From: a virus
Taxonomy: Duplodnaviria; Caudoviricetes
Strand: one strand, 5' to 3'
IMG/VR virus record: IMGVR_UViG_2654587505_000001
Location: 1 to 64,000 of that record
DNA: 64,000 nt
The notes under the pieces are model-generated. The model was not told the origin of the DNA. It ran no database searches and was given only the letters and a program-made list of their open reading frames with translations. This document shows, in pieces, positions 1 through 64,000 of the stretch. A program made the position numbers and the translations under genes. Each line of letters opens with the position of its first letter. Within the stretch, counting starts at the first letter, position 1.

Positions 1-2427
1 CTAAACTGGGTCAGCACTTACTCGAATATCAAATGTACCTCCGACTTGCGCCGATGTGTCTACTTTTAGTCTTACATAAAATTCTAATGAATCATTATAA
101 CTCATCACTTGACCGTATATGAGTGAACTGTTTGCAATAAAAGGATTATTTGTTTTGCTTAATTCTACTGCCAGCCCTTCGATTGAATGTTCTGACCACA
201 AACGGATATTTTGTATGTTATATGGATATGTATTTTTTAGATTTACCTTTATATCCAATGATGATTGACCTGCGACCAATGTTCCGAAATCGAGATATTT
301 TAAGACTTCTCCAATATCAGTTGAATAATAATTTCCGCCTGTGTCAAAGAATAATAGTCCCGTATATTCTCCTATAAAATTTAAAGTAACTTCACTTTGT
401 GCTCCATATTTATCTAATACAATTATTTGTACAGTATTATTGCTTCCCAAATTTATTTCATTGCTGTGAAAGATTCTTTGATAATTTACAGGTGTCGGCA
501 CAAGAGAAGTATAACCAACATTAGGATATATTTGCACATCATTTAACACTACTTTAAACTGAACAGTATCATTTTCCGGATCTTCAATTGTCGCATTCAA
601 TTGCATACCAGTCATAAAGGCTGTTATTGTAGGGTTCTGACTATCAAGTGTAACCGTAGTAATCCAACTTGCTTCACTCCCTTTACTATTAACCATCTCT
701 AATGAAATTTGATTACTTCCTAAAATAAATTTACTATTAGAGATTGTATAATTAATAGCGAGCGGAGAAGGCATAAAATCGGTATAGCCTTCTGAGGGAT
801 ATTCATTAACACCGTTTATAAGAATCCTGTATTGAACACTATTGTTATCTGGATCAGAAATAGTTCCTGCTAATGTAACATCATCACTATGTATTGATGT
901 CTTATCTATTCCCCCTTCAAATGTTGGAGGAAATATTAAAGGCTCTACTATTAACACAGGACGAAAACCATAGGTAACTGATGAAGTCGATGAAGAGATA
1001 TGGGAATATGTATCAACACTAGAACTACCTCGAACTACACGGTTTGCGGCTTGACTAGTAAATGTCGTAGAAGTCCAACTACTTAATCCGCTCCAATTCC
1101 ATACATTATTATCTCCTGCTGTAATTGTCCCATTTAAAGTTGAATTAACAATGTATTTATCCCATTCATTGTCTCTATCTGTCGCACTAACGCCACCCGT
1201 AGGTAGCCGAACAGATAGGTTATATTCGATAGCGTTATCTATCAATTCTAGCTCTGCAATTGAAACATAAGATTCCCCATTTGTATTGACAACACGTAGC
1301 CTATAGTATCTATAAAAATCTACATTTTGACAATTGTAAAATCTTTTCTCGTTAGTTAACCAACCTACCTCGTTATTTCTGTAATCAACCTGAATCCAAT
1401 TATTGTTATTGTTACTTCCTTCCAAATACCAAGTTTTTGGTGCTTGTGTTGCTGATGCACCGCTTGTCAAAGAAATAATTGTATATCCAATAACTTTTTT
1501 TTCATTTCCATTACCAAGATCAATGGTTAGAATTTTATCAGTTGTTGGTGAGGTAGTATTAGAAACCCATCTGTCTGTCGAAGAATTTATAAATTTCTTG
1601 TCAAATGCTTTGTAAGGCTCGTATGCACTACCAGAGTTTCCGTTTGAAGATACTACATAAGGACTAGGTGTCGAATTAGAAGTCATCATAGGGACAACAC
1701 TTTGGTATATTAGATAATTTATAGGTAGACCACTACCACTCGATACACCTATATTATTTAGTGTATCCCATGAAATTCCTGATTGAATATTACGATCTGG
1801 GATCAAATATTTTTTTCCATTCCAGTTCTCGGTCATAATAAAATAAAAATCGCCATCAGGTGTTAAACTGGAAGATTTCGGAATGAAGTCGCTTGTCTCT
1901 CGTCCTAACCCACTAAATATTCCCACTTGTCCACTAGAAGCTTGATAATGACAACGTATCCTTTTACCTACAACTAAATCATGTATATTGGTAACTTCAT
2001 CTGGATGAAGAAGATATCCTGTAGAGTCAATGTCAATAGCCTCAAAGTGAATATCGCTTCCCCAACTTCCTTTAGTCTTATGAGTTACTACGACTTCATG
2101 TGTTCTTAATTCTAAATTTGTTTTTTCATATACTAAAACGGTATTAATTGCAGAACTCGAATAAAGGTCGATAGTTTCTTTTACCCCATCAATCGAAATT
2201 TCTATGACTCCCGCACCATTACCAACAGAATGAATATGCCTTAATTTCGTACCATAAAAAAGGTAACTTATAGTTCCCCCAACGGACGGAGAAACCATCG
2301 ACTGTCCTTCATATTTATTGCTGTCAGCATACATAGAAAATCCATTATATTTAAATGAAGAATATCGTGATCCATATCTTTTCCATCCTGATTCGGGGGT
2401 AGTCAAACGTTCTCCAACTATAGCCAC
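1..2427 (-). CDS. Multidomain putative tail/receptor-binding protein (CLec/Mtd-like fold with inserted F5/8 discoidin domain, C-terminal Ig-like repeats)
   Basis: GTG start with GGAGGTG RBS; discoidin motifs (AFDK..W, APKTWYLEGSN, YRYYRL); GFRPVL motif; two DPxNxxVQ Ig-like repeats; paralogous to 2433..3098. Confidence 0.7.
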   Translation of the reverse strand: MAIVGERLTTPESGWKRYGSRYSSFKYNGFSMYADSNKYEGQSMVSPSVGGTISYLFYGTKLRHIHSVGNGAGVIEISIDGVKETIDLYSSSAINTVLVYEKTNLELRTHEVVVTHKTKGSWGSDIHFEAIDIDSTGYLLHPDEVTNIHDLVVGKRIRCHYQASSGQVGIFSGLGRETSDFIPKSSSLTPDGDFYFIMTENWNGKKYLIPDRNIQSGISWDTLNNIGVSSGSGLPINYLIYQSVVPMMTSNSTPSPYVVSSNGNSGSAYEPYKAFDKKFINSSTDRWVSNTTSPTTDKILTIDLGNGNEKKVIGYTIISLTSGASATQAPKTWYLEGSNNNNNWIQVDYRNNEVGWLTNEKRFYNCQNVDFYRYYRLRVVNTNGESYVSIAELELIDNAIEYNLSVRLPTGGVSATDRDNEWDKYIVNSTLNGTITAGDNNVWNWSGLSSWTSTTFTSQAANRVVRGSSSVDTYSHISSSTSSVTYGFRPVLIVEPLIFPPTFEGGIDKTSIHSDDVTLAGTISDPDNNSVQYRILINGVNEYPSEGYTDFMPSPLAINYTISNSKFILGSNQISLEMVNSKGSEASWITTVTLDSQNPTITAFMTGMQLNATIEDPENDTVQFKVVLNDVQIYPNVGYTSLVPTPVNYQRIFHSNEINLGSNNTVQIIVLDKYGAQSEVTLNFIGEYTGLLFFDTGGNYYSTDIGEVLKYLDFGTLVAGQSSLDIKVNLKNTYPYNIQNIRLWSEHSIEGLAVELSKTNNPFIANSSLIYGQVMSYNDSLEFYVRLKVDTSAQVGGTFDIRVSADPV

Positions 2428-2432
2428 TTATC

Positions 2433-3098
2433 TTACACCTCCCTGTATTCAAGCACAGGTCTAAATCCTACGTTGGTTAAAATGTTAGTGTTTATTTGTG
2501 CTCCTATTCTCTCTTGTACATTTCCTTTTCCAACAATAGATCTATAGGTAGAACCGTTAAAAATTGTGTCCTGTGTCCAACTAAAATTATTCTCATAATG
2601 CCAGACGTTATCATCATCTGGTGTCGCTTTACCATTTAGATTAGACCTCATAATATATTTAACAAACTCGTTATTCGTGGGGTATCCTCCATATTGCCTT
2701 ATATTAACATCAGTGTGTCGGTTTCCGTTTTCGTTTGCATAAGCTACTCCACCTGTAAGAGATCGAATAAGACATTCAACTGTGTTCCCTATGCCATCTA
2801 CAAGAGACAAAGGTAATCCTTGAATTAACTTTCCTGTATTTAACGTTGCCCATGAAATACTACGCTGTACCACTCTATCAGCAATCAGCAATCCTTTATC
2901 TACTTTAATAAAATAAAATGAACCATTTGGTGTTGCTGTTCCTGTAACTGGAATTTCTATTGCAGGAGAACCCCCTAGATTATGAAACGTGCCTACGATT
3001 CCACTTATACTTGACGTGTAATTGCATACTATATAATCTCCAATTTGCATCTCAGAAGTACCTTGTCTTAAAGATCCGGCAGTTGCTGGTGCTGGCAT
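2433..3098 (-). CDS. CLec/Mtd-like fold protein, putative tail-associated
   Basis: LIADR..SW..LN, SLTGG, SWTQ and terminal VGFRPVL motifs; aligns by eye with the central domain of 1..2427. Confidence 0.65.
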   Translation of the reverse strand: MPAPATAGSLRQGTSEMQIGDYIVCNYTSSISGIVGTFHNLGGSPAIEIPVTGTATPNGSFYFIKVDKGLLIADRVVQRSISWATLNTGKLIQGLPLSLVDGIGNTVECLIRSLTGGVAYANENGNRHTDVNIRQYGGYPTNNEFVKYIMRSNLNGKATPDDDNVWHYENNFSWTQDTIFNGSTYRSIVGKGNVQERIGAQINTNILTNVGFRPVLEYREV

Positions 3099-3162
3099 TT
3101 TTAATCACGCTCACATTTTTAAGATTTTTATTTTTTATTAATAAATGAGAATCAAAAACATG

Positions 3163-3777
3163 TTAAACTGTTACCTGCCAATTTAACTCATATGCCACAT
3201 TTTCTTCAGCATTGGCATCATATTCCGATACGACTATCCCATTTTTTTTAATCAATAAACATCCGTTTGAAAACTCTTGACTTGAAACCAAACGCAAATT
3301 TAAAAACACAGGTTTTCCATAAGGTATAGAACAAATCGCTCTAAAATTAAAAGTAACCCCATCTATATTTAATGTTTTCTTATATCCAAAGTTATATTGA
3401 GTTATTGAAGGAGTGACTGAATAATCCCCTCCCAATATATCAAAGTTACTTTCAGCATTTTTATATTGAATAATATCATTATACATTGTCATAGGCTGAC
3501 CAGTTAAATAGTATTCTTTATTATTTGTTTTATCTTTATATATAACTTCAATCATTTGACCTGCAATTTTAAAAATTCCACCTAAAACTTCATAATACAT
3601 ATTCATTCCATATCCAACCATGCCAAATCGAATTAATTTAGATTTATCAATGCTATAAAAACTGTTTTCAGTTTTTGAATCATAAGAGAATTCTGATAAA
3701 AATGTGTTGTCGGCATATGTTGCAATCCAAATAAAACGATTTGTTGCTACAGGACTATCTAAAAATAAATTATTCAT
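3163..3777 (-). CDS. Hypothetical phage protein (tail/baseplate region)
   Basis: 204 aa ORF, GAGGTG RBS, co-oriented with tail genes. Confidence 0.75.
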   Translation of the reverse strand: MNNLFLDSPVATNRFIWIATYADNTFLSEFSYDSKTENSFYSIDKSKLIRFGMVGYGMNMYYEVLGGIFKIAGQMIEVIYKDKTNNKEYYLTGQPMTMYNDIIQYKNAESNFDILGGDYSVTPSITQYNFGYKKTLNIDGVTFNFRAICSIPYGKPVFLNLRLVSSQEFSNGCLLIKKNGIVVSEYDANAEENVAYELNWQVTV

Positions 3778-3807
3778 ATTTTAATGGCACCTCATTGTAT
3801 TGAGAAT

Positions 3808-3842
3808 TAAAAAAGAGTCCACCTTATTTTGGTGAACTCTTA
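3808..3842 (-). terminator. Putative rho-independent terminator
   Basis: minus strand AAGAGTTCACC-loop-GGTGGACTCTT followed by T-run, just after 3863..4327. Confidence 0.65.
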
Positions 3843-3862
3843 AAGAAACTGAAAATTATATT

Positions 3863-4327
3863 TTATACGTATGTATAGGCAACCCTGAGCAGGAAATCTA
3901 CGTTTCCTGCTGTTGCAGTCGCCAAAGGAACAGCATGAAGTGTTACTTGAGCAAAATTTTCTGTTGCATTTGCCGTTGTACCGTCATTCGCAGTACCTTT
4001 AATTGTACCTGCTGGCGCACTACCTCCTGCTTTGATGGATTTTGTTGTAGTACCGCCAATAGGTGTAAATGTTGATTCAGACATTGTATCTACTCGAACA
4101 TGAATCCATTTATTTGTCACTAACTCGCCTGTATCGTTGCCTCCACTATCTTTTGTTGTTATTGTACAACTCGTCATATCCGATACACCTGTAGAACCAC
4201 CGCGATTATTCCAGATTAAAAACGTTGTGTCTGGAGATGTGCTTCCTGCATCTACTTGACCAATTGCCCAATCTGTAATTTGTGCTGCATTTATAGAATT
4301 CCACCAACTTACTTGTGGTTGTGCCAT
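3863..4327 (-). CDS. Hypothetical structural protein (beta-rich)
   Basis: 154 aa ORF, GAGG RBS, Thr/Gly/Ala-rich composition typical of virion proteins. Confidence 0.75.
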   Translation of the reverse strand: MAQPQVSWWNSINAAQITDWAIGQVDAGSTSPDTTFLIWNNRGGSTGVSDMTSCTITTKDSGGNDTGELVTNKWIHVRVDTMSESTFTPIGGTTTKSIKAGGSAPAGTIKGTANDGTTANATENFAQVTLHAVPLATATAGNVDFLLRVAYTYV

Positions 4328-4345
4328 AATAAAATTCCTCCTATA

Positions 4346-5497
4346 TCATTTTATTTTTATATCTAACTGAACAGTAACTCCTCTTATGTTATTATCTAGT
4401 TGCAATACATTAACCCTAAAATAATCATTCTTATTTACATTATTTGTTTTTAAAACAGGAGTTGTTCCTTTTGTTTGGTTTGGATTAATAAAGATATTCT
4501 GATTGAAAATACTTTGCCAAGCCCCACTATTATCAAATTCATTTGAAGATATTTTTTCAATAGCTAACTCTAATGGAGCAACAGTTCCTTCACCCACACA
4601 AAATGCATATGCTTTTATAATTTGACCTTCAAAGGGGAACTGAACTATATAATTTTGAATGCCATCAGATAATATTTTAGGCATAGCAAATACAATACTT
4701 CTAACTGTAAATTGCTTATAATCTTCTTTATCTAAAAGTCCAGTGGAAATATCAGAAGCAATTGGTAATGATCCAATAGAGTTGCCTAAGAACACCCAAC
4801 TATCACTGAAGCCATCATATCTATAAACATCCCCAGTATCATTAACTGTGACGCGCCATCCATTTTCTGGATTAGAGTAGACGATATCCAAATCGTCATA
4901 AGTATCAACTGGTTCCTTATAAATCATTATGGTGCTTGATGCTGCAAAAAGAGCCTCATTTTTTGCATCAATGGCCTCATCTCTGGCAACGTTTGCTCCG
5001 TCTGTAGCTGTATTTGCATTATTTGTTGCATTAATTGCATTTTGTGTTACTACTTGTAAATCATCAATTAGTTTTTGATTTTTACTAATACTCTGATAAA
5101 TCTCATCAATTATCTCTTGTAGGTTTTTCTCAGCAAATGGTGCGTCTTTATTATAAGAAATAATTCTAGAAGCAGGATAAAGAATCATTCCTCTACCTTT
5201 GTACGACGCATATACAGTATTAAATTCTTGAGAGGGATGGAACTGCACAATACCATTTGAATAATGAACAAGGTATTCATTGGGCAGTAATTCTTTCTTA
5301 CGTTCAAAATTAGATTTATCCACTTCAATTAACCCTGAAATGTTAACCTTAAATGTTTCAGCAGGAATTTCTGTGAGGATAATCATGTTATTGATTATTT
5401 TTAAAGAATCTGCTTTGTCAACATACGGATCATCTGGCGTTCCTTTTCGCCATACAATAGTAACTGGGTTATTATATTGAACATATTGTTGAATCAA
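4346..5497 (-). CDS. Putative baseplate/tail fibre protein
   Basis: N-terminal globular region, Ala/Asn-rich coiled coil, YxNPENGW..YRYDG motif seen in tail fibre proteins; position in tail-tip module. Confidence 0.6.
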   Translation of the reverse strand: MIQQYVQYNNPVTIVWRKGTPDDPYVDKADSLKIINNMIILTEIPAETFKVNISGLIEVDKSNFERKKELLPNEYLVHYSNGIVQFHPSQEFNTVYASYKGRGMILYPASRIISYNKDAPFAEKNLQEIIDEIYQSISKNQKLIDDLQVVTQNAINATNNANTATDGANVARDEAIDAKNEALFAASSTIMIYKEPVDTYDDLDIVYSNPENGWRVTVNDTGDVYRYDGFSDSWVFLGNSIGSLPIASDISTGLLDKEDYKQFTVRSIVFAMPKILSDGIQNYIVQFPFEGQIIKAYAFCVGEGTVAPLELAIEKISSNEFDNSGAWQSIFNQNIFINPNQTKGTTPVLKTNNVNKNDYFRVNVLQLDNNIRGVTVQLDIKIK

Positions 5498-5509
5498 AAA
5501 ATCACCCCC

Positions 5510-5836
5510 TTATTCATTCTTTTTATTACATTCCTCACATTCGCTTTCAGGTAGAGAAGATGGGATGTTTGTATTAAACAATAAATTAAAATCTGAAAGC
5601 CTCATCAATAATTCTTCTCTATTTCGATTGACTGAGATTCTTAGATATTCTCGGCTGTCTTCATGAATCTGTTTAATGATTATAATTTCCGTGTCCCCAA
5701 CAATGCTTCTAACCATTGACATATGTTGTTCATCATGTAATCTTTGAATAAGAACTTGAATTTCTTTTTCGATAGTTTCATCACTTGCTGAATAGTCATA
5801 TTTTATTTTATTGATATGATCATAGTATTTCTTCAT
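5510..5836 (-). CDS. Hypothetical protein (C-terminal CxxC)
   Basis: 108 aa ORF with AGGTG RBS directly after PAAR gene. Confidence 0.7.
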   Translation of the reverse strand: MKKYYDHINKIKYDYSASDETIEKEIQVLIQRLHDEQHMSMVRSIVGDTEIIIIKQIHEDSREYLRISVNRNREELLMRLSDFNLLFNTNIPSSLPESECEECNKKNE

Positions 5837-5846
5837 ATAATTTCAC

Positions 5847-6245
5847 CTACACAATTAATACAGTATTTGAACCAGAAGTTACTGTTCCATTCCCACTAAA
5901 ATGTCGAACTGTGTCTCCTTTACAGGCTATTGGAACACCATTTATGAAAACATTGCGAGAAGTTGCGGTAACACTACCTGAACCGCTACTACCGCCTATA
6001 GCTGAAAAACCAGAAGGACACATAACTGACTCAGTAGTTACACTTCCATTGATTGCTACCCTTGAACCATTAATATATACATTTGAAGCTCCATTTGAAA
6101 TTGAACCACTTACTGTCCCCGAACTATATTCATAACATGTCGAACATCCAAATTGACCACAACCACACGCATAAGATCGCATGCAGTGACCACTTGTAGT
6201 AGTTCCACTGATCGTTGAACCGACATATGCAACTTGAAATGACAT
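5847..6245 (-). CDS. PAAR-domain protein (spike tip)
   Basis: GxxNVxING-(R/V)(V/P)-A repeats (GASNVYINGSRVA, SRNVFINGVPIACKGD), terminal GSNTVLIV, His/Cys ligands. Confidence 0.85.
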   Translation of the reverse strand: MSFQVAYVGSTISGTTTSGHCMRSYACGCGQFGCSTCYEYSSGTVSGSISNGASNVYINGSRVAINGSVTTESVMCPSGFSAIGGSSGSGSVTATSRNVFINGVPIACKGDTVRHFSGNGTVTSGSNTVLIV

Positions 6246-6303
6246 ATATTCCCAATTTCACCCCCATTAAATTACTAATAAAATTCCCATTTCATGACAC
6301 AAC

Positions 6304-6335
6304 AAAAAAGCCACCCTAACTGTGGGGTGACTTTT
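6304..6335 (-). terminator. Terminator of doc operon
   Basis: AAAAGTCACCC-loop-GGGTGGCTTTTTT on minus strand at the doc stop. Confidence 0.75.
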
Positions 6336-6732
6336 AAATTTTGACTGGTATAGAATGTCTTCGTAATAACTCAGTTAATGTCTCTATCGAAAGTCTTTTC
6401 TTTGCAACTCTTATTGCTATTATGTATAATAAATTCTCAGATATAATAACTCTATAATTATTAATTAGCAGAAAAGTAAGTGCGCAGGCAACTCCTGTTC
6501 GTTTATTCCCATCTGCAAAATATTGATGGGTAGCAAATCCATGTAGATATATTGCTGCTTTCATAAATAAATCAGGGTATTGATCTTGGCTAAAAATCAC
6601 CATTGATGGTTTATCAGCCATATAATCAATCATCCCTGATTCATGTTCGCCATAGATGCCACCATATCTAATCAAAGCTTCTTCATGAAGATATCTTATA
6701 TCCTCTGAGTCTAAGTAAATAATATTGCTCAA
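6334..6732 (-). CDS. doc: Doc/Fic family toxin (death-on-curing like)
   Basis: Fic/Doc motif xYFADGNKRTG; YPDLFMKAA; 132 aa; overlaps upstream small gene by 4 bp. Confidence 0.85.
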   Translation of the reverse strand: MSNIIYLDSEDIRYLHEEALIRYGGIYGEHESGMIDYMADKPSMVIFSQDQYPDLFMKAAIYLHGFATHQYFADGNKRTGVACALTFLLINNYRVIISENLLYIIAIRVAKKRLSIETLTELLRRHSIPVKI

Positions 6733-6872
6733 TTTTTACTCAACTTCTTAAAAGTGTTGTCATATTGCTTAAAAACCTCATTAGAAGCTTTTTTGATCAA
6801 TTCTTTGTGTGCCATTTTTGCGGTATTATCAGTTAATTTTTTAGCCAGCATATCTTTTCCCTCCTTATCCAT
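6729..6872 (-). CDS. Putative Phd-like antitoxin (47 aa)
   Basis: GGAGG RBS before GTG6875/ATG6872; C-terminal FKQYDNTFKKLS resembles Doc antitoxin helices; ATGA coupling to doc. Confidence 0.65.
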   Translation of the reverse strand: MDKEGKDMLAKKLTDNTAKMAHKELIKKASNEVFKQYDNTFKKLSKN

Positions 6873-6925
6873 CACATATACCTCCTGCTTAAAAGTTAGG
6901 CTGAGTATATGCAACTTCTAAGGAA

Positions 6926-6954
6926 AGTATACCATTTTATATGATGAAAGTAAA
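6926..6954 (-). promoter_or_regulatory. sigmaA-type promoter of TA operon
   Basis: TTTACT-17 bp-TATACT with extended TG. Confidence 0.6.
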
Positions 6955-7201
6955 CTATTATCAACAATAACCGACATGCGAAAATGGTCAAAATGTTCCT
7001 ACATATCTGAGACAAATGGAACCCAAACTTTGTTTACTTGGTAAAGGTTAAATCTTGGAGTGAGGCGCTTATATTCAATATACCACTCTTTTCCCTATGT
7101 TTCTCAATACATTTCGTTATATTTTAAGAGATTTTATTAGATTTCTTAGTTTTTTATGATTTTTTGATTAAAAACTAACCAGAAGGTTAGTTTAGTTAAA
7201 T

Positions 7202-7248
7202 AATAAATAAAAGAAGCTTCGAAAAAATGAAACTTCTTTTATTTATTA
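7202..7248. terminator. Bidirectional-type terminator after ankyrin gene
   Basis: AATAAATAAAAGAAG ... CTTCTTTTATTTATT inverted repeat. Confidence 0.6.
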
Positions 7249-7254
7249 TAAATA

Positions 7255-7983
7255 TTAATCTCTAATTCTTAACTTTCTATATTCAGCGGAATTTTTTTGA
7301 GTAAGGTCTATTGGCATTTTCCCTTCATTGTTTTTAACTTTTGCCTTAACGTTAAAATGATTTAAAAGTTCGCCCATATAAAAACTACTTTTTTCTAGAG
7401 TGGCAAAATGTAATGGCGTATTACCTTCTTTATTTGGTAATTCTGCGTCTACTCCATTATCTTTCAGCACTTGATATACAGGAAAATTATTTTCTATAAT
7501 AGCAAGAATAAGCAAACTGTTTCCAGTATCTTCGTCCTGTGCATTAACAGAGAGTTTCTTTTTTTCAATTGCTCTTTTAATTAGTTCTGGATCAAGTTTA
7601 CCATCTTTAGAATATTTTAGTTGTAAATCTTTAATATATTGTCCTGATGTATCACTCAATTGTTTAGTATCCTCCAATTTCACTTCACTATCGTTTTTGT
7701 TTTTCAACTTTTCCAGATGTTTTTGTCCGTCATTTTCAATCCCAATTATTCCATTCTCACCATCAAAGTCAACTTCATGACCAAATAAATTGCTTACTTC
7801 TCTTAGCGGAACATAACTTGTGCCATTGATTACAATAATGTCATTTTTTAATTCGACAAATTTCCCATTAAGAAGTACTTTGAATTTAGTTAAAGTCGCA
7901 ACGACTTCTCCATTATTTGCGAATACTGGAACACTAAATGTTAGAGCACTTCCTAATAAAACCCCCATAATAAATTTTTTCAT
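7255..7983 (-). CDS. Secreted protein: copper-amine-oxidase N-terminal (stalk) domain plus ankyrin repeats
   Basis: Signal peptide MKKFIMGVLLG..VFA; INGTSYVPLREVS stalk motif; GNSLLILAI / GNTPLHFA ankyrin repeats; own promoter (TTCCTA-17-TATATT) and RBS. Confidence 0.85.
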   Translation of the reverse strand: MKKFIMGVLLGSALTFSVPVFANNGEVVATLTKFKVLLNGKFVELKNDIIVINGTSYVPLREVSNLFGHEVDFDGENGIIGIENDGQKHLEKLKNKNDSEVKLEDTKQLSDTSGQYIKDLQLKYSKDGKLDPELIKRAIEKKKLSVNAQDEDTGNSLLILAIIENNFPVYQVLKDNGVDAELPNKEGNTPLHFATLEKSSFYMGELLNHFNVKAKVKNNEGKMPIDLTQKNSAEYRKLRIRD

Positions 7984-8081
7984 TGATGATTCCCCTCTCT
8001 TAGAATATTGACATACATAATATACCATATTTTAAGAGAGTTAGGAATATATAAATCGAAAAAATATTTATATATTTTATT

Positions 8082-11000
8082 TTAAGCAATGAAATGAATT
8101 TGCGAACCACCCAATGTTACATTTCCTGTGGCAGTCAAATTAATATCTCCAGTAATATCAGCAGATAAACCATTAGAATTTAAAGTGAAAGCACTGCCAT
8201 TAGAGAGAATTAAACTAATCATGTCACCAGTCGCATTTATTTCGAATTTTGAACCAGAAGAATGAACTAGTTTTATAAAACCATTATCAGTAAACACAGA
8301 ATAATTTTTCGATGAATTATTAATATCGCCTTCTTCAGAAAGCAAATCTACACTATCATCGAATAAAGTTATACTTCTCTCTTTTGCATAATTGCTATTG
8401 TAATATGCCTGTTTGTAAAAGCCATTTCCCTTTTCCGTATATGCTTTACCAGAATCATGTAACCCATCAGTTGAATTCCCTTGTCCTCCGTCTCCATTAC
8501 CAATAATGTCTTTTGGATTCGCCAAGGCTCCTGATCCATCAAAACTAATTATCCGCTTTTCTTTGATGTCATCAAAACTATATGAATAAGCAATAAGTCC
8601 ACTTCCCATATCTTCAGTTGTTGTTATCTGTCTTGAGGAATCTGTCCACCATAACAAGCGCCCTTTAGAATCTCTACTTTGTTGCTTTGAATTTACCCTC
8701 GCAGTGATAAACTTCATGTAATTGTCTTCAATTTTTATATAATCGACATATTGACCTATAGCAGCATCCTTGCCAAGCGTAACTAGCCGTGACACTGTTA
8801 AGTTGGAAATATAACCCTCTGCTGCGGTAATTGTGGTAACAGCAATCATTTCAGCAGTTAATTTACCGACACCATCAATGTCCCAATTATTCATGTACAA
8901 TTTTGCATTTTCACTATCAATAAGTAATTTGTTGTTACCATCAGTTATGATAGCTTTTCTTGCCTTCAATGTTCCATCCAAGGTTACAGAGAAAGGAGCT
9001 TGATCAAAATTTTGATTACCAGCCCATATCCCTTGGAGGGGAAACACTTTAAATACATTATTGCCACTGCCAATTGTTAAATCCGAACCAACAATATGTC
9101 CATCTCTGAACCATGAGGATCTAATCTCTGCTGTTTCAGCGGTTAGTTTGTTCATATAGGCATTTCCATTCAAATCAACACGGAAAGGGGCTGTTGACCA
9201 TGTTCCCGAACCTAATGCAATACCTTCGTTGTTGGCTGTAAAAATTGCATTACCTTCTCCAACCTGTAAGAAACCTTTGAGTGTAAGATTTCCATTTAAA
9301 TCAATGTAAAATCTATCCACCCATGTAGGAGAAGTATCTGTCCCAATATTTTTTTGAATCTTGATTCCTTCGGTGGCGTTTAGTTTTGTCCTATAAGCAA
9401 TATCGTTTCTTGTAACCACTAATCCGTCAGTATTGTCGAGGGTAATCCCATTATTGAGTATGCCAGACATATAATCAATTTTTACGCCGCGACCATTAAA
9501 ATAACCGTCAATATCAAGCCATGCAGTTTTATCCCAATTTGAACCATCTTTGCGCTCAATGACAAATCCTTCATCTCTGTCAACAATGACCCTGTTAATT
9601 ACTGTATTATCGGCACAATCAGAAGTAGCATATCGATTAAGTTTAATGCCGAATTTATCAGGATTTTCATCATATAATCCAATCTTCATTACTTCTCGAT
9701 TACAACGATCAGTTATTATTGTTTTAGCGCCCTCTGTTAACCAGATACCATCATCGTCACCAATGATAACTCTTTGTGTAGTAAGAATTTTGCCCATGAG
9801 ACGTTCTGCAATGATTCCATCAGGGGTTATCGCTGTTTCATAACGCAATCCCCCTGAACGTGTTAAAGCTAACACACCGTGGGTTGCTCTAAGAAAACGA
9901 TTTGGGTCATTTGGGTCAATAATTGTAAGACCCTTACGGTCAATAGTAACATACTCATTACTTGCAAAATTGACTTCATTAGTAACCTTATTCCAAAAAT
10001 TTTCAAATAACTGACTAATTTCGCTCGAATCTTTAACGGCTTGACCCCAACGATCTTTATTGCTACTAACAACTATAGAAGTATAATTAGAATTATATAT
10101 ATACTTCTCAAATAACTTTCTATTATCAGTAATTTCTTTTACATTTGCTATTGTTAAATTTATATCATAGTTTTCATAGTCGTATTCAATGCCTATAATT
10201 CGGGCAGTTACTTTTACACCGATTTTTTCATAGTCGATAGTAACAATGTCACCTAAAACAAGCTTATTCCAGTTATGTTGCTCCTCAACAATTCTTAAAA
10301 AATCTACAACACTTATATTAATTACTAATTGGGGTTTTTGGAATTCAAGAAATTTTTCTTGAGCATCTTTATATAAATCATGTTCATCTATGTATTTTTC
10401 ATCTGAAAATGTTCCCTCAATGATATAATCGTTTAATTCTTCAATTTGCTCAGAAGTAAAATTATTTTCAAATGACATTAATTCTCTTAGTGTTGTTATA
10501 TTTGATTCAACCGAATTAATCTGATTTATAACATTGGCTATTTCTGCTTTTTTAGCAGCAATCTGCATTTTTTTATTATCAATGCAGTATTTTTCGATTA
10601 ATGCTGTCTCATTCCCAGAAGTGGAGTATTCGATATCGGTTATATTTGCAATCTGTATATAAATTTCATTATTTATCGAGGTTCCACTAGTTTCAATCGC
10701 TACAATACTTGAAAGTTTTGTTTTACCAATCACCATCCACTGTTCTGCAACTGTATTTACAATATTTCCATTTACTTTGACAGTGAGATTATTTGTATCA
10801 TTTACTTTAATCATAAATACATATGCATTCAAGGGATTTAATAATGTTGTATTTAAAACTGACGAACCACTATGAATATATTTATAAAACCACATATTAT
10901 TGTCTGCTTGTTGTAAAGAGACAATATTATCAACTGCTGCTTCCTGAATTTGAAGTGTTTTTAATTCATTTTCTTTTGTTGTTAATGTGGATTGTAATGA

Positions 11001-11921
11001 TTCTTTTTGAGTGAGCAGACTACTGAATTCGCTTTTCTTGCTTTCAATTAGTTCACTATAATCAATCAGAGCATGGCACAATGAATCGCTCATATATTCA
11101 CTATGATTAACCACATTTCTATTCTCATCTCGTTCAAACGGGAACATAAAGTAACTAAAATTTTCTATATAAGGTTGCCCCGTAGGATTCACATTTTGTA
11201 TTGAAAGCCCGTCTTTACCATATGCTTTTAATCGTGTAACCATCATGTCGGAGTCAGATTCTTTTCCAAGTGAACGCAGATAATGACCATAAGAAAATTT
11301 GAGACCTTTATTGATACCAAATAATTCAGGTTTTACTAAACTAATTGTTCGATTTACCGTATCCCATAATATAATTGCATTATATGTTTCCGCGATTTTA
11401 TATACAGCATCTAACACATTGGTATCTTGAAAGTCAAATTCTCGGTATGTTAGCTCAAAATCAGCGTCAATGTAATCCGTTCTCCAATTTGTATCAACAA
11501 GAACCTCTGTTAGCACAGTTTTAGCATGTGCCGAGTCATTATGATATCCTTTGAGCAACCTTCCTCTTAATTGATATCCCAATGAAGAGGCTTCAACCGT
11601 CATATAATCTTTATCTTCATCCATATTGTCATTTAATTTTGTAATAACAAACCATTCAATTTTAATTCCTCTAACAACTTTGAGCAGGTAACGTTCTTTC
11701 AAAAGATCTGCATTACTATTTCTGATTTGTTCTCCATTGAAGTCAATCTCATATGGTAGATCAAAAGTGATATCATTAAGCTGTAATATTAAATCCCGTT
11801 GTTTGATATTGTAAGCTTCACTTATTTTTGAAATTATCTCTCGATTTGGCTTTGCTAAAAATATTTGAGGCTCTATTGGTTTTCTATAAAGATTAACCTC
11901 GCCCAGATTACTTAGCATCAA
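8082..11921 (-). CDS. Tal-like tail hub/spike protein (YomG-like) with C-terminal beta-helix
   Basis: N-terminal prophage-tail/endopeptidase-like region (VTRLKAYGKDGL), coiled coils, TAITPDGIIAE motif, APF repeats, spike-like C-terminus; follows Dit. Confidence 0.85.
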   Translation of the reverse strand: MMLSNLGEVNLYRKPIEPQIFLAKPNREIISKISEAYNIKQRDLILQLNDITFDLPYEIDFNGEQIRNSNADLLKERYLLKVVRGIKIEWFVITKLNDNMDEDKDYMTVEASSLGYQLRGRLLKGYHNDSAHAKTVLTEVLVDTNWRTDYIDADFELTYREFDFQDTNVLDAVYKIAETYNAIILWDTVNRTISLVKPELFGINKGLKFSYGHYLRSLGKESDSDMMVTRLKAYGKDGLSIQNVNPTGQPYIENFSYFMFPFERDENRNVVNHSEYMSDSLCHALIDYSELIESKKSEFSSLLTQKESLQSTLTTKENELKTLQIQEAAVDNIVSLQQADNNMWFYKYIHSGSSVLNTTLLNPLNAYVFMIKVNDTNNLTVKVNGNIVNTVAEQWMVIGKTKLSSIVAIETSGTSINNEIYIQIANITDIEYSTSGNETALIEKYCIDNKKMQIAAKKAEIANVINQINSVESNITTLRELMSFENNFTSEQIEELNDYIIEGTFSDEKYIDEHDLYKDAQEKFLEFQKPQLVINISVVDFLRIVEEQHNWNKLVLGDIVTIDYEKIGVKVTARIIGIEYDYENYDINLTIANVKEITDNRKLFEKYIYNSNYTSIVVSSNKDRWGQAVKDSSEISQLFENFWNKVTNEVNFASNEYVTIDRKGLTIIDPNDPNRFLRATHGVLALTRSGGLRYETAITPDGIIAERLMGKILTTQRVIIGDDDGIWLTEGAKTIITDRCNREVMKIGLYDENPDKFGIKLNRYATSDCADNTVINRVIVDRDEGFVIERKDGSNWDKTAWLDIDGYFNGRGVKIDYMSGILNNGITLDNTDGLVVTRNDIAYRTKLNATEGIKIQKNIGTDTSPTWVDRFYIDLNGNLTLKGFLQVGEGNAIFTANNEGIALGSGTWSTAPFRVDLNGNAYMNKLTAETAEIRSSWFRDGHIVGSDLTIGSGNNVFKVFPLQGIWAGNQNFDQAPFSVTLDGTLKARKAIITDGNNKLLIDSENAKLYMNNWDIDGVGKLTAEMIAVTTITAAEGYISNLTVSRLVTLGKDAAIGQYVDYIKIEDNYMKFITARVNSKQQSRDSKGRLLWWTDSSRQITTTEDMGSGLIAYSYSFDDIKEKRIISFDGSGALANPKDIIGNGDGGQGNSTDGLHDSGKAYTEKGNGFYKQAYYNSNYAKERSITLFDDSVDLLSEEGDINNSSKNYSVFTDNGFIKLVHSSGSKFEINATGDMISLILSNGSAFTLNSNGLSADITGDINLTATGNVTLGGSQIHFIA

Positions 11922-11929
11922 TTCACCTC

Positions 11930-12574
11930 CTAGCCTTGTAAAAGTCGATAACGATATCTAAATTGAATTTTTGCATCGCCAATCACCCTTAATACATTTT
12001 CTCCTGTCGGCAACTCAAGATAATTGTCATTAAAATTTGCATATCTGTATGTAGCAGCAAGAGAAGTTTCAATTTGTTCCCTCTCTCCGTTCACATAAAC
12101 TGTTTCTTGATCGATTAAATCAATAAATTTAAATTCCTCATTTCCGTTAGATGTGTTAATAATTGAAAAATCCCCGTTCCCGATTTTTGTTATCCATATT
12201 TCCGGTCTTATTTTCACATCTCCGTCATTGGAGAAATAAATTACTGGCTCAAAGAAAAATACCACTTCATTAAGCGATGGAGTGGTATTTTTATCGTTTG
12301 TCTCCAAGAAAGCTCTGAATTGAATTTTAGCATGTTGTAATGCTGTCTGAGAGTTGATATCCGGTATGTATCCTCCGTTTACACACAACTTCCAATCCGT
12401 CCATGTAAATCCGTCATTAAAAGTTAACCTTGTTTCTATCCAAAGCTTAGTTCCAATTGGTTCACTCGAAACCCATGAAATATTTGCAATAGCACCATCT
12501 CCATCCAAATAAATTGGAAATTCAGGTGAGGTGCGATAACCTCTAAGATTTGATAAACTTAGCCATGTGCTCAT
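11930..12574 (-). CDS. Distal tail protein, C-terminal part
   Basis: NDGDVKIRPEI ... LELPTGENVLRVIG..FRYRY typical of Dit C-terminus. Confidence 0.7.
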   Translation of the reverse strand: MSTWLSLSNLRGYRTSPEFPIYLDGDGAIANISWVSSEPIGTKLWIETRLTFNDGFTWTDWKLCVNGGYIPDINSQTALQHAKIQFRAFLETNDKNTTPSLNEVVFFFEPVIYFSNDGDVKIRPEIWITKIGNGDFSIINTSNGNEEFKFIDLIDQETVYVNGEREQIETSLAATYRYANFNDNYLELPTGENVLRVIGDAKIQFRYRYRLLQG

Positions 12575-12590
12575 TTACTTATCACCAACA

Positions 12591-13226
12591 CTATTCAATT
12601 TTCCCAAATGGTTTAAAATTGCATGCAATACCTTTCTCTTGCCAAATCACTTTTCGATAACCTGTCCATACAACCATATTATCATCAACTGTGCCTCCAT
12701 CAATTAGTGACCAATTTGGTTCATTTGAGCCTGATGTTCCTGCAACAGTACAAACGTAAAAGCGATTATTATCTAATGTGGGAAACACAACATCATACAA
12801 GTTGTACACTTTAGAGGGTTGCCATGTCGAACCGTTTTTTGTATCTTCAATTAGAGAGCCTTCATTGGTTAAGAATGTAGGCTCATTTACTCCGCTTCTT
12901 CCAGCTTGAATACATTCATAATAGTGTCCATTGTCTACGTTAGGGACAACAAAATCTCCTACGTTATATGCATATAGCGGTGTCCATTTTGGGGATGCTC
13001 GACCTTCTCTTGTATTAACCCACCCAACATATTGACCTGTTTGCGGATTACTATTCCAAACTTTTTCATTTAATTTATAAAAACCTGATGTTGGAATCTG
13101 TATGGCATATGTATTAGAAGCGTCATCTAATTTTTGAAAGTTAAAAGCTAAGTCTAGGATTGTTTGCTGTACTTCATCATTTAATGAAGGTATTATTAAT
13201 TTTAGTTTATTTGAAAGTGTTGACAT
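12591..13226 (-). CDS. Tail protein with two carbohydrate-binding (CBM5/12-like) repeats
   Basis: Two W-x-P-xx-Y-x-V/L-x-D..Y.C..AG.SG..EP repeats. Confidence 0.7.
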   Translation of the reverse strand: MSTLSNKLKLIIPSLNDEVQQTILDLAFNFQKLDDASNTYAIQIPTSGFYKLNEKVWNSNPQTGQYVGWVNTREGRASPKWTPLYAYNVGDFVVPNVDNGHYYECIQAGRSGVNEPTFLTNEGSLIEDTKNGSTWQPSKVYNLYDVVFPTLDNNRFYVCTVAGTSGSNEPNWSLIDGGTVDDNMVVWTGYRKVIWQEKGIACNFKPFGKIE

Positions 13227-13244
13227 ATTTTATTTTCACTCCTT

Positions 13245-13829
13245 TCATAAGTCGTTCCATGTTGTAGAAGGGGGAATATTTATCCATTTAGGTTTAGTTT
13301 CATTGAGAATTAATTGTCCATTATCATTTACTTTAACCCCTACTAATTCTCCGTTGCTGAAATTGTTGTCGGTGAAGGTAAAAGGAGTTTCGTTCCAATC
13401 ATATATTTTGCTTGTTTTAAATGGCGAATAACTATAAGGACTATCACATCGAAATTTTACTTGAACATAGCCCATTTTTAGTCCATTGTGTAGAAGTTGT
13501 GAATCAGAAACTAGCATACAATAAAAAATTCGTTCTGGGTTGTCGCTAGTATAAAATGGACGATAATAATCTTGGTCTAGCCATCTTGCTACTTCACGAA
13601 TCCGAACATTGTCATAATAATCTTCAAACGCAAAAGTTAAAGAAAACTCAAGAGGGGAACGTTGAACCTCTTGAAAGTAAGGTTTTTCATTCCCCCTGAT
13701 AATTATTTCTTTAATTTGTCTCTCAGATAAAAATGGCTCCTCAAAAAAACCTGAATCAATTTTACAATTAATCAAACCCATGTCTACTGAATATATCCCA
13801 TTATAATAAAAATCAATACCTTCTTTCAT
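13245..13829 (-). CDS. Distal tail protein (Dit, YomH-like), N-terminal part
   Basis: Immediately after tape measure; FYYNGIYS.DMG, RWL.QDYYRP, FRCDSPYSYS motifs. Confidence 0.85.
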   Translation of the reverse strand: MKEGIDFYYNGIYSVDMGLINCKIDSGFFEEPFLSERQIKEIIIRGNEKPYFQEVQRSPLEFSLTFAFEDYYDNVRIREVARWLDQDYYRPFYTSDNPERIFYCMLVSDSQLLHNGLKMGYVQVKFRCDSPYSYSPFKTSKIYDWNETPFTFTDNNFSNGELVGVKVNDNGQLILNETKPKWINIPPSTTWNDL

Positions 13830-13832
13830 TTA

Positions 13833-16800
13833 TTATACCTTTCCCTTATTCTTCATATTTTTAAATACTTCTTCAACAAAACTTTCGGCTCCTTTTTTAT
13901 CCCCAATAACTTTATCAATTCTAAAAGTGTAGTCATGATAGACATTATTTCCTGCGGTAACTGCTCTTGGTGACAGAGAAAAATTTGAAAAATCAGGAGT
14001 CTTTATCTTATTTATAAGTTTGCTAATAATATCAACAGGTTTGTTTTTTATTACTAACTCTCCTTTTTTTAAAATAGATAATTCTTCATCTGAACCAAGA
14101 TTGAACATTTTATGAAGTTTTTCTATCAATGGAATACTCTTGCCTCCAACAATACCACCGCTATGATAAAGAGGTAAGCCATTCTTAAACCATGTACCAT
14201 TTTTATATGTAGCTCCGATTTGTTGTCCCATCCATTGATTCGCTTGTTCAAGTTCTTTCTTGCGAGTCGCGTCTGCACTGTTCCACAACTTAGAGTTTTC
14301 TTTCATTTTTTCGATTTTTGGTTTTTCTTCTTCTTTAGGTTGGTAATAAATACTATATAATTGCTTACCATCTTTAACCCATTCCCCATTTGAATCCATT
14401 GTAGCCCCGATACTACTACCCAACCTTTGATTTTCCTGTGATAATTTTTGTTGATCTTCATTGTTTGAATTGTACCAATTAATACTATTTTGTTTCATTT
14501 GTTCTATTGTTTTGTTAATATCACCCAATTGAGAAGTGAGATTACCAAACTTCAAATTATCCAAATCTTTGAATTTAGAGATAAGTTGATCAACTTTTGA
14601 GATCATAGTATCTTGTAGATTTGTTGCCATATTAGAAAAAGTAGTATTAAAAATGGTACTTGTTTCGCCAATTCTTTTTGAAGCATCGTCAATTTTATCA
14701 ATCAAATTATTTGAAATGCTTTGACCAATAATCTGAGAGTTATTTTGTGTAAAAGTAGCAAACTGTCTCAAATCTGCTTTTACACGATCAAAATATCCTC
14801 GCTGTATTTCTTCACGAATCTGTCTGTATTTGCGTTCATCTTGAATTAAATTTTCATAGTATTGATCAGTAACTTCTCTTAAATTATCAAGTCGTTCTTT
14901 TTCATTCTCATATGCTTTATCCTCAATTTCTTTTTGAGAATCAATGCTTTTTTGTTTGTCAGCCAATTGTTCCTGAAGTGCCTTTTTTGCTGCCTCTCTA
15001 AGATGTTTCTTTTGAAAATCATCAATTTCTTCATTTTTTTCTTGAAGTTGTTTCAATAATTCGGCAGTTTTCGCTTTGTTTTCAAGAGAAGTATCTAGTT
15101 TCCGCTTATCAATTTCTTTCTGGATTTCATCTCGCTCTTTAGTAAGTTTAGTAAGTTGTTGCTGATAATCTTCTTCATTTGCTTGTTCATCAAGAGCTTT
15201 TAACCTAGCTTGAACAAGTTCATCATATTTCTTCATTTCCTCGTCAAGCATATTAATTTTTCTTTGATGCGATTTTTCTAAAGCTTTTTGCTCATTCTCA
15301 ATCCCCTTTAGAGCCACTTCTTTTTGTTTTTTATACATTTCTTTATATATATCAACTACATCATCAGACAAAGTATTTAATTGTTCTTTTAAGGATTGAT
15401 TTGTTGACTTAATTGAAGAGGCAATATCAATTTGAGCGAGAATAGATTGTTTTAATTGTTGGTTTAATTCGTTCCATTGCTGTTGAGTTAGACCAACGGT
15501 TTCCATTTGTTTTCGAATAACTTGTTCATGCGCTTCTTCTGCTTTAAGTTTATTTTGAAGAATTTGAATTTGGTTTTGAAGTTCTTCAGCATATTCCCTA
15601 GATTCTTCTTTTAATAATCCTATGCGATCTTTAGATATTTCTAATTGGTCATCATATTTTTTTACTTCTTCAACCGATTTATCGATTGTTTGTTTTAATA
15701 ACTCCCAAGATAACTTAAATATTTCTTTTTCGATCTCTTTTCTTTTCGCAGCATTTGCTTCGCGCATATATTGAATATCTTGCTCATTGTCTTTATGATT
15801 TTCTAACATGCGCTTCCAAGCCGCTAATTCACCTTCTAAGTCAAGCATTCCAAACGCTTTACTATTTTCAATCCAAGATTTGGAAAAATTAAATTTAGCG
15901 TCTACTACTTTTTCACTCAAACCATCAATAGCATCGGAAATCTTTTGAATTTCTTCAGTATTACCGTTCCATGCTTGTTTAATAGATTGAATCTGACTAA
16001 ATATTTTTTCATATAAAGATTTTTGATTTTCAAGTTTCTTTATTTGAACCTTTTGGGTGTCAGTTAGATTAAGTCCATCTCCTTCAATTTTTTGTATTGT
16101 TTTATCGATATCTTGGATTGTTTTTATAAAAACTTTAGAAGCGGTGGCATCGTCATTAAACCAAGCATCAAATCCTATACCGTCTTTAGCAAACTGATCT
16201 GCCAAGGATTGATAAGTTGAGCGAATATTATTAGCAGAAGACGATAGACGAGAATTCGCTGTATTAATGTCGTCGATTTTACTCTTTTGTTCATTTAAAA
16301 GTTGATTGGTAAACTCGATTATTTTATTGTAGTTTCCAGTTTTATCAGCAATATTAATTTGGCGCTCAAGAGATTTGATGTTATTATCACGAGCAGATAT
16401 GACTTGGTTGATATTGTTTATTTCTTCTTTGGTGAAATCGGTTAGTGTGTGTAGGGTTGCCTGTGTATCTTGTTTGTCACGTTCTTTTTTAGGTTTATTC
16501 CCGCCATATGTAGCAAGATCAATTGGTTGCGACAACAAGGCAATCACAACCTCTAACTCTTTTTTGCGTTTTTCTGCATCTTTGAGGGCTTTTTCGTCAG
16601 CTTCTGTAAGTCCAAACTTTTTACCTTTATATGAATCTGCAAATAAGAAATTATTATCTTCGGTGACACCAGTTGGATTGCCCCATTTAGATGTAAAAGA
16701 TTCGGATACTAAGAGAGGGTTTATTTTAGTGTAAAAAATCTCATACATCTTTCGTTTAGCTTCAAGAGCATTGTATGTATTATTTACGCTATCTAAAAGC

Positions 16801-19800
16801 CTCTGCTGTTCAGCTAAGTGAGCTTTACGTTCTTTCTCTGCAACCCATTGAAGAATAGCACCTCTATCTTGAATAATGCCATTATGCTCAGAAAGATAGT
16901 CTATAAGTTCAGGGTATTTCTCCATTAGATTCAGTGTTTCATCTAATGATAGTTGTTGACCCTCTTGTAATTTTTGATAAGCTGAAGCAAGTGTATTTAT
17001 TCTTGAAAAGGTATCGCCTATCTTTTTATATAATTCTTCATGTTTATTTAATGACTCTTGGTTAACATCATTAGAATCTTCCATTGCACCAGAAGCGGCA
17101 TCAATAGCAGCCTTTTGATTAAACAGTGCTTTAATTCCTGCATCAATAATCTTGTTTACTTGTTCTAATGTAAATCCTGCACTAAGCATAGATCTTCTCT
17201 GTGCATTCCAAGAGTCTGCTGATTCTATATTTTTTTTACTAAGTCGAGAAATAAAATCTAGTTGTTCTGGAGACATTAATTTTAATTCATCAAAAGAAAA
17301 GATGTTTCCAACATTACCTACTTGATTACGCAATTCAACAATTTTTTGAGAATATTCTTCAGTTTCGCGTTTTAAGTTTTGATATGAATCAATCATTGAT
17401 TCATTGCTCTTAGTATTTTTAACTGTTTCCATTCCCAGTTTAATTTTCTCTTTTATTGCGTTTTGATCTTCTTTGGTTAAAGCATCAATACTTCCTTTTG
17501 TTCTAAGAACAGACTTGTTATACTCTTCAATATCACCAGCTAATTTTAAAAATATTTCCTTATTTTTAAAATCAATTTTACTAATATCGTTCAATAAACC
17601 AGTCTTTGCTTTTTCAGATAATGCAAATCCAAGTGTGTCTAGGTATGAACGATTGAGAGCAGCCGACTCAATATTTTGGAAAATTTCCCTTATTTGCTTA
17701 CGTGCATTTTTGTCAAAATTATCCGTATTAGCTTTATCTCTTTGGTTTTGAAGCTCTTTCAGTCTCTCAGTTTCTAGTTCAATGGCTTCAGCACTTTTTA
17801 AATGAGCCTGACCAGTTGCATCAATTCCAGCAGTATAAGAAGGCATAAGGTCATTAAGTTCATTTTGAATTTTCAATAACTCTTCTGTTTGTTCTCTTGT
17901 CGGATTAATTATTGATGATAATTCTTTATATCTTTCAGCAAGAAATCTTACTTTATCTTCTTGAGAACTTAACGATTGAATAGATATTTTGTCTTGTTGT
18001 TCTTGTTTCTCTTTTACCTGTTGTAACTCTGACCAATTTCTAATTACGCCTTCTAATGCTATTCCTAATGCAACAAAAGCGGCTCCAACAACAGTAGAAG
18101 CAACCAAGCCTCTAAGAGCGACTTTTGCTTTCGCTGAAGATACACCTAATGCATCTATACCTTTACCTAAAGTTAACACAGAAATTGTTAGAGTTCTAAA
18201 ATTTCTGTTTAAACCAGCAGCGGCGACTCCAACTGCCCCGAGAATAATCGGCAGAAAACCAATAGTGCTTACCGCTCCTGAAAAGGTATTTGCTAGAGAT
18301 GTTAAAGAGCCAACTATAGCAATAATTCCATCGTTAATAACCGCTTCACCTATCGTTAGACTAAACTCTTGCCAAGCTGCCTTTAACTTTTCGATTCTAG
18401 CTTGCAAAGATTCCATATATTTGGCGTTTTCACGCATTGCACTATTCTCCGAGTGAAGGGCTGTTTGAGTGGCTTTGTGTGCTTCTGCTCTGTTCTGTAC
18501 CATAGCAAGAAAACGACTAAGTTGGTATCGTCCGGCCAGCACAACAGCAGTATTTTGTTGTTCCTCTTTTGTTAGGCTATTGAATTTAGACGAGTATTCG
18601 TCGATAATTTCCGTTGCACTCTTCATTTCTCCGCTAGCATTTTTTACGTTAATACCGATTGAAGCTAATGCATCTATAGCGGGCTGCATAGTAGTAAGTC
18701 GGCTATAGATTGTTTTTAAGGCGTTTCCCGCAATTGCTCCGCTTTCTCTTGTAGCCAACATAATAGAAGTAGCGTCTCCAATTGTCTCTTCCATGGTTAC
18801 GCCAAATGTCTTGGCTGTGCTCCCTGCCTTCATTAAACTTATGGCTAGGTCTTTTGTAGTAACCGCGAAATTGTTGTCTACCTCGTTTAACGCATCCACG
18901 ATTCTGATCGATTTACTTGCCTCGATATTAAAAATGGTCATCGCGGCTGTCATGGCATCCATTGCTTCTTTACCTGATAACTCAGATATATTCGTTGCCA
19001 ATGTTGCAGTTCTTGTGAGCGCTAAAACTTGATCTTCACTGAAACCCTGTCTTGCAAAGCCTATCATAGCCTCATTAACAGTTGTAATTGAGCGACCAAG
19101 TTCATTTGCCAATTCAATACTGCCACGAAGCATGTTCTCAAAATTAGTATCCTGATCCATTACTCTTTTCAATTCAACCATCTGAGAGTCTAGTTGTACC
19201 ACCATGTCTATAGCTGACTGGAGTCCGCGAAACGGTGCATAGAAAGCGGTGGCAGTAACCATCCATATGGGGAATTTCTGGAATGCAGTTGATAGTGCTT
19301 CTCTTAAAGAAATACTGTGAGAAGTAGCGGATTTTGCTTGGTTTACATATTCATTCAATCGATGGTTCAATTTATTTAAAACCTGTTCGCCATTTTGGGC
19401 AAGGTTTAAAGATTTAGCGTCAACAGCTAAATTATTTAAGTTACTAACAAGATTTTTATCTCCTGAATATCTCCGCTGATATTCCCCTATTTTTAATATA
19501 AGATCTTCTTGTTTCTTAATTAAACTATCATATTGTTTCTTTGCCTTATTAACAAAATTCTCAGTATCTCGCTCTTCCTGCAATAGATTTCTTCTAATAG
19601 ATGCTTGCAAATCGTCATAATCTTTTTTTACTTTATTTACAAAATTCTGATACTCACGTTCTTCCTGAAGAAGATTTGATCTAGTTGCTTTTAATAATTC
19701 TTCTTGTGTCTTAGTTTTTTTAACTGCATCAGAAATATCTCTGTTTTTTAATGCTTTACTCCACCAGTCCTCATATGCTTGACGACTTTTTTGAATCTTA

Positions 19801-20522
19801 GCAATCTCCGCTCTTTCTATTTCTGCATTCTTCTGTATTTGTGCTTGTTGATTTTCATTCCATTGTTTTTCAAAATTTCGCACTCTTTCTTGGCTTTTAA
19901 TTCGAAATTCAGCCATTTGATTAGCGAGATCATTTAATTCTTTTGCTTCTGCATGAGCGGCATCAATTTCTTTTTTTCTTTGAGATTCTTGCTGTTTAGC
20001 AAATTTCTCTTGTGCTTTAATTCGACCATCTGCAATCTGATTTGCAAGTTTTTCGGCATCTGCACGTTCTTTTTCTGCATTATAATTACTTGTGTACCCA
20101 ATGGTCTTAATTGTTCCATCAGGATTAATATATCTATTTTCAGTTACACTTTGATACTTACTTCCAGTTGTGATTGATTCACCAATTTTTTCTTTTACTC
20201 CATTAAATCTTTCTTGTACTCGTAACAGACTTTCTACAGCTTTTGTTTGCTGATTAATGGCTTCTGTTTCATTTTTTATTTTCTGTGTTACATTATTAGT
20301 TACACTACTTTGAACATCGGTTACTTGCGCAATTTTCTTTAAGTTGTTGGCAAATTCATCAAGTATTTTTACAAATGATGTGTCAATGTCAACATCTAGT
20401 TTAACTTTTATTTTCTGTAAACTTGGATGCTTCGAAATTGCCTGAATGGACTCATTGATGGACTTAACTGATAAACCTTTATTTAAATCAGCCTGTATTA
20501 AAATCTTTAGTGTATCTGACAC
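13833..20522 (-). CDS. Tail tape measure protein (TP901 family core)
   Basis: 2229 aa, helical/coiled coil, DALNEVDNNFA..TRESG..GNALKTI core, hydrophobic segments, YHSGGIVG near C-terminus. Confidence 0.93.
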   Translation of the reverse strand: MSDTLKILIQADLNKGLSVKSINESIQAISKHPSLQKIKVKLDVDIDTSFVKILDEFANNLKKIAQVTDVQSSVTNNVTQKIKNETEAINQQTKAVESLLRVQERFNGVKEKIGESITTGSKYQSVTENRYINPDGTIKTIGYTSNYNAEKERADAEKLANQIADGRIKAQEKFAKQQESQRKKEIDAAHAEAKELNDLANQMAEFRIKSQERVRNFEKQWNENQQAQIQKNAEIERAEIAKIQKSRQAYEDWWSKALKNRDISDAVKKTKTQEELLKATRSNLLQEEREYQNFVNKVKKDYDDLQASIRRNLLQEERDTENFVNKAKKQYDSLIKKQEDLILKIGEYQRRYSGDKNLVSNLNNLAVDAKSLNLAQNGEQVLNKLNHRLNEYVNQAKSATSHSISLREALSTAFQKFPIWMVTATAFYAPFRGLQSAIDMVVQLDSQMVELKRVMDQDTNFENMLRGSIELANELGRSITTVNEAMIGFARQGFSEDQVLALTRTATLATNISELSGKEAMDAMTAAMTIFNIEASKSIRIVDALNEVDNNFAVTTKDLAISLMKAGSTAKTFGVTMEETIGDATSIMLATRESGAIAGNALKTIYSRLTTMQPAIDALASIGINVKNASGEMKSATEIIDEYSSKFNSLTKEEQQNTAVVLAGRYQLSRFLAMVQNRAEAHKATQTALHSENSAMRENAKYMESLQARIEKLKAAWQEFSLTIGEAVINDGIIAIVGSLTSLANTFSGAVSTIGFLPIILGAVGVAAAGLNRNFRTLTISVLTLGKGIDALGVSSAKAKVALRGLVASTVVGAAFVALGIALEGVIRNWSELQQVKEKQEQQDKISIQSLSSQEDKVRFLAERYKELSSIINPTREQTEELLKIQNELNDLMPSYTAGIDATGQAHLKSAEAIELETERLKELQNQRDKANTDNFDKNARKQIREIFQNIESAALNRSYLDTLGFALSEKAKTGLLNDISKIDFKNKEIFLKLAGDIEEYNKSVLRTKGSIDALTKEDQNAIKEKIKLGMETVKNTKSNESMIDSYQNLKRETEEYSQKIVELRNQVGNVGNIFSFDELKLMSPEQLDFISRLSKKNIESADSWNAQRRSMLSAGFTLEQVNKIIDAGIKALFNQKAAIDAASGAMEDSNDVNQESLNKHEELYKKIGDTFSRINTLASAYQKLQEGQQLSLDETLNLMEKYPELIDYLSEHNGIIQDRGAILQWVAEKERKAHLAEQQRLLDSVNNTYNALEAKRKMYEIFYTKINPLLVSESFTSKWGNPTGVTEDNNFLFADSYKGKKFGLTEADEKALKDAEKRKKELEVVIALLSQPIDLATYGGNKPKKERDKQDTQATLHTLTDFTKEEINNINQVISARDNNIKSLERQINIADKTGNYNKIIEFTNQLLNEQKSKIDDINTANSRLSSSANNIRSTYQSLADQFAKDGIGFDAWFNDDATASKVFIKTIQDIDKTIQKIEGDGLNLTDTQKVQIKKLENQKSLYEKIFSQIQSIKQAWNGNTEEIQKISDAIDGLSEKVVDAKFNFSKSWIENSKAFGMLDLEGELAAWKRMLENHKDNEQDIQYMREANAAKRKEIEKEIFKLSWELLKQTIDKSVEEVKKYDDQLEISKDRIGLLKEESREYAEELQNQIQILQNKLKAEEAHEQVIRKQMETVGLTQQQWNELNQQLKQSILAQIDIASSIKSTNQSLKEQLNTLSDDVVDIYKEMYKKQKEVALKGIENEQKALEKSHQRKINMLDEEMKKYDELVQARLKALDEQANEEDYQQQLTKLTKERDEIQKEIDKRKLDTSLENKAKTAELLKQLQEKNEEIDDFQKKHLREAAKKALQEQLADKQKSIDSQKEIEDKAYENEKERLDNLREVTDQYYENLIQDERKYRQIREEIQRGYFDRVKADLRQFATFTQNNSQIIGQSISNNLIDKIDDASKRIGETSTIFNTTFSNMATNLQDTMISKVDQLISKFKDLDNLKFGNLTSQLGDINKTIEQMKQNSINWYNSNNEDQQKLSQENQRLGSSIGATMDSNGEWVKDGKQLYSIYYQPKEEEKPKIEKMKENSKLWNSADATRKKELEQANQWMGQQIGATYKNGTWFKNGLPLYHSGGIVGGKSIPLIEKLHKMFNLGSDEELSILKKGELVIKNKPVDIISKLINKIKTPDFSNFSLSPRAVTAGNNVYHDYTFRIDKVIGDKKGAESFVEEVFKNMKNKGKV

Positions 20523-20824
20523 AATAATTCACTCCTTTTCAAAAAATAGAAAAAGAAGCGAACTAAGTTATATCGCTTCTTTAAATCACTATATTTTATT
20601 TAAAAATCAAACAAAAAAGTGTGGCATTACGCCACTAATTATGAACCCACAAAAAATAACACTTTGACTACGTAAACAACATTATTATGAAATAAGCATT
20701 TTATCTTCTCTTTAACAAAATTAACCATACCTCAAGAATAGAGAGATATGGTCTGTTTTGTTAAAGAATAAAAAAATTAAATTAGAATTATATGGCCAAT
20801 CCTGTATTGATTCTTAGTGACTTG

Positions 20825-21019
20825 CTAACTTTGAGTACTACAAGTGTTTTCGCTCCATTTAATGGGATTGTCACTAATATAAGGCTTATAAAGATATGGA
20901 GAAGCGGTATATGTGTAAGTCTGTTTAGGTTGAGTTTCAATAAGTTTTTTAAATTCAATCACTTCTTGAGGGGTTCCCTCAACTTCAAATCCATAAATAT
21001 TGGCTTTCATTAGGTTCAC
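20825..21019 (-). CDS. Small hypothetical protein
   Basis: 64 aa, GAGGTG RBS, VEGTPQE motif common in small phage proteins. Confidence 0.6.
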   Translation of the reverse strand: MNLMKANIYGFEVEGTPQEVIEFKKLIETQPKQTYTYTASPYLYKPYISDNPIKWSENTCSTQS

Positions 21020-21028
21020 ACCTCACTA

Positions 21029-22042
21029 TTATGCAAAATTAAACATATTATTTATCATTTCTTCTGAATGATCTTTCGCATAACCTTGCGTAGTTTTAGG
21101 GTCAGAATGATGAAGGAACAATTGAACTTCTTCAAGCTTAAATTTTTTCGGTTTTCCTTCTTCATCTAGGATTCTCAAATCTTCGCCTTGAAGTAAACAT
21201 TCTGCCCTAGAATGTCGTAAACTGTGAGGGAAAAATTGAATATCTTTTCCTTCAATTTCACTTAGCACCTTAGACATATACACAACACGATCATACAAGA
21301 CATCATAACCAGCAGGTTTCTTGTTTTCTCCGCTACCAATAATCCACAAAGAATCTATATCATCTTCGCCACGCTGTTTTAAATATTCAGCAATTAATTC
21401 TCTTGTATCATTTAAATAAACAAGTGGAAATGTCTTACCTCGTTTACCTACCACAATATTTGTCTTATTTCCATCAAGAAGTCCATGTTTAACTATTTGA
21501 CTGACTTCATTGCGTCTCCCACCGCTATCAAACATTACCATAAGTAAAACAGCATATTGCAACTTACCGCGATTAATTAGTTCTTGTCTAAGTTTCATTA
21601 CTTGCTCGAAAGTTAAAAAGAAATCATCTTCATTTGTTCTAACAGGTTCTTTCGGCAAGCCTTTAACTTTCTTTGCAACATTATTATCATAGTCATAATC
21701 ATCGTCATCTTCACAATATGTAAGAAGGGAACGTACAGCGCTCATAAGTCGGTTTGACCTAGCATTACTTAGTTTTAATTCTTCACTTAACCAAATACTG
21801 AAACGTCTAAAATCCTTTTTACCTAAATCAAAAATACATTTATTACCCAATTTACGTTTAATGTAAATTAAAACAATCCTCAAGTCATTCTTATACTGGT
21901 CGATTGTGGATTTCTTCATCTTGCGTTGAGTATATTCTTCAAGAAAATCTTCCATAATATTTTTATTTTCTTGATTTACTTCTTTCCATTCTTCTATATT
22001 AAAAATTCTGTTGTATACTGTTCCACGTTCTGATTTGCTCAC
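21029..22042 (-). CDS. Tyrosine recombinase inside tail operon (YomM-like)
   Basis: Catalytic set R (GGRRNE), K (GKRGK), HSLR, HH, Y (TTQGY); same position as SPbeta yomM. Confidence 0.9.
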   Translation of the reverse strand: MSKSERGTVYNRIFNIEEWKEVNQENKNIMEDFLEEYTQRKMKKSTIDQYKNDLRIVLIYIKRKLGNKCIFDLGKKDFRRFSIWLSEELKLSNARSNRLMSAVRSLLTYCEDDDDYDYDNNVAKKVKGLPKEPVRTNEDDFFLTFEQVMKLRQELINRGKLQYAVLLMVMFDSGGRRNEVSQIVKHGLLDGNKTNIVVGKRGKTFPLVYLNDTRELIAEYLKQRGEDDIDSLWIIGSGENKKPAGYDVLYDRVVYMSKVLSEIEGKDIQFFPHSLRHSRAECLLQGEDLRILDEEGKPKKFKLEEVQLFLHHSDPKTTQGYAKDHSEEMINNMFNFA

Positions 22043-22054
22043 TGAATCACCTTC

Positions 22055-22507
22055 CTAAATTACATCAAACCCTCTTTTCTTCATACCCCTTTTATATGAT
22101 TCAATATGTCTACCATTATGTTTCAAGAAATTAATAGTATCTTCGTAGAAATTACGCTCAAATGGTTGAGCACGATAAATTGCAGAATTTACCCAACTAT
22201 AGCCAATACCTTTAGCTACAATTCTAGCTACATCTCTATCACCATCATGTCTTGTATTAATAATTTGTATTGTATCATTATCAATCACAGTTACTTCCAT
22301 ATTTGCAATATTGGATAGTTCGTGAGTTCTAACGTACTGAGTAGGGGTATATTGTTCATAAGTCACTTCTTCAATTACTTCATGCATTTGCTGTTTAACA
22401 GCGTCTGCCACTTCATTTTGTAGCACTTTACTGTTCTCGCTATGAATATATTTAAACAAATCATTCAGATTCGTGAAGTTCTTGTTTGCCATTTTCTTCA
22501 CCTGCAT
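22055..22507 (-). CDS. Putative tail completion/neck protein
   Basis: YTPTQYVRT motif and synteny; likely start ATG ~22492. Confidence 0.6.
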   Translation of the reverse strand: MQVKKMANKNFTNLNDLFKYIHSENSKVLQNEVADAVKQQMHEVIEEVTYEQYTPTQYVRTHELSNIANMEVTVIDNDTIQIINTRHDGDRDVARIVAKGIGYSWVNSAIYRAQPFERNFYEDTINFLKHNGRHIESYKRGMKKRGFDVI

Positions 22508-22961
22508 TATTTTCTGTCGATCTTATTTTGTCTACTTCTTTTTTTAATTCTTGTGTAACAAATTTGAAAGTTTTTTCGATTTCTTCAAATATAGTTTCCA
22601 ATTCTTTTCCTTCAAAAGAACTGATAATTTTCTCAAGGTATCCTCCGTCTTTTAAATAATCAAGCATTTCCATTATTCCATCATAGCCTTCTGCATCAGT
22701 CTCAATAGATGTGAAATGCTTGATTATTAAAGCAGTACCTAAAGCAAGGACAACACCAGAGTCTATTTTTTTATTATCAATCAATGCAGTGTGTACAATA
22801 TCCATGAATTCTGCTGTAAGTAAATTTCTTCTGGAAGGGCGAAAAACAACATCAATATCAACACTAACCCCATCAAAAATAACCTTTTTCTTATCTTTGA
22901 ATTTTTGGTTAACCTGTTTTTTTACCAAGTTCATAGAAAGATTTTTTGTAGTTTTACTCAT
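22461..22961 (-). CDS. Putative tail assembly chaperone
   Basis: Between tail tube and tape measure; AGGGAG RBS. Confidence 0.55.
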   Translation of the reverse strand: MSKTTKNLSMNLVKKQVNQKFKDKKKVIFDGVSVDIDVVFRPSRRNLLTAEFMDIVHTALIDNKKIDSGVVLALGTALIIKHFTSIETDAEGYDGIMEMLDYLKDGGYLEKIISSFEGKELETIFEEIEKTFKFVTQELKKEVDKIRSTENNAGEENGKQELHESE

Positions 22962-23091
22962 CTAAATCATTCTCCCTTATTTTTTATTTTCTCGGTTTTT
23001 TCTTTTGTCTTCATAACTAAAAAAATAATAAAACTACTATCTTAATAGAATAATCTACATTCATATTGAATTCAGACTTTATATATAGAAA

Positions 23092-23241
23092 CTATTTATC
23101 ATTTTCTTCTTTAATTGGATTTGTTAAAACACTCATAATTTCATTTAATGCTCGATTTTCCTTCAATCCCTCATACTTAACACGATCAAGAAACAAAAAA
23201 ATATTATTTAATACTGCATCAGAAATCTCAAACTTAGCCAT
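23092..23241 (-). CDS. Small hypothetical protein (49 aa, MAKFEISDAV...; not in ORF track)
   Basis: AGGGAG RBS, ATG 23241, TAG 23092. Confidence 0.6.
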   Translation of the reverse strand: MAKFEISDAVLNNIFLFLDRVKYEGLKENRALNEIMSVLTNPIKEENDK

Positions 23242-23287
23242 TATAACAACTCCCTATAAAATGAGAATTTTATCATAGTTTTTTAAA

Positions 23288-23318
23288 AAAATAAGGCAGA
23301 GGTTATCTCTGCCTTATT
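23288..23318 (-). terminator. Terminator after major tail gene
   Basis: AATAAGGCAGAG-loop-CTCTGCCTTATT plus T-run on minus strand. Confidence 0.8.
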
Positions 23319-23364
23319 CGGTAGGTTTGGTTATATTTAAATAATTTATTCTATATAATTATTA

Positions 23365-24141
23365 TTACTCGTCCTCATAAATAGTCATGTCATATAATGT
23401 ATCCACACCGTTGATTTTTACAGGGAACACATCAAATACCAATGATAAAGTAGAAGGGTCTCCTGACGGGGCACTGGTAATCGTAAAGTTAGGTTGCAAT
23501 TTAGCCCTATAGTATTTTAATTGTGCAGATACTACTTCACCAGAATTTTCATCACTATAAACAGTGTCACCAACCATAAATATATATGGAGGAAATCCTT
23601 TTGCTGTAAAAGAAAGTTTGTGAGTGTTAGTTGCATTCCATCTATAATAAACTTGAACTTCATCACCGATATTAGCCGTAGAAGTTGAAGCTAATTGCAA
23701 TTCTTTGTTGCTAATAGTCTCAACTGTTTGCGATTGTCCCAAGATACCGTTTTTATAGACAAAGACAGCTACATCATCGACTGTTCCCACTGGTATCTTG
23801 GACAGATTGATTATTTTGGTTCCTGTTCCACCATTTTCAACCGTAAGAACTTCACTCTTATAAATCTCATTTGCACCAGACACAATATTTTCACCAGCTA
23901 AAAGCGCCAAATGTTGCATAGTAAAAATTTGAGTCTCTACAGTAACAATTGTTTCTTTGTCTCCATGCCATGCAATACGTCTTGGATTCCCTCTGCCTCC
24001 TCTTGCATATACAGTCTCGGCAGTATTTTCTGTTTGCGAAGAAGTAGCATAATCCATTGTCATAATTGGAGCTTTTGTTAAATAGTTAAAAAGCTGTAAA
24101 TCCATAACTTCCCTTGAACCATAACGACCTAAATCTAGCAT
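23365..24141 (-). CDS. Major tail tube protein
   Basis: RYGSREV, YARGG.GNPRRI.W, GDPSTL motifs; AAGGAGG RBS; followed by terminator. Confidence 0.8.
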   Translation of the reverse strand: MLDLGRYGSREVMDLQLFNYLTKAPIMTMDYATSSQTENTAETVYARGGRGNPRRIAWHGDKETIVTVETQIFTMQHLALLAGENIVSGANEIYKSEVLTVENGGTGTKIINLSKIPVGTVDDVAVFVYKNGILGQSQTVETISNKELQLASTSTANIGDEVQVYYRWNATNTHKLSFTAKGFPPYIFMVGDTVYSDENSGEVVSAQLKYYRAKLQPNFTITSAPSGDPSTLSLVFDVFPVKINGVDTLYDMTIYEDE

Positions 24142-24211
24142 TTATTTGTTCCTCCTTATATTATGTAGAATAAAAAAAATCTCCTTTCGGAGACTTTAAT
24201 TAAATATGTAT

Positions 24212-24943
24212 CTATAATTTACTTTTAGTAATCCATTCTGGAAGTTTATCGTCTTTGCTAAGGTATCCATTTGCCCACACGCGCAATAATCGAGTGTGTT
24301 GTTCTTTAATGTTTAATCTTTCAAAATGCTCATACACTTGATAGATCGTTAATTGTCCAACATTAAACACATTGACTCCATTGCCATCGGCATTACAAAG
24401 AATTGAAAGAATATCTTTAAGTCCTAACGAATCATCAGTAGTATTCTTTTTATATTTTACCCTTAGCTTTTCTCTTTTTTCATACAATTCTTTTGCTTTT
24501 TTATTTTTAAATTTAACAGACTTATTTTTTTCTTCAACTATCCCATTTAGCTCTGATATTACATTTGACACTTCAACATAATTCTCTTTATCAATAATGA
24601 CTTGATTGTTGGCGACATATGCAAACAATATACTATCGAATTCAACATTTTCTCTTGTAAAAAAACATAAAGCATTTTTTAATACATCTCTGATTGCTGG
24701 AATAGATACAAATAATTCATAAGCATCTTCATTTTCAATTTCCTCATAATTTTCACTGGATAAATTGAATAAATTCTTAAATACCACTTCTTTATTGAAT
24801 GTTGCAACAGCCAAATAAATGTTATATTGAATTTCTCCAATATCGTCAATTGCATCGATAGTAGGAGAATAAATATTAACATTTTTTATTTTTACGGGTC
24901 TTTTTCCAAGAAAATAACGTAAGCGATTATTCAAATAAATCAC
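24212..24943 (-). CDS. Hypothetical tail-associated protein (YomV-like by synteny)
   Basis: 243 aa; NVGQLTIYQ motif; position upstream of tail tube. Confidence 0.6.
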   Translation of the reverse strand: MIYLNNRLRYFLGKRPVKIKNVNIYSPTIDAIDDIGEIQYNIYLAVATFNKEVVFKNLFNLSSENYEEIENEDAYELFVSIPAIRDVLKNALCFFTRENVEFDSILFAYVANNQVIIDKENYVEVSNVISELNGIVEEKNKSVKFKNKKAKELYEKREKLRVKYKKNTTDDSLGLKDILSILCNADGNGVNVFNVGQLTIYQVYEHFERLNIKEQHTRLLRVWANGYLSKDDKLPEWITKSKL

Positions 24944-25426
24944 CTATCCAAAATCAACAGGACGATAATGCAGGTATGCTCCCATATATTGTTCATTAAT
25001 TGTAATTTCTTTTGCGCCCATAAATTCCAGAGTGCCGATACCGACACCTCTTTTACCTTCAAACAAATCATCGATTTCAGAAATCAGATAGTCTGTTCTT
25101 AAAAATCCATAATCAGTTCTAAATAAATCTTTATGTGTTATTACATTAATAAAGATATTTCCTGCTTTAAATTTAATGCTTCCTGCTTTACGATAATCCG
25201 TTATAGATATTGTTATATATGTTTTTGCAACACTGAGATTATCAGCATTTTCTGGGATATAATTGTAAGGATAGATATTCTCATATAATAATTGTTCGGG
25301 TGCAACGTCAGGCTTCTCAAGAAAACTTCTATCTTGATAAAATACAGCCTTACATATATTTTGGTTTCCAACCAATCTTTCTATGATTGTATTTTTATAC
25401 TTGGTTAATTCCTTAAGTCTAGACAT
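24944..25426 (-). CDS. Putative tail terminator protein
   Basis: 160 aa in head-tail connector block; RTDYLISEID motif. Confidence 0.55.
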   Translation of the reverse strand: MSRLKELTKYKNTIIERLVGNQNICKAVFYQDRSFLEKPDVAPEQLLYENIYPYNYIPENADNLSVAKTYITISITDYRKAGSIKFKAGNIFINVITHKDLFRTDYGFLRTDYLISEIDDLFEGKRGVGIGTLEFMGAKEITINEQYMGAYLHYRPVDFG

Positions 25427-25447
25427 TTACTCACCTCACAATTATTT

Positions 25448-25963
25448 TTAATTTACAATATAATCCCTTTCAATATGAAATATTAGATTGCCTCCAAAAG
25501 CTGTCGCGCGTGTGTCATCTAATGTAGTGATCACATTCATTAATGCAGTAAGTGGCATTGGAGTAGTACGATGAATTTCTTCACCCATGCTATTACGTGC
25601 AATCGCAATATAATTGTTTCCATTTGGGGTTAAGTTACCTTGTTCATAAGTTACACTAGCACAAGATAGTGCAGATATTGCACTTGTTTTGTCTGTATGC
25701 AAACTCTTATTAAATGCAACTTTTAACTTATTATCAGTCCCAACAGAAAACGCATATCCATACCCTTCTTCAATTGGTATATCCAAATCAGACTCAACAA
25801 TTTCTATTGCAGGAGTAGAAGCCTTAAGAATAACATCGCCATCTAATCCACTGCTATGGAGTTTTGATTTAGGTAGTACATCATAGACAAGCCAATTATT
25901 CACTTCACCTTGAACAAAGCTCTCTACGCGCAACTCACCAAGCCTTACTATAGCTTCTGCCAT
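25448..25963 (-). CDS. Hypothetical structural protein
   Basis: 171 aa ORF in connector block. Confidence 0.65.
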   Translation of the reverse strand: MAEAIVRLGELRVESFVQGEVNNWLVYDVLPKSKLHSSGLDGDVILKASTPAIEIVESDLDIPIEEGYGYAFSVGTDNKLKVAFNKSLHTDKTSAISALSCASVTYEQGNLTPNGNNYIAIARNSMGEEIHRTTPMPLTALMNVITTLDDTRATAFGGNLIFHIERDYIVN

Positions 25964-25980
25964 TTTACACCATCCGTTTC

Positions 25981-27255
25981 TTATGTATATGATTTTATGT
26001 AGATTCTTTTGTGTCCTGAAATCAATCCATTCATACTGTTAACATGAAGTCTAATATAACCTGTTTTATTGCCAGCTAATATAACACATTCATTACTAAC
26101 CTGAGAGGAGAGGGTTGCCAAATTCGTAGGAGAAAATCCATCGTCTGCAGTTATATAGAATGTGGCTTGCTCATCAATCACATGTCCGTTATTTTTGAAT
26201 ATCGGAGTATATTTAGACGATTTGTTATAATAGATAGAGTCATTTCCTTCCAAATCAACTGTATAATTATTGTACTGAATATCCCGAACAAAAATTACTA
26301 TAGACGATGTAATACCCTTGTACTCAGCAGTTATGAGTGTACTTCCAATTGAAACAGGAGTAAAGAGTCCAGAATTATCAATAATTCCCACATTCGGATT
26401 ATCTGATACAAATGTTATTTCATTGATGTTTACAGGAGTATTATTTTTTAATGCCTCAACACTTAGTTGTAAGGTTTGATTTAATTCAACAGAAATGTTG
26501 TTATCATTTAAAATTTTCAGACTATAATTACTTTCACGATAATCAGCAATTCCTAGATCCTCATTATCTGTAGCAGGATTAAATAAGTCATCTTGCATAT
26601 TAAGATTCACAATTCCATCGTCACTAATAGCATCAAAATCAATCACTTTAAACACACTTCCACCAAACATAAATCTCATATGCCTTTTAAATTTAACAGT
26701 GTGCTCATTCCTTTGAACTATAACTTGTCTTCTGCCATTTGGAAGCATCATCAGTTTATCACTGCTAATCCCAAAATTTGATCGACTATTTGAAAAAAAG
26801 ATACAAGGAAATATTTGTATATTTCCATTATCATCTATCCATTTAAGTTCAGCATTACACTCCTGCATTATACTTAAATCATATCCATCTTCTCTTATTT
26901 CAATAGTCTTCAAAAATAAATATGTTTTTCTTGCTTCATTATTAAATGCAAATTCTACAATGTCGCCAGCTCTAATATTGTCTTCATGTTTAGTTATAAC
27001 TTCTCTGTAAAATACAAGCTGAATATTACTCAATGCTGATTTTTTTGGTAGATTCCCATAATCAACAATGCATTTGTATTCTAATCCATTTTTAATAATA
27101 GTGTTTGCTCTGTCAGAATGAATAATGATATCTAAATGAGAAATTGTCGAATGATATTGATTGCTGTAACGTTCTGCTAATTTTTGTAGAGTTTTATTTT
27201 GGTATGTGCCATTTTCTACATATTTTTTATATTTATTAATATTCGAAATGTTCAT
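25981..27255 (-). CDS. Putative head closure protein with Ig-like (Big_2) domain
   Basis: FVSDNPNVGIIDNSG..GSTLITAEY Ig-like motif; CNAELKW motif; synteny. Confidence 0.65.
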   Translation of the reverse strand: MNISNINKYKKYVENGTYQNKTLQKLAERYSNQYHSTISHLDIIIHSDRANTIIKNGLEYKCIVDYGNLPKKSALSNIQLVFYREVITKHEDNIRAGDIVEFAFNNEARKTYLFLKTIEIREDGYDLSIMQECNAELKWIDDNGNIQIFPCIFFSNSRSNFGISSDKLMMLPNGRRQVIVQRNEHTVKFKRHMRFMFGGSVFKVIDFDAISDDGIVNLNMQDDLFNPATDNEDLGIADYRESNYSLKILNDNNISVELNQTLQLSVEALKNNTPVNINEITFVSDNPNVGIIDNSGLFTPVSIGSTLITAEYKGITSSIVIFVRDIQYNNYTVDLEGNDSIYYNKSSKYTPIFKNNGHVIDEQATFYITADDGFSPTNLATLSSQVSNECVILAGNKTGYIRLHVNSMNGLISGHKRIYIKSYT

Positions 27256-27737
27256 GACGAACCACTACCGTAGATACTTTTATAATTCCAAGTAATTCTA
27301 TCTCTACTTAAGTAATTTTGAATGGCATCCACGGATGAGTTTTCTAGATCGCTTATCATATTTAAAACAGTTCTTCGTTCATTTGATGGGCTAAACACAT
27401 TTAATTCGCTACTACGAAAAGTCAATTCAAAGGCAGTTACTTTGTTTTTTTGCTCTTCAAAGTACGAAAAATACATTAAATCAGAAAGCAGATCAATCTC
27501 TTGATTTACTAAATCAACATTAAACTCCTGCAATTCATCATTTCTATCATATAAGTTGATGTCTGGATTACCAAACTTATAAATGAATGAAACAGACCTA
27601 TCCAATAGACTGTTTAAGTGGTCATTAATCATTTCTTCGACTTCTTCATCTGTCAAATTCTTATAATTAAAAAAATTTTCATCATTTTTAAGTTTCTTTA
27701 TAAATTTTTTAAAAATTAACTCATATGAAGTTGCCAA
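27252..27737 (-). CDS. Putative head-tail adaptor (YomZ-like by synteny)
   Basis: TTG start with AGGTGA RBS; MATSYE start; downstream of capsid block. Confidence 0.6.
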   Translation of the reverse strand: MATSYELIFKKFIKKLKNDENFFNYKNLTDEEVEEMINDHLNSLLDRSVSFIYKFGNPDINLYDRNDELQEFNVDLVNQEIDLLSDLMYFSYFEEQKNKVTAFELTFRSSELNVFSPSNERRTVLNMISDLENSSVDAIQNYLSRDRITWNYKSIYGSGSS

Positions 27738-27747
27738 ATAATATCAC

Positions 27748-28509
27748 CTACCCGTTCTTAGGTGGTCTTCCTGCTTGCTTTTTACTTTGAGTATCGTAGG
27801 ACACTTGATTATTTTGGGTTAATTCTTCAACTTTTTTAAGCAATTTCTCTATGGCAGCTTGAGATTGAATAATTACTTCATTCTTTGCTTTAATTTCTGC
27901 TTCTTTTTCTTTCTCAAGTGTAGCAACTTTTTCCATTAGCTCATTTAAAGTATTTTGAAGTTTGTTTTCCTCATTAACTTTTTTCTCTGCTTCTAGAATT
28001 TTATTAATTTCGCTATCTGGATTCCGTTTTCCTCCGCTGATCAACTCATTTCCTCTTTCAATCACAGATGCAGAAATACGGTGTGGAGGAATCTTACCTG
28101 CTCTTTCTAAAATAAAAAGCATGGATTTCATTCTTGAAATCAAAGTTACTGATCTAAGATTACTAATACGTTTTACATTTTCAATAGTATCCGTCATAAG
28201 AAATTCAGCTAATTGTTTATCTGTCATTATATTTTCACGATCTTCAATTCCTAACTTTTGATATACTTCATCTTCTTCATCAGGATGGAAGCGAATCCTT
28301 CCTACTTTAAATAGATCGGACTTGGAATTTTCAGCTTCAATATCATCAAAAGCAACTCTTTCTACAACGAATTCCTCTTCTTCATCTCGTCCACGGAGAA
28401 ATACTCCTTGTTGACTATGTTGACTTGGAAACCCAACTGGCGATAATTCATAGTTGTAGACTCTAATCTTTCCATTTAGTAAATCTATACTCATTCTAAT
28501 CTCTCCCAT
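27748..28509 (-). CDS. Hypothetical protein (YonA-like by synteny)
   Basis: 253 aa, C-terminal coiled coil and GRPPK. Confidence 0.65.
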   Translation of the reverse strand: MGEIRMSIDLLNGKIRVYNYELSPVGFPSQHSQQGVFLRGRDEEEEFVVERVAFDDIEAENSKSDLFKVGRIRFHPDEEDEVYQKLGIEDRENIMTDKQLAEFLMTDTIENVKRISNLRSVTLISRMKSMLFILERAGKIPPHRISASVIERGNELISGGKRNPDSEINKILEAEKKVNEENKLQNTLNELMEKVATLEKEKEAEIKAKNEVIIQSQAAIEKLLKKVEELTQNNQVSYDTQSKKQAGRPPKNG

Positions 28510-28523
28510 TATTATTTTTAAAT

Positions 28524-28561
28524 ATTAAAGACGCTTCATCTAAAAGAATCAGCGTCTTTAA
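28524..28561 (-). terminator. Hairpin/terminator after capsid gene
   Basis: TTAAAGACGCT ... AGCGTCTTTAA inverted repeat. Confidence 0.55.
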
Positions 28562-28575
28562 TATTTCTCGTTTAA

Positions 28576-29580
28576 TTAAGAAAATGTGATGCGTGCAATT
28601 TTGTCAAGATAGTAAATTACATAATCAAAATCATATCCTGTAAACTTCAACTCTACCTTCTCAGCGTTGTTATCGTAAGTTTCATACAAACGCATTTCAC
28701 CGCGAATTTGAGCATCACCAATAATACCAGCAATACCGAAGATACGTTTATCAGGAACGAGAGTATTACCTTTTGCAGTTTTCTTGGCGGTTGGAATGGA
28801 AGACAGTTTTACACCATCAAACATTGCTAAACGTCCTACACGATTTAGTTCATTTTTCAAGTCGTCGCTCAAATACGATTCATATCCATTAAGACGTGCA
28901 AATCCATCAATATACTTCGAAAGACCAACCATAAATGGATTCCCCTCGGACATGTCACGCAAATAACGTGCCAGTGTTTCTGCGTTGGCTTGAGTTAGAG
29001 CAGAACCAGAATCAATGTCTTGCTCACCAGTCAAAGCGTCAAGAGCACCATCCACACCAGCAAACAAGCGATAAAACATTTCTTGTTCAAATGCTTCGCG
29101 AGTGAGTTCAGTCATTTTAGCAATCGATTTCCAACCATTACGACGAAGATCCGAATAATTCAATTCAGTTTCAACTTGCAGAGAAGTTTTAACCGGTTGA
29201 AAAACACCGGGATCGACATAAGATTTAGGTACATTACCACCACGCACGGCATCATACACTTTAATTGTATTTTTAGGTAGGCCAGTATACATGGCTTCAT
29301 CAAATTCACCAATAGAACCCATATTAAAGATACTGGAGAGAATACTAGTTTCAGGCTGGAACACGAGTGGCTCTACTGTACGTTTAATAAGTTCACTAAT
29401 AACAAAATTGTTATCATAGCTTTTACCAGAAGTACCAATCTCTTTTGCAAAAGTATCAAGCACTTCAATCATTTCCTTGTCACTTGCATCTAGTGTGTTT
29501 GTTTTTGCTCTTTCAGATAGTTCAATAATATTTGTTTCTTTAATTGCAGAAGCGATTTCGGTTGTAAATAATTTACTCAT
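28576..29580 (-). CDS. Major capsid protein (YonB-like)
   Basis: 334 aa, strong AAGGAGG RBS, follows scaffold/decoration genes, GGNVPKS motif. Confidence 0.8.
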   Translation of the reverse strand: MSKLFTTEIASAIKETNIIELSERAKTNTLDASDKEMIEVLDTFAKEIGTSGKSYDNNFVISELIKRTVEPLVFQPETSILSSIFNMGSIGEFDEAMYTGLPKNTIKVYDAVRGGNVPKSYVDPGVFQPVKTSLQVETELNYSDLRRNGWKSIAKMTELTREAFEQEMFYRLFAGVDGALDALTGEQDIDSGSALTQANAETLARYLRDMSEGNPFMVGLSKYIDGFARLNGYESYLSDDLKNELNRVGRLAMFDGVKLSSIPTAKKTAKGNTLVPDKRIFGIAGIIGDAQIRGEMRLYETYDNNAEKVELKFTGYDFDYVIYYLDKIARITFS

Positions 29581-29614
29581 TATATATATTTCCTCCTTGA
29601 ATTAACTTAATTTA

Positions 29615-30088
29615 TTAGGCTACTGTGAAAGGGTTTACTACTTCAAATTGATATAGTGTGTGACCTGCATCATCATAAGTACCAACATACTTTAACGTAG
29701 ATACTTTTGTGGCAACAGCCTTGATAAGCTTACCTTTGTTTGCAGCAGTTCCTGCAACCGCATAATCACCAACAGAAAAAGTACCAGAAACTTGATCGGT
29801 TGCCCATTGTGTTCCAACAATAGGTTTCACAAGTACCCCAAGCTCATTTGCTTTTACGGTATCCAGAGAGCTATCATATTGGCTAATTTCTACATCACTA
29901 AGATGTCCTTGTGGTTGATTATCCTTATCTAAAAAATAGATTTGTACACCCTCACCATCTGCTGGTTCAGCCTTTCCTGTACTCAAATTTTTTGTTACTA
30001 CAGAACCACGCTTCAAGTCAGCACTTACCTTATAAATTTCTGTAACTTTGGAACCAGTAATAATATTTCTAAGCATTTTAAAATCCAC
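29615..30088 (-). CDS. Putative head decoration/cement protein (YonC-like)
   Basis: 157 aa directly upstream of capsid. Confidence 0.6.
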   Translation of the reverse strand: MDFKMLRNIITGSKVTEIYKVSADLKRGSVVTKNLSTGKAEPADGEGVQIYFLDKDNQPQGHLSDVEISQYDSSLDTVKANELGVLVKPIVGTQWATDQVSGTFSVGDYAVAGTAANKGKLIKAVATKVSTLKYVGTYDDAGHTLYQFEVVNPFTVA

Positions 30089-30145
30089 TCCTTGATTAAT
30101 TATTATTTATTTTTGAAATTGTTTTAATAATATAAAAATATTATT

Positions 30146-31678
30146 TTACTTTTGACCAATCAGACTTTTGATAATATCAGTGGCACTAACTAAAATTTTG
30201 TCACCATCACCATTATTTAGATCAGTCTTAGGTTTAACATTATTATGTTTTTCACTTGTTTCTAAGTCTGTAGATTCATTATTTAAGTCTTTTTGAGAAT
30301 TCTTACTTGCTTTATACTTTTCAATTGCACGTCTACCTTTAATGATCTCAATCTTTTCTTGAGATGCTTCAAAAGTTTCAAGTGTCAATTCAGCAAAGAT
30401 TTGTGCTAATTTTTCATCAGAATCTAGTTCATCTTCACTAATTAGACTATCTTCCAAAGCAAATGTTCTTAATTCTACTTTCTTTTCAGCAAGTTCCCTT
30501 TCTTTTTCTGCCTGTTCCATTTGTTCAACTTTTTCTTTAAATGGTTCAAGCTCGGCAATTTTCGCCTCTAAATCTTCTTTCTCTTTAGATACTTCAGTGA
30601 GCAGTTTACCTGCTTCAGCAATTTGCTTTTCAGCCTCATCGATTTTTCCTTGCAGTTCCGATACCTGCGATTCTAATTCTGAAACTGGAACAAATTTCAT
30701 TTTTACTTCTTCTTGAGAAGTGATACTTACAGTGTCATCGCTATTAACTGTATAGGTGAATCTCACAAAATCTTCTTGGGACTCACGATCCCAGTAATAG
30801 CCAATAGCTGTGTAATTGTATGGATAAATAATTGACAAATAATAATATTTATCACTATTAGCGTTATTGATTGCACGCCTTACTTTCGTCCATAAATCTT
30901 CATGTGTTACATCGGACGTTTGAATTTTATCTTCTTTCCCCATTTGTTCTTGTCCTCCTTTGTCTGTTCTAATATTATCTTTTATACTTACATCGTCTTC
31001 TTTATCTTCGCTATAATCCCCCTTAGATAATGACAACATATCTTGTGACAATGCCTCAAAGAACTCATTGTCTTGCTCTAAACTTGCAACGTCAATAACT
31101 CCACTGGATTTATAAGCTGGTTGAACATTCTCTCCTAAAACAGCATGCCCAATGAATTCTCCTGAATCAATAACCTTGATATTTTTATTTTTAATTTTTT
31201 CCTTATGTGATTCATGGACATTAATTTCCCATGAAGTTTTCAGACCTTTTTTGCTTTCAACTCTATTCTTGAATACTTTATAGGCTTTCTTAAATCGTTT
31301 CCATATTTTAGCATTAGCTGTAATGTACTCAATATCATCAATGGTCTCGATTTGCACACTATAAAAAGAACCAAATGCTTGTGTATCAAATTCGATGGTC
31401 TTAATTTTATTTCCATCTTCATCTATTTCTTCAACAATTTTTGCATTATGCCCAGAAAAATCTTCTTTTCCGTCATAGCGAGTAATAACTTTACCTACCA
31501 CTGGTTTATTGAGTAATGTATCTAACCAATTTTCAATTGTATTTCTGTTAAGAGAAATATTATTTCCATTTGGCTTAAAATCACAAATAATAAACTTTGC
31601 ATCAACAGAGTCACTATTATTTTCTTCACTAAGTATAACGGTATAACTACTTGTTAATTTTATTGTTTCTAGATCCAT
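30146..31678 (-). CDS. Prohead protease/scaffold protein (YonD-like)
   Basis: N-terminal protease-like region (FSGH, TSWEI), acidic coiled-coil C-terminus; between portal and capsid. Confidence 0.7.
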   Translation of the reverse strand: MDLETIKLTSSYTVILSEENNSDSVDAKFIICDFKPNGNNISLNRNTIENWLDTLLNKPVVGKVITRYDGKEDFSGHNAKIVEEIDEDGNKIKTIEFDTQAFGSFYSVQIETIDDIEYITANAKIWKRFKKAYKVFKNRVESKKGLKTSWEINVHESHKEKIKNKNIKVIDSGEFIGHAVLGENVQPAYKSSGVIDVASLEQDNEFFEALSQDMLSLSKGDYSEDKEDDVSIKDNIRTDKGGQEQMGKEDKIQTSDVTHEDLWTKVRRAINNANSDKYYYLSIIYPYNYTAIGYYWDRESQEDFVRFTYTVNSDDTVSITSQEEVKMKFVPVSELESQVSELQGKIDEAEKQIAEAGKLLTEVSKEKEDLEAKIAELEPFKEKVEQMEQAEKERELAEKKVELRTFALEDSLISEDELDSDEKLAQIFAELTLETFEASQEKIEIIKGRRAIEKYKASKNSQKDLNNESTDLETSEKHNNVKPKTDLNNGDGDKILVSATDIIKSLIGQK

Positions 31679-31715
31679 CTTTATCCATATTCACCCCCTT
31701 TGACTAATTAACTAA

Positions 31716-31874
31716 TTATCCAAATTCGATATTTAATTCTTCCAAGATATTACTAATTTCTGTATTCGATGTAGAGCTTATTTTTTCATTACTCAGCACA
31801 ACTTCATTTGAATTTAATGAGACTATTAAAACTTCATTGCAACAAGGACATATTACTTTTTGATTATTTTTCAT
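31716..31874 (-). CDS. Small CPCC-motif protein (52 aa, MKNNQKVICPCC...; not in ORF track)
   Basis: GAGAGGT RBS, ATG 31874, TAA 31716; fills the portal-scaffold gap. Confidence 0.6.
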   Translation of the reverse strand: MKNNQKVICPCCNEVLIVSLNSNEVVLSNEKISSTSNTEISNILEELNIEFG

Positions 31875-31880
31875 TAATTA

Positions 31881-33470
31881 TTACCTCTCATTTTCCTTGT
31901 TGTATAAGCTATCATACTCTTGTCTACTTTTATCTTTATTACTTTCAGGTCTACCTGAATGATTATTTTCTGAGTCAGCAACGGTATAAGCATTAACTCT
32001 TGGATAAAATATCAAATCTGCATTTTCATCATTTTCTTTTTTCCTTCTCATATATTCTGTTTCATAGTCCTTACCAAGAATTTCAAATGTAGTTTTATAA
32101 CTTGCTCCCAATTTATCAAACACAAAAGTCGCCAAGGAAACCTTTAATTCCTGCTCTAATAATTCTGAATCAATAACTTTAATTTTTGGAGTAAACTTTT
32201 CATCGATTCCATGATCAATAAGAAGTCCCTTATACCATTTTTGGAGAATTCTTTCCAGTTGACTACCGATTCGATTTATTACTTTCATTAATTCAGTGAG
32301 ATTAATTTTTGCACTACCAAAAGAACCTTTATCAGCACTTAAATAAGCAATACCAACACTGGTCATAATTTCTTCCCTAAAACTTCTCTTAATTTGAACG
32401 TTTGTTTGTTCGAGTTTAGGTTCAATAAATTCAATCTTCTCAGTCCAAGGCAAACCTGTATATACAGATACACCATTAGCACTTAGTGCTTGCATTAAAT
32501 CAGTATGTGCTTTAGCCTGAGCACTACTCCATGTTATATTCGGCATGTCTTTTGACTGAGTAATTAATTCTTTAACTAATTTTTGAAATATGATTTTTTT
32601 TCCGCGCACAAGAGTATTTTTATCATCTGATAATTCAATATTTTCTAAACGAACTACTGATTTCAGAGCTTTAAAAATCGGAGAAAGCCCATATTTTCTT
32701 TTGAGATTGTTAATTCTGATCAATCCTGAATTTTCAATCTTCAAAACTGCATACTGTTCTTTATTTTTAAAAGCTTTGTAAACTTCCTCGGGATATGTAT
32801 CTCTAATTTCTTCATCCATATTTGCATAGAACAGGGCTTTATTTTTTCTATTTTTACTATAAATTTTTCTTAGTCTTGACTCTAGTTCTTTTATGTTGAT
32901 TAAAACATATGGTTCACCATTTACTTCATAGTCAGCAACTTCACATATTCCTAATGGGTAAAAATCCACCTGATAATTATTTCTATCTATGTCTTTTCTT
33001 AAATAAATTGCATAATTACCTTCAAGATAAGTCATAGGGATAGCCTCAATAATTAAACGTTCTATATTAATCTTTTCATTAAAATCTCTTATTAATTTGT
33101 CTACAAATTCAACTATCTCTTTTTCTTCTTCTGTATATTTTGGATGTGCAATTGTCCATTCAGAATTTACGTTTGTTTCAATTGCTTCATACACTTTCCC
33201 TAAAATATCATTTTTATTAACAAAATACCTTACAATATTATTAATTTGTATAATATTGGACAAATTAGTTTGTGCATTTAAAGCAAGTCTGTCAATATCT
33301 TCAATTTTAAAATTGGTTACATTACCAGCATTCTCATTAAAATAAGTAGAATGAAAATTAGATTTATTTGCATACTCAAACATTGCTTGTTCAAGTGCTT
33401 TTTTTTCATTATTGTAAGTTGTTATTAAAAATGTATCTTGATCTATTTGACTTAAAATTTTATCAGGCAA
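31881..33470 (-). CDS. Portal protein (YonE-like)
   Basis: 529 aa directly after terminase; GRP near C-terminus; TTG start with GAGGTG RBS. Confidence 0.8.
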   Translation of the reverse strand: MPDKILSQIDQDTFLITTYNNEKKALEQAMFEYANKSNFHSTYFNENAGNVTNFKIEDIDRLALNAQTNLSNIIQINNIVRYFVNKNDILGKVYEAIETNVNSEWTIAHPKYTEEEKEIVEFVDKLIRDFNEKINIERLIIEAIPMTYLEGNYAIYLRKDIDRNNYQVDFYPLGICEVADYEVNGEPYVLINIKELESRLRKIYSKNRKNKALFYANMDEEIRDTYPEEVYKAFKNKEQYAVLKIENSGLIRINNLKRKYGLSPIFKALKSVVRLENIELSDDKNTLVRGKKIIFQKLVKELITQSKDMPNITWSSAQAKAHTDLMQALSANGVSVYTGLPWTEKIEFIEPKLEQTNVQIKRSFREEIMTSVGIAYLSADKGSFGSAKINLTELMKVINRIGSQLERILQKWYKGLLIDHGIDEKFTPKIKVIDSELLEQELKVSLATFVFDKLGASYKTTFEILGKDYETEYMRRKKENDENADLIFYPRVNAYTVADSENNHSGRPESNKDKSRQEYDSLYNKENER

Positions 33471-33505
33471 ATACTTTTCACCTCTCTTTCGTATATATTA
33501 CAGTT

Positions 33506-35347
33506 TTATAGTCTGATATTCAAAGAAGAAACCTGAGTTGGAAGTTTAGATAAATCAACTTCATCTCTTTTTGATTCCAATTCTTTTTCTTTTATGCTAA
33601 TAAAGTAGTTTCCATAAGCTAAAGAAGCATAACGATCCTTTCTTTTCCCAGACTGTTCTTTTAGTTTTACAAATTTTGGATGTTCTATCCTCTCAAGAAG
33701 AACCATTTCATTTTCCAATAACACAGTTTGAAGATATGGATTTAATAATTCAATCTGCTCTTCCACACTAAGTTTATTAAACCAAGGTTCGCTTGTAAAA
33801 TACTCTCTAATATCATTTCTTGAAACTAAAAAATTAATTCTTTTATTTATAATTTTGTCTTTTAAATCTAGTGCAATATCATGGTTAAATTCTTCTGAAG
33901 GAGAAACAGTATATATTTTTTCTTCGTATTCATCTTCTGTATGAAAAGCTGATAATTTTATATCATCTTTTTCATTCATTGAATAAAATGGCATATATTC
34001 CTTTTTTCTTTCTTCATCATACTGTTTTCTGCATAGATAACCATATACACTTATACCATTACCCTGTCTATCTAATACAATATAATCACACTCAAAGTCT
34101 TCAAATAGTCTTCTTATAATAAAAGACTGTGTTTCAGGATGAAGTCCTTGATGCGATTCAATATTCAATATTTCTCTTTTATATCTTGTACCATTTTTAT
34201 TTTTTTTAGCTGAGATTAAAGTGAAAACAGAGGAGTCATTAGCGTCTCCACCTAATAGTGCAATGTCACAACTGAGTACGCGTATTTCATTCTCTTCTTT
34301 CTTACGTATCATGTTTTTATTTTTAATAAGAAATTGCACTTCTTTTTTGTATACAGGAAATTGCAATACTTTTACTTCTTGTATCTCTTCGGTTTTGAAA
34401 TATGCTTTTTCGCTTTCTCCAAAGAATAGGCAGTCCATTTCCATGAGCCACCCAATCTCGTCTAGATCATCTTCTGATAATTCATCAAGTAACTGTTCTC
34501 TGTTAGTCAAATTTTCCTTGATAGCTATTTGATAAGGTAGACCACAAATAAAATATTTCTTACCTTCTAACATGGCTTTAATAAATACTTTATATCTCTC
34601 ATATGACCAGTTAAATTTGTAGTAGCAAGATGTTAGAAAAATCTCTTTATTTCTTTCTAAATATTCTTGTTTATTTTTATATTCTGGTTTTTCCAAAAAT
34701 CCGGGTTGCCTTGAAGCTGCCAAAAACCTTCTAAGCACATTCTTGTATATTTTGGGGTCAATCATTCGAAACTCATCAAGTATTAAAATGTTTGCTCTTG
34801 CAGATCTAGCTCCCTGTGTTGAGGCAACTACTTTTATCCAAGAACCATTTAGAAACTCAACATTAGGATCATCGGTATTCATTGAAGTTCTAATCGAACC
34901 TTTAATTTCACGTTTCAACATCCCTGTTTTTGATTGATTAATCAACTCTGGAATTTTTTCAGTAACAATCTTCATGCCTTGTGATTTTTGTCCGGCAGCA
35001 ATTACAACCTTAGTTCCCGGAAAGAGTATGCACATTATTACGCAAAAAAGGGCTGTTAAATAACTCTTACCTAAGCCCCTACTGGCAAAGAATGCTGTGT
35101 AATTGTATACAATCATGCAATATAGCAATATTTTTTGAAAAGGTTTAAGAGATAGTCCTAAATATTCTTCAGCAAAAATATCGGGTCTAGAACGGTAAAA
35201 TGCTGCCCACTCTGCAATACCATTCATTAATTTCTGAGATTTAGTTAGATTATCTGATCCTTTATTAAAATTCCTTCCTTTGTCAAATACACCCACAGCC
35301 TTTGTTTGTTTATTCCGTTTAACCTGAAAATGAGGATAACTAGCCAT
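33506..35347 (-). CDS. Terminase large subunit (YonF-like)
   Basis: Walker A ASRGLGKS, Walker B ILILDE, nuclease motifs SCDIA..D.S and RKDRY. Confidence 0.92.
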   Translation of the reverse strand: MASYPHFQVKRNKQTKAVGVFDKGRNFNKGSDNLTKSQKLMNGIAEWAAFYRSRPDIFAEEYLGLSLKPFQKILLYCMIVYNYTAFFASRGLGKSYLTALFCVIMCILFPGTKVVIAAGQKSQGMKIVTEKIPELINQSKTGMLKREIKGSIRTSMNTDDPNVEFLNGSWIKVVASTQGARSARANILILDEFRMIDPKIYKNVLRRFLAASRQPGFLEKPEYKNKQEYLERNKEIFLTSCYYKFNWSYERYKVFIKAMLEGKKYFICGLPYQIAIKENLTNREQLLDELSEDDLDEIGWLMEMDCLFFGESEKAYFKTEEIQEVKVLQFPVYKKEVQFLIKNKNMIRKKEENEIRVLSCDIALLGGDANDSSVFTLISAKKNKNGTRYKREILNIESHQGLHPETQSFIIRRLFEDFECDYIVLDRQGNGISVYGYLCRKQYDEERKKEYMPFYSMNEKDDIKLSAFHTEDEYEEKIYTVSPSEEFNHDIALDLKDKIINKRINFLVSRNDIREYFTSEPWFNKLSVEEQIELLNPYLQTVLLENEMVLLERIEHPKFVKLKEQSGKRKDRYASLAYGNYFISIKEKELESKRDEVDLSKLPTQVSSLNIRL

Positions 35348-35349
35348 TT

Positions 35350-36279
35350 CTAATCATCCTCATACTCATCATTTTTATTTAATTCATTAAAGTCGATAGT
35401 GTATTCAGACAAAGCTTTATCATATTTTTCAGTCATTTCATTATTTAAACCTTCCATTTTTGCTAAATGACCAATCATAAACGTGTCAATATAATTTTTC
35501 ATTTCATCATCCAAACCTTTTGGAATAGGTCTATCATTTTCCCATTTCTTAACTAGGACTCCAAATGATAATTGATCATTTGCATCTGCTCCAGTTGCTT
35601 GAATTGGTTTCATTTTTGCATCATTCATAAGGTCACTTCTAGTTTTAATTAAATTACCAATTTCTTTACTACCTTTTTTGTTTTGTCTTAACTTTTCTAT
35701 ATCTAAATTGATAAAACATATATCACGCATAATCATTTCCATTCCATAGTCTGGACACTCAAAGCTAGACATTAATTTAATTTTTTCTTCTTCCAAATAC
35801 CGATAATCTTCGTCGGAGTATCCTCTTCCCCAATATTCTATTAATTCTGATAAATCATCTTCATGAAGTGTAATTTCATCAAAAGAATTATTATCGGTAT
35901 CTGATATACTATTACTATTTAAAAATATACTATCCTTAAATGTTAATTCTTTATACTGCTTCATTGAAGATAAAGTAGGAATATATCTTTGCCATTCTTC
36001 TCCACGCTGTTTCCATAAGTCAGCTAAGAATGGCTTATCTAGAAGTGCTAACATAGAATAAACTCTATGTAAGTATCCTTCCGAACCTTTTTCACCAATA
36101 TAGCTATTAGTACATTCCTTGCATACTTCGAATTTATCCCAATTAAATAATGGATGCCCATTCATATAATAATTAACCGATGTGGATGCCTTTAATTTTC
36201 CACAATTTTGACATTTAATTTTTTCTACGGTATCTTTTTCGTCTTTTTTTCGTACGACCATAACTTCACCTTCTCCCAT
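35350..36279 (-). CDS. Zn-finger protein, putative terminase small subunit (YonG-like)
   Basis: CxxC..CKEC N-terminus, WG.GY motif; directly upstream of terL. Confidence 0.65.
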   Translation of the reverse strand: MGEGEVMVVRKKDEKDTVEKIKCQNCGKLKASTSVNYYMNGHPLFNWDKFEVCKECTNSYIGEKGSEGYLHRVYSMLALLDKPFLADLWKQRGEEWQRYIPTLSSMKQYKELTFKDSIFLNSNSISDTDNNSFDEITLHEDDLSELIEYWGRGYSDEDYRYLEEEKIKLMSSFECPDYGMEMIMRDICFINLDIEKLRQNKKGSKEIGNLIKTRSDLMNDAKMKPIQATGADANDQLSFGVLVKKWENDRPIPKGLDDEMKNYIDTFMIGHLAKMEGLNNEMTEKYDKALSEYTIDFNELNKNDEYEDD

Positions 36280-36392
36280 TTTTTTATTTAAGATTCGGTG
36301 GACAGGAACTCTCAGGGAGAATCAAGCCCACCATTACACATCCTTCAAGCAGAATGCTTCCACCGAAAATTGCTTGCACATAAGTGCAAACA

Positions 36393-36422
36393 AAAAGACA
36401 CCTCAATTCTTACTGAGATGTC
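36393..36422 (-). terminator. Terminator-like hairpin after clpP
   Basis: GACATCTCA-loop-TGAGGTGTC-TTTTT on minus strand. Confidence 0.65.
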
Positions 36423-36466
36423 CTATCTTTGCACTTAAAGTATTATAATAAAATGAAAATTTTATC

Positions 36467-37072
36467 TTAAATAATCTCGTCAATAACTCCCCATTCAAGA
36501 GCACTAGAAGCTGTTAACCACCATTCACGATCTTTCATATCTTCATATTTTTCTTCCGTGATTTTAGTGTTCCGAATAATAAAATCTTTAACTTGTTGAT
36601 CTTTTTCTTCTTGAAACTTTACATGGTCTTTAACCTTGTTTGAGCTACCAAAAAGAACTGTACTTCCATCATGAAAAAGTACATTTGAAAATTCATATGC
36701 TCGTCTACGCCCATGTTTAGCACCTGATACAAGCAATAAAGCTCCCATAGAAGCAGCATTACCAATTACTGTAATAGTGATTGGGGTTTCAGATTTCTCT
36801 ATAACTGAACATAATGCCATTCCTAAATATACGTCACCACCGGGACTATTGAGAATAATTTCAATCTCTTTTCGCTCATTCACAGGAATATCTTTATCTT
36901 CACGATTCCATTTAATAATTTGATATGCAACACGTTCAAGCAGATAGTCATCGACCTCACTATTAAGGATAATCTCACGGTTTTCTAGTGCTTTAAAATA
37001 TGTATATTCTTCAAAATCTAAAACAGAGTAGGGTAGTTTATTAGTTTCCTTTGAGTTTTCACAATTGCACAT
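36467..37072 (-). CDS. clpP: ClpP-family protease
   Basis: LNSPGGDV, AASMG (catalytic Ser), FHD, ALEWGVIDEI. Confidence 0.9.
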   Translation of the reverse strand: MCNCENSKETNKLPYSVLDFEEYTYFKALENREIILNSEVDDYLLERVAYQIIKWNREDKDIPVNERKEIEIILNSPGGDVYLGMALCSVIEKSETPITITVIGNAASMGALLLVSGAKHGRRRAYEFSNVLFHDGSTVLFGSSNKVKDHVKFQEEKDQQVKDFIIRNTKITEEKYEDMKDREWWLTASSALEWGVIDEII

Positions 37073-37135
37073 GTTTACATTCCTCCAAATTCTTTTTATG
37101 GAGGCATTGGCCTACTCTTTATGGTAAGAGTGTGC

Positions 37136-37396
37136 TTACCTATTTTCATCTTTAGTTGATTCAAGAATGCTTGCTTTTAGTTGTATATCACGTATTAACA
37201 CTTCTCGAAGAGTACTAGTTCTAACATCTTTATAAAACATTTTAAAAAGCGACCTAAACTCACTCATCTTTCGGCAACCTTTTAGTGTATCAAGATAATC
37301 TTCAATTAAGTTTTCCTCAGCTAGTTCTGGATCATCTAAAATGATAACGTTAATTGGGATGTCATGATCATATAATTTCATTATTAGCGCATCCAT
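37136..37396 (-). CDS. Hypothetical protein
   Basis: 86 aa ORF tightly packed in operon. Confidence 0.65.
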   Translation of the reverse strand: MDALIMKLYDHDIPINVIILDDPELAEENLIEDYLDTLKGCRKMSEFRSLFKMFYKDVRTSTLREVLIRDIQLKASILESTKDENR

Positions 37397-37397
37397 T

Positions 37398-38585
37398 TCA
37401 ATTTAAATAAATATCAACAGTGTATTTAATCCGATCATTATCATCAAATATGTGCATTTTTTGCATTGGTTCAGCATAAAAACGCTTTGATAAAGCATAG
37501 TCATCAATGCCCATCAAACTTCCGTTCGAGATAACTTTGGTTCGACCATATTCTTTTACAGTGTCATGATGGATATGACCACAGAAAACATAACGAGGTA
37601 CGATACCCAAAATTTGAGGTAAAGATTTAGCCACACTCGATACATGGTCTAAATCACCATGAACATAAACATGAGATTGTTCAAATGTTTCATCTATAAA
37701 ATATCCATCCGTATCTTTATAGATATCTACATTTTTAAAATCTTTAAGTCTAGTTTCTAAATACCAAGGAATAAGATTTTCTAAATTTTCTGTAAAAATA
37801 GATTGTGTTTTATCAGAGATTAGTCTTGCATGGTTTCCAATTATATTAATGAAACGAACAAATCTAAAGTGTTTTGAAATTTCAGCTATTGATTCTGCCA
37901 TATATTCAGAAACTATCTGGATTTGTTTAATCACATCTTCACTAGACTGCACCCTTGTTGAAACATGAATTGCTCCTGAAATAAAATCTCCTAAAGCACC
38001 AATTGTCAATGTGTCAACATTATTCTTCTTTCCTTCTGAGATAATTTCAGAAACAAGAATCTGCAATCTTTGTTTAAATACATCGATGTTGTACCGATTC
38101 AAACTATTAGAAAAATCGGCCCCAACATGCCAGTCACTCCAAAGTACATTTGCTCGAACATTTGACAGAGTGGTGGGCGGTTGAATGAATGTTAATGGCT
38201 TTTGTTTAGAAATATCAATTATTGATTTATGTATTTCTTCTTTTAAGTGCTCAAATCTAGCTTGTTGTCTGATTAAATTTGTAAATTCTCGTTTCTGGTC
38301 TTGAAATTTAAATTTCTCTTTTTGAAAAGCAATTGTTTTTTCTTCAATTTCATTTAATATTTCATTGTCGGTAACTTTACGCTCAACAGCAAGATTGTAC
38401 CCACGTTTTAGAATGTGATATTCTTTTCTCCATTTTGATTCTCCAAAGTCTTCGTCAACTGCTTCATTCATGTATTGACGAATAGTTAACCAATCAAGAT
38501 TGTATAGTTCCTTATTGTCGCCAAGTCTAAGTAGATATTCATCTATAGATTCTGATTCTTTACGTTTCAAATCGGAATGATCCAT
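37398..38585 (-). CDS. Metallophosphoesterase (YonJ-like)
   Basis: SDWH, GD, GNH, HGD, GHIH calcineurin-like motifs. Confidence 0.88.
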   Translation of the reverse strand: MDHSDLKRKESESIDEYLLRLGDNKELYNLDWLTIRQYMNEAVDEDFGESKWRKEYHILKRGYNLAVERKVTDNEILNEIEEKTIAFQKEKFKFQDQKREFTNLIRQQARFEHLKEEIHKSIIDISKQKPLTFIQPPTTLSNVRANVLWSDWHVGADFSNSLNRYNIDVFKQRLQILVSEIISEGKKNNVDTLTIGALGDFISGAIHVSTRVQSSEDVIKQIQIVSEYMAESIAEISKHFRFVRFINIIGNHARLISDKTQSIFTENLENLIPWYLETRLKDFKNVDIYKDTDGYFIDETFEQSHVYVHGDLDHVSSVAKSLPQILGIVPRYVFCGHIHHDTVKEYGRTKVISNGSLMGIDDYALSKRFYAEPMQKMHIFDDNDRIKYTVDIYLN

Positions 38586-38589
38586 TCAA

Positions 38590-38787
38590 TCACTCCTCGC
38601 CTTCAGTTTCTTTCGGCTGAACTGGATTCTCTTCTTTAATAGTCAAAGAAACTTGCTTACCATCATATTCTTTCAAAGCAGCAAGCAAATCATAAACGAA
38701 AATTCCATTTTTATCCTCTTCTGTAATTTCCATTGTTTCAATTTCTAATAATCCTTTGAAAGCAATAGAGTTATTTTTCTTTGCCAT
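38590..38787 (-). CDS. yonK: YonK family protein
   Basis: KG.L....EITE......YD....L.E.DGK.VS.TIKEEN pattern matches SPbeta YonK; synteny. Confidence 0.8.
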   Translation of the reverse strand: MAKKNNSIAFKGLLEIETMEITEEDKNGIFVYDLLAALKEYDGKQVSLTIKEENPVQPKETEGEE

Positions 38788-38817
38788 TTGCAAAACTCTC
38801 CCTTAATATTTTTTATT

Positions 38818-40065
38818 TCAATCCAATAAGTCTGCTAATTTTGCAGTCTCCGACCTCTCAGTTTTATCAAGTGTTACTTGACCATATAACTTTTGCCCTT
38901 TCAACATTTTTAAAGCATTAACACCATTATTTACTTTAAATTTATCATGGTCAATTTGCCTTGTGTCACCATTGAGCCAAATCATACTATCTGATCCGAT
39001 ACGCCCTAATAGTAATTGAATATGTTCTTTTGTATTATTTTCACATTCGGAAACATATACTAACGATCTCTTAATATCTCTGCCGCGCATAAATCCAAGA
39101 TGCTGAATTTCAATTTTGCCTTTATCTAAGAAAGAACTTAATCCATCTAATCCTCCAAGGTGGTCAGCAAGAGGCATGGCAAAAGGCATAAGTTTACTTT
39201 CCATGTCGGAAGGTAAAAATCCAATTGGATTACTATCCTTTACTTCAACGTTATTTCGAACCCAAACAATCTTATCAATCTTCTGATGCATCAGCATGTC
39301 AATAGCATGAGAAATCATAAGAAAGTCTTTTCCTACCCCGAATGAGCCGAAGCCAGCCTTTACGGTTGTATTTTTATCTTGAAGCAAGTCAAACATTAAC
39401 TCTTGTTTAATATTTAAAGGTTTGATTGTTCCTAAAAACATATTTTCTATTTTCTTGAATTTAAGTTTTTGAAGTTTTTCTCCATTGAATTTAAATTTAT
39501 CAATTACTTCATAACCTTTTAGATTACCAACTTCATCATATGTTGGTTTAGATTTATCCCAAACAATTAAATATTGATTTATGTATAAGTTTAAAAAGTT
39601 GTCTTCATTTTCATAAATTTTAGCAAGTGTTTCATTGTCGCTTTCCAATCTAGTGTCAATAAAAATTTCTTTGATTCCTTTATAATCACTGTCAATAACT
39701 TCATTATTTTCAGTTTCAAACACTTCAATATCTTGTGCTTGTGCTTTTAATTGAATTAAAAAATCTCCTGTTATAAGAATGGCATTATGCTCTTTTGCAC
39801 ATTCCACTATGCAATCATCATTGTTTCCTGTAATAATAGATGGATGAAATTTATTAAACTTATGATCATAGGAAATGTTTGCAAGTGATTTCAGCTTTCT
39901 AACTGCCTGTCTAGCTCTATAGGCAGTTTCATTTGAACCCATTTTTAATCTATCGAGTTCATGAAGAACAATCTCAGGGATTATTTTTTCTCCATCTAAG
40001 TCTAATAAGTGAAGATCTGACAACAAAGCATTTGTGTCATAAACATAAACTTTTTTCATAGGCAA
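38818..40065 (-). CDS. phoH: PIN-PhoH (PhoH2-type) protein
   Basis: N-terminal PIN (YDTNALL, NNDD), GxxGxGK, IGFLPS, FMRGR, GD.RQID, ERS. Confidence 0.88.
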   Translation of the reverse strand: MPMKKVYVYDTNALLSDLHLLDLDGEKIIPEIVLHELDRLKMGSNETAYRARQAVRKLKSLANISYDHKFNKFHPSIITGNNDDCIVECAKEHNAILITGDFLIQLKAQAQDIEVFETENNEVIDSDYKGIKEIFIDTRLESDNETLAKIYENEDNFLNLYINQYLIVWDKSKPTYDEVGNLKGYEVIDKFKFNGEKLQKLKFKKIENMFLGTIKPLNIKQELMFDLLQDKNTTVKAGFGSFGVGKDFLMISHAIDMLMHQKIDKIVWVRNNVEVKDSNPIGFLPSDMESKLMPFAMPLADHLGGLDGLSSFLDKGKIEIQHLGFMRGRDIKRSLVYVSECENNTKEHIQLLLGRIGSDSMIWLNGDTRQIDHDKFKVNNGVNALKMLKGQKLYGQVTLDKTERSETAKLADLLD

Positions 40066-40169
40066 ATTTACCTTTCACGGTAGAATGGGGAAGAGGTATA
40101 GTCTACAAAGACTACACCTCTTGCGTATGATATATGAATTTTATGAGTATGTGAGTTTATTTATATGTA

Positions 40170-40496
40170 TTATTTACCTGCAACAGTATCTTTTAGTCCT
40201 TTTGCAGGTTTAAATGCAGGAACTTTTGAAGACTCAATACGAATCTTTGCTTGTTCTTTTGTTTGTTCTTCAGGGATACCTTGTTTCTTCAATTCGTCAA
40301 GAAGTTTAAGATTATACCCATCACGAGCAGCGCGTTCACGCACTTCAAACGATCCGAAACCTACCAGTTGAACTTTTTCTCCGCTTGCAAGTGCTTCTGT
40401 GATTACTTCAAGAGTTGCTTCGATTACTGTTGTTGCATCTTTTTTAGAAAATCCTGTTTTACCTGCTACTGCATTAATCATATCTGTTTTGTTCAT
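40170..40496 (-). CDS. hup: HU-family DNA-binding protein (YonN-like) with arm insertion
   Basis: MNKT..I..VA, VQLVGFGSFEVRERAAR, KVPAFKP; RBS GGGAG before ATG 40496. Confidence 0.92.
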   Translation of the reverse strand: MNKTDMINAVAGKTGFSKKDATTVIEATLEVITEALASGEKVQLVGFGSFEVRERAARDGYNLKLLDELKKQGIPEEQTKEQAKIRIESSKVPAFKPAKGLKDTVAGK

Positions 40497-40648
40497 TTTT
40501 ACATTTCTCCCTTTTGGATTATAGTTTATTTTTTGAAAAGATAGAATAGGAAAAATACTTATATATTCTATCCATAATAGAAAAATCAAGGCGAAACGCT
40601 GAAATCCTTGTGGCTGTAGGGGAAAAGGTACTTTTAAAAATGGTAAAG

Positions 40649-41416
40649 TTATTTATTTTTGTTTTTATGATAGTATCTTAGTGCCTTTTCTCTGTTCTGT
40701 TGTTCTCTGCGATCCTTCCAACACTCACGGCACATCTTATGATTCTTACCAGATGGTTTAATTGGCCTATTACATTTTTCACAATTGCCTATTTTTTCAC
40801 CTTTCCATTTTAAATATTGATACACAAAATCTCTGAAATCATCCAATTTAATCTCCACTTCGCTGTTTTCATCTGCAAAACACACTTTTCTATTCGTAGA
40901 ATTCTTTCTTTTTGACTTTTCAATTAATCCTAAATTAATCAAATCATTAATCATTAGTCTTTGTTGATGAGTTGAAGTATTTATCTTACTATCATCAAAT
41001 ATGTCTTTTCTACTTGCGTTAACCCAATTGCTATTATTACCATTCATTTGATTATAAATTTTACTGTACACTAATAAAACAAATGCGAGTTTTTCTAGAT
41101 TTAGATTGTTTATATTTTGAATCGTTTTTAATTCATTTATTGTTATATTGACATAATCTATTTCTAATAATTTATGTTCTAACTTTTCTTCTTTTTTAAC
41201 TAATTTATCAAGAAGATCGTTCCATTTAACCGAATTAAATCTCTTGTAATTATTTTTCATAAATTCTTCTATTGAATTTCTTACTTGTTCTTTATTCATT
41301 CCCATATTGTAATAATATTTTATTAGTATTTTTATGGTATTTGTTGGTTTCTTATCTATATAACCTTCATTTAATGCTTTGTACGCCGCTTCTTTTTCAT
41401 TTAAAATGAGATTCAT
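40649..41416 (-). CDS. Hypothetical protein with C-terminal Zn ribbon, overlapping the RNAP gene
   Basis: CEKC..CREC; possible winged helix; overlaps yonO stop by 20 bp. Confidence 0.75.
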   Translation of the reverse strand: MNLILNEKEAAYKALNEGYIDKKPTNTIKILIKYYYNMGMNKEQVRNSIEEFMKNNYKRFNSVKWNDLLDKLVKKEEKLEHKLLEIDYVNITINELKTIQNINNLNLEKLAFVLLVYSKIYNQMNGNNSNWVNASRKDIFDDSKINTSTHQQRLMINDLINLGLIEKSKRKNSTNRKVCFADENSEVEIKLDDFRDFVYQYLKWKGEKIGNCEKCNRPIKPSGKNHKMCRECWKDRREQQNREKALRYYHKNKNK

Positions 41417-44159
41417 TTAATTCCTCACCTTCTATCAAAATTTTCTTCATACTAAATGTTTCTCCGCCGAATTCAACATCTCCATTTTCATCTAGAACAG
41501 GAATATGTATAATATTTTTATTTCTTTTCAGTAAATTGCTGATAATTTGCTCACCACAAATATCCCATGCAAATTGTTTAGAAGTATTCCTTTTATAACA
41601 AATATCAACAACAATATTGCACAGTTCATCGGCATCATTGCATATTGAATGAGCCTTTGCTATAAACTTTTGTTTAAACAAACTCCTTGAAAGTTGCTTT
41701 TCTTCATCAGAAACTCGGTCTTTTTTAATTTTTTGCATAAATAATTTTGTATCTTCTAAGTATTCTTCATATAAATTCTTAACCTGATTATATCTATGTT
41801 GACTATATTTTTTTTGTGATTTTAAAATGTTAAAATCAAAATCTTCTGTTTTAAAATTATCTTTAATTCTATCAAATACATTTTCTATTTTTCGACATAT
41901 TTTATTCATTACTGAATCACTAATTGAAACTGGCATATGTCGAAAATATGATTGTAAAAATTCTTTTTCTTTTTCATTGTGATTTGACTTACTTATTAAC
42001 TCATTTAGCGTACATCGAAAATTCTCCACACAGTTTTCTTCATATGTATTTACATGATTTCTATATACTCTTCTCAATTCAGGATAAATATAAGTAAAAA
42101 AATAAGGTTTTTTATCAGCTAAGATTTTTAAATTAAATTCCCTAACTTCTGACGGTAAATTTTTATTAGAGTGATAATCATACCATTCTTTAGGCATCGG
42201 TTTACTTTCAATGCCTTTTGTCTTATCAATGGCATTTTGCTGATAATTTTGACCACAGCGAATACGATAATCAAGTTCTTTATACTCTTTACTGTCTTTA
42301 CTAAAATTTGCTCGAACATCAAACATAGATGTGATACGATTTGTTGTTGAACCTATTTCATCACCAAAACTATCTTTATTTGATTGAATTAAGTCTGCCT
42401 CCTCTGGGATTTTCTTCTCTGCTGTTTTTTGCACACATATAATTGCGTCAAGTTCCTCGATAGCATTGAGTATAATTTGATTATCTGTTGTAAGTACTGT
42501 ATCTCCATCTCGGTCAGCACCATTTAAAGCGTGAGAAGTAGTGTCCCATGAATTAAAAATGGTGCAAGTGTCCATATATTTATACCAATATTTCATTTCA
42601 TCTGTATTCTTTAATCTTAAAATACGTATATTATTATGGCATGTCATTGGTGCTCTGAAACAAGCAACTTTATCCACATTTTTATCATTCCAATATTTAG
42701 AATAAAACTCTCCGCTTTTCAATAAACCAGTTACTTCCATATCAAAAATACTTTGACATAGCGAGTATGGATCTCCTGAGATTGTTGAAAAATTTCCCCT
42801 CACTTTCAATACTCCAACTTTTGCTTCATTAATTCTTTTTTTAATCATATTATGGATTTTATTTTTAACAAATGGATCTTTTATCATTTCTTTTTCAATC
42901 ATTAATGCTTTTACAAAGTCGGATTCATTATTATTAAATATATCTTCATTTACGTGTGAGCCTTTTAAAAATAAAATACTTTTTCTATAATCTCCGCCTA
43001 AAACATCTTTAATTTCTTCAACTGTTGGATCAATCAATTTATCGATTTGAACATCGCTCAAATCAAGAGATTGGATAAACTGATAATTAAGATTACGTTC
43101 ATTTTCTAGTTCTTTGGGAGTTATTTTTGTCACACTGAATGTATACCCATTTTTCTCACAACATTCTAAGTAATGTTCAATACTATTATATGAATCCCAT
43201 AATTTCAACATGGAAGTAGTGAGTACAACTTCCACCTGAGTAATGTCTTTTTGATTTCCCCAAGCATCAATTACAATGTTGTTTTTTGCGATATTTTTTG
43301 CAAAATCTAAAAAATCAAAAGTAAATAGCATACCTTTACAAAAACTATTTCTTATACAAAACCCACTAGCAATATAATCTTCTCCCAGTTCTTTTGACCA
43401 TTTTTCACTTAATGAAGGCAATATCAAACCATATCCATCACTATCCACAAGAGATAATAGATAGTCTTTTTCTTCGGTAATTATAGGATATTGACTTTTA
43501 GTGTCATCAATTTTAATAACATTTGCTTTAAATGTCGTTTCACAATCTTTAACTACTAATACTCCTTTTGGATTTGAAACTGGAATACTTGCACTACAAG
43601 CTAATGATTTATATGCCTCAAATTTTGCTGGAACTAACATTTTATTTTTATTTCTTCCATTTTCAATTCTTTCTTGTAGTTCTTCATATACATTAGCACT
43701 TACAAAAACTACTGTGCTATTTTTTGCTCCACCAGTTGTAGCAAGCAATCTTTTAAATTTTACTCCATTAATATAAAATCCTTTTTTTGAATTCATCCTG
43801 TCATAATCTTGAATCCTATCAATCACAATACAAACATAATCTTTTACAAATAATAAATTGTATAAATCATCATATAATTTCTTAATTTTTTTTTTATTTT
43901 CTGAATTAATTTCTTTTTTCTTAATTTGTTTAATTTCATTTTTTATTTCTTTGATCTTTTTTTCTATATCATTATATGTATTATTATTTTTATTATTAAT
44001 TTCTCTAATAAATCGCAAAACTGAACTATCTGCCAAAGAAACAATTTCTTCGTTTTCAATTGCTTGCTGTATCGTAAGATTTAAATTCCATTTAGATTTT
44101 CTCAATCTTGAAGAATGAATTTTGAATATATATTTTAGGCTCGACTGTTGTTTAGCCAA
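41397..44159 (-). CDS. yonO: YonO-type single-subunit DNA-dependent RNA polymerase
   Basis: NGADRDGD (DxDGD) catalytic motif, SDG.GLI, KGM, FRAP, AID..K motifs of two-barrel polymerases; synteny with HU/yonK; probable TTG start 44159 after GGAGG (ORF extends to 44180). Confidence 0.9.
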   Translation of the reverse strand: MAKQQSSLKYIFKIHSSRLRKSKWNLNLTIQQAIENEEIVSLADSSVLRFIREINNKNNNTYNDIEKKIKEIKNEIKQIKKKEINSENKKKIKKLYDDLYNLLFVKDYVCIVIDRIQDYDRMNSKKGFYINGVKFKRLLATTGGAKNSTVVFVSANVYEELQERIENGRNKNKMLVPAKFEAYKSLACSASIPVSNPKGVLVVKDCETTFKANVIKIDDTKSQYPIITEEKDYLLSLVDSDGYGLILPSLSEKWSKELGEDYIASGFCIRNSFCKGMLFTFDFLDFAKNIAKNNIVIDAWGNQKDITQVEVVLTTSMLKLWDSYNSIEHYLECCEKNGYTFSVTKITPKELENERNLNYQFIQSLDLSDVQIDKLIDPTVEEIKDVLGGDYRKSILFLKGSHVNEDIFNNNESDFVKALMIEKEMIKDPFVKNKIHNMIKKRINEAKVGVLKVRGNFSTISGDPYSLCQSIFDMEVTGLLKSGEFYSKYWNDKNVDKVACFRAPMTCHNNIRILRLKNTDEMKYWYKYMDTCTIFNSWDTTSHALNGADRDGDTVLTTDNQIILNAIEELDAIICVQKTAEKKIPEEADLIQSNKDSFGDEIGSTTNRITSMFDVRANFSKDSKEYKELDYRIRCGQNYQQNAIDKTKGIESKPMPKEWYDYHSNKNLPSEVREFNLKILADKKPYFFTYIYPELRRVYRNHVNTYEENCVENFRCTLNELISKSNHNEKEKEFLQSYFRHMPVSISDSVMNKICRKIENVFDRIKDNFKTEDFDFNILKSQKKYSQHRYNQVKNLYEEYLEDTKLFMQKIKKDRVSDEEKQLSRSLFKQKFIAKAHSICNDADELCNIVVDICYKRNTSKQFAWDICGEQIISNLLKRNKNIIHIPVLDENGDVEFGGETFSMKKILIEGEELNESHFK

Positions 44160-44186
44160 TAATTCTGTCCTCCAATTCATTATATT

Positions 44187-44408
44187 CTAATTCCTATTCT
44201 TTTTTATGTATTCTCTTTTCCATTCCTTATATGTATCGTCTCCAAGATCGTCCAAATAGTCTAACTCTAATTCTTCAATACTATCCCATCCTTCATCAAT
44301 TTTATGTTTAAATATTCTCTCTGTTTCCTCACAAAATGCATAATCATAATCTTTTAGTGTTCCATCATAATAAACATCCTGCCAATTAAGTCTCGAACTT
44401 TTTCCCAT
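44187..44408 (-). CDS. Small acidic hypothetical protein
   Basis: 73 aa, AAGGGAG RBS, first gene of yonO operon. Confidence 0.7.
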   Translation of the reverse strand: MGKSSRLNWQDVYYDGTLKDYDYAFCEETERIFKHKIDEGWDSIEELELDYLDDLGDDTYKEWKREYIKKNRN

Positions 44409-44491
44409 CCGTAATCTCCCTTGTATTCGTCATTTTTATCATCCCCTCTAATATTTAGATTCGGCAAGAAGTTATTTCTTCTTACATTGAT

Positions 44492-44521
44492 AATTTAGCA
44501 TTTTTTATATTTTAAAGTCAA
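44492..44521 (-). promoter_or_regulatory. sigmaA-type promoter for yonO operon
   Basis: TTGACT-18 bp-TAAATT with extended TG. Confidence 0.6.
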
Positions 44522-44584
44522 TACTTTTTAAAGAGAATATCTCTTCATTATATACAAAAAAAGAAAGTAAAAAATATAAAAAAC

Positions 44585-44613
44585 TTGACAAAAACAACTG
44601 ACTGGTGTATATT
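44585..44613 (+). promoter_or_regulatory. sigmaA-type promoter for recombinase gene (divergent from yonO)
   Basis: TTGACA-17 bp-TATATT, A-rich UP element. Confidence 0.7.
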
Positions 44614-44651
44614 TTATTTATGTTAATCATGAATAAAGGAGGAGATAATGA

Positions 44652-45701
44652 GTGCAAAGTTTAGCGACTGTACAAAGTTTAAATATTGATTCCGTTTATG
44701 ATGCTTTCATAACTTGGATAAATAAATATAAAGAAAATTCAAGAATGGAGTATATACGAAATGTAAATGAATTCTTTATGTTTATGCATGGGAAGACCAT
44801 TGAAAATATTACCAAACAGGAAATTGAAACAGTAACCGATGTGACAGGAAAAAGAGTCAAACTTTTAAATATGCATGTGGAAAAATATAAACAATATTTA
44901 AAACAGAAAAAAAATACTGATTCTTCTATCATTAGAAAAATATACGCAATTCGTTCTCTGTATAAATATTTGCGAATCAATGGCTACGATGTAGATCATT
45001 TAATTTTTGATTCTTCTGCTTTAAAAAATAAGCCTAAAAGTTATGGATTCTACACTCCAGATGAAGTAAAAATGGTTGCAAAAGAAGCATTAAATGAACT
45101 CCATTATGGGGAAGAGTTATATATTTGTTACTTGTTGGCTGCACAAACAAGTATACGTCTTAATGCTTTGTTAAGTTTGAAATGGTCAAATATTAGCAAA
45201 GATGAGAAGAGTGGATTGTACATAATTGAAACGATTGACAAAAACGATGAAGAAGTTATTGCTCCATTTGAACAAGAATTACACCATCGGCTAATTGAAA
45301 TTAAAAATAGATACAATTCAGATAAATTGTTCCCTAATCTTAAACCAGATAAAGTAGAAAAGTCATTACACAGGATTAATAACAGATTAGGGTTCTCTAA
45401 AACAAGAAGACTTACTTTTCATTCCTTACGTAAAGTAGCAATTAACTACGGTGTAAATGTGATGAAGGATATTAAGGGTGCTCAGGAACAGGGTCGTCAT
45501 AAATCTGTTCAAGTTATGATTGATCGATATACACAAACTGAAACAGACTTTAGTACTCGTGCTGGAATTCAAATGATGAAAGAGGCTAATGAAGAAGTTT
45601 TTGACTTAGTTAATAAAAAAGAACTATTGGAGATGTTAAAGGAGATGAATATTGGAGTATATAATCAATTGGCATTGAAGATAGAGAGGATGGTGGAGTA
45701 G
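44652..45701 (+). CDS. Tyrosine recombinase/integrase family protein
   Basis: SAM-like N-terminus; R (SIRLNAL), K, HSLR, GRH, RY catalytic residues; AAGGAGG RBS. Confidence 0.88.
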   Translation: MQSLATVQSLNIDSVYDAFITWINKYKENSRMEYIRNVNEFFMFMHGKTIENITKQEIETVTDVTGKRVKLLNMHVEKYKQYLKQKKNTDSSIIRKIYAIRSLYKYLRINGYDVDHLIFDSSALKNKPKSYGFYTPDEVKMVAKEALNELHYGEELYICYLLAAQTSIRLNALLSLKWSNISKDEKSGLYIIETIDKNDEEVIAPFEQELHHRLIEIKNRYNSDKLFPNLKPDKVEKSLHRINNRLGFSKTRRLTFHSLRKVAINYGVNVMKDIKGAQEQGRHKSVQVMIDRYTQTETDFSTRAGIQMMKEANEEVFDLVNKKELLEMLKEMNIGVYNQLALKIERMVE

Positions 45702-45867
45702 AATGGATGTGATAATTTCGTTTTATTTTTTGTGATTTTACTTCAATTAAAATAATATCTTAGTGTATGGAGAAATGAAGATAGTTAAGTATGATTGGAT
45801 AGATGTGAAGAAATCTTGTTTAAATTAAAATGAATTTAGAAGCGAAATAAATAATATGTATAAAACG

Positions 45868-45897
45868 TTGACTTGATAAAATAAAAAATGTTATATT
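45868..45897 (+). promoter_or_regulatory. sigmaA-type promoter of replication operon
   Basis: TTGACT-18 bp-TATATT with extended TG. Confidence 0.6.
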
Positions 45898-45965
45898 AAA
45901 TTCGTACCGAATAGGTGCGATTTTTATTATTCACTTAAAAATTTTTAACAAGGGAGAGAATACCG

Positions 45966-46121
45966 TTGGACTACCAGAAGATTATTAAACAAAAAGGACT
46001 AAAACAAAAATGGATAGCAGAGAAATTGGGAGTAAGTAGTGCGATGATTAGCATGTATATAAGTGGTAAATCTGGAATGTCTTCAGAAAAAATTAAGAAA
46101 TTAAATAGACTATTAAAATAA
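45966..46121 (+). CDS. XRE-family HTH protein (51 aa; not in ORF track)
   Basis: TTG start, AGGGAG RBS; MDYQKIIKQKGLKQKWIAEKLGVSSAMISMYISG. Confidence 0.8.
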   Translation: MDYQKIIKQKGLKQKWIAEKLGVSSAMISMYISGKSGMSSEKIKKLNRLLK

Positions 46122-46145
46122 TAGATAATCCAAAGGAGATGAAAT

Positions 46146-48491
46146 ATGGAAAATATTAAATTAGATGTAACGCCGATAAAATGTTTGTATCCTAAAACTT
46201 TTAACCCAACAAATGATTTTTATATTTATTCTTGTAAAACAGACAGTGAAGAAGTAGAGTTAAATAGATATGGAACTATTACTATAAAAGGAAAGATGCA
46301 AAGACTTGATCTAGATGTTACATATAAAGCTGAAATAGCATTTGGTGAAAATCATCCTACATATGGAGTTAGTTATAATGTTATCTCTGTTTATCAGGAA
46401 TTACCGAAAACAACCGAAGCGCAAAAAGATTATCTTAGAGCACTTATAACTGAAAATCAAATTTATGAAATTTACAAAATTTATGGAGATCAGGACATTA
46501 TTAAACTCTTTAAAGAAGATAAAATTGATTACAAAAAAATTAAAGGTTTTGGGGAAGTTACGTATAAAAGAGTCAGACAGAAAATTGTTGAGAATTTAGA
46601 TTATCAAGAACTGTTGAGTAATTTAGGTAAATATGGTATCACCTATGACACAATTGTTAAATTAATGAAAGAATTCGGTAGTGCTCAAATTGCCATTCAA
46701 AAAGTAAAGAATAATCCATATACATTGACTAGAATTCATGGAATTGGATTTAAAAAAGCAGACGCAATTGCTAGAAATATGGCTAAAGAAGAAATTGAAT
46801 TATTGCTTGAGGCAGGAAAAATAAATAAAAAAGAAGCAGAACAAATGTTTGTTGAAAAAGTGTTTGAAAGTCCATTTCGAATCCAGAGTGGAATACGACA
46901 TGTTATAGAACAAGAACAAGGAAAAGGAAATACATACATAGAAGAAGATGAACTATTAAAACAAAGTGTTGAATTATTACAGGTTGAAGATATGTTGATT
47001 CAACAACAGATAAAAAACACAGAAGGATTACATTTGGAAGGAACTATGATTGCTTTAGAAAATACATATAAGACAGAAGAATTTATTAGTAGCTGGATTA
47101 AAGAAAAACTTAAGAACCCAAATGAATTAAATTTTAATGTAGAAGAATTTATTGAGCGAATGGAAGAGAAGCATCAGATTAAGTTATCACACCAACAGAA
47201 ATCTTTTTTCTATAATGTTAAGAATCATTCTGTGCATTTACTTGTTGGTTACGCAGGCTGTGGAAAATCAAAATTACAATCATTGTTACGTGATTTATTA
47301 AAAGAACTAGGACTTACAGCAAAATGGCTTGCTCCGACTGGAAATGCAGCCAAGATCCTGTCAGGGTATATTGGAGAAAAAGCATCTACTGCACACAAAG
47401 CAATAGGCTATGGACAAAATAAAGAAGAAAAAGATTTAATAGAGATTATTGAAGACTATATTATCATTGACGAAACAAGTATGCTCGATGTATTTATTAA
47501 TGCTTCAATTTTGAAAAAAATTAAAAATCCTGAAGCAAGAATCTTGTTTATTGGGGATGCATTCCAAATACCAAGCGTCCAGTGTGGCAATCTCCTTCAT
47601 GATATGCTTGAGAGTGGAGTTATTCCCACAACTAAACTCGATATTGTCTTTAGACAAAGCGAAGGTGGAATATTGGATATTGCCACTAAAATTAGACTAG
47701 GAGAAAAATTTATTGATAATGATTTCAATGGTAGAGCTGTATATGGAAAAAACATGGTGATTCATTGTACAGAGCAAGAGTGGATGAGTGATGGGTATAA
47801 GTATTACTATAATAGATTTTTAGACAATCACAAACCAGAAGAAATTATGGTGCTCAGTCCAACTAAAAAAGGAAAGCTTGGAACAATAACTATTAATAAA
47901 GAAATACAACAAATTGTAAATCCGTCCAGTCCTTTAAAAAAAGAGATTGAGTTTGGGGAAGATGGGGTATTACGTATTGGAGACTATGTAATAAACATAA
48001 AAAATACATATGATATCATGAACGTTAGTAAAGAAGTTACTGAGATTGTAAATGGAGACAAGGGAATCGTTTATGATCTTATTACGGACTGGAATCCTAA
48101 ACGTGATAGATACAATGGAAACAAAAGTAACTATGAACTAGAAGAAGACGAATTTGGAGATGAAGAAGAAGTTAATGAAAATGGAGTGTATGTAAAATTT
48201 GATTCAGACGAAATCAAAATCTCACTACAAGATAAGTTTCAACTTTTACATGCTTGGTGTTTGACTATGCATAAGAGTCAGGGTGGAAATGCTAAAGCGG
48301 TATTAATTATTTGTGATAAGTCTCATAAATTTCAGATGAGTGCAAACTTGTTGTATACGGCAGTAACAAGAGCAACAGATTATGTTGTAATTGTTTGTCA
48401 AGCAGATGTAATTAATCATGCTATGAGAAAAGTTGAAAATTTGAGAAGAAATACGAGGTTAGAAGAATTACTAAGAAGAGAAGTCGTGTAA
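46146..48491 (+). CDS. recD2: RecD2-like SF1B DNA helicase
   Basis: HhH (NPYTL..IHGIGFKKAD), GYAGCGKS, IIDETSM, GD..QIPSV, FRQ, TMHKSQG, LLYTAVTRA. Confidence 0.92.
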   Translation: MENIKLDVTPIKCLYPKTFNPTNDFYIYSCKTDSEEVELNRYGTITIKGKMQRLDLDVTYKAEIAFGENHPTYGVSYNVISVYQELPKTTEAQKDYLRALITENQIYEIYKIYGDQDIIKLFKEDKIDYKKIKGFGEVTYKRVRQKIVENLDYQELLSNLGKYGITYDTIVKLMKEFGSAQIAIQKVKNNPYTLTRIHGIGFKKADAIARNMAKEEIELLLEAGKINKKEAEQMFVEKVFESPFRIQSGIRHVIEQEQGKGNTYIEEDELLKQSVELLQVEDMLIQQQIKNTEGLHLEGTMIALENTYKTEEFISSWIKEKLKNPNELNFNVEEFIERMEEKHQIKLSHQQKSFFYNVKNHSVHLLVGYAGCGKSKLQSLLRDLLKELGLTAKWLAPTGNAAKILSGYIGEKASTAHKAIGYGQNKEEKDLIEIIEDYIIIDETSMLDVFINASILKKIKNPEARILFIGDAFQIPSVQCGNLLHDMLESGVIPTTKLDIVFRQSEGGILDIATKIRLGEKFIDNDFNGRAVYGKNMVIHCTEQEWMSDGYKYYYNRFLDNHKPEEIMVLSPTKKGKLGTITINKEIQQIVNPSSPLKKEIEFGEDGVLRIGDYVINIKNTYDIMNVSKEVTEIVNGDKGIVYDLITDWNPKRDRYNGNKSNYELEEDEFGDEEEVNENGVYVKFDSDEIKISLQDKFQLLHAWCLTMHKSQGGNAKAVLIICDKSHKFQMSANLLYTAVTRATDYVVIVCQADVINHAMRKVENLRRNTRLEELLRREVV

Positions 48492-48534
48492 GTACGGCTT
48501 CTCTTGTAGATTGTTAAATGTGAGGAGAGATGTG

Positions 48535-50460
48535 ATGCGAATATTAGTAGACGATAAATGTTATACAAGCAAACCGAGCAACGCTGGAATTGTCACCAAT
48601 AGTATTGTGAATCACCCTGTAGATATAACAATTGAAAAATTAGCAGAGGAAATTGTAAAAGGAAAATCATTCACACTTTCGGATTTTCATACAGTTGACG
48701 GAAAAATTAGTAGATCACAAGAATACTGGAAGTCACAACAATTGATTTGTCTAGACTTTGATAATGAAATTGTCAAGAAAATCAATGGCAAGCGAGTAAA
48801 AGTAAAGTGCATTACAAAAACATGGGAACAAGCAAAAGAAGAATTTAAAGAAACTGCTGCTTTCATGTATAAAACATTCAACTACACTGATAATCATCAT
48901 AAGTTTAGAGTTGTGTTTATGCTTGATGAGGTAGTTATCAATGATAAATTGATGGATGGTATATTAGAGGAATATAAAGACAGATATCCTGATGCCGATC
49001 CTAAGTGTTTTGAACGTGCCAGACTGTTATATGGTGGCACTGAGATATATGTGTTTGATTACAACAATAGAATAAATGTTAATACATATATAGATAAGTT
49101 AAATATACATAATACATATAGTCAATCTGTTGATCAGGGGGTTTTGGGAGTACAATATTCATTAGATAAATACTTTAATGCTATTGTAACCCCAAAACCC
49201 CCCCCAAAGTTAATTAGCGTAGAAAAAAACCTGAGTTTAATAAGAACAAAGAATGTCAAAAGATTACATGAGATATTGAATCCTCAGCCAATTAAGTTTT
49301 ATACATACAGTGAAACTGTGGAGTATATTAAAAAACAGGATATTGGTTTGTTACTTGGTATTGATACTCCGTCTAATTTTAGATGCATATTTCATGAAGA
49401 CAATAATCCGAGTGCCAGTATATTTAAAAATGCTGATACTGGTGATTATATTTATTGTTGTCAGAGTAGTAACTGTACATTTGGGACAGGTATGGTAATT
49501 AAATGTATTGAGCGAATTTTAAAATGTAATAGGATACAATCATTAAAATTTTTAAGGGAATTATATAAAGTTGAATTTCATCAAACGGAATGGCAAAAAG
49601 AACAAATTGAATATTTAGACGAGAATATTCGATATTTACAAAGTCCAGACTTTCCACAAGAATATCCTATACAATACGGATTAATCAAAAATTATCTTGA
49701 TGATTTAGTGAAGTTCATTAGTATATCTAAAGATTACATTCCTGCTGAACATTATTCGATTGAACATGCGAATGTTTTATTTTTTATGAGTCTTCGACAT
49801 TTCGCTAAGATATGTGGAAAAAGCAATATTTCTCGTGTTGGTGATCGAATAGCATTGTTCACATATTTAAAATATATTTACAAATTAGATGAACATGAGA
49901 TTCCAGTTAGATTATTAGAAAGAGCAAAAAAGGAATTAGTTATGAATAAGAACAAAAATAGTATTAGTAGCATGAATTTGATTAATTTTTATTCTATTCA
50001 CCCATACTCAGAAGAAACACTGTCTGAAACAGAGAATAAGGCAAAAGAGTTTAGAGGAAATCATTTCACTATGAAAGGAATTTCTAAGGAAATGTTTATT
50101 AGAGCATTAGGAGAAGAAGAAGCAAATAGAATATATCCTCAGATGAAGGAAAAGAAAGTCAGTGAAAAGAGTCATAGGATAACTAAGGAATTAGAGCAGG
50201 CTGCTTTACAGTTGATTGATGAAAAGGGGTGGACTACCGAAAGTGAAATATTGAAGTTAATTGATGGAATAGTTGAGGGAAGTAAAGACTCTAAGCAAAG
50301 ACAGATGAAAAAGATAATTGGTGAATTATGTATTAAATATGGAATAGAGAGAAAAAGAGCGAATAAAATTCTTTTGACAGAGTTGGGAATAGGTAAGATT
50401 TATAATGATGAAGGAATAGAATGTTATCCATTTTTGTTGATTAAAGTAGATAATTTATGA
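48535..50460 (+). CDS. Putative primase/replication initiator (AEP-like N-terminus, CHC2-type Zn finger)
   Basis: CLDFDN and YKT..KFRVVF AEP-like motifs; FRCIFHEDNNPSASI..YCC..C zinc finger; GAGGAG RBS before ATG 48535. Confidence 0.7.
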   Translation: MRILVDDKCYTSKPSNAGIVTNSIVNHPVDITIEKLAEEIVKGKSFTLSDFHTVDGKISRSQEYWKSQQLICLDFDNEIVKKINGKRVKVKCITKTWEQAKEEFKETAAFMYKTFNYTDNHHKFRVVFMLDEVVINDKLMDGILEEYKDRYPDADPKCFERARLLYGGTEIYVFDYNNRINVNTYIDKLNIHNTYSQSVDQGVLGVQYSLDKYFNAIVTPKPPPKLISVEKNLSLIRTKNVKRLHEILNPQPIKFYTYSETVEYIKKQDIGLLLGIDTPSNFRCIFHEDNNPSASIFKNADTGDYIYCCQSSNCTFGTGMVIKCIERILKCNRIQSLKFLRELYKVEFHQTEWQKEQIEYLDENIRYLQSPDFPQEYPIQYGLIKNYLDDLVKFISISKDYIPAEHYSIEHANVLFFMSLRHFAKICGKSNISRVGDRIALFTYLKYIYKLDEHEIPVRLLERAKKELVMNKNKNSISSMNLINFYSIHPYSEETLSETENKAKEFRGNHFTMKGISKEMFIRALGEEEANRIYPQMKEKKVSEKSHRITKELEQAALQLIDEKGWTTESEILKLIDGIVEGSKDSKQRQMKKIIGELCIKYGIERKRANKILLTELGIGKIYNDEGIECYPFLLIKVDNL

Positions 50461-50570
50461 TTGTGAAAAATTGTATGCTATAAAATAGAAAAATATAAAT
50501 ATATCCAGATTATAAGCATAAGATACTGGCTACTTTGAAGAATATTGGTAACGTTGAATAATAAACTTTC

Positions 50571-50601
50571 AAGGTGACTCTAAGTGTGAGTCATCTTTTT
50601 T
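50571..50601 (+). terminator. Terminator of replication operon
   Basis: AAGGTGACTC-loop-GAGTCATCTT-TTTT. Confidence 0.75.
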
Positions 50602-51439
50602 GTTAAATATACTGTATATATTCATGTATATCATTGACTCATGTATATCATTGTTAAAAATATCCCCCCCTCATATAGGTTAAATCGGAACGTGAAAAGC
50701 TATAATCGACAATTATATAATTTTTGATGAATGTGGACGGAAAAAACTTAGATATTATAATGGTAAAATTGTGATTTAAGAGTCGCATTATGTGGTCAAA
50801 TAGATAGTTTTAATCGTGAAAGTATAGGTAGAACAAGGGAAAATTAGATATTAGAGATGTGAAATTTGTTAATTATGGAGAAATTGTGAAGAAATATATG
50901 GTAAGTTCCATGAGGTAATGAGTGTTAAAAATGTAGTAATTGTAAGGATATTTGTAATTGGTGAATATAGTAGATACGATTATAGATACGATTATAGTAG
51001 AGTGTGATGAGAAGTGAAATTGGTATTTTGATGTAAATTTAGTGTAATAGTGTAATCGATTGGTAATTTTAGTTGGAGGTGTGGATGGAAGTGCTCACAG
51101 CGTAAAATGGAAATAAATGGTTGATTTAGTTGTAAATATACCCCCCATACCTATATTGTAAGAGATGTAAAAAGCCTTGTAAACACTAGTAAAAACACAT
51201 GACTAACAATTATTAGTCATGGGTTATGGAAATAGATACCATTTGTTAAAATTTACTAATCTTGCTTTGGTCTATGATGCCAGCTTAATTAGGTTAAAAT
51301 AAGTGTTTTATCGATCAGTGCAGAATGATACTAGACCATTAATGACCACCAGTGCAGACTACCAGAACTTTGTTTAATAGATAAACAAATCGTATAGTAA
51401 CATGCGTCCATTTTTACAAGTGTTAACAAATACATATAC

Positions 51440-51544
51440 ATATATATACAATTGCAAATACATATAAATATATACACATATAATAACTTAATATATACAT
51501 ATAATATCATCAAAACTTTATATATATACAATTGCAAATACATA
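51440..51544. repeat. 25-bp direct repeat x2 (ATATATATACAATTGCAAATACATA), 80 bp apart
   Basis: Copies at 51440-51464 and 51520-51544. Confidence 0.85.
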
Positions 51545-51664
51545 CATATACAAATACATTATCTATATCACATCTTATCACTATATCACATTATATCCAC
51601 AACTTTATCACAACAACATCACCTACAACAAACAAATAAAATATACAAAATAAACATAATATAC

Positions 51665-51693
51665 TTGCTTTATATATATAAAAATGGTATTAT
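51665..51693 (+). promoter_or_regulatory. sigmaA-type promoter with palindromic spacer
   Basis: TTGCTT-17 bp-TATTAT, extended TG; TTTATATATATAAA in spacer. Confidence 0.65.
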
Positions 51694-51731
51694 TATCTTG
51701 TAAGGGAAATCTGATACATAGGAGGACTCGA

Positions 51732-51917
51732 ATGGATGAAAAAACCCTTATTGCAATCTTATCCTTTATCCTAACACTAACTAAATTTATCTTAGATGAA
51801 TACAGACGGTGGAAGGATAAACGAAAAGAGGCAGAGTTAAAACGCTTAGAACAACTAGAACAGCAAAAAGAAAATGGCGCCTACCCTCCGCGTAAGGATA
51901 GACACCACAAGCGTTAA
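51732..51917 (+). CDS. Putative type I toxin (61 aa, N-terminal TM helix, charged tail)
   Basis: AGGAGG RBS; LIAILSFILTLTKFIL hydrophobic segment; 3-prime overlap with antisense transcript. Confidence 0.65.
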   Translation: MDEKTLIAILSFILTLTKFILDEYRRWKDKRKEAELKRLEQLEQQKENGAYPPRKDRHHKR

Positions 51918-51964
51918 AGCTCAACCAAGGAGACAGCGAGAACTTCGGTTCTCCTGTTTCCCTC
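51865..51964 (-). ncRNA. Putative antisense (antitoxin-type) sRNA, ~100 nt
   Basis: Minus-strand promoter TTGCAT-18-TATAAT (52000-51971), internal hairpin, 13-bp terminator stem (51875-51907) plus U-run. Confidence 0.65.
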
Positions 51965-52036
51965 CATTCTATTATACAACTCCTATGTATCAATATGCAA
52001 CTATTCATTAAATAAATCCGAAAAGGAGGAAACGCC

Positions 52037-52213
52037 ATGTTTAAACAGCACAATATTGTTAATTATTTATCAATCCTTACCAGCATCATTTTAATATGCT
52101 CTATATCCTCTAGTGACTCTGATATTACACGTTACAGTGTTTATATACTAGCAGTTATGACAATCATTATAAGCTTTATATCAATTTTACGGACTAGATC
52201 CCATAACCGTTAG
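52037..52213 (+). CDS. Small two-TM membrane protein (58 aa; not in ORF track)
   Basis: AAGGAGG RBS; MFKQHNIVNYLSILTSIILIC...VYILAVMTIIISFISIL. Confidence 0.7.
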   Translation: MFKQHNIVNYLSILTSIILICSISSSDSDITRYSVYILAVMTIIISFISILRTRSHNR

Positions 52214-52253
52214 TATTGACTCATAATGAGATAATACAATACATAAAACGTTT

Positions 52254-52278
52254 AAAGCCTATCTCTATAGGCTTTTTT
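52254..52278 (+). terminator. Terminator
   Basis: AAAGCCTAT-loop-ATAGGCTTTTTT. Confidence 0.75.
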
Positions 52279-52506
52279 ATTATATTTTTATTAGCACTAT
52301 TACATGGACAATCCATAACTCCACCTCACAGGACATATAAACTCCTCATACAATCCTATCTATCTATATCTACTCACAAAGCTTCTATCCTTGCTCATAT
52401 CCTCTTATATGGCCTTTACTTACTCTTTATATCCATTATCATTTTACACGCTATATAATGTAATAAAAACATTAAACAAATAAAAATAAAAAATATAAAA
52501 AAGTGT

Positions 52507-52535
52507 TTGACAAATTAACTCACATCCTGTAATAT
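52507..52535 (+). promoter_or_regulatory. sigmaA-type early promoter
   Basis: TTGACA-17-TAATAT with A-tract UP element. Confidence 0.7.
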
Positions 52536-52590
52536 AATAATCAAGAATTAGGGGTGAGTCTAGTCCGCATCATTATAGGAGGTTATCCAA

Positions 52591-53748
52591 ATGAAAACAT
52601 TAACTCAGTATATAATTGACTTTGCTACAGATTACGAAAATGTCTTTAATAATCGCGTAATGTCCATTAATACACATAACAATACTATCTATTTCCGCTT
52701 TCGTATCAACGCTAATAAAGCCCATTATTCCCTTGATATGATCAACGTATTTGCTAATGTAACTTACAACGTCGTTACTAACTCAATTAAAGTTGTAACC
52801 GAGAATAGCAAAGGATCACGAAAATATAACTCATACGTAAAATATGAGTGTGAACAACTTGTGAAAATGTTTGTTTCTGAATCTCAAAAGGCTTTAGACG
52901 TTGAAATCAGGGAAGCAAAAAGTCAATGTTATGACCGTTGTCACGTTGAATTATTATCTATGATTGACCAGACAAACACAACTCATAAAAATCTATGTTA
53001 CGGTTATATCAATCAAATATTAGACTTATATCAAGCTGGTGCAAGTGTAGAAGAAATGGAACTAAAATTGATTGAAGTCAAAAAAGAAATGTTGTCAGAT
53101 GTTAGACTATTTCCGAAAGTTGAAAATATGCAAGAAACTTCCAACACTCAAGACGAAACAACAAACAATAATACATACACAGCATATAACCGTTCATTCT
53201 CTTCCTATGATGAGGCATATAACTATTGCATTCAATCAGACTTTGATCCCGAATATATAGAGGCTGTTAGTGCTCCAGCCTCTCAAAACGCCTTACGACT
53301 TGACTTACAATTATTTGCATCTCCCATTGATAACAACGTATCAATCACTAACGGAATATGGATAAAAGGTAACTATACAGTAAAATACATAGTCGAACAC
53401 ACCAAACATGACAAAGACATAAATATAAATTATGATAATATAATCAAATTCGAATGTAAAAACCTACAGCAAGCGCACGAATTAGCAAACTTGTATAAAA
53501 GCCATGATTATAATAATATCTCAATATACTATACCGTTTATAACGCCAACAATGAGCCGATTATAGAGGATTATATCACAGATATGTCGTTTATCATGTC
53601 CGAGTCGGAAAAACGTCGTATAAGTCAAATAAAGCAAGATAACGAGCAATTAATAAAAGAACTGGAACTACACAAAAGTTTCGTGGCTCACTATAAATCC
53701 GAAAAGGTTTTTGATCAATTTAAAGAGAATATAAACAATAAAGAATAA
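52591..53748 (+). CDS. Hypothetical multidomain early protein with internal LRLDLQLFAS motif
   Basis: 385 aa, AGGAGG RBS. Confidence 0.8.
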   Translation: MKTLTQYIIDFATDYENVFNNRVMSINTHNNTIYFRFRINANKAHYSLDMINVFANVTYNVVTNSIKVVTENSKGSRKYNSYVKYECEQLVKMFVSESQKALDVEIREAKSQCYDRCHVELLSMIDQTNTTHKNLCYGYINQILDLYQAGASVEEMELKLIEVKKEMLSDVRLFPKVENMQETSNTQDETTNNNTYTAYNRSFSSYDEAYNYCIQSDFDPEYIEAVSAPASQNALRLDLQLFASPIDNNVSITNGIWIKGNYTVKYIVEHTKHDKDININYDNIIKFECKNLQQAHELANLYKSHDYNNISIYYTVYNANNEPIIEDYITDMSFIMSESEKRRISQIKQDNEQLIKELELHKSFVAHYKSEKVFDQFKENINNKE

Positions 53749-53814
53749 GCCTATAACAGTCGCACTATTATGTTGTGGGCTTATTTTTAAAAAATTTTAC
53801 TGTGCCTTAAAGGA

Positions 53815-54264
53815 GTGTCTAAAATGTCAACTCAACTAACAACATATTATCGCTTTACCAACTCTAACTCTCCCATGTCCGATTGGGGTCATGCAATGTT
53901 CGCAGAAGATCGTTACAAAGTTGAAAATTACGGCAAAAATGAATATACTATCACATCAGATAAAACTGTTGATATTTATGATATAAAAGATTTGATTATC
54001 AACAAATGGATTGAGTGTCAAGAAAATGAATACTTTGGGTCTCTGTCTGAAACGGGATATTGGTTAACTGTCGATGCAGAAGAAATATTTGAATCTTTTA
54101 ATCCTACAAATATTGTTGATTCTGCCGAAGGTTATGATCATGACATTGTATGCTGGTTGTGGGAAATGGTACTAGAACCAAACAATATCATGGCTGTTAG
54201 AACATATGACGGAGCAGTATGTTTTGACGAAGAATTAATAGAAAAAATTATTGAAGCTGTATAA
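53815..54264 (+). CDS. Hypothetical acidic protein
   Basis: AAGGAG RBS, likely ATG 53824. Confidence 0.75.
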   Translation: MSKMSTQLTTYYRFTNSNSPMSDWGHAMFAEDRYKVENYGKNEYTITSDKTVDIYDIKDLIINKWIECQENEYFGSLSETGYWLTVDAEEIFESFNPTNIVDSAEGYDHDIVCWLWEMVLEPNNIMAVRTYDGAVCFDEELIEKIIEAV

Positions 54265-54516
54265 TATACCACAATTTGTCTTGATCGGTCAATGAATAAT
54301 ACATACCACACTGTATGTAAAGTCGATAGATTTAGTGTAACAGTAACCTTCAAAACAATGCTAAATTTGAATTATTATTATTATTGTAAAAAAGATGAAT
54401 AAATAGATAGATATAAAGCCCACCACTAGGGCTTTTTCTTTTTATTTCCTGATCTTTTATATAAGATTCACAAAATAAATCATTTAAATAAAACATACAA
54501 AAACAATAAAAATATA

Positions 54517-54545
54517 TTGACTGATCAAATAGTAAAGTGTATAAT
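54517..54545 (+). promoter_or_regulatory. sigmaA-type promoter of TA operon
   Basis: TTGACT-17-TATAAT. Confidence 0.75.
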
Positions 54546-54572
54546 TGACTTATACAAAAGGTGGTGATATAA

Positions 54573-54848
54573 TTGACTCAGGATGAACTATTTATCTTAA
54601 TCAAACGTTTAGCATCTGAACGAAAGTACAAACTCACTTCACATGCACTAATAAGACTAAAGCAACGCAAATTAACTCGAAACGACATCCTAGACATATT
54701 AGAAAATCCAAAAAGGCTAATAAGAGAAGATGTATCAAGCGATGGAGTACATACATATAAGATTGCAGGAGGAATAAACAATCACCGATTAGCAATAGAA
54801 ATACAAGATAACGAACTAATTATTATCATCACGGCTATGAATAAATAG
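54573..54848 (+). CDS. DUF4258-like (RelE-fold) putative toxin
   Basis: LTSHALIRLKQRKLT..DI, terminal IIITAM. Confidence 0.75.
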   Translation: MTQDELFILIKRLASERKYKLTSHALIRLKQRKLTRNDILDILENPKRLIREDVSSDGVHTYKIAGGINNHRLAIEIQDNELIIIITAMNK

Positions 54849-54886
54849 TTCATAGCCTTATCATAAACTAAAAGGAGTGCATAAAA

Positions 54887-55309
54887 ATGAAATGCATCAA
54901 ATGCAGATCTGAATCCTTCAATAACTTTTTAGACACTTTAGAATTTGAAATTGACGGTAAAATATTTGTTGTCGAAAACATACCATGCGAACAATGTACA
55001 GTATGCAACGAAAAATATTATGATGATGAAGCAAATCAATATATTGACAAACAACTTGAAATATTTAAAGCAGATGGATTTGAAAACAAGGCCAAAGAAG
55101 TTACAAAAGAAAAAGGATTGACTCAAGAACAGCTAGGTGAATTATTAGGAGTATCTAAGCAGCGTATCAATCAAATATTTAAAGATAATAATCCAGATGT
55201 TAAAACTATGATCAAAATTAGCAAAGCCATAAATGAGCCTATACAAAATGTATTTTCTTTTAATCGGGTTATCAAAAAGGACAATAAATTTTATCTTGAC
55301 AGAAACTAA
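54887..55309 (+). CDS. MqsA/YgiT-type Zn finger plus XRE HTH, putative antitoxin
   Basis: MKCIKC..NIPCEQCTVCNEKYY; LTQEQLGELLGVSKQRINQI. Confidence 0.8.
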   Translation: MKCIKCRSESFNNFLDTLEFEIDGKIFVVENIPCEQCTVCNEKYYDDEANQYIDKQLEIFKADGFENKAKEVTKEKGLTQEQLGELLGVSKQRINQIFKDNNPDVKTMIKISKAINEPIQNVFSFNRVIKKDNKFYLDRN

Positions 55310-55323
55310 AGTAAAATAAACGC

Positions 55324-55352
55324 TTGACAAATATAACTCAAGCGTTTATTAT
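55324..55352 (+). promoter_or_regulatory. sigmaA-type promoter overlapped by 13-bp inverted repeat
   Basis: TTGACA-17-TATTAT. Confidence 0.7.
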
Positions 55353-55382
55353 ATAAATATAAATAAAATATAAAAATATGGA

Positions 55383-55586
55383 GTGATTAAAATGACAAAC
55401 ATAATCCAAAAAGCTCTCACAACTTCTGGTTACTATGACATTGAACCAACAGTTTCTAATCTTATCGAATGTTACCTTGATTATGCTGACGCTTATGGTG
55501 GCGATATAGACGACATCCGAGAAGACATCCAGAATGGTGATATCACTGTCAATCAAATGTGTAATGCTTTGATCCGTTGCAACTAA
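55383..55586 (+). CDS. Small hypothetical protein
   Basis: GGAG RBS, likely ATG 55392. Confidence 0.65.
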   Translation: MIKMTNIIQKALTTSGYYDIEPTVSNLIECYLDYADAYGGDIDDIREDIQNGDITVNQMCNALIRCN

Positions 55587-55610
55587 AAAATATATTGGAG
55601 GTATACTATT

Positions 55611-56147
55611 ATGACTCAATCAATAGAAATGGTTCAAGCCGAATTTGATTTCATTTTTAACCCAGTTAAACCTAATCCTCTAGATTCTTCACAAACAAAC
55701 GAACGTAAAAAATATACTGTCACAGATGCAAATAAACAAGCTTGGTCTAATCAAGTTAAAACTTTTGAGCTAACCAATGTCAACCAAAAATACCTTGAAT
55801 CTTTCCGAAACTCTAAATATCCAAACTATGAAACCGATCCGAAACATAAATCATCTTGGGCGCAATATAAATGTTCTTGCGGTAATTTTATGGAGTTTTT
55901 AAACGGTAAAGACGCTATTTCCATTACTCAAGAGGATATAAATTCTTTTTTATCTGATGTCACAAACGAGAATACAAGAGCCAACCGTACAGCACACATC
56001 AAATCCATGCTTACATATGCACTCAATAAAAATATCTCATTTTGTCGTCAACGTGCAAGCATATTTGTCTTATTGTTTACGGATATGATTCCAGAATGGC
56101 TTTTAAACGATAAAAATATGGTTAAACGACTTACAAGCGGAGAATAA
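55611..56147 (+). CDS. Stand-alone integrase N-terminal SAM-like (core-binding) domain protein
   Basis: Y...C.NF.EFL..K....ITQEDINSFL...TRANR..HIKSML pattern; no catalytic domain. Confidence 0.6.
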   Translation: MTQSIEMVQAEFDFIFNPVKPNPLDSSQTNERKKYTVTDANKQAWSNQVKTFELTNVNQKYLESFRNSKYPNYETDPKHKSSWAQYKCSCGNFMEFLNGKDAISITQEDINSFLSDVTNENTRANRTAHIKSMLTYALNKNISFCRQRASIFVLLFTDMIPEWLLNDKNMVKRLTSGE

Positions 56148-56187
56148 GCAAATACATCTTAAAATCAATTATAGGAGGTTAAACATT

Positions 56188-56295
56188 ATGTATAAATCAG
56201 GTTATCTGCTCAATGGTAAACTATATGTTAAATCTAAAAATGGCAAAGGATCTATTGAGTTATCACTGGCAGCTTATGCACATCACGAAAAGTAA
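56188..56295 (+). CDS. Small protein (35 aa; not in ORF track)
   Basis: AGGAGG RBS; MYKSGYLLNGKLYVK... Confidence 0.55.
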   Translation: MYKSGYLLNGKLYVKSKNGKGSIELSLAAYAHHEK

Positions 56296-56323
56296 ATAAT
56301 ATAAATTAAAGGAGATAATCAAA

Positions 56324-56650
56324 ATGAAAAAACTATTTCTTATTTCTCTTATCCTATTTTCCTTTTTCTCATCTCAAGCATTCGCTTGCAAACAAATCTC
56401 TAAAACTCTTGAAACTATCGATTATGTTTATTATGATACTCAATCTAACACCTATTACGCTATTACGGTTTCAGACACTTCAGGATCGTTTTGGGTACTT
56501 GATATCATGCAGAGTGATAAGGAGGATCAAAAGGTATTAAAACATCTTAATGACCGTTTTAGAGGCTTGAATGTAATCATTGAATATACAGGAAATTTAA
56601 ATATTATAGATTATGTTGATATTGTTTCGTTTGAGTTTATAAACCATTGA
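56324..56650 (+). CDS. Secreted hypothetical protein
   Basis: Signal peptide MKKLFLISLILFSFFSSQAFA. Confidence 0.75.
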   Translation: MKKLFLISLILFSFFSSQAFACKQISKTLETIDYVYYDTQSNTYYAITVSDTSGSFWVLDIMQSDKEDQKVLKHLNDRFRGLNVIIEYTGNLNIIDYVDIVSFEFINH

Positions 56651-56696
56651 AGATAAAATTTAATTTCATATAAAAATAAAAAATGAAAAATAATGC

Positions 56697-56725
56697 TTGA
56701 CTTTATATATATAAAGAAATAATAT
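56697..56725 (+). promoter_or_regulatory. sigmaA-type promoter with palindromic spacer
   Basis: TTGACT-17-TAATAT; CTTTATATATATAAAG. Confidence 0.65.
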
Positions 56726-56763
56726 AGAAATATAAATAAATAATACAATTGGAGGTCAGCAAA

Positions 56764-57132
56764 ATGAAGATTCAAGAAATCGGATCATTGAACCTTAACG
56801 AGACAGTTTTTAAACTCAGCGAAAACAGCATTACTGCAAAGGTTAACAATAAAACTAAGGCGGTTATAAACGATGTTCAACTGGTTAGCAACTTACCATT
56901 TAATCGCAAAGTTGATTTAAACGTAAAATTCAATAGCGCATTGAATAAATTTTTCGATAACTTATACATAGGATTGGATAGCACACTTTACTATATCATT
57001 GACCAAAAATATCATGAAGCAGTTGCAAAAATGGCTAATTATGGAAATGACAGTGAATTAAAAGAGATGATGGAAAAGGTTAATGCATTATCTAAATTGA
57101 ATGTAAATGTATTGTTTCTGAATGTTGCATAA
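56764..57132 (+). CDS. Hypothetical protein
   Basis: GGAGG RBS before ATG 56764. Confidence 0.75.
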   Translation: MKIQEIGSLNLNETVFKLSENSITAKVNNKTKAVINDVQLVSNLPFNRKVDLNVKFNSALNKFFDNLYIGLDSTLYYIIDQKYHEAVAKMANYGNDSELKEMMEKVNALSKLNVNVLFLNVA

Positions 57133-57198
57133 GAGGGAAAGTTAATTCCCTCTTACCTTTAAAACATTGATTTTATTAGACGAATGGAGGAAAAGAAA

Positions 57199-57399
57199 AT
57201 GTATAGATTCAAACTTATGGATAAATCAGGGAAGTTATATGACAAGGTTTTTGCCATTATCGATAAGCACGCATTTTTATTTAAAATCTCCAGTGATAAC
57301 GAATATCAGGATAACGACGGGTATGTTATAGAATTTAATTCTTTACCTGCTGGAGCATATGAGGAGATAATAAAGTTAAAAGGAATTATAGAGTTATAA
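57199..57399 (+). CDS. Hypothetical protein
   Basis: GGAGG RBS before ATG 57199. Confidence 0.65.
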   Translation: MYRFKLMDKSGKLYDKVFAIIDKHAFLFKISSDNEYQDNDGYVIEFNSLPAGAYEEIIKLKGIIEL

Positions 57400-57647
57400 A
57401 AAGGAAGCAAAAAAATGTAAAGATAGCATGTTTGGCGATATTCTTTGTAAAGGAACGGTTTGTTCTCTTACTGATAAATCAGTAACTATTCGTATCTATC
57501 GGAGTAAAACAAAAGGACATACATTGCGAGTTGGCGATATCGGCATGATCACAAAAGTTGGGACATTTATAGTGATACATATAAGGAATTAGACGTTATT
57601 TAATTGAAAATAAAATAAACAAAATATAAAAAATGACTTTTTATGTA

Positions 57648-57675
57648 TTGACTTTATAAATATAAAGTATATAAT
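57648..57675 (+). promoter_or_regulatory. sigmaA-type promoter with palindromic spacer
   Basis: TTGACT-16-TATAAT; ACTTTATA-AA-TATAAAGT. Confidence 0.65.
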
Positions 57676-57710
57676 GTAGATATAAGGTTTGTACATAGGA
57701 GGCGGTTAGA

Positions 57711-58028
57711 ATGTTTTTTCATAATGACAATCCTGCATATGTTGGCATTATTCCTGCTAACGCGATCTTTATTCAAACTTGTGTATGCTGCAATAAAAAA
57801 CAATTTGATGAAGGGGAAGGCATTGTAACATCTGACGGTTGGGAAGTTTGCTCCATTGAATGCTTAATGACTTGGGAAGGTAAAAACTTCCCTAATCATC
57901 CATTAGTAACGAAAAATGACAAGTGCGTATTTTGCAATGGCAAAGGAAGAATCATGCATTATCATCACATCGAAAACGGAAAGTGCTTTAGGTGCAATGG
58001 TACAGGGAAGAAAAGAAAAACAAATTAG
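57711..58028 (+). CDS. Zn-finger protein (CxxC, CSxxC, two CxxCxGxG)
   Basis: AGGAGG RBS; CVFCNGKG..CFRCNGTG. Confidence 0.8.
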   Translation: MFFHNDNPAYVGIIPANAIFIQTCVCCNKKQFDEGEGIVTSDGWEVCSIECLMTWEGKNFPNHPLVTKNDKCVFCNGKGRIMHYHHIENGKCFRCNGTGKKRKTN

Positions 58029-58101
58029 AGGGGAATTGTTTCCCTTCTAATTTTTAGTGAAGATTAAAATATATTGTATTGTAAAATGGGAGGTAGCATA
58101 T

Positions 58102-58269
58102 ATGAATCAAAAATTTCTGCATTATGCGTATTTGTTTGTAAAAGAGGAATTAAAAGTAATTGGAGAAAGTATTGAGTCAGAATCAAACATAAACATCAAA
58201 AAACAATTAATTAGTCGTAAAAATGAACTTGAAAATGATTTATTAAATATCGAATCTTTAAAGGAATAA
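58102..58269 (+). CDS. Small coiled-coil hypothetical protein
   Basis: GGGAGG RBS before ATG 58102. Confidence 0.6.
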   Translation: MNQKFLHYAYLFVKEELKVIGESIESESNINIKKQLISRKNELENDLLNIESLKE

Positions 58270-58361
58270 ATGAGGGAACGATTTTATAAAGAATGTGGTC
58301 TAACAAAACAATAAAATTTAATTTTATTACTCAAAGTGTATAATAATGATGAGGTGATAAA

Positions 58362-58506
58362 AATGGCTTTTAACTCAAAAAGAGGAAGTCATATAGAATC
58401 TATCATGTTTACTTTGCCCATTGATAAATTGATTGTAGATGGATCGATCAAAGAGTTAACACAAGATGAGTTGTTACAATTTTTAATGAGTAAAAATAAT
58501 TATTAA
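58362..58506 (+). CDS. Small hypothetical protein (MAFNSKRG...; not in ORF track)
   Basis: GAGGTG RBS, upstream TATAAT, downstream terminator; ends approximate. Confidence 0.5.
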
Positions 58507-58771
58507 ACCGCCTAACAAGTGGCTTTTCTTTTTTTCTTCATCTTATCTCATTCCATCCACTCAAAAGCCTATACAGACCATTCTAAGCGTTTATAACCTG
58601 CTCCGCGATTATTCCACTATTGTACATATGCATCCGTTTAAATAGGCTTGTTGGCCTTTTAAATTGATTACATCTAAAGAGTAAAATATATAATAATAGT
58701 ATTGCGTTTTATACGTTTATGGTTTATAATGGTTTTAGTTAGTTATTTATTTTGTGGAGGTTGAAACATAT

Positions 58772-58963
58772 ATGCAAGAAATAAAACCATATACAATGAT
58801 GTATTCTACTATATTTAAGCAAAATGTCGAAGTTATTCGAGTTTATAAAGACACTGTAACAATCAGGGTAACGGCTGGAGGATTGCGCGAAGGTGAATTA
58901 ATGACATTTCGGGGACAGAGAAAAGATACTTTGTTGCCGATAAAGAGATTAAAGAGTGAATAA
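58772..58963 (+). CDS. Hypothetical protein
   Basis: Promoter TTGCGT-17-TATAAT (58702-58730), GGAGG RBS. Confidence 0.65.
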   Translation: MQEIKPYTMMYSTIFKQNVEVIRVYKDTVTIRVTAGGLREGELMTFRGQRKDTLLPIKRLKSE

Positions 58964-59019
58964 ATGATAAACTTTAATACCATTTAAAATTATGATAAAA
59001 TAATAGCGGAGGCGATTTT

Positions 59020-59349
59020 ATGAAAGTATTAACATTGAATTTTAACGAAGAAACAGAGGCGAGCGTACTAGAATTTCAGGAAGGTACATACGAAAGTTGG
59101 AATAACTATGTAAGAGAATGTTGTGAGAGTACTTTTCATGTAGAATTTAATTATAAGGGAATTGATTTCAGCGAGGAATTAGTTGTTAAAGCTTTAACGG
59201 ATCATTTTAGTACGTTCGATGAACCTGTTAATTCAGAAGAGTTTCACAATATGTTTAGAGATCATAGCAAACATGTTAATGACAATGAGATGACAAAAAT
59301 TAAACGAATTTGTTTAAATTACCTTAGAAAAGTATTATTTGAAGACTAA
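59020..59349 (+). CDS. Hypothetical protein
   Basis: GGAGG RBS. Confidence 0.75.
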   Translation: MKVLTLNFNEETEASVLEFQEGTYESWNNYVRECCESTFHVEFNYKGIDFSEELVVKALTDHFSTFDEPVNSEEFHNMFRDHSKHVNDNEMTKIKRICLNYLRKVLFED

Positions 59350-59628
59350 ATTTTATACATGAAGAGATTAGTACGCTTGGAGCCGATCCAAGTATAAATA
59401 AGCAATAATGAGTTTGTTTCAATACTCACTATGGGAAAGAATACCTCCAAATTCTTGAGGAAGTGCTAAGAGAAGAAATAGGTGAATGGACTGTATATGA
59501 AATGGGATACACAGGACGAAAAACGTATAGATAAAACTGATATATAAAAAATAATAAAACCACTTGCAAAAGTGGTTATCTTGCTTTATAATTATAAATA
59601 TAAAATACATAAATGGAGGTTTTGAATT

Positions 59629-60063
59629 ATGAAACGTGAAAGACGAACTAAAAGAGATATTGAAAACATGCGCCATGAATGTACAATGTATCTACTTCAA
59701 TACAAACTTGATCCTCATAAAGCATTTGAAGCAATGGTAAAGGATTGCTTAATATCTGGTCAGTCGATTCCATACTACATAAAAGGTATTAAAGACTTTA
59801 TTAGAGTATCCGAAGAATTAAAGGTTAAATTGAGCAGAACAGAAAAAGAAGAAGAAAAAGAACAAAAAGAAAATCCTATTGATAAACTAAAAAAGATCAC
59901 ACCAGAACAATATAAAGCAGAAATAATGCCGATATTTAAACAACAAACCGACAAAGAAATAAAAATAAGTCTGGTTAATCTCTGGCAATGTATCGATGGA
60001 AATTGTTTTAAATCAATTACAAATCAGGATATTAGATATTATCAAGAATTGAATATCGTATAG
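59629..60063 (+). CDS. Hypothetical protein
   Basis: Promoter TTGCAA-17-TATAAT (59564-59592), GGAGG RBS. Confidence 0.75.
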   Translation: MKRERRTKRDIENMRHECTMYLLQYKLDPHKAFEAMVKDCLISGQSIPYYIKGIKDFIRVSEELKVKLSRTEKEEEKEQKENPIDKLKKITPEQYKAEIMPIFKQQTDKEIKISLVNLWQCIDGNCFKSITNQDIRYYQELNIV

Positions 60064-60185
60064 GGTAATAAAATTTCAGTTTCATTACCTTTTTAATAAA
60101 TAAAATATGCAAAACATATTTACAATTATAAATCCTTGGTTTATAATATAATTATATTAAACAAATAATTATAGGAGGATAAAAA

Positions 60186-60368
60186 ATGAAATATGTAAAA
60201 GGTGAAATTGTGGAACAATTCGGTTCATTATATTTAATAGAAAATGTTTATCAACTTTCTGATGAATACATGAAAAAACATGATTTATACCACAAAAACC
60301 GAGTAACACTAATCAAAATCAGCGGTATAAACGGTATGGATCGATTAGATTTTGCCATAACTCAATAA
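60186..60368 (+). CDS. Small hypothetical protein
   Basis: Promoter TTTACA-17-TATAAT (60119-60147), AGGAGG RBS. Confidence 0.7.
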   Translation: MKYVKGEIVEQFGSLYLIENVYQLSDEYMKKHDLYHKNRVTLIKISGINGMDRLDFAITQ

Positions 60369-60435
60369 CTCGTGCCAGCGAGTTTAAATAGACCAATAGG
60401 CTGGCAGCGTTCCACTCATAAAGAGTGGAGGAGGT
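60367..60435 (+). ncRNA. Pistol self-cleaving ribozyme
   Basis: P1 AACTCG/CGAGTT with loop TGCCAG; TAAATAG linker; P2 ACC/GGT; pseudoknot CTGGCA; GCG; P3 TTCCACTC/GAGTGGAG. Confidence 0.85.
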
Positions 60436-60469
60436 AAGCAAAATACATAGTTTAAAGGAGTTGTCTAAT

Positions 60470-62665
60470 ATGCATTACAGCGACAAAAGAGAGGCTAAGG
60501 TAAGAATTTGCCACGCTTTAGAAGAAAAAGGATGGAAAATTTACGGATATAAAGAAGATAGAAGCGATTCCATGACTGACTATTATGATCCTGCTTCTTG
60601 GGATGGTATTGCAGAAAAGAACGGTTATATTCTGGTAATTGATCAATACAACACATATTACAGCGGTTATCAAGTTAAAAAATATAACTATAACAGCAAA
60701 AAATACGTATCTAACGAACGTATCAAAAAGCTTGAAGCTTTGATGAATGATCCAGCAAGCACAGAAAATGAAAAAGCTTCATGTGCTGTTCTCATTGAAA
60801 AGGAAAAAGAAAAGGCAGGAATTGAACCAGAATATACAATTTTAGAAACTTATCCAACATTTAAACATGCTAATCCAAAAGCTTGTTCATGGCACATAGA
60901 AAAAGATGGTCAAATCATCGCAAAGGGTAAGGGTGTTTTCTCTGTAAATGAATATGACTGGGAAGATAAAACTAAAACAGCAGCCGAACAAAAAGCCGAA
61001 AAGGTTAATGCATTCATTAACAAAATTGAATCGATTCTGACCGATGCAGACGCTTTACAACCAGAGATTGTAAAAGTTGAAAAGAAAGTCATTAAACCAG
61101 TTTTAAAAGAAGATCAAACAATTAACGTAAATGATATACTTTCCTTTTCATATCATGGACACTATTGGATCGTAACAGATATTTATACTGTAGGCGAACA
61201 GGTTCGCGTTACTTATGAGTTGTTAGGCAGTGAAAAAAGAGGCTATCAGCGTTTAAACGGTGCAAGTGTAAAAAGATATTATCAGCCATTGGAACGAATT
61301 AAAAAGCAAATGGAAGAAGGAAAGGCCAACGTTTACACACTCCAAGAGGTTACAGAGGTAATAGAAAAAACAGTATATAAAAAGACTAAACGTAAACAAA
61401 AAATGTCGGATGCTCCACAAATTGAAACAAGTGAGAAAACACCAGAGCAGCCACAAGAGCAAGCGCAAAATAACACAAATACATATAAAACAGATATCGC
61501 GGATCAGGCCACTAGCAAGCAATTATGGGCTTTACATTGTGCGACTAAACTGGATACAAGACAATTAAAAATAAGCAAGCAAAAAGCCTCTGAACTAATC
61601 AGTAAATCGAAAAACGGTCAAAGTATCATAGACGAGGTTAAAACGCTTCTAGGGTTAATTGTAGAATCTGAAAACGATATAACAGCAGACATACAAATGA
61701 GCCAAGAGGAAACAACTGAACAAATAAAAGACAATGTTATTTATCATGACTTTGGAAATGTCGAACAAGCAGACGAACAAACTAAAACGGTTATACAAGC
61801 GAAGCCACAAATACAAGAAGAGGAGCAAATCAAACCAATGAGCACATTTGATGATATTCTATCTAAATTTGATAACGTGAAAGTCACAACAGATTCAAAA
61901 ATTGCCACTGATGATCTGGAATACTGCATTAATGAAGAAAGAGAATATAAAAAAGCAATCGACTTGATGATTAAATTTTCAAACGAGATTAAAGAAGTTT
62001 CGGGTCTCGACATTTTAAATGGTGAATGGCACAGGGAAAAGTCGACAAATACATATTTGGAAAGTTATAAATTAAGAGACTTCAAGCAAATTTCATCAGA
62101 TATTAAAGATAAATTTATTTGTAATATTGCTAATTGGTTTAATGATAAATATAATGTAACAATTGATTATGACAAAATACAAAGGAAATATGACTTAAAT
62201 GTAACATATCAAAATATTATAGATGAGATTATGATTCAACTTGATGGTTATAATTTTACTGAAAAAGCCGTGCAAGAGATAAAAGGAAATGCTAAAAAAA
62301 CAGTTATAAATAGCGATAAAATAACAATTAAAAACAACAAGTTAATTATCGATGGATGGTTTTCTCATTTTGATTCCATATGGAGGGAACATAGACTAAG
62401 TGGAAAAAGCATAGACATATTTAACGCATTACAACATTTTGATAATGGTTCTATAAAAGGCAATGAAGAATTGAACAGTAAATATATAGGCTATAATAAC
62501 GAGCGAAACCAAGCGAATTATGAACGCTATGAACCTATGACATTAGATAAGGTTAAATCAATTAAGTTTTTGAAAAACGGTAAATTAGAAATCGAATTTA
62601 AATCTAATCAACTATCTACACAATTTGCTAAAGAGTATTGCGGATATAATCAGAAATCAGCATAA
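60470..62665 (+). CDS. Large multidomain hypothetical early protein
   Basis: AAGGAG RBS before ATG 60470; several globular segments joined by Q/E/T-rich linkers; ATSKQ-type small domain. Confidence 0.8.
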   Translation: MHYSDKREAKVRICHALEEKGWKIYGYKEDRSDSMTDYYDPASWDGIAEKNGYILVIDQYNTYYSGYQVKKYNYNSKKYVSNERIKKLEALMNDPASTENEKASCAVLIEKEKEKAGIEPEYTILETYPTFKHANPKACSWHIEKDGQIIAKGKGVFSVNEYDWEDKTKTAAEQKAEKVNAFINKIESILTDADALQPEIVKVEKKVIKPVLKEDQTINVNDILSFSYHGHYWIVTDIYTVGEQVRVTYELLGSEKRGYQRLNGASVKRYYQPLERIKKQMEEGKANVYTLQEVTEVIEKTVYKKTKRKQKMSDAPQIETSEKTPEQPQEQAQNNTNTYKTDIADQATSKQLWALHCATKLDTRQLKISKQKASELISKSKNGQSIIDEVKTLLGLIVESENDITADIQMSQEETTEQIKDNVIYHDFGNVEQADEQTKTVIQAKPQIQEEEQIKPMSTFDDILSKFDNVKVTTDSKIATDDLEYCINEEREYKKAIDLMIKFSNEIKEVSGLDILNGEWHREKSTNTYLESYKLRDFKQISSDIKDKFICNIANWFNDKYNVTIDYDKIQRKYDLNVTYQNIIDEIMIQLDGYNFTEKAVQEIKGNAKKTVINSDKITIKNNKLIIDGWFSHFDSIWREHRLSGKSIDIFNALQHFDNGSIKGNEELNSKYIGYNNERNQANYERYEPMTLDKVKSIKFLKNGKLEIEFKSNQLSTQFAKEYCGYNQKSA

Positions 62666-62745
62666 CAGCAGTAGACCATAATAACAGCCGCTTTCCTGAA
62701 TCAATGGTAAAGGTTAGCGGCTCACAATAGGAGGTATATCATTTA

Positions 62746-62943
62746 ATGCTCAAATATGTTGAAAGAAGTTTTTATAATGAGTGGGTATCATTCGAATATA
62801 AAAGAAAGACATACACAAGAGATTTAACAGACGTTATAGACAATGGCAAACAGTGTTTTGGGTATTTTGAATTCAATAATAAAAAGTATCAATTAGTTAT
62901 TTTTGTTAATCCTTATGATGTTCATATTCTTGAATTGATTTAA
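62746..62943 (+). CDS. Small hypothetical protein
   Basis: AGGAGG RBS. Confidence 0.7.
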   Translation: MLKYVERSFYNEWVSFEYKRKTYTRDLTDVIDNGKQCFGYFEFNNKKYQLVIFVNPYDVHILELI

Positions 62944-63009
62944 ATAACAGCAGCATATAACAGGAGCCAGCACTATCCTTGTTGGCTCCTTAGAAATAAG
63001 GTGATACAA

Positions 63010-64000
63010 ATGTATAAAATATCTAATACTGTCATTCCGCAAAATAAGCGTAAAGAGATTAACGAAAAAATTCTTTACCTTATTGAGAATAACCTTACAA
63101 CAAAGTATAATATAACAGCCGAAAATGTCTATAACAGTTATACAGGTTTTGGCGGTCTCCACGGCTTAAATTATTATGATTATGATTCTTATCATGCTTT
63201 TAGTGAAGCAAAAAAAGAAATTGAACTAGGAGCCTTTTTCACTCCTCATGATGTATCTAAATTCCTTGTAGATTGCGTGAAACCATCGAATCATGATCTA
63301 ATTGCAGATTTGACGTGTGGCATGGGGAATTTCTTTAACTGGCTTCCCAATCATTCCAATGTATACGGATGTGAAATTGATATCAGGTCTTACAAGGTGG
63401 CAAAATTCCTTTATCCTGATATCAATATAACAGCCGATGACATAAGGAACTGGGCTACTAATGTTTCGTTTGATCTTGTACTAGGTAATCCTCCATTTAA
63501 TTTAAAATGGAATGTAGGTAAAGAAGAGTATTTAAGCCAGTTATACTACTGTCTAAAGGCTTATGACGTTCTCAAACCTGCTGGAATACTTGCCTTGATT
63601 GTTCCTGTTTCATTCCTTGTTGACGATTTCACAGACTCAGGAATGATCAAAACTATTAACAATAGATTCAACTTTATATATCAGGTTGAATTACCTTCGG
63701 ATGTTTTTAAAAATGTTGGCGTATCCTCGTACCGTACTAAAATCATGTTCTTTCAAAAGAAGTCTGAACACATAACAGTCGATAAACCATATAGCAGCCA
63801 ATTATTAATAACAGAAATAGACCAAAAGAGCAGCGATTTTATATATAACACATACATAAAACCAGTTATCGAACAAAAGGAAAAAGTTAAACATAAACTT
63901 TTCTTTGAGAGTTTGCATAGTAACAGCGATGACTTAGAGTTTCAGGCTAAAGTTACAAAATATCTGTATGACATTAAGCGTAATCCAAATATCAATAAGA
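63010..64000 (+). CDS. N6-adenine DNA methyltransferase domain protein (runs off window end; not in ORF track)
   Basis: ATG 63010 after AAGGTGA; GAFFTP, IADLTCGMGNF (SAM-binding), GCEID, LGNPPF catalytic motif; no stop before 64000. Confidence 0.88.
   Translation, partial: MYKISNTVIPQNKRKEINEKILYLIENNLTTKYNITAENVYNSYTGFGGLHGLNYYDYDSYHAFSEAKKEIELGAFFTPHDVSKFLVDCVKPSNHDLIADLTCGMGNFFNWLPNHSNVYGCEIDIRSYKVAKFLYPDINITADDIRNWATNVSFDLVLGNPPFNLKWNVGKEEYLSQLYYCLKAYDVLKPAGILALIVPVSFLVDDFTDSGMIKTINNRFNFIYQVELPSDVFKNVGVSSYRTKIMFFQKKSEHITVDKPYSSQLLITEIDQKSSDFIYNTYIKPVIEQKEKVKHKLFFESLHSNSDDLEFQAKVTKYLYDIKRNPNINK

Follow-up and report, generated by a model that had tools for sequence, protein, structure and literature searches.

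A dispersed inverted-repeat element of large Bacillales siphophages and its possible role as a site for a YopP-family tyrosine recombinase

The short palindrome ATRAAA-N6-TTTYAT, initially noticed in a Paenibacillus prophage, is real and recurs as a dispersed DNA element in a whole group of large siphophages of Bacillales, comprising SPbeta-like phages and relatives. Judged from genome comparison, its presence follows that of a YopP-family tyrosine recombinase and not that of YonO, HU, YopQ or YomM, a link that is a correlation over a modest number of phylogenetically non-independent genomes. The motif may well be a lox/dif-like core site of this recombinase, marking junctions of gene exchange, a reading to which we assign a chance slightly short of even.

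The palindrome in the window and in the full prophage record

The window takes in the first 64 kb of a 166,613-bp record of a large Paenibacillus prophage with SPbeta-like relatives. Besides the strict motif given above, a core motif, TRAAA-N6-TTTYA, was counted (Table 1). The five strict copies listed in the preliminary description (6278, 20687, 23256, 36448 and 60068) were confirmed in coordinates and sequence, and they are all intergenic, as claimed, relative to genes of the transcribed strand; copy 23256 overlaps a single open reading frame, of 70 aa and on the opposite strand. Among the near copies, those at 3849, 40127 and 57159 carry one mismatch and those at 56653 and 58311 are genuine variants with N5 spacing, while those at 45709 and 58270 have two left-arm mismatches each and are doubtful. 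Core matches at 10710 and 33201 lie within coding sequence and may be due to chance.

Table 1 Motif copies and tyrosine-recombinase genes in the 64-kb window.
Feature	Position	Strand	Context
Strict copy ATAAAATTCCCATTTCAT	6278..6295	.	(-) strand order: doc terminator, motif, RBS of PAAR gene; Pfam Fic/DOC and PAAR
Strict copy ATGAAATAAGCATTTTAT	20687..20704	.	YomM-like recombinase region on one side, tape-measure gene on the other
Strict copy ATAAAATGAGAATTTTAT	23256..23273	.	- strand: terminator, motif, 2 nt, GGAG, ATG of 49-aa ORF
Strict copy ATAAAATGAAAATTTTAT	36448..36465	.	1 nt past ClpP-like stop; terminator-like hairpin next
Strict copy ATAAAATTTCAGTTTCAT	60068..60085	.	4 nt past stop of ORF 59629-60063
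Core copy TGAAAATTATATTTTA	3850..3865	.	Intergenic; the earlier near copy 3849; outer A replaced by C
Core copy TAAAAATATTATTTTA	30133..30148	.	Overlaps stop of - strand gene 30146-31678; absent from earlier list
Core copy TAAAATAAGTGTTTTA	51295..51310	.	Intergenic; absent from earlier list
Core copy TAAAACATTGATTTTA	57160..57175	.	After terminator-like hairpin; 22 nt upstream of start of ORF 57199-57399
N5 spacing variant ATAAAATTTAATTTCAT	56653..56669	.	
N5 spacing variant ATAAAATTTAATTTTAT	58311..58327	.	
YomM-like tyrosine recombinase gene, disfavoured partner	21029..22042	-	Pfam
YopP-family tyrosine recombinase gene, proposed partner	44652..45701	+	Pfam Phage_integrase 7.8e-11

Five strict copies compare with 0.40 expected from dinucleotide shuffles, none of 100 of which reached five, and with 0.68 (maximum 3 in 200) under a third-order Markov model with coding and intergenic DNA treated separately, a null that is conservative because its intergenic part was trained on DNA that includes motif copies. 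Spacing N6 gave these five copies in the window, and all other spacings from 0 to 30 gave 0-2. The signal is larger than the window shows: the whole record contains 39 strict copies at N6, with minor classes at N5 (8) and N7 (12) and 0-4 copies at other spacings (0 to 20), and 68 core copies at N6 versus 5-18 at other spacings. When palindromes of every 6-mer were counted without bias, ATAAAA-N6-TTTTAT ranked first (16 versus 0.74 expected, P = 2e-16).

Intergenic DNA makes up only 10% of the genome and holds 51 of the 68 core copies, which are usually squeezed in behind a stop codon and ahead of the following Shine-Dalgarno (SD) sequence. Genes preceded by the motif are not more often accessory than conserved (33/174 versus 4/22), a point against a role in gene exchange. 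One explanation of the intergenic placement is that the motif has no dedicated binder and is a compositional by-product of AT-rich junctions, in which a TAA or TGA stop followed by A's meets a T-run ahead of the SD. Consistent with this, the motif supplies the in-frame stop of the upstream gene within ATRAAA in 9/39 copies, and the SD occasionally falls within the spacer (SPbeta yonB and one copy in the IMG/VR contig G001). The sharp peak is restricted to spacing 6, the class-specific Markov nulls are exceeded, the motif persists at 40% GC in Alicyclobacillus phage KKP_3916, and Firmicute phages that are likewise AT-rich and have comparable gene junctions show no enrichment (PMBT24, TR-TP1, SEP9, 9183, Ldl1 and contigs G001-G004). 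Spacing specificity and clade restriction have largely refuted the by-product explanation already, and we consider it highly improbable.

The element consists of inverted 6-bp arms around an unconserved 6-bp spacer. Among the spacers of the 68 core copies there are no duplicates and no palindromes, and the sequence beyond the arms is not symmetric. The mirrored R/Y pairs of the 39 strict copies vary independently (A/T 16, A/C 10, G/T 9, G/C 4); base-pair covariation between the arms is absent among them and A-C mismatches are not avoided. An RNA hairpin is unlikely because the arms lack such covariation and, by this pattern, the behaviour of the motif is that of a double-stranded DNA site for a symmetric binder rather than of a hairpin.

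A GG lies exactly 2 nt downstream of the motif in 25 of the 39 strict copies (TTTYAT-NN-GGA). This fixed SD position may indicate a link with gene expression, which recombination at the motif would explain by compaction alone. An expression signal read in each transcription unit, on DNA or RNA, could serve as a promoter (for a YonO-like polymerase or for a sigma factor of the phage), as a processing site or, ahead of the SD, as a translation enhancer. The phage encodes a YonO-like polymerase and a sigma-70-family protein (147,503-148,126), and three window copies are located between a terminator and essential tail genes. Several observations make such a signal unlikely in our judgement. The motif occurs in KKP_3916, which has no YonO match, whereas PMBT24, TR-TP1 and G001 have YonO and lack the motif, and SPbeta has no counterpart of the sigma factor. 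SPbeta YonO is reported to start one late operon, at a point upstream of yonK; between positions 57148 and 69424 the SPbeta record is free of strict core copies. A transcript starting from a -10-like arm would lose the SD, the missing covariation disfavours a structured RNA, and the motif-to-SD distance varies from 2 to 9 nt in a Paenibacillus dendrobii prophage.

Distribution among related phages and candidate binding proteins

Related genomes were surveyed by comparing the core count at N6 with the N9 count or the range of other spacings. The 45-95 kb region of SPbeta contains 13 core copies versus 0.9 expected (P = 1.7e-11). Enrichment was likewise found in phi3T (34 versus 6), BUCT082 (38 versus 4), Geobacillus E3 (42 versus 15), a Staphylococcus SPbeta-like phage (20 versus 4), Bacillus phages vB_BcoS-136 (26 versus 6) and C30-3 (28 versus 5), Perkons (52 versus 5), KKP_3916 (14 versus 0-2), the P. 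dendrobii prophage (12 versus 0-1 in 21 kb) and a Paenibacillus sp. QZ-Y1 prophage (3 versus 0-1). The core is conserved throughout the group and extends to ATRAAA-N6-TTTYAT in the Paenibacillus phage. All of these enriched genomes carry a YopP-like gene. Phages confirmed to lack such a gene showed no enrichment: PMBT24 (0 strict copies), TR-TP1 (6 versus 4) and SEP9 (13 versus 12). G001, with 66 kb of early region and an RNA polymerase 59% identical to that of the Paenibacillus phage, has no YopP match and is likewise unenriched. Four contigs (G001, G002, G004 and G005) are fragmentary, and in G005, which carries a YopP-like gene, the early region is too short to judge. Two exceptions count against the YopP link, namely c-st, enriched (37 versus 20) although it has no YopP-like match, and phiL47, which has such a match and yet is weakly enriched (12 versus 5).

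Of the three tyrosine-recombinase genes mentioned in the preliminary description, two are located within the window and the third, an MrpR homolog (92,529-93,521), lies outside it. The earlier suggestion of the YomM-like enzyme as partner is disfavoured, as four of five phages bearing a YomM-like protein are unenriched (SEP9, with the counts above; Enterococcus phage 9183, 9 versus 8; Ldl1, 4 versus 5; BceA1, 3 versus 1), and the fifth, phiL47, also has the YopP-like match. YonO and HU were rejected as partners, both being present in motif-free PMBT24 and without a match in motif-bearing KKP_3916, as was YopQ, which is present in motif-free G001 and has no match in KKP_3916; the 35 phage records matching YopQ do not include motif-bearing vB_BcoS-136. 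A recombinase-fold regulator was the other binder proposed earlier; the known one, MrpR (SroF), is not supported: as published, it binds as a monomer to SPBRE, an operator with another, oriented sequence, and all 10 MrpR ChAP-seq peaks are SPBRE sites. Identity of the motif with SPBRE was rejected, given that the sequences differ and SPbeta carries both elements.

The product of 44652..45701, the first gene of a + strand array, is 28% identical to SPbeta YopP. It was aligned with other YopP-family proteins (15 in the family set, 24-67% identical to this product) and a YomM-like outgroup. All 16 aligned proteins have Arg-I and the His of box II, His-III is nearly invariant, and by eye a Tyr is present in all 16. 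Arg-II is R or K, with Lys in SPbeta YopP and four others (5/15 family members), a substitution that may mean reduced or lost catalysis in phages that keep the motif.

The motif could alternatively be the operator of a dimeric phage regulator that controls or silences the long early operons, the protein being a non-catalytic YopP, like its paralog MrpR, or another protein. This would suit a palindrome with independent half-sites that stands just upstream of the SD, as do some SPBRE copies (SPbeta yopV, yopM and yonX), and the Lys at Arg-II. The yopP gene lies in the yopM-yopR (sro) repression operon of SPbeta and is transcribed in lysogens, which fits a regulator equally well, and the second repressor, SroE, has no known mechanism. 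Set against an operator are the number of core sites, 68 (39 strict plus one-mismatch copies) being many, the many copies that directly abut a stop codon and leave no space for a promoter, and the lack of enrichment of sigma-70-type promoter-like sites near the motif (89 versus 104 expected, 84-104 kb). YopQ/SroE fails the co-occurrence test, and the Tyr, Arg-I and His residues are kept over 24-67% identity, unlike in MrpR, which is reported to have lost crucial residues. We regard an operator as the main rival reading, at roughly one chance in four.

Homology breakpoints at motif sites

The preliminary description called for alignment of relatives and, far above chance, homology does end in or at the motif. 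In the early regions of SPbeta and phi3T, 7/46 homology-block ends are no more than 6 bp from a site, whereas random placement gives 0.54 (0/5000 trials reached 7) and a null that puts every end into intergenic DNA gives 2.5 (P = 0.01), with only 19/46 ends being truly intergenic. Homology begins or ends within a motif arm. One 16-bp site has an identical spacer in SPbeta and phi3T with different flanks on both sides, and corresponds to a yoqH-yoqI indel between two motif copies.

Within the prophage's own lineage, a 44-kb metagenome contig was compared with positions 104,001-124,000 of the record. The matching pieces are 82-99.8% identical and their order is changed. Of the 22 piece ends, seven come within 6 bp of a site, compared with 0.57 for random placement (0 of 4000) and 2.75 for the all-intergenic null (P = 0.0145). 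Six of the eight intergenic ends are within 6 bp, one is within a one-mismatch copy and one is 16 bp away. Two sites that flank a C5-methylase gene in the Paenibacillus phage are joined in the relative, which carries a methylase-like piece between two other sites.

Both all-intergenic nulls are exceeded moderately, which an operator would also allow, the clustering arising merely from a short shared sequence at gene borders. As the motif fills the stop-to-SD gap, viable gene-swap junctions would land near it whatever their maker. The proportion of own-lineage intergenic ends at sites (6/8) speaks against the operator account; the majority of breakpoints, 39/46 and 15/22, lie away from sites and count against a recombinase site.

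A proposed recombinase-site mechanism and its relation to known systems

The earlier suggestion of recombination sites is partly borne out for the 44652..45701 enzyme by the layout, YopP co-occurrence, catalytic residues and breakpoints, with binding being predicted. Two YopP-family monomers would occupy the inverted arms on either side of a 6-bp spacer unique to each copy and presumably cut at the arm/spacer borders. Exchange in the stop-to-RBS gap would swap whole genes. The unique spacers may serve as addresses, such that strand exchange would be efficient only where two related genomes share a cell and each offers the same site, giving modular, allelic exchange. Rare exchange between different sites would remove the intervening genes, add them or move them elsewhere, and the junctions observed may have been made by the YopP-family recombinase in this way.

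The layout of two inverted arms and a short spacer (6-8 bp) resembles lox/Cre, dif/XerCD and FRT/Flp, and the same genome encodes a tyrosine recombinase with catalytic residues kept. In heterospecific lox sites, spacer identity is the partner-matching rule; if it applied here, it would account for the difference among all 68 spacers. Unlike those systems, with one or two sites, the phage motif has dozens of copies per genome, its conserved arms span only 5-6 bp versus 9-13 bp in known tyrosine-recombinase core sites, Arg-II is Lys in 5/15 family members, and the phage sites are predicted from sequence.

The pdif modules of Acinetobacter plasmids and the attC cassettes of integrons are also discrete gene units delimited by many recombinase sites and, as here, such units vary in content and order from one related replicon to another. 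The pdif sites are 11-6-11 elements on which host XerC/XerD act; IntI recombines attC as a single strand folded into a long, imperfect hairpin, in the vicinity of attI and a shared promoter. The phage element lies within operons, between stop codon and SD; membership of either family is not supported, as sequences and architecture differ.

SPBRE/Phi3TRE is also a repeated AT-rich element of this phage group with a tyrosine-recombinase-fold binder, and some of its copies abut the SD. It differs in being an oriented box, AAATACAAAWAATATGTATA, some 20 bp long; the MrpR monomer is reported to read 24 of 26 bp. SPbeta has 11 close SPBRE matches (≤2 mismatches), all in gene direction.

The promoter-early stem-loop (PeSL) cassettes of T4-type phages and the promoter-bounded modules of T7-like phages are promoters or stem-loops that work via homologous recombination. 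They share with the phage motif the form of short intergenic repeats in small-gene arrays that coincide with mosaic junctions. The motif described here differs in having neither a sigma-70 promoter nor stem covariation and in co-occurring with a dedicated recombinase family.

Enrichment and layout of the palindrome

The whole record is a single virus of 166,613 bp with 31.6% GC, of which the window is the first 64 kb. Window genes include YomG-like and tape-measure tail genes, a large terminase, YonK, an HU-like protein and a YonO-type RNA polymerase, while MrpR-like and YopQ-like genes, an SprA-like serine recombinase, DNA polymerase III alpha and ribonucleotide reductase lie in the record outside the window; this gene content places the phage with the SPbeta-like phages. 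The polymerase matches a split homolog of Clostridium phage c-st at 47%, Enterocloster phages at ~40% and SPbeta YonO at ~24%. Genes run on the minus strand to ~44.4 kb (late genes and the polymerase block) and on the plus strand from 44.6 kb to the end of the window. An identical YopP-like protein is also present on a 5.2-Mb contig, its closest named homolog is from Paenibacillus (61%), and related prophages are present in two Paenibacillus genomes; the phage is therefore taken as a Paenibacillus-type prophage.

Positions of motif copies, genes and other features
Feature	Position	Strand	Setting
PAAR-motif protein gene	window 5847-6245	-	distal tail region
Strict motif copy	window 6278-6295		after terminator-like hairpin, before tail genes
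Doc/ankyrin insert (Doc/Fic gene, 61-aa upstream ORF, ankyrin-repeat protein)	window 6334-8081	-	in tail-gene row
Strict motif copy	window 20687-20704		after terminator-like hairpin, before tail genes
YomM-like tyrosine recombinase gene	window 21029-22042	-	
Strict motif copy	window 23256-23273		after terminator-like hairpin, before tail genes
Strict motif copy	window 36448-36465		after ClpP-like stop, before hairpin
ClpP-family protease gene	window 36467-37072	-	directly upstream of terminase block
YonO-type RNA polymerase gene, 927 aa	window 41397-44180	-	
YopP-like tyrosine recombinase gene	window 44652-45701	+	
Likely toxin-antitoxin pair (DUF4258 protein, then MqsA-like HTH protein)	window 54573-55309	+	early genes
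Strict motif copy	window 60068-60085		
IS200-type Y1 transposase + TnpB	record 87,623-89,062		outside window
MrpR homolog	record 92,529-93,521		
TnpB/IS605-OrfB gene	record ~119,900-121,139		outside window
TnpB/IS605-OrfB gene	record 128,471-129,724		outside window
Sigma-70-family protein (regions 2 and 4)	record 147,503-148,126		outside window
TnpB/IS605-OrfB gene	record 156,307-157,506		outside window

The five strict copies of ATRAAA-N6-TTTYAT listed for the window in the preliminary description were all recovered at their coordinates, and the excess over a randomized background that it had estimated was borne out: 0.40 copies are expected by dinucleotide shuffling (five reached in 0 of 100 shuffles) and 0.68 from separate third-order Markov models of coding and intergenic DNA (maximum 3 in 200). 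The cleanest control is the spacing scan, in which ATRAAA-Nk-TTTYAT occurs five times in the window at k = 6 and 0-2 times at each other k tried (0 to 30); with the arms everted or in direct orientation, no spacing peak is seen in the window. Over the whole record, the scan peaks at k = 6 with 39 copies, whereas k = 5 has 8, k = 7 has 12 and the remaining spacings have 0-4; one-mismatch copies number 51 at k = 6 versus 23-36 at other spacings. Since the mismatches of the latter fall mostly on the outermost bases, the core was defined as TRAAA-N6-TTTYA, with 68 copies at k = 6 in the whole record versus 5-18 at other spacings. Intergenic DNA makes up 10% of the genome and holds 51 of the 68 core copies. 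When every 5-mer and 6-mer palindrome was ranked, whatever its spacing, over the whole record, ATAAAA-N6-TTTTAT came first by far (16 versus 0.74 expected, P = 2e-16).

Taken in the direction of the genes, the 39 strict copies lie directly 3' of the upstream ORF and directly 5' of the next Shine-Dalgarno sequence, with G at the third base after the motif in 25 and at the fourth in 21. The upstream stop overlaps the motif or is within 10 nt of it in 21 of 39, and in nine the TAA or TGA inside ATRAAA is itself the in-frame stop. In the plus-strand array, 173 gaps are 20 nt or longer, and 41 of them contain a copy with at most one mismatch; N4, N5, N7 and N8 variants were seen by eye, uncounted, in many more. 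A near-identical stretch of ~19 nt, GAAATAATACATTTATTGG, a short inverted repeat different from the motif, was also seen by eye directly before the Shine-Dalgarno sequence in two gaps outside the window (record ~94.2 kb and ~95.4 kb).

The spacer is variable, with no duplicate and no palindromic spacer among the 68 core copies. The mirrored R/Y positions vary independently in the 39 strict copies (A/T 16, A/C 10, G/T 9, G/C 4), so that a hairpin would carry an A-C mismatch in the middle of its 6-bp A-U stem in 10 of 39. These counts speak against a hairpin of RNA or DNA and in favour of duplex recognition, which would be by two like subunits. An RNA element (terminator, processing or translational) was rejected on the same counts, as the R/Y combinations are those expected from independence and there is no compensatory change. 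Integron attC sites are long imperfect inverted repeats with conserved R and L boxes, served by an IntI integrase with attI and Pc at one end. The integron-like identity suggested in the preliminary description does not match what was found: the motif is 18 bp long, shows no hairpin covariation and is spread over 166 kb inside operons, as judged against the general attC consensus. The motif has the layout of a tyrosine-recombinase core-type site, with inverted arms around a 6-8-bp centre, but its conserved arms are only 5-6 bp.

Distribution of the motif and its candidate protein partners

Relatives were scored by the number of cores at N6 versus N9, or versus the range of other spacings. An unbiased palindrome count in SPbeta 45-95 kb found 13 copies of TAAAA-N6-TTTTA versus 0.9 expected (P = 1.7e-11), and spacing 6 gave the sole peak; of the 15 TRAAA-N6-TTTYA copies there, 11 lie in intergenic early-region DNA, and several overlap a stop or precede a Shine-Dalgarno sequence.

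Core copies at N6 and at control spacings in motif-bearing relatives
Genome	N6	Control
phi3T	34	6
BUCT082	38	4
Geobacillus E3	42	15
Staphylococcus SPbeta-like phage	20	4
vB_BcoS-136	26	6
KKP_3916 (40% GC)	14	0-2
C30-3	28	5
Perkons	52	5
P. dendrobii prophage, 21 kb	12	0-1
Paenibacillus sp. QZ-Y1 prophage	3	0-1

No enrichment was seen in PMBT24 (no strict copy in the whole record, no core copy in the first 32 kb), TR-TP1 (6 versus 4), the IMG/VR contigs G001, G002 and G004, which are fragments, or, against a backwards-pattern control, SEP9 (13 versus 12), Enterococcus 9183 (9 versus 8), Ldl1 (4 versus 5) and BceA1 (3 versus 1). Two cases are ambiguous: phiL47 (12 versus 5) and the whole record of c-st, whose 37 cores at N6 versus 20 at N9 may reflect its very low GC content. 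A megablast search of window 20000-24500 against phages returned no match. The motif is a real, clade-specific element.

The DNA-binding proteins common to this phage and SPbeta 45-134 kb include HU (YonN), YonO, YopP, YopQ and YopR/MrpR. HU was rejected as the binder, being present in the motif-free PMBT24 and without a match in the motif-bearing KKP_3916. A promoter of the YonO-type polymerase was rejected likewise (YonO in motif-free PMBT24, TR-TP1 and G001, no match in KKP_3916), and the mapped YonO start region of SPbeta, as far as the available text describes it, holds no strict copy. YopQ/SroE (ParB/DndB-like) acting on parS-like sites fared no better, since YopQ occurs in motif-free G001 and has no match in KKP_3916; the motif-bearing vB_BcoS-136 is not among the 35 phage records matching YopQ, and no relatives of the YopQ-like protein were found in IMG/VR. 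The phage sigma-70-family protein has no homolog in SPbeta 45-134 kb, and sigma-70 promoters are not enriched in a scan of 84-104 kb (89 found versus 104 expected).

The first hypothesis was that the motif is the operator of MrpR (also SroF or YopR). This master repressor of SPbeta has a tyrosine-recombinase fold and binds a repeated element, SPBRE, according to the available part of PMC10516654, and SroF of phi3T binds an asymmetric 26-bp box as a monomer according to that of bioRxiv 10.1101/2025.11.27.690993. SPBRE, derived here from six ChAP-seq target promoters of SPbeta, is an oriented 20-mer, AAATACAAAWAATATGTATA, with 11 close matches (at most two mismatches) in SPbeta, all in gene direction. 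The MrpR operator is thus oriented, ~20-26 bp long, bound by one monomer, placed at promoters and present ~10 times per genome, whereas the motif, an 18-mer, is symmetric, has a free spacer and occurs in 39-68 copies; both elements are present in SPbeta. The hypothesis was rejected on the SPBRE derivation and the monomeric binding of SroF, and the recombinase-fold regulator considered in the preliminary description is, in the case of MrpR, excluded by its ChAP-seq targets and binding mode as available in these sources.

The YomM-like enzyme, also put forward there, does not follow the motif: four of five phages with a YomM-like gene are unenriched, and the fifth, the weakly enriched phiL47, also has a YopP-like match. 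The YopP-like gene occurs in every enriched genome examined. A direct search found none in PMBT24, TR-TP1, SEP9 or c-st, and 9183, Ldl1 and BceA1 do not appear in the organism tally of YopP-like matches. G001, ~56% complete, has neither a YopP match nor the motif in its ~66-kb early region. Its polymerase is 59% identical to ours and that of SPbeta 24%, so overall relatedness does not by itself account for the distribution of the motif. The genomes sampled are few and related by descent. On this co-occurrence, the YopP-like protein would be the candidate cognate enzyme of the motif.

Fifteen YopP-family proteins, 24-67% identical to ours, were aligned with the YomM-like protein as outgroup. 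Compared with the R-K-H-R-H/W-Y catalytic set of tyrosine recombinases, Arg-I and the box-II His-Ser are invariant in 16 of 16, both His-III and a Lys of the hairpin region are nearly invariant, and a Tyr stands at the expected C-terminal motif in all, judged by eye and allowing for slight shifts of the alignment. At Arg-II, 10 of 15 YopP-family proteins have Arg and five have Lys (SPbeta, the Staphylococcus phage, vB_BcoS-136, KKP_3916 and P0011). The retained residues suggest that the family probably kept some DNA-breaking and rejoining chemistry, a reading weakened by the Arg/Lys alternation at Arg-II; MrpR lacks crucial residues according to the available part of PMC10516654. A PDB sequence search found nothing for the YopP-like protein and only XerD (E = 0.0013) for the YomM-like one.

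Homology breakpoints

The preliminary description had proposed to test whether gene gain/loss breakpoints between related phages fall in the motif. Comparison by blastn of the SPbeta and phi3T early regions left 27 blocks, the early-region ones giving 46 ends, seven of them no more than 6 bp from a core site. By random placement 0.54 would be expected (seven reached in 0 of 5000 trials), and placement of all 46 ends in intergenic DNA, where 19 really lie, gives 2.5 (P = 0.01). Homology begins exactly at the outer edge of an arm at SPbeta 83687 and 92392, and stops inside an arm or at the arm/spacer border at 86899 and 87603. The phi3T site that follows yoqG and the SPbeta site that follows yoqI have the same spacer and differ in both flanks; this pattern is a yoqH-yoqI indel between two copies.

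Within the phage's own lineage, a 44-kb contig from a metagenome run was compared with record 104,001-124,000. Among the pieces listed, which are 82% to 99.8% identical and ordered differently from ours, there are 22 ends, 19 further pieces lying outside this count; eight of these 22 are intergenic and seven fall within 6 bp of a core site with N5-N7, versus 0.57 at random (0 of 4000 trials) and 2.75 with all ends intergenic (P = 0.0145). Two pieces begin at the first bases of a copy (record 106373 and 107683), one stops where arm meets spacer in a one-mismatch copy (106889), and three piece ends fall inside copies (109055, 113430 and 118143). In the relative, positions 121705 and 123337 are joined; these are the two copies on either side of our C5-methylase gene and a small ORF. 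A methylase-like piece of 82% identity sits in the relative between our positions 106889 and 107683. The P. dendrobii and QZ-Y1 prophage loci, at 64-77% identity, are too diverged for junction analysis.

Ends at the motif exceed both nulls, but most ends lie elsewhere (39 of 46 and, among the pieces listed, 15 of 22). Moreover, the motif fills the gap in which gene-preserving junctions must fall, and selection alone would also bring junctions near it. A serious rival is that the motif is a regulatory operator. SPbeta would then have an undescribed second genome-wide operator set.

Recombination site or operator

The form of the motif, the gene that accompanies it and its location at mosaic junctions are consistent with what would be dispersed core sites of a YopP-family recombinase. 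On this reading, an orphan enzyme would have dozens of lox-like sites as substrates, set in the gaps from a stop codon to the following ribosome-binding site and each addressed by a 6-bp spacer of its own. Such unique spacers would restrict exchange to matching sites, between which the enzyme would swap DNA of co-resident related phages, with the occasional move or deletion of genes between non-matching ones. Brady et al. 2023 (Cell Host Microbe) may report a yopP/sroD phenotype.

The simple cassette picture has counts against it. A motif lies upstream of 33 of 174 accessory and 4 of 22 conserved genes, with no difference, and of 30 of 136 small versus 7 of 60 large genes (P = 0.11). The preliminary description had the motif marking the edge of the doc/ankyrin insert; a strict copy does lie at the downstream edge, but the other side has none; there the insert has an extended -10 promoter-like sequence of its own, TGGTATATT, ahead of the ankyrin gene. 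The insert also contains terminator-like hairpins. This one-sidedness likewise counts against the simple picture.

The usual account of phage mosaicism is chance illegitimate or relaxed homologous recombination, with selection acting afterwards. That SPbeta-like and related Bacillales phages carry a built-in, YopP-driven gene-exchange system, a phage counterpart of integrons and pdif modules and an enzymatic cause of mosaicism, is a tentative proposal that we consider rather unlikely to be correct as a whole. Were the motif the YopP site, mosaicism would gain a dedicated site-specific mechanism with predictable junctions, and one of the orphan recombinases would acquire a substrate, together with a function that could be tested directly in the B. 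subtilis/SPbeta model. The SPbeta-like, Tsamsa-like, E3 and Perkons large phages each have one working serine integrase and three tyrosine-recombinase-like genes whose role, MrpR excepted, is described as unknown in the available part of the literature. The motif is previously unremarked within the available text of the SPbeta review PMC8270828 (by term search), the MrpR paper PMC10516654 and the SroF preprint bioRxiv 10.1101/2025.11.27.690993.

A hairpin, CCGTAGTTCCTACGG, was found twice in the record outside the window (L009 5072-5086 and 19333-19347) and was noted together with the TnpB genes. In SPbeta (NC_001884), a copy of the palindrome at 76171-76186 (L014 31172) has the yopJ terminator on one side and the SPBRE of the aimR promoter on the other, and falls inside the class of fragment used for MrpR binding studies.
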